From: Candidatus Saccharimonadota bacterium
GTDB lineage: Bacteria > Pseudomonadota > Gammaproteobacteria > Enterobacterales > Enterobacteriaceae
Assembly (NCBI GenBank): GCA_015134435.1
Contig: CP043989.1
Coordinates: 180,001-212,000 of the forward strand
Direction: 5' to 3'
Length of the DNA: 32,000 bases
Part shown: positions 1-32,000 of the stretch, piece by piece
How positions within the stretch are numbered: the first letter of the stretch is position 1
Layout of the letters: every line of letters begins with the position of its first letter
Notes under the pieces: model-generated
What the model saw: the letters and a program-made list of their open reading frames with translations, nothing else
What the model was told of the DNA's origin: nothing
Databases searched by the model: none
Program-made: the position numbers and the translations under genes

Positions 1-844
1 CACCTATATAATATATAGATTCCGTTTTTAAACAATTTGCTGATCTTACAGTAAGATCTAAATTATTAACAGAAGATAATAAAATAGGATTAAATTTATT
101 ATTTATATCTTTATTTTTATTTAAAATATTTTTATTTAAATTAACAAAAATACTTAATTGATCAATTAAAATTTTAGAAGCTTTACGAATAGCTAATTCA
201 GAATCTATAGTTCCATTAGTTTCAATTTTTAATATTAATTTATCTAAATTATTAAATTCTTTAGAACGAATATTTTTAATTTTATATGAAACACATTTTA
301 TAGGAGAATAATATGCATCAATAAATAATTTATTTTTTAATAAATTATCATTATTTTTAAAAAATTTTTTTTTAAATGAAGAAGACATATATCCTCTACC
401 TAATTCTATTTTCATACGCATTAAAATAGAACTATCTTCAGAAGTTAAATTACATATAACATATTTTGGATCTACTAAATTAAATTTTACATTAGAAGTA
501 ATATCTGAAGCTAAAATAGGTCCTATACCTTTTTTTTTTATTAATAAAATAGCTTCATTTAAATTATTATCTAAACTTATATATAAATTTTTTAAATTTA
601 AAATTATTTCTATAATATCTTCTAATAAACCATCTTTAACACTATATTCATGAGAAACACCATCAATTTCTAATTCAGTAATAGCATAACCAGGAATAGA
701 AGATAATAATATACGTCTTAAAACATTTCCCAAAGTATATCCAAACCCTCTTTCTAAAGGTTTTAAAATTATAAAAGAAGAAGTATTTGAAATTTTTTTT
801 ATTTTCATTAATTTAGGTTTTAAAATTTTTAAATTATTAATCAT
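1..844 (-). CDS. rpoA: DNA-directed RNA polymerase alpha subunit (partial; C-terminus beyond window edge)
   Basis: ATG at 842-844 (minus). Translation [49 protein letters not shown]...[20 protein letters not shown] aligns with E. coli RpoA NTD through the start of the CTD. It follows rpsD as in the alpha operon. The ORF is open to position 1. Confidence 0.93.
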
Positions 845-870
845 AATTAATTAATCTCATAATTATTAAT

Positions 871-1491
871 TTATTTTGAATAAAATTCTAAAATAAGATG
901 ATCTTCTATATCAGGAAAAATATATTTTTTTTTAGGAAAAAATTTAAACACACCTTCTAATTTTTTAATATCAATTTCTAATCAATTAGGTAATTCACGC
1001 TGTTTAAATAATTCTAAAGAATATTTAATACGATCTTGATTCTTTGCTTTATTTCTAATACTTATTATATCATTTAAAGATACTAAAAATGATGGAATAT
1101 TAACAATTTTATTATTAACTAAAATACATTTATGATTTATTAATTGACGAGATTCCGAACGAGTTACTCCAAAACCCATTCTATAAACAACATTATCTAA
1201 TCTTCTTTCTAAAAATAAAAATAAAATTTCACTTGTATTTTTTTTTAAACAAACAGATTTTTTATAATAATTTAAAAATTGCTTTTCTGTAATACCATAT
1301 ATATAACGAATTTTTTGTTTTTCTCTTAATTGAAGACCATAATCTGACAATCTATTTTTTTTATATCCATGTTGTCCAGGTAAACGACTAATATTACATT
1401 TTGATTCAATAGGACGTAAATTAGATTTTAAAAATAAATCAGTACCTTGTCTACGACTTAATTTTAATTTAGAACCTAAATATTTAACCAT
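871..1491 (-). CDS. rpsD: 30S ribosomal protein S4
   Basis: Track ORF 982..1491 ends at TGA (982-984). Reading it as Trp continues ..[43 protein letters not shown] to TAA at 871-873. The W sits in the conserved S4 WLEVD motif. 206 aa. Confidence 0.94.
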
Positions 1492-1520
1492 TTTATAAAT
1501 TCCTAAAAATAATTATTTTA

Positions 1521-1913
1521 TTAAATACGTCTTTTTTTAGGTGGACGACAACCATTATGAGGTATAGGTGTAATATCATTAATATTAATAATATTAAAAC
1601 CAGCATTATATAAAGCTCTTATACTTGATTCTCTTCCAGGACCAGGTCCATTTATCATAATTTCTAAATTTTTTATATTATATTGTTTAACAATTTCAAT
1701 ACATTTTTCTGTAGCTATTTGTGCTGCAAAAGGAGTAGATTTTCTAGATCCTCTAAAACCTGATCCACCTGATGTTTTTCATCCTAATACATTACCAAAT
1801 TTATCAGTAATACTAATTATAGTATTATTAAAAGAAGCATAAATATAAGCTATACCATTAAATATTTGCTTTTTTTTTTTTTTTTTAATATTTTTTTTAA
1901 ATATTTTAGACAT
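1521..1913 (-). CDS. rpsK: 30S ribosomal protein S11
   Basis: Not in the track as one ORF because of an in-frame TGA at 1779-1781. [57 protein letters not shown]...[12 protein letters not shown] matches S11 end to end. The A17 run (1870-1886) is in frame. Confidence 0.93.
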
Positions 1914-1931
1914 AAAATTTTCCAAATAAAA

Positions 1932-2288
1932 TTATTTTTTAAATTTACGTAATTTTTTACAAGTTTTAGCATTTGTTTTTGTACGTTGACCACGTACAGG
2001 TAATTTTTTACGATGTCTAATCCCACGATAACAATTTATATCAATTAATCGTTTAATATTTAACATTATTTCTCTTCTTAAATCACCTTCTAATATAAAA
2101 TTAGAAATTTTTTTTCTTATTATATTTATTTTTTCTTTATTTAAATCTTTTACTTTTATATAATAATTAATATTTAAATTATCACAAATTAATTTAGATC
2201 TAGATTTTCCTATACCATATATAGAAGTTAAAGCAAATAAAATAGATTTATTTTCTATTATATTCACTCCACATATTCTAATAACCAT
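1932..2288 (-). CDS. rpsM: 30S ribosomal protein S13
   Basis: Track ORF, 118 aa, MVIRICGVNI...GIGKSRS..ICD...RRLIDINCYRGIRHRKKLPVRGQRTKTNA. Typical S13 in the alpha-operon position. Confidence 0.95.
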   Translation of the reverse strand: MVIRICGVNIIENKSILFALTSIYGIGKSRSKLICDNLNINYYIKVKDLNKEKINIIRKKISNFILEGDLRREIMLNIKRLIDINCYRGIRHRKKLPVRGQRTKTNAKTCKKLRKFKK

Positions 2289-2317
2289 AATATAATTTTC
2301 CTAAAATATTTTAAAAA

Positions 2318-2434
2318 TTAACCTTGACGTTGTTTATGTTTTGAATTATTACTACAAATAACATATAAAACACCAAAACGTTTAACTATTTTACAAAAAG
2401 AACAAAATTTTTTTATAGAAGCTCTTACTTTCAT
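2318..2434 (-). CDS. rpmJ: 50S ribosomal protein L36
   Basis: Small ORF below the track cutoff: [38 protein letters not shown] (38 aa). Classic L36 sequence, sited between secY and rpsM. Confidence 0.92.
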
Positions 2435-2439
2435 ATATT

Positions 2440-3744
2440 TTAATTATATTTTTTTAAAATAGAAAAATAATTATTTGATATTATTAAAGATTTTATTTGA
2501 GTTATAAAATCTATAAAAACTATAATAACAATTAATAAAGAAATATTATTAAAATTAAATTTAATATTTAATATATTATATATAAAATTAGAATATAAAT
2601 ATATTATTAATATATATAAAGAATTAAATAAAGTTAATTTTAAAATAATATTTTTTAAAAAAAAAGAAGTATTTTTACCTGGTCTTATTTCATATATATA
2701 AGCTCCACTTTTATTTAAATTATTAGATATATCATTAGAATTATACATTAATAAATTATAAAAAAAACAAAAAAATATTATAAAAAATATATAAATTAAT
2801 AAATATAAAAAATTTTTATAATAAAATAAATTATTTATATATAATATAAATTTATATTTAAAATAATTATTTAATAAAAATAAAAAAAATGAAAAAAATA
2901 ATATTATATTTGAAGTAAAAATAAAAGATATTACTCCAGACATATTAATTTTAAAAGGTAAAAAAATATTATAAGAAGAAAAAAAATATTTAATATTTTT
3001 ATAATCTATAGATGAATATAAAATTAATATTTTTCTTTCAGAAATTTCAATAAAAATAATAAAATATATTATTAAAATAATAAAAAAAAATACTAAAAAT
3101 AATTTCATATAAGATAAATTTTTATTTAAAAATAATTTAAATAAAATTAATAATAAATTAAAAAAATTAGATATTATATTAATAAATATTAATACTGATA
3201 TACCATTACCTAAACTATTTTCCGAAATTTGTTCTGCTAATCATATTAAAAACATTGTTCCAGTTATTAAACTAATAATAAAAATAATATTATTTAAATT
3301 ATTTAATATAATATTTTTATAAATATAAAATTTATTTATATTTAAAAATAAAATAATAGAATGTATTATAGATAATAATAAAGTTAAATATTTTATATAT
3401 TTATTAATTTTATATTTTTTATAAATATCATCTTTAAATTTAATAAAATATGGAAAAATTATAATTAATAATTGAATTATAATAGAAGAAGAAATATATG
3501 GAATAATATTTAAAGATAAAATTGAAATATTTAATAAATTATTATTTAATAATATATTAAATATATTAATAATATTATTATTATATTTAAATAAATTATT
3601 TAATATATAAATATTTACACCAGGTATAGATATATAATTTAATATACGAAATATAAATATATAAAAAAATAAAAATAATATTCTATTTTTTAATTCTTTA
3701 AAAGTATTTAATAATAAATTAAAAAAAATATTTTTAATATTCAT
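2440..3744 (-). CDS. secY: Protein translocase subunit SecY
   Basis: Track ORFs 3241..3744 and 2440..3108 are in the same frame. The break is TGA at 3241-3243 in ..[28 protein letters not shown].. (E. coli [22 protein letters not shown]). 3109-3240 has no stops. C-terminal motifs [22 protein letters not shown] and [16 protein letters not shown] are retained. 434 aa. Confidence 0.92.
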
Positions 3745-3766
3745 ATAATTTATATAAAAATTCCAA

Positions 3767-4198
3767 TTAATTATTAATATTTAAAATTTTATAAACACTA
3801 GATGATAATTTTATATTATTATCTAATATTTTAATATTTTTATTAAATTTTTTATAACCTAAAATTATTTTAACAAATTTAATATTATGTTTAATAATTT
3901 TATTTTTTTTTAAAATATTTAAATTTATAATAGAATTATTATTAAATATAATTAATTTATCTAAAGATAATTCTTTATAAAAAATATTTTTTTTACTTTT
4001 AAAACCAAATTTAGGTATTCTACGATAAAAAGGTGTTTGACCACCTTCAAAATATCTTTTAATATTATAACCTGATCTAGATTTTTGACCTTTATGACCT
4101 CTACCACTAGTTTTACCTAAACCAGATCCTATACCTCTTCCTAAACGTTTAGATTTTTTTTTTTTTGATTTATAAAATAAATTATTTAAAAATAACAT
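3767..4198 (-). CDS. rplO: 50S ribosomal protein L15
   Basis: Track ORF, 143 aa. [27 protein letters not shown]...[17 protein letters not shown] is the L15 signature. Spc-operon position upstream of secY. Confidence 0.94.
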
Positions 4199-4229
4199 AA
4201 TTAATTACCATAATTAAAAAAATTTAAAA

Positions 4230-4727
4230 TTAAAAAATTTCTTTTAAAAATTTACCTCTTTTATTTGCAATAAAAAGAGGAGATTCTATACTAGATAGAG
4301 CTTTTATAGTTGCTTTTACTACATTTATAGGATTTGTAGAACCATAACATTTAGATAAAATATTTTTTATACCTGCTACTTCAAATAAAAATTTCATAGA
4401 TTTACCAGCTATTATACCAGTACCTTTTATAGTAGGTTTAATAAAAATTTTAGTACTATTATAACAATAATTTATTGAATATCTTAATGTTTTTTTTTTA
4501 TTTAAAGATATAGATATAATATTTTTATAAGATTTATTTAAAGATTTTTGTATTGCTAATGGCACTTCTTTAGCTTTTGCATAACCATAACCAACTTTAC
4601 CTTTTTTATTACCTACAACAGTTAAAGCAGAAAAAGAAAAAATTCTACCACCTTTAACTGTTTTAGAAATTCTATTAACAAATATTAATTTTTCACAATA
4701 TTTTTTATTAAAAATATTTTTTTTCAT
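4230..4727 (-). CDS. rpsE: 30S ribosomal protein S5
   Basis: Track ORF, 165 aa. LIFVNRISKTVKGGRIFSFSALTVVGNKKGKVGYGYAKAKEVPLAIQKS..GTGIIAG is typical S5. Only 31 nt separate it from rplO, so rpmD (L30) is absent here. Confidence 0.94.
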   Translation of the reverse strand: MKKNIFNKKYCEKLIFVNRISKTVKGGRIFSFSALTVVGNKKGKVGYGYAKAKEVPLAIQKSLNKSYKNIISISLNKKKTLRYSINYCYNSTKIFIKPTIKGTGIIAGKSMKFLFEVAGIKNILSKCYGSTNPINVVKATIKALSSIESPLFIANKRGKFLKEIF

Positions 4728-4744
4728 ATATTTAAAACCATAAA

Positions 4745-5107
4745 TTAAAATAATAATCCATATTTTCTAGCATATTCAGCTAATTTTTTTATACGTCCAT
4801 GATATTTAAAACCAGAACGATCAAATACAACATTATTAATATTTTTACTTAAAGCTTTTTTAGCTATAATTTTACCTAAAATAGAAGCAGAATATTTATT
4901 TCCAGTATATATTTTTTTATTAAAATATTTTTTATTTAAAGTAGAAATAGATATTAATGTAACTGAATTATTATTAATATATTTTATAATTTGAGCATAA
5001 ATATGACGAGAAGTTTTATGAATTACTAAACAAATTTTATTATTTTTTTTATATATTGAACGTATTTTTTTAGATCTACGTAAACGTCTTATATTTTTAT
5101 TTAACAT
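4745..5107 (-). CDS. rplR: 50S ribosomal protein L18
   Basis: Track ORF, 120 aa. RRLRRSKKIRS...LVIHKTSRHIYAQII...VFDRSGFKYHGRIKKLAEYARKYGLLF is the L18 signature. Confidence 0.93.
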   Translation of the reverse strand: MLNKNIRRLRRSKKIRSIYKKNNKICLVIHKTSRHIYAQIIKYINNNSVTLISISTLNKKYFNKKIYTGNKYSASILGKIIAKKALSKNINNVVFDRSGFKYHGRIKKLAEYARKYGLLF

Positions 5108-5110
5108 AAT

Positions 5111-5656
5111 TTATTTATTTATTTTTTTTTTATTTTCTTTAATTTTAATAAATTCATTTTTATAACGTATACCTTTACCTTTTTTATAACATTCAGGTTT
5201 TTTAAAAGATCTTATTTCAGCTGCTACTTGACCAACTTTTTGTTTATCATAACCTTTAATAATAATTTCATTAAAATTTAAACATTTTATAATAATATTT
5301 TTAGGTATATTATATTTAATAGTATATGAATATCCTAAATTTAAAAATAATATATTTTTTTTAATATAAGATTTATAACCAATACCAATTATTATTAATT
5401 TTTTTTTAAAATTATTTTTCAAACCTAATATAATATTATTAATTATAGAACGAAAAGTACCAGCATACATAGAAAATTTATAATAAGAATTAGAATTATT
5501 TAAAATAATTTTATTATTTTTTAATATAGGAGTAATAGAAAAATGAATTTTATTTTTAACAATTATATTATTTTTACATATTATAATTTTATTATTAATA
5601 ATATTAATTTTAATACCTTTAGGTATTAAAATAGGTTGTTTTGCAATTCTTGACAT
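5111..5656 (-). CDS. rplF: 50S ribosomal protein L6
   Basis: Track ORF, 181 aa. [17 protein letters not shown]...GIGYK...[28 protein letters not shown] is typical L6. Confidence 0.93.
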   Translation of the reverse strand: [181 protein letters not shown]

Positions 5657-5675
5657 TATATTACCTTAATTTTTT

Positions 5676-6074
5676 TTAATATATATAACCAATTATTTCT
5701 CCACCAATATTTAAATAACGAGCTTTTTTATCTGATAAAACACCTTTAGAAGTAGATATAATAACAACACCTAAACCAGATCTTATTAAAGGTAAATTTT
5801 TATAAGATTTATATATTCGTAAACTAGGACGACTAATTTTTTTTATAAATGAAATAACAGGTTTATTTAAATAATATTTTAAATAAATATTTATTTTTTT
5901 TTTCTTTAAAATATCAAAAAATATATTATATTTTTTAATATAACCTTCAGAATAAATAACATTTAAAATAGAACATTTAAATTTAGTATAATAAATAGAT
6001 ATTTTTTTTTTTTTTGCTAATTGTGCATTTCTTATACATGTAAACATATCTGATATAGAATCTTGCATACTCAT
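5676..6074 (-). CDS. rpsH: 30S ribosomal protein S8
   Basis: Track ORF, 132 aa. MSMQDSISDMFTCIRNAQLAKKK...ISRPSLRIY...GLGVVIISTSKGVLSDKKARYLNIGGEIIGYIY is typical S8. Confidence 0.94.
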   Translation of the reverse strand: MSMQDSISDMFTCIRNAQLAKKKKISIYYTKFKCSILNVIYSEGYIKKYNIFFDILKKKKINIYLKYYLNKPVISFIKKISRPSLRIYKSYKNLPLIRSGLGVVIISTSKGVLSDKKARYLNIGGEIIGYIY

Positions 6075-6100
6075 AAATATTTACCAAAAAATTATTAATA

Positions 6101-6406
6101 TTATCAACTAGATTTTTTTAAACCAGGAATATCACCTCTTACTGCAAATTCACGAAATTTAATTCTACTTAAACCAAATCTACGCAAAAAACCATGTGAT
6201 CTTCCAGTTAAAACACATCTATTACGATGTCTACAAATACTAGAATTTCTAGGAAATGATTGTAATTTAATAATTGCATTTCATCTTTTTTTACTAGAAG
6301 ATTTAATATTAGAAATAATATTTTTTAATTTTATTTTTTTATAAAAATATTTTTTTATTAATAAAGATCTTTTTTTTTCACGAATTATAATAGATTTTTT
6401 AGTCAT
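6101..6406 (-). CDS. rpsN: 30S ribosomal protein S14
   Basis: Missed by the track (in-frame TGA at 6281-6283 and 6104-6106). [13 protein letters not shown]...[52 protein letters not shown] ends exactly like E. coli S14 (..KASW). 101 aa. Confidence 0.92.
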
Positions 6407-6408
6407 AA

Positions 6409-6948
6409 TTAATTTTTAAACGGAAAAGAAAAACAATTTAATAAAAATATAGATTCATCAATATTTTTATTTTTTATAATAATAGAAATATTCATACCAT
6501 GAATATATTTAGTTTTTTCATAATTAATTTCTGGAAAAATAATATGTTCTTTTATACCAATATTTAAATTTCCATATTTATCTAAAGATTTTTTAGAAAT
6601 ACCTCTAAAATCTCTAATTCTTGGAATAACAATAAATATTAATTTATCAAGAAAAAATCACATTAATTTTTTTCTTAGTGTAACTTTACATCCAATAGGA
6701 TTATTTTTACGAATTTTAAAACTAGATATAGATTTTTTAGAATTAATAATTATAGGTAACTGACCTGAAATTAATTTTAAATTTAATTTAACATCATTTA
6801 TCCTATTTTTTAATAAATCAAATGAATTTAAACTTACACTTAAAACTATTTTAATAATTTTAGGTACTTGCATAATAGATTTATAATTAAATTTTTTTAT
6901 TAAATCATATATAATAACATTTTTATATAAATTATATAATTTACTCAT
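6409..6948 (-). CDS. rplE: 50S ribosomal protein L5
   Basis: Track ORF 6658..6960 ends at TGA 6658-6660 (E. coli ..ERMWEF..) and continues to ..CFSFPFKN* (TAA 6409-6411; E. coli ..FDFPFRK). I prefer the ATG at 6946-6948: MSKLYNLYK aligns with E. coli MAKLHDYYK, it gives 179 aa, and it avoids the overlap with rplX. The alternative ATG is at 6958-6960. Confidence 0.9.
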
Positions 6949-6949
6949 A

Positions 6950-7276
6950 TTATTTTTCATTAATTAATAAATTATTAAATTTTAAATAACGTACTTTTTT
7001 TTTATTTTTTAAATATTTAAAACCTACTCTAGATAAAATAATTTTATTATTACTTAAAAAAAAATGACTAATATTAGAAATATTAATTCAAGATTCTTTT
7101 TTTATAATTTTTCCAATTATATTATTAATAGAATCAGATTTAATATTTTTATAAACTAAATTTATATTATTAATAATAACTTTATTTAATTTAATTTTTT
7201 TAATTATACCTCTTTTACCTTTATCTTTACCAGAAATTACAATAACTTCATCATTTACATGAAACTTACAAGACAT
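6950..7276 (-). CDS. rplX: 50S ribosomal protein L24
   Basis: Track ORF 7088..7276 (MSCKFHVNDEVIVISGKDKGKRGIIKKI, the KOW motif) ends at TGA 7088-7090. Table 4 continues to TAA at 6950-6952. 108 aa. Confidence 0.88.
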
Positions 7277-7291
7277 ATTTAATTACCTTAA

Positions 7292-7660
7292 TTAAATTAT
7301 TTCAGAAGCAAGAGAAATAATTTTACTAAATTTTTCACATTTTAATTCTTTTGTAATAGGACCAAAAATTCTTGTTCCTAATGGTTGATTATTATCATTT
7401 AATATAATACAAGAATTACTATCAAATTTAATTTTAGAACCATCTAATCTTTGTATTCCATATTTAGTTCTTATAATAATAGCTTTTAATATATCACCTT
7501 TTTTAATTTTACTTTTAGATATAACTTCTTTAACAACTACTTTAATTATATTACCAATATTAGCATATTTAAATCTTGTACCACCTAAAACTTTTATACA
7601 CATAACTAATTTAGCACCAGTATTATCTGCTACTAATAAAAAAGATCTTTCTTGAATCAT
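7292..7660 (-). CDS. rplN: 50S ribosomal protein L14
   Basis: Track ORF, 122 aa. [27 protein letters not shown]...[19 protein letters not shown] is highly conserved L14. Confidence 0.96.
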
Positions 7661-7669
7661 AAAATATAC

Positions 7670-7912
7670 TTATTTAATAATTTTATATAAAAATCATGTT
7701 TTTTTTTTAGATAAAGGACGACATTCTTTTATCATTATAATATTATTAATATTACATTTATTATATTCATCATGAACATAAACTTTAATTTTTTTTTTTA
7801 TATATTTTTTATATATTTTATGTTTTATATATTTATTTATTATAGCTACAACAGTTTTATTCATTTTATTACTTATTACAATAGCTTTTTTAATATTTTT
7901 TTTTTTTATCAT
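7670..7912 (-). CDS. rpsQ: 30S ribosomal protein S17
   Basis: Track ORF 7694..7912 ends at TGA. It continues ..ECRPLSKKKT-W-FLYKIIK* (E. coli ..ECRPLSKTKSWTLVRVV). The N-terminus is collinear with E. coli S17. 80 aa. Confidence 0.92.
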
Positions 7913-8102
7913 CTAAATTTTTTTCTCATAAAATAGTTTTTATAATACTTATATTTTTTTTACATCTACGAATTAAATGATTTCTCTTAATTTTATTTAA
8001 AAAAAAACTCATACGTAAATTAAATTTTTGATTATTTAAAATAAATAATTCTCTTTTTAATTCTTCTATATTTTTATTTTTTAAAAATTTATTGTTGATC
8101 AT
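7890..8102 (-). CDS. rpmC: 50S ribosomal protein L29
   Basis: ATG 8100-8102. [61 protein letters not shown].. aligns with E. coli L29 (..EQFNLRMQ..VRRDVARVKTLLNEK). There is an in-frame TGA at 7926-7928. The table-4 stop, TAA 7890-7892, gives a 23-nt overlap with rpsQ, so the 3' end is less certain. Confidence 0.8.
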
Positions 8103-8512
8103 AATAAATTATTTTTTATAACAAAAGTTGTTTTTATAGATAATTTTGCACTAGCTAATTTAAAAGCTTTTTTAGCAATAAATTCATTAACTCCATCTAA
8201 TTCATATAATATTTTACCAGGTTTAATAACAGCTACTCAATATTCAACATTTCCTTTACCCTTTCCCATTCTAATTTCTAAAGGTTTTTTAGTAATAGGT
8301 TTATCAGGAAATATTCTTATCCATAAAAATCCTTGTTTTTTTATAGAACGAGTAATAACACGACGTGCAGATTCTATTTGTTTAGAAGATATATGTCCTC
8401 TAGTAATAGCTTTTAAAGCATATTTACCAAAATTAATTTCAATATCATTAGATCAACCTTTATTTCTACCCTTTTGCATTTTTTTATATTTAGTTCTTTT
8501 AGGTTGTAACAT
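8081..8512 (-). CDS. rplP: 50S ribosomal protein L16
   Basis: ATG 8510-8512. [20 protein letters not shown]...[61 protein letters not shown] (8099-8101) then overlaps the rpmC ATG. Under table 4 it reads W-STINF to TAA 8081-8083. 143 aa. Confidence 0.9.
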
Positions 8513-8527
8513 AAATAAATCTCCAAT

Positions 8528-9235
8528 TTATATTTTATAATTTTTTTTTAAATAATTTTTAAAATTAATTATTTTATTATAATATAATTTTATAGGATAA
8601 AATTTATCTAATATTTCTCCTTTAAATATTCAAACTTTTACACCAATTACTCCATAATTAGTAAAAGCTTGTTTAAAACTATAATCTATATTAGCACGTA
8701 AAGTATGTAAAGGTATTGAACCTTGTTTATATCATTCAGTTCTAGCAATATCAGTACCTCCTAATCTACCACTAATTTTTAATTTAATACCTTTACAACC
8801 TAAACGCATAGCATTATAAATTACTCTTTTCATAACTCTTCTAAACATCATACGTTTTTCTAATTGAAAAACAACATTATCAGCTATTAATTTAGCATCT
8901 AATTCTGGTCTACGAATTTCTAATATATTTATTTGAGAAGGTACTCCAGTAATAATAGAAATTTTATTTTTAAGTTTTTTTATATCTTCACCTTTTTTAC
9001 CTATTACTATACCAGGTCTAGCAGTATATATTATAATTCTTATACTTTTTTTAGCAGGTCTTTCAATTAATATTTTAGATATTAATGCTTTAGATAATTT
9101 TTTATTTAAATAATTACGAACTTTATAATCACTATATATATTTTTAGCAAAATCTTTTTTATTTACAAATCATGTAGAATTTCACATTTTTGTTATACCT
9201 AAACGTATAACATTAGGATTAACTTTTTGACCCAT
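8528..9235 (-). CDS. rpsC: 30S ribosomal protein S3
   Basis: Absent from the track because of several in-frame TGAs. [23 protein letters not shown]...[31 protein letters not shown]...GVKVWIFKGE matches E. coli S3, with every TGA at a conserved W. TAA at 8528-8530. 235 aa. Confidence 0.93.
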
Positions 9236-9247
9236 ATTATTTTCCTA

Positions 9248-9580
9248 TTAAATTTTACAAAGACATATAGTTATATGACTAGTTTTTTTTAATATATAAT
9301 TTAATCTACCTTTAGCTCTAGGAATAACTCTTTTAGAAGAAGAAGCATGATCAATATATATTTTTGATATAATTAATAAATTTTTATTTAAACCATAATT
9401 ATTTTTAGCATTATAAATTGCTGATAATAAAATTTTTTTAATTAAAAAAGAAGCTTTTTTATTAATAAAATTTAAAATATTTAAAGCAATATTAACATTT
9501 TTTTTACGAATTAAATTAGCAACTAATCTAAGTTTTCTACAAGAAGATTTTATATAACAACCTTTAGATAAAATATTCAT
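9248..9580 (-). CDS. rplV: 50S ribosomal protein L22
   Basis: Track ORF, 110 aa. CRKLRLVANLIRKKNVNIALNIL.F..KKAS..IKK.L.SAI.NA..N...VIPRAKGRLNYILKKTSHITI is typical L22. S10-operon position. Confidence 0.92.
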   Translation of the reverse strand: MNILSKGCYIKSSCRKLRLVANLIRKKNVNIALNILNFINKKASFLIKKILLSAIYNAKNNYGLNKNLLIISKIYIDHASSSKRVIPRAKGRLNYILKKTSHITICLCKI

Positions 9581-9602
9581 AATAAATAAACCTTAATAAA
9601 AT

Positions 9603-9887
9603 CTAATTATTTTTTCTATTTTTATTATTATTAGATAAATGTCCCCTATAAGTTCTTGTAGGAGAAAATTCACCTAATTTATGACCTATCATTTCTTCAG
9701 TAATATAAACAGGAATATGATTTCTACCATTATGAACATTTATAGTTAAACCAACCATATTAGGTAAAATAGTAGAACGTCTAGATCAAGTACGAATAAT
9801 ACCTTTTTTTTTATTTAAAATAAATTTTTTTATTTTTTTAAGTAAAGAAACATCAATAAATGGTCCTTTTTTAAAAGAACGAGACAT
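9603..9887 (-). CDS. rpsS: 30S ribosomal protein S19
   Basis: True start is the internal ATG at 9885-9887 of track ORF 9786..10046 ([18 protein letters not shown]..). TGA at 9786-9788 falls in ..[54 protein letters not shown] (E. coli ..LRTWSRRSTIFP). The stop is TAG at 9603-9605. 94 aa. Confidence 0.92.
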
Positions 9888-9903
9888 AATTTTTTTAAAA
9901 CTC

Positions 9904-10728
<825 letters not shown>

Positions 10729-10742
10729 ATATATTTAAAAAT

Positions 10743-11042
10743 TTAATTTAATTTATTTATATTAATATTTTGATCTTTTTTTAAAATAATATAAGCTTTT
10801 TTTCAAATTTTAATACGTTTATTTTTATTATTTTTAGATTTAATTATTTCTTTTACTAATAAAGTTCTAATTTTTTTAATTTTAACATTAAAAATTTTTT
10901 TTATTATATAAGAAATATTTAATTTATTAATATTAGAATTAAATTTAAATACTAAAGTATTATTTTTTTTAGATAAAAAAAAAGTTTTTTTAGAAAAATA
11001 AGGTTTTTTAATAAAATCTAAAAAATAATTTTTATTATTCAT
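10743..11042 (-). CDS. rplW: 50S ribosomal protein L23
   Basis: Track ORF 10803..11042 ends at TGA. It continues ..KRIKI-W-KKAYIILKKDQNININK..* (E. coli ..RSDWKKAYVTL). TAA at 10743-10745. 99 aa. Confidence 0.88.
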
Positions 11043-11646
11043 TAATTAATCTTTCCTCAATTATTTTAATAGCTTTTAAAGTAAAAATAACATTTTTATA
11101 TTTTATTAAATTTATAATATTTATATTATTAACTTTACATAAAAAAACATTATGTAAATTACGAGAAGATAAAAAAAGATTCTTATTATAATTATGAATT
11201 ATAATTAATAATTTATCTAAACTAATAAAATTAAAAAATTTAATAAATTCTTTAGTCTTTGGTTTATTAATAATAATATCATTAAAAACATGAAATCTAA
11301 ATTGTCTAAAAAGTTCAGATAAAATACTTTTAAAAGCATTAATATACATTTTTCTATTAATTTTAAAAATATATTTTTTTGGTTTAGAGGCAAAAACAAC
11401 CCCACCAGAACGTCATAAAGGACTTTTTAAAGAACCAACTCTAGCTCTTCCAGTACCTTTTTGTTTTCAAGGTTTTCTATTAGAACCTTTAACTTCAGAT
11501 CTAGATTTTTGTGAAACATTTCCTTTACGTAAATTTAATCTATAAGAATTAATAACTTGATTAATTAAAGAAATATTTAAAGGAAAATTTAAAATTTTAT
11601 CTGATATTTCTATATTTAAATTATTATCTTTTAAAATTATATCCAT
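11035..11646 (-). CDS. rplD: 50S ribosomal protein L4
   Basis: ATG 11644-11646, in frame with track ORF 11035..11349. The N-terminal part ..[42 protein letters not shown] has two TGAs at conserved W positions (E. coli [25 protein letters not shown]). 8-nt overlap with rplW. 203 aa. Confidence 0.92.
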
Positions 11647-11666
11647 AAAATTTATATTTAATTATA

Positions 11667-12269
11667 ATTAATTGAAGATTTAATAATAATATTACTTTTA
11701 TTAAAACCTGGAATAGATCCTTTTATTAATAAAATATTTTTTTTATTATATATTTTTATTACTTTAAGAAATTTTAAAGTAATTCGATTATTACCTAAAC
11801 GACCGGACATTTTTTTTCCTTTAAATACTTTTCCAGGACTTTGATTTTGACCTATAGAACCGGGAGCTCTATGAGATAAAGAATTACCATGAGAACTATC
11901 TTGAGAACTAAAATTTCATCTTTTTATAGTACCACAAAATCCTTTACCTTTAGAATAACCCGTTATATCAACTTTTTTTACATTTTTAAATAAATTAATA
12001 TTAATAATTTTACCAACATAAGTATGTATATTTTTAATATAAGGAATTTCTCATAACCCTTCACCAGGTAATATATTTAATTTATTATAAAATCCTAATT
12101 CACATTTATTTAAATATTTTTTTTTTTTTTTACCTGTAGTAACTTGAACAGTATATTTATTAATACAAGTAATAATATTTTCTTTTATTTTTATAATAGT
12201 AACAGGTATTAAATAATTTTTAATAAAAATACTAGTCATACCTATTTTTTTACCAATTAAAGATATCAT
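11667..12269 (-). CDS. rplC: 50S ribosomal protein L3
   Basis: Track ORF 12051..12269 ([15 protein letters not shown]...) ends at TGA. It continues ..[61 protein letters not shown].. to TAA 11667-11669. 200 aa. Confidence 0.93.
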
Positions 12270-12286
12270 TTTATTATATAAATATA

Positions 12287-12598
12287 TTATTTTAAACTAA
12301 TTTGAACATCAACACCAGAAGCTAAATTTAATTTCATTAAAGCATCAACAGTTTTATCAGTAGATTCAATTATATCTATTAAACGTTTATGTGTTCTAAT
12401 TTCATATTGATCTCTTGCATCTTTATCTACATGAGGAGAAGTTAATACAGTAAAACGTTCAATAGAAGTAGGTAACGGAATAGGACCACAAACTTGTGCT
12501 CCAGTTTTTTTAGCTGTTTCTATTATCTCTAAAGTAGAAATATCTACTAAACGATGATCAAAAGATTTTAATTTTATACGTATTTTTTGATTTTTCAT
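12287..12598 (-). CDS. rpsJ: 30S ribosomal protein S10
   Basis: Track ORF, 103 aa. [71 protein letters not shown] is near-canonical S10. Confidence 0.97.
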
Positions 12599-12609
12599 TT
12601 TTTTTTAAT

Positions 12610-13794
12610 TTATAAAATAATTTTAGTTACTATACCAGCACCAACTGTACGTCCACCTTCTCTTATAGCAAAACGTAAACCTTCATTCATAGCTACAGGA
12701 TTAAATAATTTAATTAAAAATTTAATATTATCACCAGGCATAACCATTTTTACTTTTTTTGGTAATTTTATAGTTCCAGTAACATCAGTAGTACGAAAAT
12801 AAAATTGAGGACGATATCCATTTAAAAAAGCAGTATGTCTACCTCCTTCTTCTTTAGATAAAATATATACTTCAGCTTCAAAAGAAGTATGAGGATTAAT
12901 ACTACCAACTTTAGCTAAAACTTGACCTCTTTCAATCTCTTCTCTTTTAATACCTCTTAATAATATTCCAACATTTTCTCCAGCTCTACCTTCATTTAAT
13001 AATTTACGAAACATTTCTATACCAGTACATATAGATTTTTTAGTATCACGTATACCAACAATTTCTACCTCTTCTCCAATTTTTATAATACCTTTATCTA
13101 TTCTACCAGTAACTACTGTACCTCTACCAGAAATAGAAAAAATATCTTCAATAGGCATTAAAAATGGTTCATCAATATTCCTAATAGGATTAGGTATATA
13201 ATTATCTAAAATTTCAGATAAATCAAAAATTTTATTTTCTCATTTCTCTATACCTTCTAAAGCTTTTAATGCAGATCCTCTAATAATAGGAGTATTACTT
13301 CCAGGAAAATTATATTGATTTAATATATCTCTAATTTCCATTTCAACTAATTCTAATAATTCTTTATCATCAACCATATCACATTTATTTAAAAAAACAA
13401 TTATATATGGAACTCCTACTTGACGAGCTAACAATATATGTTCTCTAGTTTGAGGCATAGGACCATCTGTAGCAGAAACAACTAAAATTGCACCATCCAT
13501 TTGTGCAGCTCCGGTAATCATATTTTTAATATAATCAGCATGACCAGGACAATCAACATGAGCATAATGTCTATTTAAAGTATCATATTCAACATGAGAA
13601 GTATTAATTGTAATTCCTCTAGCTTTTTCTTCAGGAGCATTATCTATTTGATCAAATGTACATGCTTTACCACCATATTTTTTAGATAAAATAGTTGTTA
13701 TAGCTGAAGTTAAAGTAGTTTTACCATGATCTACATGGCCTATAGTACCTACATTTATATGAATTTTATTACGATTAAATTTTTCTTTTGACAT
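12610..13794 (-). CDS. tuf: Elongation factor Tu
   Basis: Track ORFs 13240..13794 and 12610..13158 are in one frame (1185 nt). The break is TGA 13240-13242 in ..ALEGIEK-W-ENKIFDL.. (E. coli ..EGDAEWEAKILEL). G1-G4 motifs are intact ([17 protein letters not shown]). Residues [36 protein letters not shown] and [24 protein letters not shown] match gamma-type rather than beta-type EF-Tu. Confidence 0.98.
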
Positions 13795-13819
13795 AATTTA
13801 TTCACCTTAATATTATTAA

Positions 13820-15949
13820 TTAATTATTACGTAATTTTACTATTTTTTTACATATATCTCTAGGAGATATAGAATATTTATAAAATTTCATAAAATATAA
13901 TGCTCTACCTTGAGTACAAGATCTTAAATCAGTAGCATAACCAAACATTTCTGATAAAGGTGTATATGATTTTATTAATTTACCCAAATTTATATCATTA
14001 ACTTCTTCAATTATACTTCTACGACGATTTAAATCTCCTATAATATCACCTATATATTCTTCAGGAGTTTCAATTTCTACCTTCATTATAGGTTCTAATA
14101 TTACTGGATCAGCTTTTAAAAAAGCTTTTTTAAAAGCTATTGCTGCTGCCATTTTAAAAGCTATTTCTGAAGAATCAACATCATGATAAGATCCAAAAAA
14201 TAATCTAACTTTAATATTAGTTACAGGATATCCAGCTAAAGGACCTAATTTTAATTGTTCATATATACCTTTATTAATTGCTGATATATATTCATTAGGA
14301 ATTATTCCACCTTTAATATCATTTATAAATAAATAACCATTTTTTGATAATTTATATTCAGATTTTAATAAAGGAAATAAATCTATAACCACATGACCAT
14401 ATTGACCTCTACCACCAGTCTGTTTTATATATTTACCTTCTATATTTTTAATACTATTTAATATAGTTTCCCTATAAGCAACTTCAGGCTTTCCTTTATT
14501 ACAATTAACATTAAATTCTCTTTTCATTCTATCAACAATTATATCTAAATGTAATTCACCCATACCAGATATTATAGTTTGATTTGATTCTTTATCAAAA
14601 AAACTTTTAAAAGAAGGATCTTCTTGAGATAATTTAAATAAAGCAATACTTAATTTTTCTTGATCATATTTTGTTTTAGGTTCTAAAGATAAAGAAATAA
14701 CAGGATTAGGAAAATCTATTTTTTCTAAAATAATTGGATTATTTATATCACATAAAGTATCTCCAGTATTAACATCTTTTAAACCTATTGCTGCAGCAAT
14801 ATCACCAGAAAAAATTTCTTTAATTTCTTCTTTTTTATTAGCATGCATTTGAACAATACGACCAATACGTTCATATTTATTTTTATTAGAATTTAAAATA
14901 ATATCACCTGATTTTATAGAACCAGAATATATTCTTAAAAAAGTTAAATTTCCTACAAAAATATCATTTATAATTTTAAAAGCTAAAGCTGAAAAAAACT
15001 CTTTATCATCAATTTTACGTTTAACAACAAAATTATTTTTTAAATTTAAACCAGTTATTTCATTTAAATCTTTAGGAGAAGGTAAATAATCTATTATAGC
15101 ATCTAATAAACATTGAATACCTTTATTTTTAAAAGCAGAACCACAAGTAACTAATAAAATATTATTTTTTAAAACTTCATTACGTAAAATATTTTTTATT
15201 TCATATTCATTAAAATCAATACCATCAAAATATTTATTCATTAATAAATCAGATTTATCAGCAACAAATTCTATTATTTTTTGACGTCAAAAATATGCTA
15301 AATCATAAATTTTATTATCTTTTAAAATATCTTTAATAGAAAAATTTATTCCTAAATCATTTTTTTTTCAAATTATTAATTTAAATTTTATTAAATCAAT
15401 AACACCTAAAAAATTATTTTCTACACCTATAGGTATTTGTATAGGTAAAGCATTAATTTTAAATTTATTATTTAATTGATTAACAACATTAAAAAAATCA
15501 GCTCCTATTCTATCCATTTTATTAATAAAAGCTATTCTAGGAATATTATATTTATTTACTTGTCTTCAAACAGTTTCAGATTGAGGTTGTACTCCCCCAA
15601 CAGAACAATAAATCATAATAGCGCCATCTAAGACTCTCATAGAACGTTCTACTTCTATAGTAAAATCAACATGTCCTGGAGTATCAATTATATTTATTCT
15701 ATAAGGTAATTTAAATTGTTTAAACATACCTGATCAAAAAGTAGTAGTTGAAGCAGAAGTAATAGTAATACCTCTTTCTTGTTCTTGTTCCATTCAATCC
15801 ATAGTAGCAGTACCGTGATGAACCTCTCCTAATTTATAATTAACTCCTGTATAAAATAAAATTCTTTCAGTAAGAGTTGTTTTTCCAGCATCAATATGAG
15901 CACTAATTCCAATATTTCTATAATTATATATAGAAGTTTTACGAGACAT
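13820..15949 (-). CDS. fusA: Elongation factor G
   Basis: ATG 15947-15949, in frame with track ORF 13820..15241 (2130 nt, 709 aa). N-terminus [35 protein letters not shown]...[27 protein letters not shown]...[15 protein letters not shown]...QSETVWRQ, with all TGAs at conserved W. Confidence 0.97.
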
Positions 15950-15978
15950 TTAATTAAATTCCTCAAAACTATTTATAA

Positions 15979-16455
15979 TTATCATCTATAATGAGCAAAA
16001 GCTTTATTAGATTCAGCCATACGATGAACTTCATCACGTTTTTTAATAGAAAAACCTTTTTTTTTTATAGCATCTAATAATTCATCAGATAATTTTAAAA
16101 TCATATTTTTTTTATTTGATCTCTTTCTTGCATAAAATATTATTCAACGTATTGCTAAAGTATAACCTCTAGAAGGTTTAACTTCTACAGGAATTTGATA
16201 AGTTGTTCCACCTACTCTTCTAGATTTTACTTCAACAATAGGTTTAACATTATTTATAGCTTTTTCTAATAAAAATAATCTATCTTTTTTACTTTTATTA
16301 GATAAAATATTTAATGAACTATATAAAATATTTTCAGCAATAGATTTTTTACCATTTAACATTAAAATATTAATAAATTTAGTAATTAATTTAGAATTAT
16401 ATATATAATCTGGAATAATATTACGTGAAATATTAATTATATTTTTTCTTGACAT
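15979..16455 (-). CDS. rpsG: 30S ribosomal protein S7
   Basis: Track ORF 16144..16455 ends at TGA. It continues ..[14 protein letters not shown]...[19 protein letters not shown] and ends exactly like E. coli S7 (..KAFAHYRW). TAA at 15979-15981. 158 aa. Confidence 0.94.
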
Positions 16456-16481
16456 ATAATTTTACTCTTTTATTATATAAA

Positions 16482-16850
16482 TTATTTTTTTTTAACTCCA
16501 TATTTTGATCTAGATCTTTTTCTATTTTTAACACCAATACAATCTAAAGAACCACGAATAACATGATAACGTACACCAGGTAAATCTTTTACTCTTCCAC
16601 CTCTAATTAAAACAACTGAATGTTCTTGTAAATTATGACCTTCACCAGGAATATAAGCAGTTACTTCAAAACCATTTGTTAAACGAACTCTACATACTTT
16701 TCTTAATGCAGAATTAGGTTTTTTAGGTGTAATAGTATAAACTTTAATACAAACTCCTCTTTTTTGAGGACATCCACATAAAGCTGGAACATTATTTTTA
16801 TTCTTTTTTTTTATACGAAATTTATTTATTAATTGATTAATAGTAGACAT
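16482..16850 (-). CDS. rpsL: 30S ribosomal protein S12
   Basis: Track ORF, 122 aa. MSTINQLI...[79 protein letters not shown] is canonical S12. First gene of the long minus-strand block. Confidence 0.98.
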
Positions 16851-16922
16851 TTTTTACCTATATTTAAAATAAATACTATAATATTACATTTTATATATTT
16901 ATATTTATAAATTATAATAATA

Positions 16923-16958
16923 TATATATTATAATATATATATATATTATAATATATA
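16923..16958. repeat. Perfect 18-nt tandem duplication (tatatattataatatata x2) in TA-rich divergent spacer
   Basis: 16923-16940 and 16941-16958 are identical. They lie inside the 146-nt all-A/T spacer between the rpsL start (16850) and tRNA-Cys (16997). Confidence 0.8.
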
Positions 16959-16996
16959 ATTATATATATAATATATATATAATATAATAATTATAT

Positions 16997-17067
16997 AGCG
17001 TGTTGGCAGATAGGTAATGCAGTGGATTGCAAATCCATATATCTCGGTTCAATTCCGAGACACGCTT
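16997..17067 (+). tRNA. cysT: tRNA-Cys (anticodon GCA)
   Basis: Manual cloverleaf: acceptor agcgtgt/acacgct, anticodon stem gtgga/tccat with loop ttGCAaa, T arm ctcgg-ttcaatt-ccgag. Collinear with E. coli tRNA-Cys. No encoded CCA (followed by ata). Confidence 0.88.
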
Positions 17068-17073
17068 ATAAAA

Positions 17074-17157
17074 GCCCTAGTGGTGAAAAGGTAGACACAA
17101 GGGACTTAAAATCCCTCGATTAAATAAATCATGCGGGTTCGAATCCCGCCTTGGGTA
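17074..17157 (+). tRNA. leuZ: tRNA-Leu (anticodon UAA), class II with long variable arm
   Basis: Collinear with E. coli leuZ: gccctag tg gtg-aaaaggtagac-cac a aggga-ctTAAaa-tccct, variable arm cgattaaataaatcat, T arm gcggg-ttcgaat-cccgc, then cttgggt a. One U5:U68 mismatch in the acceptor stem. No encoded CCA. Cys-Leu(UAA) adjacency as in E. coli cysT-leuZ. Confidence 0.85.
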
Positions 17158-17174
17158 TAAAAATAAATATATTT

Positions 17175-17621
17175 ATGTCAAAAATATTAATTTATCCAAA
17201 TAAAATTTTAAGAAAAAAAAGTAAAAAAATAAATAAATTTAATAATAAATTAAAAAAAATAATAAATAATATGTTTATTATAATGTATAAATATAATGGT
17301 ATTGGTTTATCAGGTATACAAATTAATATAAAAAAATCTATATTTATAATAGATATATTAAAAAAAAAAAATAGTAAATTAATATTTATTAACCCAAAAA
17401 TAATAAAAAAAAAAAAAATAATAAAATCAATAGAAGGATGTTTATCAATACCTAATAAATATATAAAAATTAAAAGATATAAATATTTAATAATAAAATC
17501 ATATAATATAAAAGGTAAAAAAAATATTTTTTATACAAAAAATTTATTATCAATATGTATACAACATGAAATAGATCACATAAATGGAAAATTAATAATA
17601 GATTATAAAAATGAAAAATAA
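17175..17621 (+). CDS. def: Peptide deformylase
   Basis: Track ORF 17151..17621. I start it at ATG 17175 (MSKILIYPNKILRKKSK..) because the upstream ATG lies inside tRNA-Leu. All three PDF motifs are present: GIGLSGIQ, EGCLSIP, QHEIDHINGK. Confidence 0.92.
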   Translation: MSKILIYPNKILRKKSKKINKFNNKLKKIINNMFIIMYKYNGIGLSGIQINIKKSIFIIDILKKKNSKLIFINPKIIKKKKIIKSIEGCLSIPNKYIKIKRYKYLIIKSYNIKGKKNIFYTKNLLSICIQHEIDHINGKLIIDYKNEK

Positions 17622-18546
17622 AATAAATATATTATTTGTTAGTATTAATGATTTTAGTTGAATTTTTTTTAAAAAAATTATTAAAAATAAATTATTTAAT
17701 ATAAAATATATATTAACAAAAAAAAATAAAAATAATAAATTATTTATAAAAAAAATTTTAAAAAAAAAAATAAAAATAATATATACACAATCTATAAAAA
17801 AATTAAAAAAAATTAAAAATAAATTAAAAAATATTAATTTAGATTTAGGTATAATTATATCTTATGGATTTATAATACCAAAATCAATAATTAAAATACC
17901 TAAATTTGGTTTTATAAATATACATGCATCTTTATTACCAAAATGAAAAGGACCTGCTCCAATACAGTGATCTATATTATCAAATGATAAAAATACTGGA
18001 ATAACAATAATAAAAATTAATAAAAATATAGATGAAGGAGATATAATATATCAAAAAAAAATATTAATAAAAAAAAAAGATAATTATATAACATTATTTA
18101 AAAAAATACAAAAAATAGGATATAAAATATTACCTATAATTATAATAAAAATATTTAATAAAAATATAAAATATATAAAACAAAAAATTATAAAAAATAA
18201 ATATGCAAGAAAAATAATAAAAAAAGATGGTTTAATAATATGAAAAAAAGATAAAGCTGAATATATAAAAAAAAAAATTAAAGCTTTTTATAAATGACCA
18301 AAAACTTTTTTTTATTATTTAAATAAAATATTTTTTATATGATCAATTTCAATTATAAAAAAATTAAAAAAAAAAAATATACCAGGAAAAATTTTAAAAT
18401 ATAATAAAAATGAATTAATTATATGTACTAAAAATATACCAATAAAAATAAAAAAAATTCAATTAAATAATAAAAAAAAAATTAAAATATCAAATTTATT
18501 TTATTCACAACCAAAATTATTTATTATAAATAAAATATTAAAATAA
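17611..18546 (+). CDS. fmt: Methionyl-tRNA formyltransferase
   Basis: Missed by the track (about 7 in-frame TGAs). ATG 17611 overlaps the def end by 11 nt. MKNKINILFVSINDFSW...GFINIHASLLPKWKGPAPIQWSILSNDKNTGITIIKINKNIDEGDIIYQ matches the Fmt core (E. coli [22 protein letters not shown]). TAA at 18544-18546. 311 aa. def-fmt order conserved. Confidence 0.9.
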
Positions 18547-18554
18547 AAATTTTT

Positions 18555-19310
18555 TTATTTTTTTTTAATTTGTCTTAATATTTCAAAAATAATTATACCA
18601 TAAGCAACAGATACATTTAATGAATTAATTTTAAATATAGGTATATTTAATAATATATCACATTTTTTTTTAATAGATAATTTAATTCCATTTTTTTCAG
18701 AACCTAATATTAAAGCATAATTTTTATAATTTAAAAAATTTATATCATATAAATTTTTTTTACTATTAATACATGTACCTATAATTTTAAAATTATATAA
18801 TTTTAAAAAAATTATTATTTTATATATAGATAAAACTTCAAAAATTAATATTTTATATATAGCTCCATTAGAAATTTTATGAACTATATTATTTTCTATA
18901 GAAACAGAATTATTTTTACTTACTATTATACAATCTATATTTGCTGCAACAGCAGTTCTTATACAAGAACCTAAATTATAAGGACTATTAATATTATCTA
19001 AAATTAATAAATTATTTAATTTTTTATTTTTAATAATATATAAAAGTTTTTTTTCATTATTATTATTAAATAATTTATTTTTTACTAAAGCTATTATACC
19101 TTGATGAATAAAATTAAATTTTTTAAATTTTTTTTTAAAAATATATTTATTTAAAATTTGAAAAGATATTTTTTCATTAATAATTATTTTTTTCAAATTT
19201 AATAATTTTATATTTTTTTTATTTAAACATAAAAATATTTTATTAATATATTTTTTTTTATATAAAATTAAATTTTTAATTGTATTAATACCATAAAAAA
19301 AATTTATCAT
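18555..19310 (-). CDS. rlmB: SpoU-family 23S rRNA (Gm2251) 2'-O-methyltransferase RlmB-like
   Basis: Track ORF, 251 aa. N-terminal YGINTIKNLI (RlmB-type substrate-binding domain), HQGIIA, LDNINSPYNLGSCIRTAVAANID, LILGSEKNGI and IPIFKINSLNVSVAYGIIIFE are the SpoU/TrmH motifs. It lies downstream of hflX on the same strand, as a collapsed version of E. coli hflX...rnr-rlmB. Confidence 0.8.
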   Translation of the reverse strand: MINFFYGINTIKNLILYKKKYINKIFLCLNKKNIKLLNLKKIIINEKISFQILNKYIFKKKFKKFNFIHQGIIALVKNKLFNNNNEKKLLYIIKNKKLNNLLILDNINSPYNLGSCIRTAVAANIDCIIVSKNNSVSIENNIVHKISNGAIYKILIFEVLSIYKIIIFLKLYNFKIIGTCINSKKNLYDINFLNYKNYALILGSEKNGIKLSIKKKCDILLNIPIFKINSLNVSVAYGIIIFEILRQIKKK

Positions 19311-19319
19311 AATAATTTA

Positions 19320-20579
19320 TTAATTTATTTTTTTTATAAAAGAATATTTTTTAATTAAATTTAAAAAAATTTTTTTTTTTAATATTATATTCATATAACA
19401 ATAAATATTATCATTTCATTCATTTATTATAGAATTATTTATATATAATTTTTTTTTTATTTTATAAACTAAATTTATAGGAATCATAATTTTATAATTT
19501 TTAATAGAATTAAAAAAATAAAAATTAATAACATCATAAATTAAATTAATACCTATGTTTTTTTTAGCTGAAATTCAAATTTTATAAGGATTTTTATATA
19601 AATCAAAATCAATTTTTTTATTACAATTTTTTATTTTATCTATTTTATTCATAATTAATATTATAGGTATATTAAATATATTAATATCATATAAAATATT
19701 ATTTACTATATTAATATTTTCATTAAAATATATATTAGATGCATCAACTACATGAAATATAAGTTTTGATTTATTAATTTCATCTAAAGTTCCTTTAAAA
19801 GCTTTCTTTATATTTTTAGGTAAATTTCTTATAAAACCTATAGTATCAGATAATAAAATATTATATTTAAATTTAAAAAAAATTATTTTTTTTATATAAG
19901 TATCTAAAGTAGAAAAAAAATTATTTTTACAATAATTATTATTATTAGTTAATAAATTAAATAAAGTTGATTTACCAGAATTAGTATATCCTACTAAAGA
20001 AATTTTAGGTATATTAAATTTATTTCTTAATTTTTCACTTTTATTTCTTTGAAAAATATTTTTTTTTAATTTTAAATTAATAATTTTAATTTTTTTTCTA
20101 ATAATTCTTTTATCTATTTCAATTTGTTTTTCACCTGGACCAGATATAAATTTTAAACCACCTTTTTGTCTTTCTAAATGAGTTCATCTATTTTTTAAAC
20201 GTGTACTTAAATATTTTAAATAAGCTAAATTTACTTGTAATTTTCCATAATTAGTATTAGCTCTATTTTTAAAAATATTTAATATAATATTAGTTCTATT
20301 TAATAATTTACAATTTAAAAATTTTTGTATATTATTTTCTTGTGAATATTTTAAATCAATATTTATTAATAATAAATTATATTTTTTTTCAAAAAAAATT
20401 TTTTTTAATTCAAATATTTTACCTTTACCAAAAAAAAATTTATTATTTGGTTTAATAATTTTTAAACTTATATATTTAAAATTTTTTATATTTAAAGATA
20501 AAACTAATTTTTTAAATTCTTTTTTTTCAATAATATTAATATATTTATTATATATAAATATAGCTAATTTTTTTTTCAT
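19320..20579 (-). CDS. hflX: GTPase HflX
   Basis: Track ORF 20184..20579 ends at TGA. It continues ..STRLKNR-W-THLERQKGGLKFISGPGEKQIEIDKR...LVGYTNSGKSTLFN (G1)...DTIGF (G3)...NKID (G4) to TAA 19320-19322 (1260 nt, 419 aa). Confidence 0.9.
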
Positions 20580-20596
20580 TAATATTATAATTTAAA

Positions 20597-21541
20597 TTAA
20601 TTAATAATTTTATTTATATAATTATAAATTTTTTTTATACAATTTTTATAATTATCTACTTCTATTATATAAGAATTAAATCATTTTTTTAATCAAACTA
20701 TTTGTTTCTTAATTAAATGAAACGTACTATTTATAGTATATTCAATCATTTGATTATAAGAAATTTTATTTTGAATATATAATCACATTTGTTTATATCC
20801 TATAGATTTTATAGAAGTCATATTTATATTTAAATCTCCTCTATTATATAAATATAATACTTCATTCTCAAAACCTAAATTTAACATATTATAAAATCTA
20901 TTTTTAATAATTTTATATAAAACATTTTTATTAGATGGTAAAAGTATAATTTTATGAAATTTAAAATTTAATTTATTTTTATTTTTTTTTTTTAAAAAAC
21001 TAACACTTTTTTTACTAATAAAAAAAATTTCTAAATTTCTTATTATTCTATATTTATCATTATAATGTATTTTTTTAGAAGATAGTAAATCTACTTTTTT
21101 TAATATATTAAATACATATTTATTACCATAATTTTTAAATAATAAATTAATATATTTTCTAATATTAATATTTGTTTTAGGTAAATTATATAATCCATTA
21201 AATAAAACATTAAAATACATCATAGAACCACCTACTAAAAAAGGAATATTATTTTTAATAAAAATACAATTAATTTCTTTTTTAACATCATAAAAAAAAT
21301 TATTTACAGAATAATATTCTTTAGGATCTAAAATATTAATTAATTTATGAGGATATTTTATTAATTCTTTTTTAGAAGGTTTAGCGGTACCTATATCTAA
21401 ATATTTATATATTAAAACTGAATCTACACTAATTATCTCTAAAGGAAATAAATTACATAATTCCATAGAAATAAAACTTTTACCTATACCAGTAGGTCCT
21501 AAAATACAAAAAACATTTTTATTATAAATATTTTTAAACAT
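20597..21541 (-). CDS. miaA: tRNA dimethylallyltransferase
   Basis: Track ORF 20783..21541 (ILGPTGIGKSFISMELC..EIISVDSVLIYKYLDIGTAKPSKKE..PHKLINILDP) ends at TGA in ..GYKQM-W-.. (E. coli GYRQMW). It continues ..KKQIVWLKKW.. to TAA 20597-20599. 314 aa. Only 17 nt to the hflX start, so hfq is not between them. Confidence 0.9.
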
Positions 21542-21656
21542 AAAAAATTAAATAATATATATATAAATATTATATTTATTTATTAAAAAAAATTAAAAAT
21601 TATTAATAATATTAATTATATTTAAAATTTTTTAATAAAAATTTTTTATAAAATAA

Positions 21657-21729
21657 AGCGGAAAACGAGATTTGAACTCGTGACTTTAACCTTGGCAAGG
21701 TTATACTCTACCAACTGAGTTATTTCCGC
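21657..21729 (-). tRNA. glyW: tRNA-Gly (anticodon GCC)
   Basis: Reverse complement gcggaaa ta actc-agttggta-gagt a taacc-ttGCCaa-ggtta aagtc acgag-ttcaaat-ctcgt tttccgc t. Collinear with E. coli Gly(GCC). No encoded CCA. Confidence 0.9.
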
Positions 21730-21772
21730 ATAAAATTATAAATATATACTTTAAAAATAATAAAAATATATT

Positions 21773-21846
21773 CGGTACGAACGGGATTTGAACCCGTGAT
21801 CTCCAGCGTGACAGGCTGACATTCTAACCAACTGAACTATCGTACC
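21773..21846 (-). tRNA. aspT: tRNA-Asp (anticodon GUC)
   Basis: Reverse complement ggtacga ta gttc-agttggtta-gaat g tcagc-ctGTCac-gctgg agatc acggg-ttcaaat-cccgt tcgtacc g. Collinear with E. coli tRNA-Asp. Only about 4 nt downstream of the 5S. No encoded CCA. Confidence 0.9.
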
Positions 21847-21850
21847 AAAT

Positions 21851-21971
21851 ATTTCTGGCGATGTCTTACTCTCACATAAGAAAAACCTTACACTACCATC
21901 AGCGCTATGACATTTCACTTCTGAGTTCGAAATGGATTCAGGTGGTTCTATCATGCTATTATCGCCAGAAA
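21851..21971 (-). rRNA. rrf: 5S ribosomal RNA
   Basis: Reverse complement tttctggcgataatagcatgatagaaccacctgaatccatttcgaactcagaagtgaaatgtcatagcgctgatggtagtgtaaggt...gagagtaagacatcgccagaaat aligns along the whole E. coli 5S. Ends +/-3 nt. Track ORF 21751..21954 is an artefact of this gene plus tRNA-Asp. Confidence 0.93.
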
Positions 21972-21976
21972 TTAAA

Positions 21977-21991
21977 ACATTTTTAAATTGC

Positions 21992-22000
<9 letters not shown>
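21977..22000. repeat. Distal arm of 24-nt perfect inverted repeat bracketing 23S rRNA (helix 1 plus processing stem)
   Basis: acatttttaaattgcgaagttaag (21977-22000) is the exact reverse complement of 24920-24943. Confidence 0.9.
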
Positions 22001-24919
<2,919 letters not shown>

Positions 24920-24927
<8 letters not shown>

Positions 24928-24943
24928 CGCAATTTAAAAATGT
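24920..24943. repeat. Proximal arm of 24-nt perfect inverted repeat bracketing 23S rRNA
   Basis: cttaacttcgcaatttaaaaatgt (24920-24943) is the exact reverse complement of 21977-22000. In the minus-strand precursor the two arms would pair across the whole 23S. Confidence 0.9.
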
Positions 24944-24964
24944 CTTACAATTATTAAAGAACTA

Positions 24965-25037
24965 CGTCTCCTAGGGGAATCGAACCCCTGCTATCGCCGT
25001 GAAAAAGCGATGTCCTAAACCTCTAGACGAAGAAGAC
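24965..25037 (-). tRNA. gltT: tRNA-Glu (anticodon UUC) in the 16S-23S spacer
   Basis: Reverse complement gtcttcttcgtctagaggtttaggacatcgctttTTCacggcgatagcaggggttcgattcccctaggagacg is collinear with E. coli tRNA-Glu (GTCCCCTTCGTCTAGAGGCCCAGGACACCGCCCTTTCACGGCGGTAACAGGGGTTCGAATCCCCTAGGGGACG). No encoded CCA. Confidence 0.9.
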
Positions 25038-25043
25038 AAAATA

Positions 25044-25078
25044 AAAAATAAAAAACTGTGTAATACTTATAAAATATT
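25044..25078. repeat. 16S trailer arm of interrupted inverted repeat (putative 16S processing stem)
   Basis: aaaaataaaaaactgtgtaatacttataaaatatt. Its reverse complement matches leader 26715-26752 at about 31 positions, with one mismatch, one small bulge and one 2-nt mismatch. Core aactgtgtaa (25054-25063) pairs with ttacacagtt (26731-26740). Confidence 0.75.
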
Positions 25079-25087
25079 TATCCTTAA

Positions 25088-26650
<1,563 letters not shown>

Positions 26651-26714
26651 AACAATACAACAATATATAATGTTCTTAAAATAAAAAACATTTTAAGAAT
26701 CAAAAAAATTTATT

Positions 26715-26752
26715 AATATTTTACAAGCACTTACACAGTTAATTATTTTTTT
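26715..26752. repeat. 16S leader arm of interrupted inverted repeat (putative 16S processing stem)
   Basis: aatattttacaagcacttacacagttaattattttttt, complementary to trailer 25044-25078 (see that feature). Confidence 0.75.
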
Positions 26753-26790
26753 AAAAGAACAAAAAAACTATAAAACAAATATAATATACT

Positions 26791-26819
26791 AATATAACAA
26801 AAAAAAAAAAATAAAACAA
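26791..26819 (-). promoter_or_regulatory. Candidate sigma70-type promoter of the rRNA operon (speculative)
   Basis: On the minus strand: TTGTTT (26814-26819), a 17-nt spacer, then TATATT (26791-26796), about 140 nt upstream of the 16S 5' end and upstream of the leader stem arm. -10-like hexamers are everywhere in this composition, so only the G-containing -35 and the spacing support the call. Confidence 0.25.
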
Positions 26820-26854
26820 GTAAAATATATATATATTTTTTTAAAATATTAAAA

Positions 26855-27307
26855 TTATTTAATAGAAATTATATTAATAATAAATTTAATTTTTTTTTTT
26901 TTAAATAAATTAATATATATTATATGTTTTCCTATATATTTTATAGAACCATTTGGTAAAAAAATATTTTTTTTAGAAATTTTAAATTTTAATTTTTTTA
27001 AAAAAATTTTACAAATATCAAATATTTTTAAAGAATCAAATAATTTTCCTTTTTTACTACATCTATAATATAATTTCATAGGTGATAATAAAATTATTTT
27101 TTTATAAATAAAATTTAATTTATTTTTATTTTTTTTTTTAATTTTTAAAAATAATATTTTTTTTTTATTAATTTTATTAATATTATATTTATTAAAATAT
27201 AATGCTTTACTATAAGGAATTAAATAATTTCTAGCATATCCTTTACTAACATTAATAATATTACCTATTTTACCTAATTCCTTTTTCAAAATTATAATTT
27301 TAACCAT
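26855..27307 (-). CDS. rplI: 50S ribosomal protein L9
   Basis: Track ORF, 150 aa. MVKIIILKKELGKIGNIINVSKGYARNYLIPYSKALYFNK matches the L9 N-domain (E. coli [37 protein letters not shown]). Follows rpsR. Confidence 0.9.
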   Translation of the reverse strand: MVKIIILKKELGKIGNIINVSKGYARNYLIPYSKALYFNKYNINKINKKKILFLKIKKKNKNKLNFIYKKIILLSPMKLYYRCSKKGKLFDSLKIFDICKIFLKKLKFKISKKNIFLPNGSIKYIGKHIIYINLFKKKKIKFIINIISIK

Positions 27308-27319
27308 AATATAATTAAC

Positions 27320-27550
27320 CTAAAAATTTTGATGTAAATCAGTATAACAAATTAAAGATAAATATCTAGCTCTTTTAATAGCAATAGATAATTTTCTTTG
27401 AAATTTTGAAGAAATACCAGTAACCCTAGAAGGAATTATTTTATTACATTCAGTTATATATTTTTTTAATATATCTACATTTTTATAATCAATTTCTTTA
27501 AAATTATTTAATTTAAAATAACAATATTTTTTATTTTTATTAAATCTCAT
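27320..27550 (-). CDS. rpsR: 30S ribosomal protein S18
   Basis: Track ORF, 76 aa. ..[52 protein letters not shown] is canonical S18. Confidence 0.94.
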
Positions 27551-27567
27551 TTTAAAATCACCAAAAA

Positions 27568-27894
27568 TTAATTAACATTATTTTTACTAATAAAAATTGA
27601 TTTTTCACTTTCTGCATTTTTTTTTCTAATAATAATATATCTTAAAATATTTTTATTTAATTTTAAATCATTAAATATTAAATTAATTATATTAATTTTA
27701 ACTTCAATATTCATAAGAATATAATAAGCTTTATTATTATTTTTAATATTATAAGCTAATTTTCTTAAACCTCAATTTTCTAATCTATGTATTTTTCCAT
27801 TTTTATTTACAATATTAGAATAATATTTAATAATATCATTAATATAAATATTTTTATTAAAATATATCATTAATATAATTTCATAATGACGCAT
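27568..27894 (-). CDS. rpsF: 30S ribosomal protein S6
   Basis: Missed by the track (in-frame TGA). ATG 27892-27894. [15 protein letters not shown]...[33 protein letters not shown] matches E. coli [45 protein letters not shown]. TAA at 27568-27570. 108 aa. No priB between rpsF and rpsR. Confidence 0.92.
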
Positions 27895-27989
27895 ATTATT
27901 ACCTTTAATTTTTTTAAAATAAATTTATTTATAAAATAAAATTAAAAAAAAAATAAAAACAAAATTATATAATTAAATTAATAAATAAA

Positions 27990-28391
27990 TTAACGTTTTG
28001 AATATTGATGTTTAGAACGAGATTTTATATATCCATATTTTTTTCTTTCTACTTTTCTAGAATCACGAGTAATAAATTTATATAATTTTAATTTTTTTCT
28101 AAAATTATTATTATATTTTAATAAAATTCTACTTATACCATGTCTTATTGCAATAACTTGACTAGAAATACCACCACCTTTTACTGTTATATAAAAATTA
28201 AATTTATTTAAAAGAAAAATATTATTAATATCATAAATAATTTTAAAAGGATATAAAATTATTTTTCTTTTAATTTTACAAGAAAAATATTTTTTAAATT
28301 TTAAATTATTAATGTATATTTTTCCAGACCCTTTTTTCATAAATATTCTAGATGAAGAAGTTTTACGCCTACCTGTACTATATAATAACAT
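27990..28391 (-). CDS. rpsI: 30S ribosomal protein S9
   Basis: Track ORF, 133 aa. ..YSTGRRKTSSSRIFMKKGSGKIYINN...VKGGGISSQVIAIRHGISRIL...FITRDSRKVERKKYGYIKSRSKHQYSKR is canonical S9. Confidence 0.94.
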   Translation of the reverse strand: MLLYSTGRRKTSSSRIFMKKGSGKIYINNLKFKKYFSCKIKRKIILYPFKIIYDINNIFLLNKFNFYITVKGGGISSQVIAIRHGISRILLKYNNNFRKKLKLYKFITRDSRKVERKKYGYIKSRSKHQYSKR

Positions 28392-28402
28392 ATATATATA
28401 CC

Positions 28403-28804
28403 TTAAAAATTAATTAAAATAGGATTTTGAGAAATATGTAAATGATTATTATAATTATATATTTTTAATCTTTTTAAATATATTTTACTTAAACGATTTT
28501 TAGGTAACATACCTTTAACAGCATGTGTAATAATATATTTAGGGGATTTTATCATCATTTCTTCAAAAGAAATACTTTTTAAATTACCTACATAACCACT
28601 ATGACGATAATATATTTTATTTTTTCTTTTATTACCAGTAACTAAAATATATTTAATATTTGTTAATATAACAAAATCTCCATTATCTTTATAAGATAAA
28701 TAATTAGATTTATGCTTTCCCATAAGCAAACAAACAACTTTAGTTATTAATCTTCCTAAAATTCTATTTTTTGAATTAATTAAATATCAATTATTTTTTT
28801 TCAT
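28403..28804 (-). CDS. rplM: 50S ribosomal protein L13
   Basis: ATG 28802-28804, in frame with track ORF 28403..28729. MKKNN-W-YLINSKNRILGRLITKVVCLLMGKHKSNY.. (E. coli ..[32 protein letters not shown]), with TGA 28787-28789 at the conserved W. 133 aa. Confidence 0.93.
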
Positions 28805-29585
28805 ATATTATTTAAAAAATTAAATTATTTTCATTATTTATAATAAATAATTTTTATATTTAATTATTAATATAAAATTAAAATATTTTAATTATTAAAA
28901 TTAAAATATAAATTATAAATATTATATATATAAAAAATTTATTAAATTAAATTAATTTAATAAATTTTTAATTTTATTTTTATTAAAAATTTTTAAATAT
29001 TTAAAATATTTATATTAATAAAAATAATATTAATAAAAAAATATATTAAATTTATTTAAAATTTTTATTAATATAAATTAATAATTAATATTATTAAAAT
29101 AAAAATATTTATATTTTTAAAAAATTATTAAAATATTAATAATAAAATATTACTAAAAATCATTTTTAATAATTTTATTAAAAATAAAAATTAATTTTTT
29201 AAATTTTAAAATAAATTAATTATAAATAAAAATAAAATATATAAAATTAATAAATATTTTTTTAATAAAATAATTTTAACTAATTTTAAATATAATTTAT
29301 TTATTAATATAATATATAATAAATTAAAAAATATATATTTTTAAAAATAATTATTATATAAATATTTAAATAAAATAAAAATATGAAAAATTAAAAATTT
29401 ATATAATAAATATATTATATATTATATATTTTAAATAAATTTAAAAAAAATAAAAAATTATTTTTAATATTAAATTATTTAATAAAATATAAAATTTTAT
29501 ATTAAAATAATAAAATAAAATATATTTATATTAAAATAAATATATTATATTTTATATAAAAAATAAACAAAAGGAATAATTATAA
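28805..29585. other. Very long, almost pure A/T divergent intergenic spacer (rplM <- -> rplU)
   Basis: About 780 nt with no ORF in the track. In 28805-29567 I count only five G/C (28832, 29153, 29161, 29280, 29385). 28833-29152 (320 nt) has none at all. The first G cluster is the rplU SD (aagga, 29571-29575). All other spacers in the window are 1-205 nt. Confidence 0.9.
28933..28969. repeat. 37-nt perfect palindrome (18-bp arms, 1-nt centre)
   Basis: aaaaatttattaaattaaattaatttaataaattttt is self-complementary around position 28951. I checked it pair by pair, and it breaks at 28932/28970. Confidence 0.85.
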
Positions 29586-29915
29586 ATGTATGCAATAATA
29601 AATATAAATAAAAAACAATATAAAATTAAAAAAAATCAATATATATATACAGAAAAAATAAATTATAAAAAAAATAAATATATATATATAAAAAATAAAA
29701 ATATTATTTTAATATTTTATAAAAATAAAATTTTATATAAAAAAAAAGATATAAAATTATTTTTAATAAAAATTAAAATAATAAAAAATATTAAAAAAAA
29801 AAAAATAAATATTATAAAATTTAAAAGAAGAAAAAATTATAAAAAAAAATATGGACATAGACAACAATTAACAAAAATAAAAATAAAATCAATAGAGAAA
29901 AAAAATGGCACATAA
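29586..29915 (+). CDS. rplU: 50S ribosomal protein L21
   Basis: Track ORF, 109 aa. [23 protein letters not shown]...[25 protein letters not shown] matches E. coli [24 protein letters not shown]...[25 protein letters not shown]. SD aagga 11-15 nt upstream. Confidence 0.92.
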
Positions 29916-30168
29916 AAAAGCAGGTGGATCAACTAAAAATGGAAGAGATTCAAAATCTAAAAGATTAGGAGTAAAACATTTTGGAGGAGAATTTATTTAT
30001 TCCGGAAATATAATAATAAAACAAAGAGGAACAAAATTTCATTCAGGAATTAATACAAAATATGGAAAAGATCATACAATATATGCAACAAAAAATGGAA
30101 AAATAGAATTTAAAATAAAAAATAAAAAAAAAATTATAAATATAATAACAAATGAATATAAAAAATAA
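29905..30168 (+). CDS. rpmA: 50S ribosomal protein L27
   Basis: Track ORF, 87 aa. [61 protein letters not shown] is canonical L27. 11-nt overlap with rplU. Confidence 0.96.
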
Positions 30169-30299
30169 TATTATTTTAATAATAAATAAATATAAATTTA
30201 AAAAATAAAAATAAAAATATTTCAATTAATTGATTAAAAAAATAATAAAATATAAAAAATTTTTAAAATTAATTTTAAAAAAATAAATAAAATAAAAAA

Positions 30300-30916
30300 A
30301 TGAAAAAAAAAAAAAATGATTAAATTTAATATTTAAAAATAAATATACAAAAATAGCAAAAAAAAAAAAATTAAGATCTAGATCATGATTTAAAATTAAA
30401 GAAATACAAAAAAAATATAAAATATTTAAAAAAAATAATAATATAATAGATTTAGGATGTTCACCAGGAGGTTGATCAATTTTTTTATCAAAAAAAATAA
30501 ATAAAAAAAATAAAATATTTAGTTGTGATATTTTAAATATGAAAAAAATTAAAAATGTAAATTTTATAAAAGGAGATATATGTAATATAAAAACAATAAA
30601 TAAAATAATAAAAAAAACAAAATTATATAAAATAAATTCTATTATATCAGATATATCACCAAACATTTCAGGTATTAAAGAAATAGATAATCCTAAATAT
30701 AAAAATATAATTAAAAGTATTATATATTTATGTAAAAAAAAATTATTTATAAATGGTAATTTAATAATTAAAATATTTTTAGGAGAAAATTTTTCCTATA
30801 TTTTAAAAAAAATTAAAAATATTTTTAAAAAAATAAATATTTATAAACCAAAATGTTCATATAAATGATCTAAAGAAATATATATAATTGCTTTAAAATA
30901 TAAAAATAATTATTAA
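30300..30916 (+). CDS. rlmE: 23S rRNA (U2552) 2'-O-methyltransferase RlmE/FtsJ; apparent -1/+2 frame problem at an A14 tract after the ATG
   Basis: Body frame 30317..30916: W-LNLIFKNKYTKIAKKKKLRSRSWFKIKEIQKKYKIF...IIDLGCSPGGWSIF...FSCDIL...FIKGDI...IISDISPNISG...NLIIKIFLGENF...IYKPKCSYKWSKEIYIIALKYK* is collinear with E. coli RlmE from W13 ([32 protein letters not shown]...DLGAAPGGWSQ...). That frame is closed by TAA at 30293-30295 and has no start codon before the W. The only ATG (30300-30302) is followed by 14 A and is out of frame (MKKKKND*). With 15 A it would read MKKKKKWLNLIF... Confidence 0.8.
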
Positions 30917-30991
30917 AAAATATTATAATATATTAATAAAAAATTTTAAAATAAAAAAATAAAATATATAATACATTAAATAGGAAAAAAA

Positions 30992-31261
30992 ATGTATAAA
31001 ATATTTTCAATATTATTTATATCAATATGTATTATTTTAATTTTAATAATTATTATTTCTCCAAATAAAAATAATATAATAAAATCATATTCAAATTATA
31101 ATAATATTATTACATCAAATTTTATAAAAAATAAATTTAATAATATAATTATTATATTAACTATATTATTTTATATATTATCTATAATATTAAATTTAAT
31201 AAATAATTTTAAAATTAAAAAAATAAAAAAAAAAATAAAAAATATAAAAATATTAAAATAA
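30992..31261 (+). CDS. secG: Protein-export membrane protein SecG (probable)
   Basis: Track ORF, 89 aa, two hydrophobic helices. MY-start and the second helix NFIKNKFNNIIIILTILFYILSIILNLINN resemble E. coli SecG NFMTRMTALLATLFFIISLVLGNINS. It lies immediately upstream of a leuU-type tRNA-Leu, as in E. coli secG-leuU. SD agga upstream. Confidence 0.68.
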   Translation: MYKIFSILFISICIILILIIIISPNKNNIIKSYSNYNNIITSNFIKNKFNNIIIILTILFYILSIILNLINNFKIKKIKKKIKNIKILK

Positions 31262-31277
31262 TAAATTATTATATTAA

Positions 31278-31361
31278 ACCGGGATGGTGAAAATGGTAAA
31301 CACACTACTTTAAGATAGTAGCTTCTATATGAAAATACGGGTTCAAATCCCGTTCCCGGTA
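31278..31361 (+). tRNA. leuU: tRNA-Leu, class II, leuU orthologue with apparent anticodon AAG
   Basis: accggga tg gtg-aaaatggtaaa-cac a ctact-ttAAGat-agtag cttctatatgaaaat acggg-ttcaaat-cccgt tcccggt a. Arm-for-arm collinear with E. coli leuU (..CTACC-TTGAGGT-GGTAG..), so the loop TTGAGGT has become TTAAGAT (G34->A, G37->A). No encoded CCA. Confidence 0.8.
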
Positions 31362-31505
31362 TAATTTTAAAATAATATTTTATATATTTAATATTTTTAT
31401 AATATATTAAATTAATTATTATTAAAAAATTTAAATAATATATTAATTAATATATTTTTTTATTAAATATTTTTTATAAAATAAAAATTTAGGAGATATG
31501 CTAAA

Positions 31506-32000
31506 ATGAATAAAAAAATTTTAGCAGTTGCAGAAGCTTTATCTAATGAAAAATCTTTATCTAAAAAAATTGTTTTTAAAATATTAGAAAATGCTTTAAA
31601 TACAGTAATAAAACAAAAATATAAACAAAAAATTAATATAAGAATATATATAAATAAAAAAAATGGAAAATTTTATATATATAGAAGATGAATAGTAGTA
31701 AAAAAAGTTATATATCCAGAAAAAGAAATAAATTTAAATAAAGCTATATATAAAAATAAAAAAATAAAATTAGGTGAATTTATAGAAAATAAAATAAAAA
31801 AAATAAAATTTGATAGAATAACTACACAAAAAATAAAAAAAATTATAATACAAAAAATTAAAGAAAAAAAAAAAAATATAAATTTTAAAAAAATAATCAA
31901 AAAAAAAGGAAAAATAATAACAGGATTTATAAAAAAAATAGATACAAAATATATACTTTTAGATATAGGAAATAATTTAGAAGCAAAAATATTAAATAAA
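31506..32000 (+). CDS. nusA: Transcription termination/antitermination factor NusA (partial; 3' end beyond window)
   Basis: Track ORF 31506..31691 ends at TGA. MNKKILAVAEALSNEKSLSKKIVFKILENAL...FYIYRR-W-IVVKKV...IKFDRITTQKIKKIIIQKIKE...GKIITGFIKKIDTKYILLDIGNNLEAKIL matches E. coli [89 protein letters not shown]. SD aggag at 31491-31495. Confidence 0.94.

Follow-up and report, generated by a model that had tools for sequence, protein, structure and literature searches.

UGA is almost certainly an ordinary tryptophan codon in the 32,000-nt stretch of DNA analysed here (the window), which we read as Stammera chromosome in which translation is terminated by UAA and UAG only. Translation table 4 (UGA = Trp) as the correct reading of the window is supported by three lines of sequence evidence: the coincidence of in-frame TGA codons with tryptophan columns, end-to-end profile matches that require read-through, and comparison with six other Stammera loci.

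Results

Translated with table 4, the window (GC content 19.7%) contains 45 protein genes, together with one rRNA operon and six tRNAs. The gene groups comprise the alpha, spc, S10 and str operons, def-fmt, rlmB-hflX-miaA, rplI-rpsR-rpsF, rpsI-rplM, rplU-rpmA, rlmE and secG, with nusA and rpoA partial. RpoA matches an NCBI protein at 100% identity, EF-G is 84-85% identical to that of Candidatus Stammera capleta CP043985.1 and the gene order is the same; judged on these sequences, the window is a segment of the Candidatus Stammera capleta chromosome. Stammera is an extracellular, pectin-digesting gut symbiont of tortoise beetles (cassidine leaf beetles) with a tiny genome.

In-frame TGA occurs at 51 codons spread over 25 of the 45 genes, where the original prediction had counted at least 25 genes broken under the standard code. 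The genes concerned are listed below with their TGA codons (W followed by a number denotes the aligned E. coli tryptophan; L001 is CP043985.1 and L091 is CP144787.1, a relative using code 11).

871..1491, minus strand, rpsD (S4): codon 170 (984-982) = W170; TGG in L091
1521..1913, minus, rpsK (S11): codon 45 (1781-1779) = W44
2440..3744, minus, secY: codon 168 (3243-3241) = W173, FLIWLAEQ
6101..6406, minus, rpsN (S14): codons 42 (6283-6281) and 101 (6106-6104) = W42 and W101; codon 101 is the last residue, TGG in Stammera L001
6409..6960, minus, rplE (L5): codon 101 (6660-6658) = W97
6950..7276, minus, rplX (L24): codon 63 (7090-7088), Ala in E. coli; TGA also in Stammera L001 and L085
7670..7912, minus, rpsQ (S17): codon 73 (7696-7694) = W73
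7890..8102, minus, rpmC (L29): codon 59 (7928-7926), Asn in E. coli; AGA in relatives
8081..8512, minus, rplP (L16): codons 20 (8455-8453; Leu in E. coli, TGA in relatives), 92 (8239-8237) = W92, and 138 (8101-8099)
8528..9235, minus, rpsC (S3): codons 18, 22, 168 and 202 (first bases 9184, 9172, 8734, 8632), all Trp in E. coli
9603..9887, minus, rpsS (S19): codon 34 (9788-9786) = W34; stop TAG
9904..10728, minus, rplB (L2): codons 213 and 248 (first bases 10092, 9987) = W213 and W248; stop TAG
10743..11042, minus, rplW (L23): codon 80 (first base 10805) = W80
11035..11646, minus, rplD (L4): codons 60 and 78 (first bases 11469, 11415), KPWKQKG and SPLWRSGG
11658..12269, minus, rplC (L3): codons 73 and 118 (first bases 12053, 11918) = W80 and W125
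12610..13794, minus, tuf (EF-Tu): codon 185 (first base 13242) = W185; TGG in L001
13820..15949, minus, fusA (EF-G): codons 52, 72, 128, 194 and 221 (first bases 15796, 15736, 15568, 15370, 15289), all Trp in E. coli
15979..16455, minus, rpsG (S7): codons 104 and 158 (first bases 16146, 15984); 158 is the last residue
17611..18546, plus, fmt: codons 17, 112, 120, 211, 229 and 244 (first bases 17659, 17944, 17968, 18241, 18295, 18340), four of six on E. coli Trp; codon 120 is TGG in L001
19320..20579, minus, hflX: codons 132, 335 and 388 (first bases 20186, 19577, 19418), all Trp in E. coli
20597..21541, minus, miaA (tRNA i6A37 enzyme): codons 253, 283 and 287 (first bases 20785, 20695, 20683), all Trp in E. 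coli
27568..27894, minus, rpsF (S6): codon 41 (first base 27774) = W42
28403..28804, minus, rplM (L13): codon 6 (first base 28789) = W15
30296..30916 (putative start), plus, rlmE: first bases 30317, 30386 and 30473 = W13, W36 and W65; 30866, Arg in E. coli
31506..32000, plus, nusA (5' part): codon 62 (first base 31689) = W62, YRRW
1..32000 (whole window): includes one rRNA operon in the order 16S-tRNA-Glu-23S-5S-tRNA-Asp-tRNA-Gly, and three further tRNAs

Tryptophan is found in the E. coli K-12 orthologue at 44 of the 50 TGA codons that could be aligned (binomial P ~2e-87, Trp making up 0.74% of the aligned E. coli residues), and many of these positions carry Trp without exception in 79 other Proteobacteria, as at fusA codons 52, 72, 128 and 194 (79/79 in each case). 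Every motif quoted by the original prediction is present: those given in the list above, the C-terminal W of S7 and S14, and EKWEN, TMDWMEQE, TTFW, ETVWRQ, SRWLGIRP, SPWG, MWNSTWF, TEWY, KVWIF, RTWSRRST and PGGWS. It also placed every breaking TGA that it traced (more than 40) on a conserved E. coli Trp; in the full set, seven TGA codons lie off an E. coli Trp (rplX 63, rpmC 59, rplP 20 and 138, fmt 17 and 120, rlmE 191). Six of these seven are covered by the Stammera loci fetched for comparison; three of the six hold TGA or TGG in the relatives, and the other three hold a single-base neighbour (AGA, TGT and ATA).

Read with table 11, 42% of all codons in the window would fall at or after a first TGA, and EF-G would be cut after 51 of its 709 residues. 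With table 4, single profile matches run end to end in HflX (18-348 of 351), MiaA (2-284 of 288), Fmt (2-302 of 315), RlmE (10-208 of 209) and SecY (1-414 of 414). The joined lengths had been described as close to those of E. coli, and they agree to within nine residues in 38 of the 42 complete aligned genes; the exceptions are rpsG, def, rpsF and secG, whose C-termini are 21-23 residues shorter.

The six Stammera loci comprise five that use TGA (CP043985.1, CP144813.1, CP043983.1, CP144853.1 and CP062308.1) and one with the standard code (CP144787.1). Aligned sites of the window and CP043985.1 include 31 that are TGA in both, six that are TGA in the window and TGG in the relative, and one with the reverse arrangement, and TGA is likewise exchanged with TGG at Trp sites in the other four TGA-using strains. 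The basal standard-code Stammera lineage (bioRxiv 10.64898/2026.05.24.727570) belongs to the same clade as the window and shares its spc and alpha operon gene order. Whereas 29 genes of CP144787.1 hold no in-frame TGA, 38 TGG (14 of them at sites that carry TGA in the window) and one TGA stop, which ends rplN at its orthologous length, the window has 51 TGA, one TGG and no TGA stop.

Among the 43 stop codons in the window, 40 are TAA, three are TAG and none is TGA; the TAG stops predicted at rplB and rpsS are joined by a third at rpsR. This lack of TGA stops is weak evidence by itself, since the code-11 relative has just one among 29 genes. TGG had been thought abandoned, and it is indeed nearly gone (one of 52 Trp codons), with a single in-frame example surviving at rplP codon 64 (8323-8321), aligned to E. 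coli W64. The resulting TGA:TGG ratio of 51:1 (98.1% A) matches the share of A in AAA/AAG (98.6%), GAA/GAG (96.2%), CAA/CAG (96.7%) and TTA/TTG (98.7%), so that the scarcity of TGG reflects AT bias on a synonymous pair and is no separate phenomenon; CP144787.1 lacks in-frame TGA even though its AAA/AAG is 90% A. Equality with the neutral A/G ratio also implies that TGA carries no detectable cost.

Discussion

It is conceivable, albeit improbable, that the code is ambiguous or transitional, with a near-cognate tRNA-Trp(CCA) reading UGA while RF2 competes, making decoding partial or dependent on context, a situation like that of Candidatus Providencia siddallii PSAC. Surveys of Stammera record tRNA-Trp(CCA) only, and a prfB annotation persists in 15 of 49 assemblies (PMC10540940, PMC13462651, bioRxiv 10.64898/2026.05.24.727570), of which only five use code 11 and about ten use code 4 (PMC13462651; bioRxiv 10.64898/2026.05.24.727570); loss of RF2 can therefore not be assumed for the strain of the window. 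Neither trnW (tRNA-Trp), prfA nor prfB occurs in the 32,000-nt window, and neither trnW nor prfB was found in the Stammera loci fetched for comparison. A context effect might also be read into the base following TGA: 23 of the 51 codons are followed by T, which makes up 26% of first codon positions overall. A further point for this reading is that the TGA at rplP codon 138 comes only two codons after the position where the E. coli protein ends and, as ATGA, shares bases with the start codon of rpmC. However, the rplP tail beyond this codon is conserved in sequence and length in relatives, which have a sense codon there (TGT or TGA) and encode a protein of the same 143 residues in length, and TGA ends no gene in the window. 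Moreover, with 98% of Trp codons being TGA, including five in EF-G and four in S3, appreciable termination would be crippling, and the neutral TGA:TGG ratio shows no sign of such a cost.

The assignment of UGA to glycine (table 25), cysteine or selenocysteine is highly improbable. It draws on tuf codon 185, where Gly predominates among 31 distant orthologues, and on the TGT (Cys) of relatives at rplP codon 138, but tuf 185 is Trp both in E. coli and, as TGG, in Stammera L001. No aligned TGA has Gly or Cys in E. coli (0 of 50, against 44 with Trp), seven TGA/TGG swaps separate the window from CP043985.1 alone, the window has no tRNA-Sec, and Codetta infers W for Stammera UGA (PMC8629427).

That the 25 genes are true pseudogenes of a decaying standard-code genome has a vanishingly small likelihood and was rejected on the Trp-column test: tiny symbiont genomes do contain pseudogenes, and no in-frame start codon was found upstream of the conserved N-terminus of rlmE, but EF-Tu, EF-G, SecY and 17 ribosomal proteins are among the products of these 25 genes, conservation continues unaltered past each TGA into full-length profile matches, and the same TGA sites are retained across strains 15-45% diverged at the protein level.

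The recoding of UGA to Trp is real but already published for Stammera, and the window adds local numbers only. It is credited to Salem et al. 2017, as cited in PMC10540940 and PMC8629427; code 4 was used to annotate the Stammera genomes in a study covering 50 of them (bioRxiv 10.1101/2023.12.12.571295), and is also given in PMC10540940, PMC8629427, PMC13462651 and bioRxiv 10.64898/2026.05.24.727570. The window has the gene order of the published genomes, resembles them in GC content and in how it uses TGA, and shows no substantive difference, UGA occurring in 62% of published Stammera coding sequences and in 25 of 45 (56%) here.

Comparable codes are found in other bacteria. Candidatus Zinderia insecticola, a betaproteobacterium unlike Stammera, likewise has a tiny, extremely AT-rich genome in which UGA is Trp and tRNA-Trp(CCA) the only tryptophan tRNA, and has lost prfB (PMC10540940, PMC13092985). 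The anticodon stem of its tRNA-Trp is 4 bp long, and this variant has been shown to read UGA, whereas the stem in Stammera is reported to have the normal 5 bp (PMC13092985). Candidatus Nasuia, Candidatus Hodgkinia and the Mycoplasmatales share with Stammera UGA as Trp, loss of RF2 and UAA/UAG stops, but possess a cognate tRNA-Trp(UCA), which Stammera lacks (PMC10540940, PMC13462651). Candidatus Providencia siddallii PSAC, also a gammaproteobacterial animal symbiont with UGA as Trp and tRNA-Trp(CCA), is transitional, with UGA in 20% of genes, prfB present and some genes apparently UGA-ended (PMC10540940); in the window TGA occurs in 56% of genes and ends none.

We propose that UGA became a sense codon for Trp in the Stammera lineage, leaving UAA and UAG as sole terminators, and that extreme AT mutation pressure then acted on UGA/UGG as on any synonymous A/G pair, so that UGA now accounts for about 98% of Trp codons. 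According to the literature, prfB (RF2) has been lost in most code-4 Stammera, which would abolish termination at UGA, and a single tRNA-Trp with a CCA anticodon and a normal 5-bp anticodon stem is retained. Presumably a C34-A3 wobble mismatch, or else a hitherto unseen modification, lets this tRNA read UGA. By analogy with what is generally known of UGA suppression in E. coli, the retained MiaA (i6A37) may aid this reading.

Results

TGA codons coincide with conserved tryptophans

Each gene of the window was translated with table 4 and aligned to its orthologue from the annotated E. coli K-12 genome. The window holds 45 protein genes, 43 of them with their stop codon inside it, and its features are arranged as follows:

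2-16850, minus strand: alpha, spc, S10 and str ribosomal-protein operons, from rpoA to rpsL
After the str operon (rpsL end): tRNA-Cys and tRNA-Leu(UAA)
After tRNA-Cys and tRNA-Leu(UAA), plus strand: def-fmt
After def-fmt: rlmB-hflX-miaA
After rlmB-hflX-miaA: a complete rRNA operon (16S, tRNA-Glu, 23S, 5S, tRNA-Asp), then tRNA-Gly(GCC)
After the rRNA operon: rplI-rpsR-rpsF, rpsI-rplM, a 781-bp gap, rplU-rpmA, rlmE, secG, tRNA-Leu(AAG) and the start of nusA

In-frame TGA occurs at 51 codons across 25 of the 45 genes, the original prediction having given 25 as a minimum for the genes broken by it. E. coli has Trp at 44 of the 50 TGA positions that can be aligned, with a chance probability of approximately 2e-87 where Trp makes up 0.74% of the residues in those E. 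coli proteins. The motifs quoted in the original prediction are all found in the window. The same Trp is invariant in 79 of 79 Proteobacteria fetched around fusA at EF-G codons 52, 72, 128, and 194, and in 24 of 24 (other Proteobacteria) at S3 codons 22, 168, and 202. Furthermore, the table 4 translations of HflX, MiaA, Fmt, RlmE, and SecY each give a single end-to-end match to an NCBIfam model. On the evidence of these alignments, UGA is read as Trp throughout the most highly expressed genes.

Seven TGA codons lie off an E. coli Trp, six of them covered by the Stammera loci fetched for comparison. Three of these six sites are TGA or TGG in the relatives, and the remaining three are occupied there by the single-base neighbors AGA, TGT, and ATA, a pattern of normal sense-codon evolution.

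Of the 51 TGA codons, 23 are followed by T, 19 by A, 6 by G, and 3 by C. Set against first codon positions overall (A 50%, T 26%, G 17%, C 7%), T is mildly in excess after TGA in this comparison of base composition alone.

Both genetic codes are found within Stammera

Among species-representative genomes, the closest match to the window's EF-G is that of Candidatus Stammera capleta CP043985.1 (84%), the next reaching at most 65%. Gene order and tRNA order are alike in the two, and the RpoA fragment of the window is 100% identical to one NCBI protein (P0001 of the RpoA matches P0001-P0043). The window's GC content of 19.7% over 32 kb, rRNA included, falls within the published range for Stammera genomes (14-20% GC, with sizes of 0.22-0.34 Mb). 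Membership of Stammera at the genus level is solid. At sites aligned between the window and CP043985.1, TGA is shared at 31, while seven are swapped, six as TGA in the window for TGG and one as TGG for TGA.

As clade controls we used approximately 21 kb around rpoA from five more Stammera chromosomes. CP144813.1, CP043983.1, CP144853.1, and CP062308.1 use TGA as the window does: a direct codon tally in three of these four gave 36-50 in-frame TGA, 2-4 TGG, and stops of TAA or TAG alone, and each of the four shares 14-16 TGA sites with the window. The fifth, CP144787.1 (GCA_036689305.1, positions 1-20996), is on the standard code: its 29 genes contain 38 TGG and no in-frame TGA, although A makes up 90% in its AAA/AAG pair. 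At 14 positions that are TGA in the window this relative has TGG, and its rplN terminates in TGA at the orthologous length. In the gTranslate preprint of 2026 (bioRxiv 10.64898/2026.05.24.727570), five genomes forming a basal lineage of Stammera are reported to retain code 11 and prfB; the standard code of CP144787.1 agrees with this and reproduces the claim independently. Among the other RpoA matches considered as standard-code candidates, P0010, P0026, and P0029 proved to use code 4, the standard-code one being P0030.

TGG is rare and no gene of the window ends in TGA

TGG had been described as apparently abandoned, and this holds only in part: it is near-absent, at 1 of 52 Trp codons, but one in-frame TGG is present in rplP (8323-8321), where codon 64 aligns with E. 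coli W64. The resulting TGA:TGG ratio of 51:1 (98.1% A) matches that of the other purine-ending pairs, in which the share of A is 98.6% for AAA/AAG, 96.2% for GAA/GAG, 96.7% for CAA/CAG, 98.7% for TTA/TTG, and 96.8% for AGA/AGG. It is therefore what would be expected if TGA and TGG were synonymous under extreme AT pressure, rather than a special abandonment of one codon. Open reading frames of at least 50 aa containing several TGG (window 21990-26700, for example 22174-22500) all lie inside the 23S and 16S rRNA genes and were rejected as genes.

Nowhere in the window does UGA serve as a terminator. The 43 stops comprise 40 TAA and 3 TAG; the predicted TAG at rplB and rpsS is confirmed, and rpsR ends in TAG too. 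Taken alone the absence of TGA from 43 stops is weak evidence, because the code 11 relative CP144787.1 has just 1 in 29. L16 (rplP) is 143 aa long, seven more than in E. coli, and at the rplP end and rpmC start (8081-8125) its codon 138, a TGA two codons beyond the E. coli end, overlaps the rpmC ATG as ATGA. This TGA was ruled out as a stop, as the codon is TGT or TGA in relatives, whose L16 is likewise 143 aa long and whose tail is conserved. The end of rplP is different in the standard-code relative (140 aa), and the protein has 132 aa in L089, a larger Stammera genome.

These data bear on three other accounts of the TGA codons. An ambiguous code, in which UGA is read as Trp while RF2 competes, is unlikely: TGA makes up 98% of Trp codons, a share not distinguishable from the neutral one, five TGA codons fall within EF-G by itself, and after rplP codon 138, the sole TGA near a gene end, the tail is conserved in relatives that have TGT at that position. 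Recoding of UGA to Gly, Cys, or selenocysteine is excluded, since E. coli has Gly or Cys at none of the 50 aligned TGA sites (table 25 would place UGA on conserved Gly columns) and TGA interchanges with TGG; in the case of selenocysteine, 51 UGA codons on Trp columns of ribosomal proteins and translation factors contrast with the rare UGA at Cys/Sec sites of selenoenzymes, and tRNA-Sec was not found in the window. Pseudogenization under the standard code is excluded by the Trp-column statistics together with conservation downstream of every TGA.

Components of the decoding apparatus

Neither the window nor any of the six Stammera loci fetched (L001, which is CP043985.1, L085, and L088-L091, the last being CP144787.1) yielded a tRNA-Trp gene or prfB. 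The rRNA operon of the window has the layout of E. coli rrnC (16S, tRNA-Glu, 23S, 5S, tRNA-Asp), but in the place of rrnC trpT (window 21657-21847) it has a tRNA-Gly(GCC), followed by miaA-hflX-rlmB. This tRNA was considered as a disguised tRNA-Trp and rejected, being a normal tRNA-Gly(GCC), and its presence there implies that the tRNA-Trp gene has left its ancestral enterobacterial position. No changes were seen at the classical UGA-suppressor and decoding sites checked in 16S, 23S, EF-Tu, and S12, all of which are as in E. coli:

16S rRNA: 530, 790, 912, 926, 1054 (C1054), 1196, 1200, 1400, 1407, 1408, 1492, 1493
23S rRNA: 1067, 1093 (G1093), 1095, 1913, 1914, 2451, 2555, 2585, 2602, 2661
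EF-Tu: Q124, G222, G316, Q329, A375
S12: K42, K87, P90, G91

Other features of the window

Relative to the E. coli operons, priB is missing between rpsF and rpsR (27551-27567), hfq between miaA and hflX (20580-20596), and rimP and metY ahead of nusA (31362-31505). The gene for L30, rpmD, is missing between rpsE and rplO (4199-4229) and is present in the larger genome L089; rpmJ (L36) is retained at 2318-2434.

The gap between the divergent rplM (minus) and rplU (plus), 781 bp at 28805-29585, has a GC content of 1.0%. GC skew turns within it from approximately −0.3 to +0.2, AT skew also changes sign, and cumulative GC skew reaches its minimum at approximately 29 kb in the window. The gap is probably the replication origin, with the caveat that the change in gene orientation alone could contribute to the skew.

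At the 5′ end of rlmE (30293-30330) there is no in-frame start codon upstream of the conserved N-terminus. The ATG at 30300 precedes 14 consecutive A and is one base out of frame with the TGA (Trp) at 30317. Poly-A transcriptional slippage, an error in homopolymer length, or a downstream ATA start could each account for this anomaly.

The tRNA-Leu at 31278-31361 occupies the place of E. coli leuU (GAG) and has the anticodon AAG, A34 being unusual among bacterial tRNA-Leu. The window genes make very little use of CTN codons (22 CTT, 3 CTA, no CTC, and no CTG). In the larger Stammera genomes, L089 and L091, the gene after rplQ encodes a tadA-like deaminase, which was not seen there in L085, L088, or L090.

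Discussion

The reassignment of UGA to Trp put forward in the original prediction is upheld by the coincidence of TGA with E. coli Trp, by the TGA/TGG swaps and by the TGG codons at the corresponding sites of CP144787.1. The recoding had already been reported for this very organism, and our analysis does not add new biology in that respect. According to PMC10540940 and PMC8629427 it was described in 2017 and confirmed by Codetta, and Stammera genomes are annotated with code 4 (bioRxiv 10.1101/2023.12.12.571295). As the recoding is documented in Stammera, the finding is best seen as a clean worked example.

Its practical consequence is a valid annotation warning for any pipeline run with table 11. 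As predicted, mis-annotation would be extensive: 25 of the 45 genes would be truncated, EF-Tu, EF-G, SecY, and 17 ribosomal proteins among them, and the codons at or beyond a first TGA, which amount to 42% of the total for the 45 genes, would be lost. EF-G would retain only 51 of 709 residues.

The manner in which UGA is decoded is of greater interest. Published work describes prfB as absent in most Stammera, with annotation in 15 of 49 assemblies (PMC13462651), and reports a single tRNA-Trp with the anticodon CCA and none with UCA (PMC10540940, PMC13462651, bioRxiv 10.64898/2026.05.24.727570), the anticodon stem of the former being a normal 5-bp one (PMC13092985). In the last of these studies a 4-bp-stem variant of tRNA-Trp was expressed in E. 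coli with a UGA reporter. It is plausible that tRNA-Trp(CCA), without competition from RF2, reads UGA through a wobble C-A mismatch or an unknown modification. The window has kept miaA, which itself contains three TGA codons, and i6A37, the product of MiaA, promotes reading of UGA by E. coli tRNA-Trp. Retained MiaA may offer a lead on UGA reading, rather than a result.

To an undescribed decoding device, whether a modification of C34, C-to-U editing, or a Hirsh-type change elsewhere in the tRNA body, we assign only a modest chance, one that it keeps because 51 of 52 Trp codons in the window are UGA, tRNA-Trp is reported with CCA alone, and the suppressor sites are unchanged. If a change in the tRNA body were responsible, it might show on comparing the tRNA-Trp gene, trnW, between standard-code and recoded Stammera lineages, and CP144787.1 would be the natural comparator for what changed in tRNA-Trp.

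The research value of the system lies in how tRNA-Trp(CCA) can serve a genome whose Trp codons are nearly all UGA. Because the Stammera clade includes lineages of both kinds, standard-code and recoded, it is a good and tractable system for the study of this decoding mechanism.

Follow-up and report, generated by a model that had tools for sequence, protein, structure and literature searches.

Recurrent poly(A) frameshifts in rlmE of the beetle symbiont Candidatus Stammera capleta and their probable rescue by slippage

Frameshifts within poly(A) tracts are conserved in the insect endosymbionts Buchnera and Blochmannia, where 12-50% of the transcripts are corrected (PMC3017870, PMC5009743). Slippage rescue in these two genera was described by Tamas et al. 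2008 and Wernegreen et al. 2010, as far as these studies are cited in the same two papers. Transcriptional slippage is also used for gene expression elsewhere in bacteria, at the A9 tract of Thermus dnaX, in Shigella mxiE and in IS elements (reviewed in PMC5009743). On the side of translation, repeated AAA lysine codons cause E. coli ribosomes to slide and lose the frame (Koutmou et al. 2015, PMC4363877), and translation is attenuated by poly(A) tracks (PMC4552401). In the literature library that was searched, we found no paper linking Stammera with frameshifts or slippage.

The window analyzed here, a stretch of 32,000 nucleotides, is part of the chromosome of Candidatus Stammera capleta. Stammera, a pectinolytic symbiont with a reduced genome, lives with tortoise and hispine leaf beetles, and the chromosome of the window, at 212,704 bp, is the smallest Stammera chromosome seen here (the others range from 244 to 326 kb). 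Stammera rlmE is best read as a further case of the insect-endosymbiont class of slippage-rescued poly(A) frameshifts. As in Buchnera and Blochmannia, a single-base indel lies in a long homopolymer of an A+T-rich reduced genome and the gene is otherwise intact; the frameshift is likewise kept between diverged lineages without decay, and the evolutionary rate is not raised. Unlike Buchnera and Blochmannia, Stammera lives extracellularly in the gut, translates with genetic code 4 and has approximately 10% G+C locally, its break adjoins the start codon, and within the genus breaks at three tracts of one small gene (620 bp) have arisen at least eight times. Slippage was measured in the transcripts of Buchnera and Blochmannia; for Stammera it is a prediction from the sequence.

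A second comparison is with E. coli dnaX, whose slippery heptamer is A_AAA_AAG. One of the three rlmE tracts (site 3, see below) is exactly A_AAA_AAG, with a -1 shift required to reach the conserved C-terminus, and the tract in the window offers the heptamers A_AAA_AAA and A_AAA_AAT. The likeness ends there, since Stammera lacks both a downstream hairpin and an upstream Shine-Dalgarno (SD)-like stimulator, and where dnaX yields two functional products the shifted product of Stammera would be the sole useful one. With ribosome sliding and poly(A) attenuators the Stammera gene shares a run of at least four consecutive AAA codons, for which frame loss and lower protein output are predicted; in those cases, however, sliding is a defect in an in-frame gene or attenuates it, whereas Stammera needs the frame change to make the protein. 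Finally, as at Thermus dnaX, mxiE and the IS elements, A/T runs of about 9 or more could realign RNA polymerase and give transcripts in another frame. Those are fixed programmed sites with specific products, in contrast to the Stammera start tract, which varies in length and frame.

The rlmE locus of the window

All rlmE features described for the window lie on the plus strand. The rlmE body (23S rRNA U2552 2'-O-methyltransferase) occupies 30317-30916 and comprises 199 codons plus the stop TAA (30914-30916), its first residue being a conserved Trp (TGA, 30317-30319). The open stretch of the body frame spans 30296-30916 and is closed on its 5' side by TAA at 30293-30295; from that stop to the Trp codon the frame reads solely AAA AAT GAA followed by four AAA, with no start codon. 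The ATG at 30300-30302, offset by +1 relative to the body frame, is followed directly by an A14 homopolymer (30303-30316; site 1, the proposed slippage site), and the Trp codon comes immediately after it. Read from the ATG, the tract is four AAA codons and AA(T), which contains both heptamers named above, and the product predicted without slippage is the short out-of-frame ORF MKKKKND-stop (30300-30323, with TAA at 30321-30323). A tract of A15 would restore the frame as MKKKKKW... and one of A12 as MKKKKW.... The initial annotation had reported this arrangement of ATG, A14, TGA and TAA together with the MKKKKND-stop reading and a body frame closed upstream with no start codon; on re-reading the sequence every position was correct, and the codon listing confirmed the closed frame.

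By sequence match, the body is an FtsJ/RlmE methyltransferase. It matched Pfam PF01728 with E = 3.9e-44 and 151 bits (cut-off 24), the match covering positions 2-181 of the 181 in the profile, and E. coli FtsJ in PDB entry 1EIZ with E = 2.2e-39. The equivalog profile NF008390 (NCBIfam) was matched nearly end to end, at positions 11-208 of 209, with 191.5 bits (cut-off 269), and TIGR00438 gave 190.8 bits (cut-off 300); these RlmE equivalog scores probably fall below the cut-offs because of the extreme Lys/Ile/Asn composition. The body holds K (WFK), the SAM loop DLGCSPGGW, D (SDISPN), K (IKIF) and E (SKEIY), which align with the E. coli residues. The catalytic K-D-K-E tetrad corresponds to K38, D124, K164 and E199 in E. 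coli numbering. None of the 19 frame-corrected Stammera bodies has lost the tetrad or the SAM-binding loop.

In the alignment to the RlmE equivalog profile, the Trp codon that follows the tract falls close to the profile start. That TGA is read as Trp in this genome is seen from the conserved Trp positions of WFK and PGGW, which it fills, and genetic code 4 is also used by the published Stammera annotation. The first in-frame ATG of the body is codon 81. An internal Met start, as in the 125-aa gene-caller product (P0009), was rejected as the start of the gene, since it would remove the K38-aligned residue and the SAM-binding loop. A start in the body frame upstream of the tract was rejected as well: in the window and in strains L004, L007 and L009 a stop lies one to two codons before the codon that overlaps the ATG, and no start lies between them.

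Orthologs were compared within the genus. Candidatus Stammera capleta is the source of every one of the 11 orthologous loci that a species-representative genome collection yielded, and the rate of such frameshifts in Stammera genomes was sampled in the 32-kb window and in flanks of about 6 kb. The order rlmE-ftsH-secG was found in 18 of 18 relatives. In the window, rlmE does not stand directly 5' of ftsH as in enterobacterial synteny; ftsH is deleted and rlmE is followed by secG. Despite this loss, the orthology of the window gene is clear from the order rpmA-rlmE-secG-tRNA-Leu-nusA. The genes mreB, greA and obg are also missing from its neighborhood. Loss of greA, the gene for a transcript-cleavage factor, followed no clear pattern with respect to the frameshift state, since greA adjoins rlmE in intact strains (L002, L008) and in shifted ones (L006, L007, L009, L012-L017) alike.

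Control tracts and recurrence across the genus

The rlmE start tract had been singled out in the initial annotation because long A/T tracts elsewhere in coding sequence were in frame, with the A17 run of rpsK (1870-1886, T17 on the plus strand) as the example. The rpsK tract is in frame, and a census bears out the wider claim: among the 67 A/T runs of at least 9 nt in the window, the rlmE start tract is the sole frame breaker. By our own count from the run list, 13 runs of at least 12 nt lie inside window genes and all are in frame, including T17 in rpsK, T15 in rplC, T14 in rpsH (6002-6015) and A14 in def (17405-17418). In addition, all 42 protein genes of the window besides rlmE have an in-frame ATG 0 to 17 codons past the upstream stop.

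The same question was asked of 12 Stammera assemblies (Illumina PE150), in which the genes flanking rlmE (mreB, rplU, rpmA, greA, obg, ftsH, secG and nusA) served as controls. Their 305 A/T tracts of at least 8 nt contained one frame break, and when the rlmE body was included there were 359 control tracts, 76 of them of at least 10 nt, still with that one break. It lies in nusA of L005, which reads A16 against A17 in a sister strain. Of these assemblies, 11 have an rlmE start tract, and in 9 of them it was out of frame. A Logan re-assembly of the raw reads SRR27267668 reproduced the A12 that puts rlmE of the L005 strain out of frame, matching over 1,700 nt with 0 mismatches, two Logan re-assemblies encode identical truncated products of site 3, and the A8 tract at site 1 of L007 is too short for a plausible Illumina miscall. 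The control-tract census and the independent Logan assemblies rule out assembly error as a general explanation, and the rlmE frameshift is real at the DNA level in the genus Stammera.

For the window itself we consider it quite unlikely that A14 is a homopolymer miscall of an ordinary intact gene with A15 (or A12). With PCR-based Illumina libraries, tract lengths become blurred near A14-A15, the closest intact relative (L011) reads ACA-A15-TGA, the nusA control tract of L005 also seems to be one base short, and the window strain has a single assembly on record. Set against these points are the 13 of 13 other in-gene tracts of at least 12 nt in the window that are in frame, T17, T15, T14 and A14 among them, and the control break rate of 1 in 305 for tracts of at least 8 nt. 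The same gene is also out of frame at the same site in nine other independent assemblies, some with tracts as short as A8, A10 and A11, and one such tract was reproduced exactly by an independent assembler.

By our own count, at least one poly(A) frameshift (a 1-nt break) is present in about 23 of about 40 Stammera rlmE sequences, and the breaks fall at three sites. Site 1, the start tract, is broken in 10 strains including the window, with tract lengths from A8 to A19. Eight of these need one additional A (the window with A14; L001, L003, L004 and L005 with A12; L006 with A10; L007 with A8; L009 with A11) and two need one A fewer (L010, AAT-A10; L013, A19). An in-frame site 1 was found in L002, L008 and L011, and 12 other protein clusters, which start MKKKKW or similar, have it too; the intact relatives read ATG-A12-TGA or ATG-ACA-A15-TGA. 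Site 2, the tract encoding AKKKKL, is an in-frame A13 in the window (30358-30370); the homologous tract is shifted in two strains, L006 (A19) and L014 (A12, needing one more A).

Site 3, the tract encoding CKKKLKKK, lies between the residues aligned with D124 and K164. It is broken in 12 member sequences in 10 protein clusters, all of which stop at ...KLKKK(E/V/A)I. The junction is identical in all five distinct strains compared at the DNA level, (C/T)TA-A8-GG (A9 then GG), and needs one more A; the incoming frame reads A_AAA_AAG in L012 and in L015-L019. Past the junction, a C-terminus of approximately 58 codons (GNLxIKVFLG...SKEIYIIA) stays open in the -1 frame. At the homologous position the window reads TTA TTT ATA AAT GGT (LFING, 30743-30757) and has no homopolymer. 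Among the proteins in the cluster database we found no transcript-derived variants of RlmE, all members having the same lengths.

A neighbor-joining tree of RlmE was used to place the breaks; it rests on one short protein with about 196 aligned residues, and several of its deep nodes are unsupported. Shifted strains are interspersed with intact ones. The site-1 state needing one more A appears in at least four places: the window, L001/L003/L004/L005 (bootstrap 98), L006 with L009 (bootstrap 96), and L007. The clade with the site-3 break has a bootstrap of 100. Site-1 breaks would thus have had approximately four or five independent origins at the least, given the weak deep nodes, and parsimony suggests roughly eight or more independent frameshift events in rlmE as a whole, a number that is approximate for the same reason. 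Within shifted clades the tract length is constant, with A9 at site 3 in 12 of 12 sequences and A12 in L001, L003, L004 and L005.

A comparison with sister strains had been proposed in the initial annotation, and the out-of-frame start tract recurs in nine of them. The recurrence of the breaks across the genus and their specificity for rlmE had not been foreseen there.

Selection on the shifted genes

Several frameshifts are common to diverged lineages and show no decay: the A12 of L001, L003, L004 and L005, the offset shared by L006 and L009, and the A9 of the site-3 clade. Pairs of strains that share a frameshift gave dN/dS values of 0.15-0.38, matching the 0.25-0.43 of intact-intact pairs, all of them rough values since dS is high or saturated and the composition extreme. 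For the site-3 clade, the values were 0.30-0.75 downstream of the break, where there was no stop and no indel, and 0.16-0.24 upstream of it. We also simulated neutral evolution by placing the observed substitutions at random. In well-diverged shifted pairs this produced 6 to 9 new stops (P of no stop at most 0.001), and none was seen. Together with the dN/dS values, this simulation rules out pseudogene decay of the shifted lineages as a class; the shifted rlmE genes remain under purifying selection and are probably still functional.

A product truncated at site 3 would miss half of the active site, and the selection seen downstream of this site implies that a poly(A) frameshift in rlmE is read through in Stammera. 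Since no alternative start can rescue a break at site 3, poly(A) recoding of some kind must take place in this genus.

For the window, the dN/dS of its own branch cannot be isolated (window against other strains, 0.27-0.50). The gene could be a young pseudogene in which the frameshift is the first step of loss in the most reduced Stammera genome and no functional RlmE is made. The window contig is the smallest listed (212.7 kb), the adjacent ftsH has already been lost, and mreB, greA and obg are missing from the neighborhood. In E. coli, rlmE is non-essential. However, the 199-codon body contains no stop at a composition that gives approximately 11% TAA per random codon, and every catalytic and SAM-binding residue is intact. 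When the differences between the window and L001 were placed at random, about 6 stops were expected (P = 0.001), and the other shifted lineages have kept the gene under purifying selection across dS of 0.2-0.6. On this evidence a young pseudogene is very unlikely.

Start codon, slippage and consequences

The ATG that abuts the tract is kept in all 19 Stammera strains examined, including 10 of 10 in which it is out of frame. The sequence around it is not conserved in this way: the 60-nt rlmE leaders, with approximately 1% G, have diverged to the identity of shuffled sequences even within shifted clades. The 80-nt leader of the window contains a single G. No Shine-Dalgarno motif was found in the rlmE leader, though the 16S rRNA retains the anti-SD. 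We infer that the ATG at 30300 is the start of rlmE.

The alternative is that translation starts in the body frame, at a non-canonical codon just past the tract, in which case no slippage would be needed at site 1. Candidates in the window are TTA at 30320, TTA at 30326 and ATA at 30329, with ATT or ATA in L001-L005, and such a start might follow termination and reinitiation after the short ORF MKKKKND. Every out-of-frame strain has an ATT, ATA or TTA within one to seven codons past the tract, and the short ATG-frame ORF ends within or beside those codons. The extreme N-terminus may also be dispensable, since 1EIZ aligns with the query only from residue 25 on. Nevertheless, Ile and Leu codons are so common at this composition that their presence is uninformative, and the conserved Trp of L007 (TGG) precedes the earliest alternative start that is possible there. 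ATG opens 42 of the 42 other window genes, and with a leader devoid of an SD a non-AUG start would be very weak. The retention of the ATG in 10 of 10 out-of-frame strains amid randomized leaders would be unexpected if it were unused, and a non-canonical start leaves site 3 unexplained. We therefore regard such a start as unlikely.

The reading that we favor, and consider probable, is that rlmE of the window has a real one-base deficit in a Lys-coding poly(A) tract that is tolerated and rescued by slippage on the A-run. Slippage-dependent expression, with Buchnera and Blochmannia as precedents, had been offered in the initial annotation beside a non-canonical start and an assembly error, and it gains support from the recurrence in nine strains, the two further sites, the rarity of control breaks, the purifying selection and the conserved out-of-frame ATG. 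Ribosomes would initiate at the conserved ATG at 30300. By one route, RNA polymerase would stutter on the A14/T14 template, adding one A or dropping two, to give transcripts for MKKKKKW... or MKKKKW...; by the other, the ribosome would shift by -1, one base backwards, or slide along the repeated AAA codons. Unslipped ribosomes would make MKKKKND and then terminate. The expected outcome is that less RlmE is supplied, yet enough for its task of modifying one nucleotide of the rRNA.

We infer slippage, its level (RNA polymerase or ribosome) and its efficiency from the sequence, which by itself does not separate the two routes. A search for a stimulatory RNA structure in the fold of 30317-30420 gave a minimum free energy of -4.4 kcal/mol (z = -0.98), and 35 of 200 shuffled sequences folded at least as well. 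No SD-like stimulator was found upstream of the tract, where there is one G in 80 nt. A stimulated -1 programmed frameshift was rejected on these two grounds. Their bearing is limited to efficient, stimulated ribosomal frameshifting and does not extend to unstimulated slippage, so that any ribosomal component would probably be unstimulated and inefficient.

Rescue might instead occur at the DNA level, if the symbiont is polyploid and replication slippage keeps minority A15 or A12 copies beside the A14 consensus (heteroplasmy or phase variation). The length of site 1 has changed repeatedly in evolution (A8-A19), which indicates that replication slippage is active there. On the other hand, diverged strains share an unchanged A9 at site 3, and likewise the A12 in the L001 clade, which argues against rapid turnover of tract length. 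In Buchnera, moreover, Tamas et al. 2008 reportedly found length heterogeneity in RNA and not in DNA. Rescue at the DNA level is thus extremely unlikely in our judgment.

If rlmE is rescued by slippage as proposed, this form of rescue extends to an extracellular symbiont with genetic code 4 and 10-20% G+C. There are also practical consequences for annotation. Gene callers either cut the shifted rlmE genes down, leaving products of 125 or 153 aa, or would label them pseudogenes, and tables of Stammera gene content and core genomes will thus record a functional rRNA-modification enzyme less often than it occurs. Genes with poly(A) frameshifts should be counted as potentially intact, as has been done for Blochmannia. 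The genus offers a natural experiment in which one small gene has three independent sites, tract lengths span A8 to A19, shifts go both ways and intact sister strains serve as controls. It could be used to measure how slippage efficiency depends on tract length, and whether out-of-frame tracts are selected as attenuators. Public DNA reads, and RNA-seq for some Stammera strains, including HiSeq 3000 data reported in bioRxiv 10.1101/2023.12.12.571295, make the question directly testable.

One further possibility, which we put forward tentatively and hold to be doubtful, is that the out-of-frame state is itself selected as a throttle on RlmE dosage, with only the slipped minority of transcripts or ribosomes yielding enzyme. 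Two observations point in this direction. The hypermutable tracts are length-invariant within shifted clades, where frame-restoring +1 mutations must have arisen often and have gone unfixed. In addition, rlmE has been driven out of frame at least eight times independently, and its neighbors, which hold many similar tracts, have not.

Poly(A) tracts and frame breaks

Poly(A) near gene starts is common in the genome from which the window is taken, and an out-of-frame slip was found in rlmE only. Several ribosomal-protein genes in the window carry long lysine-coding homopolymers within codons 1-15, every one of them in frame, namely those of rpsK (1870-1886, T17 on the + strand), rplO (4154-4166, T13 on the + strand) and rpsQ (7896-7907, T12 on the + strand). 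Among the related Stammera loci, a frame break at a poly(A) tract was also seen in nusA, which is as a rule an essential gene. In locus L005 (strain CP144813) the nusA reading frame is broken at an A16 tract (L005 6353-6377) and needs one additional A; the gene is intact in its sister L001, which has A17 at the corresponding tract. The break in CP144813 could be real or a miscall of the long tract.

Automated gene calls of the frameshifted Stammera rlmE are fragments, either of 124-126 aa starting from an internal Met or of 151-155 aa ending at the internal A-tract that is frame-broken in a clade of 12 other sequences. In the protein database these fragments make up clusters P0009, P0018, P0022, P0056, P0066, P0086 and P0025-P0052. 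Pangenome and core-gene tables that rely on calls of this kind will misrepresent rlmE in Stammera.

Gene content around rlmE

The gene order in the window is rlmE, secG, tRNA-Leu and nusA. In all 18 of the related loci examined, ftsH lies between rlmE and secG (for example, L001 3572-5386). It is absent from the rlmE-secG spacer of the window (30917-30991), and a tblastn search of window positions 26800-32000 returned no match to it. Since ftsH is as a rule essential, it is notable that this genome of 212.7 kb has either lost it or moved it elsewhere.

In L010 (strain CP043975), the ftsH frame is broken at a G+C-containing, non-homopolymer site, GCCAGGCGAAGC (L010 4215-4235), which could be a sign of genuine erosion or an error in the sequence. 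This strain also has an atypical rlmE start tract, off in the opposite direction ('-1 A') to that of the window.

In relatives, mreB, mreC and mreD are located upstream of rplU, and in some of them obg, greA or both lie between rpmA and rlmE; the corresponding part of the window has no detectable copy of any of the five. The rplM-rplU spacer (28808-29585) is 778 nt long with approximately 10% G+C and contains no ORF of at least 60 aa.

Anticodon of the tRNA-Leu beside secG

The tRNA-Leu adjoining secG has the anticodon AAG in the window (31278-31361, + strand), L001 (5738-5824), L003 (5723-5808) and L004 (5724-5809), and GAG in L002 and L006-L011. The AAG anticodon is a clade-specific G34-to-A34 change. 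Because A34 is unusual in bacterial tRNAs apart from tRNA-Arg(ACG), the decoding of CUN codons by these strains calls for an explanation.
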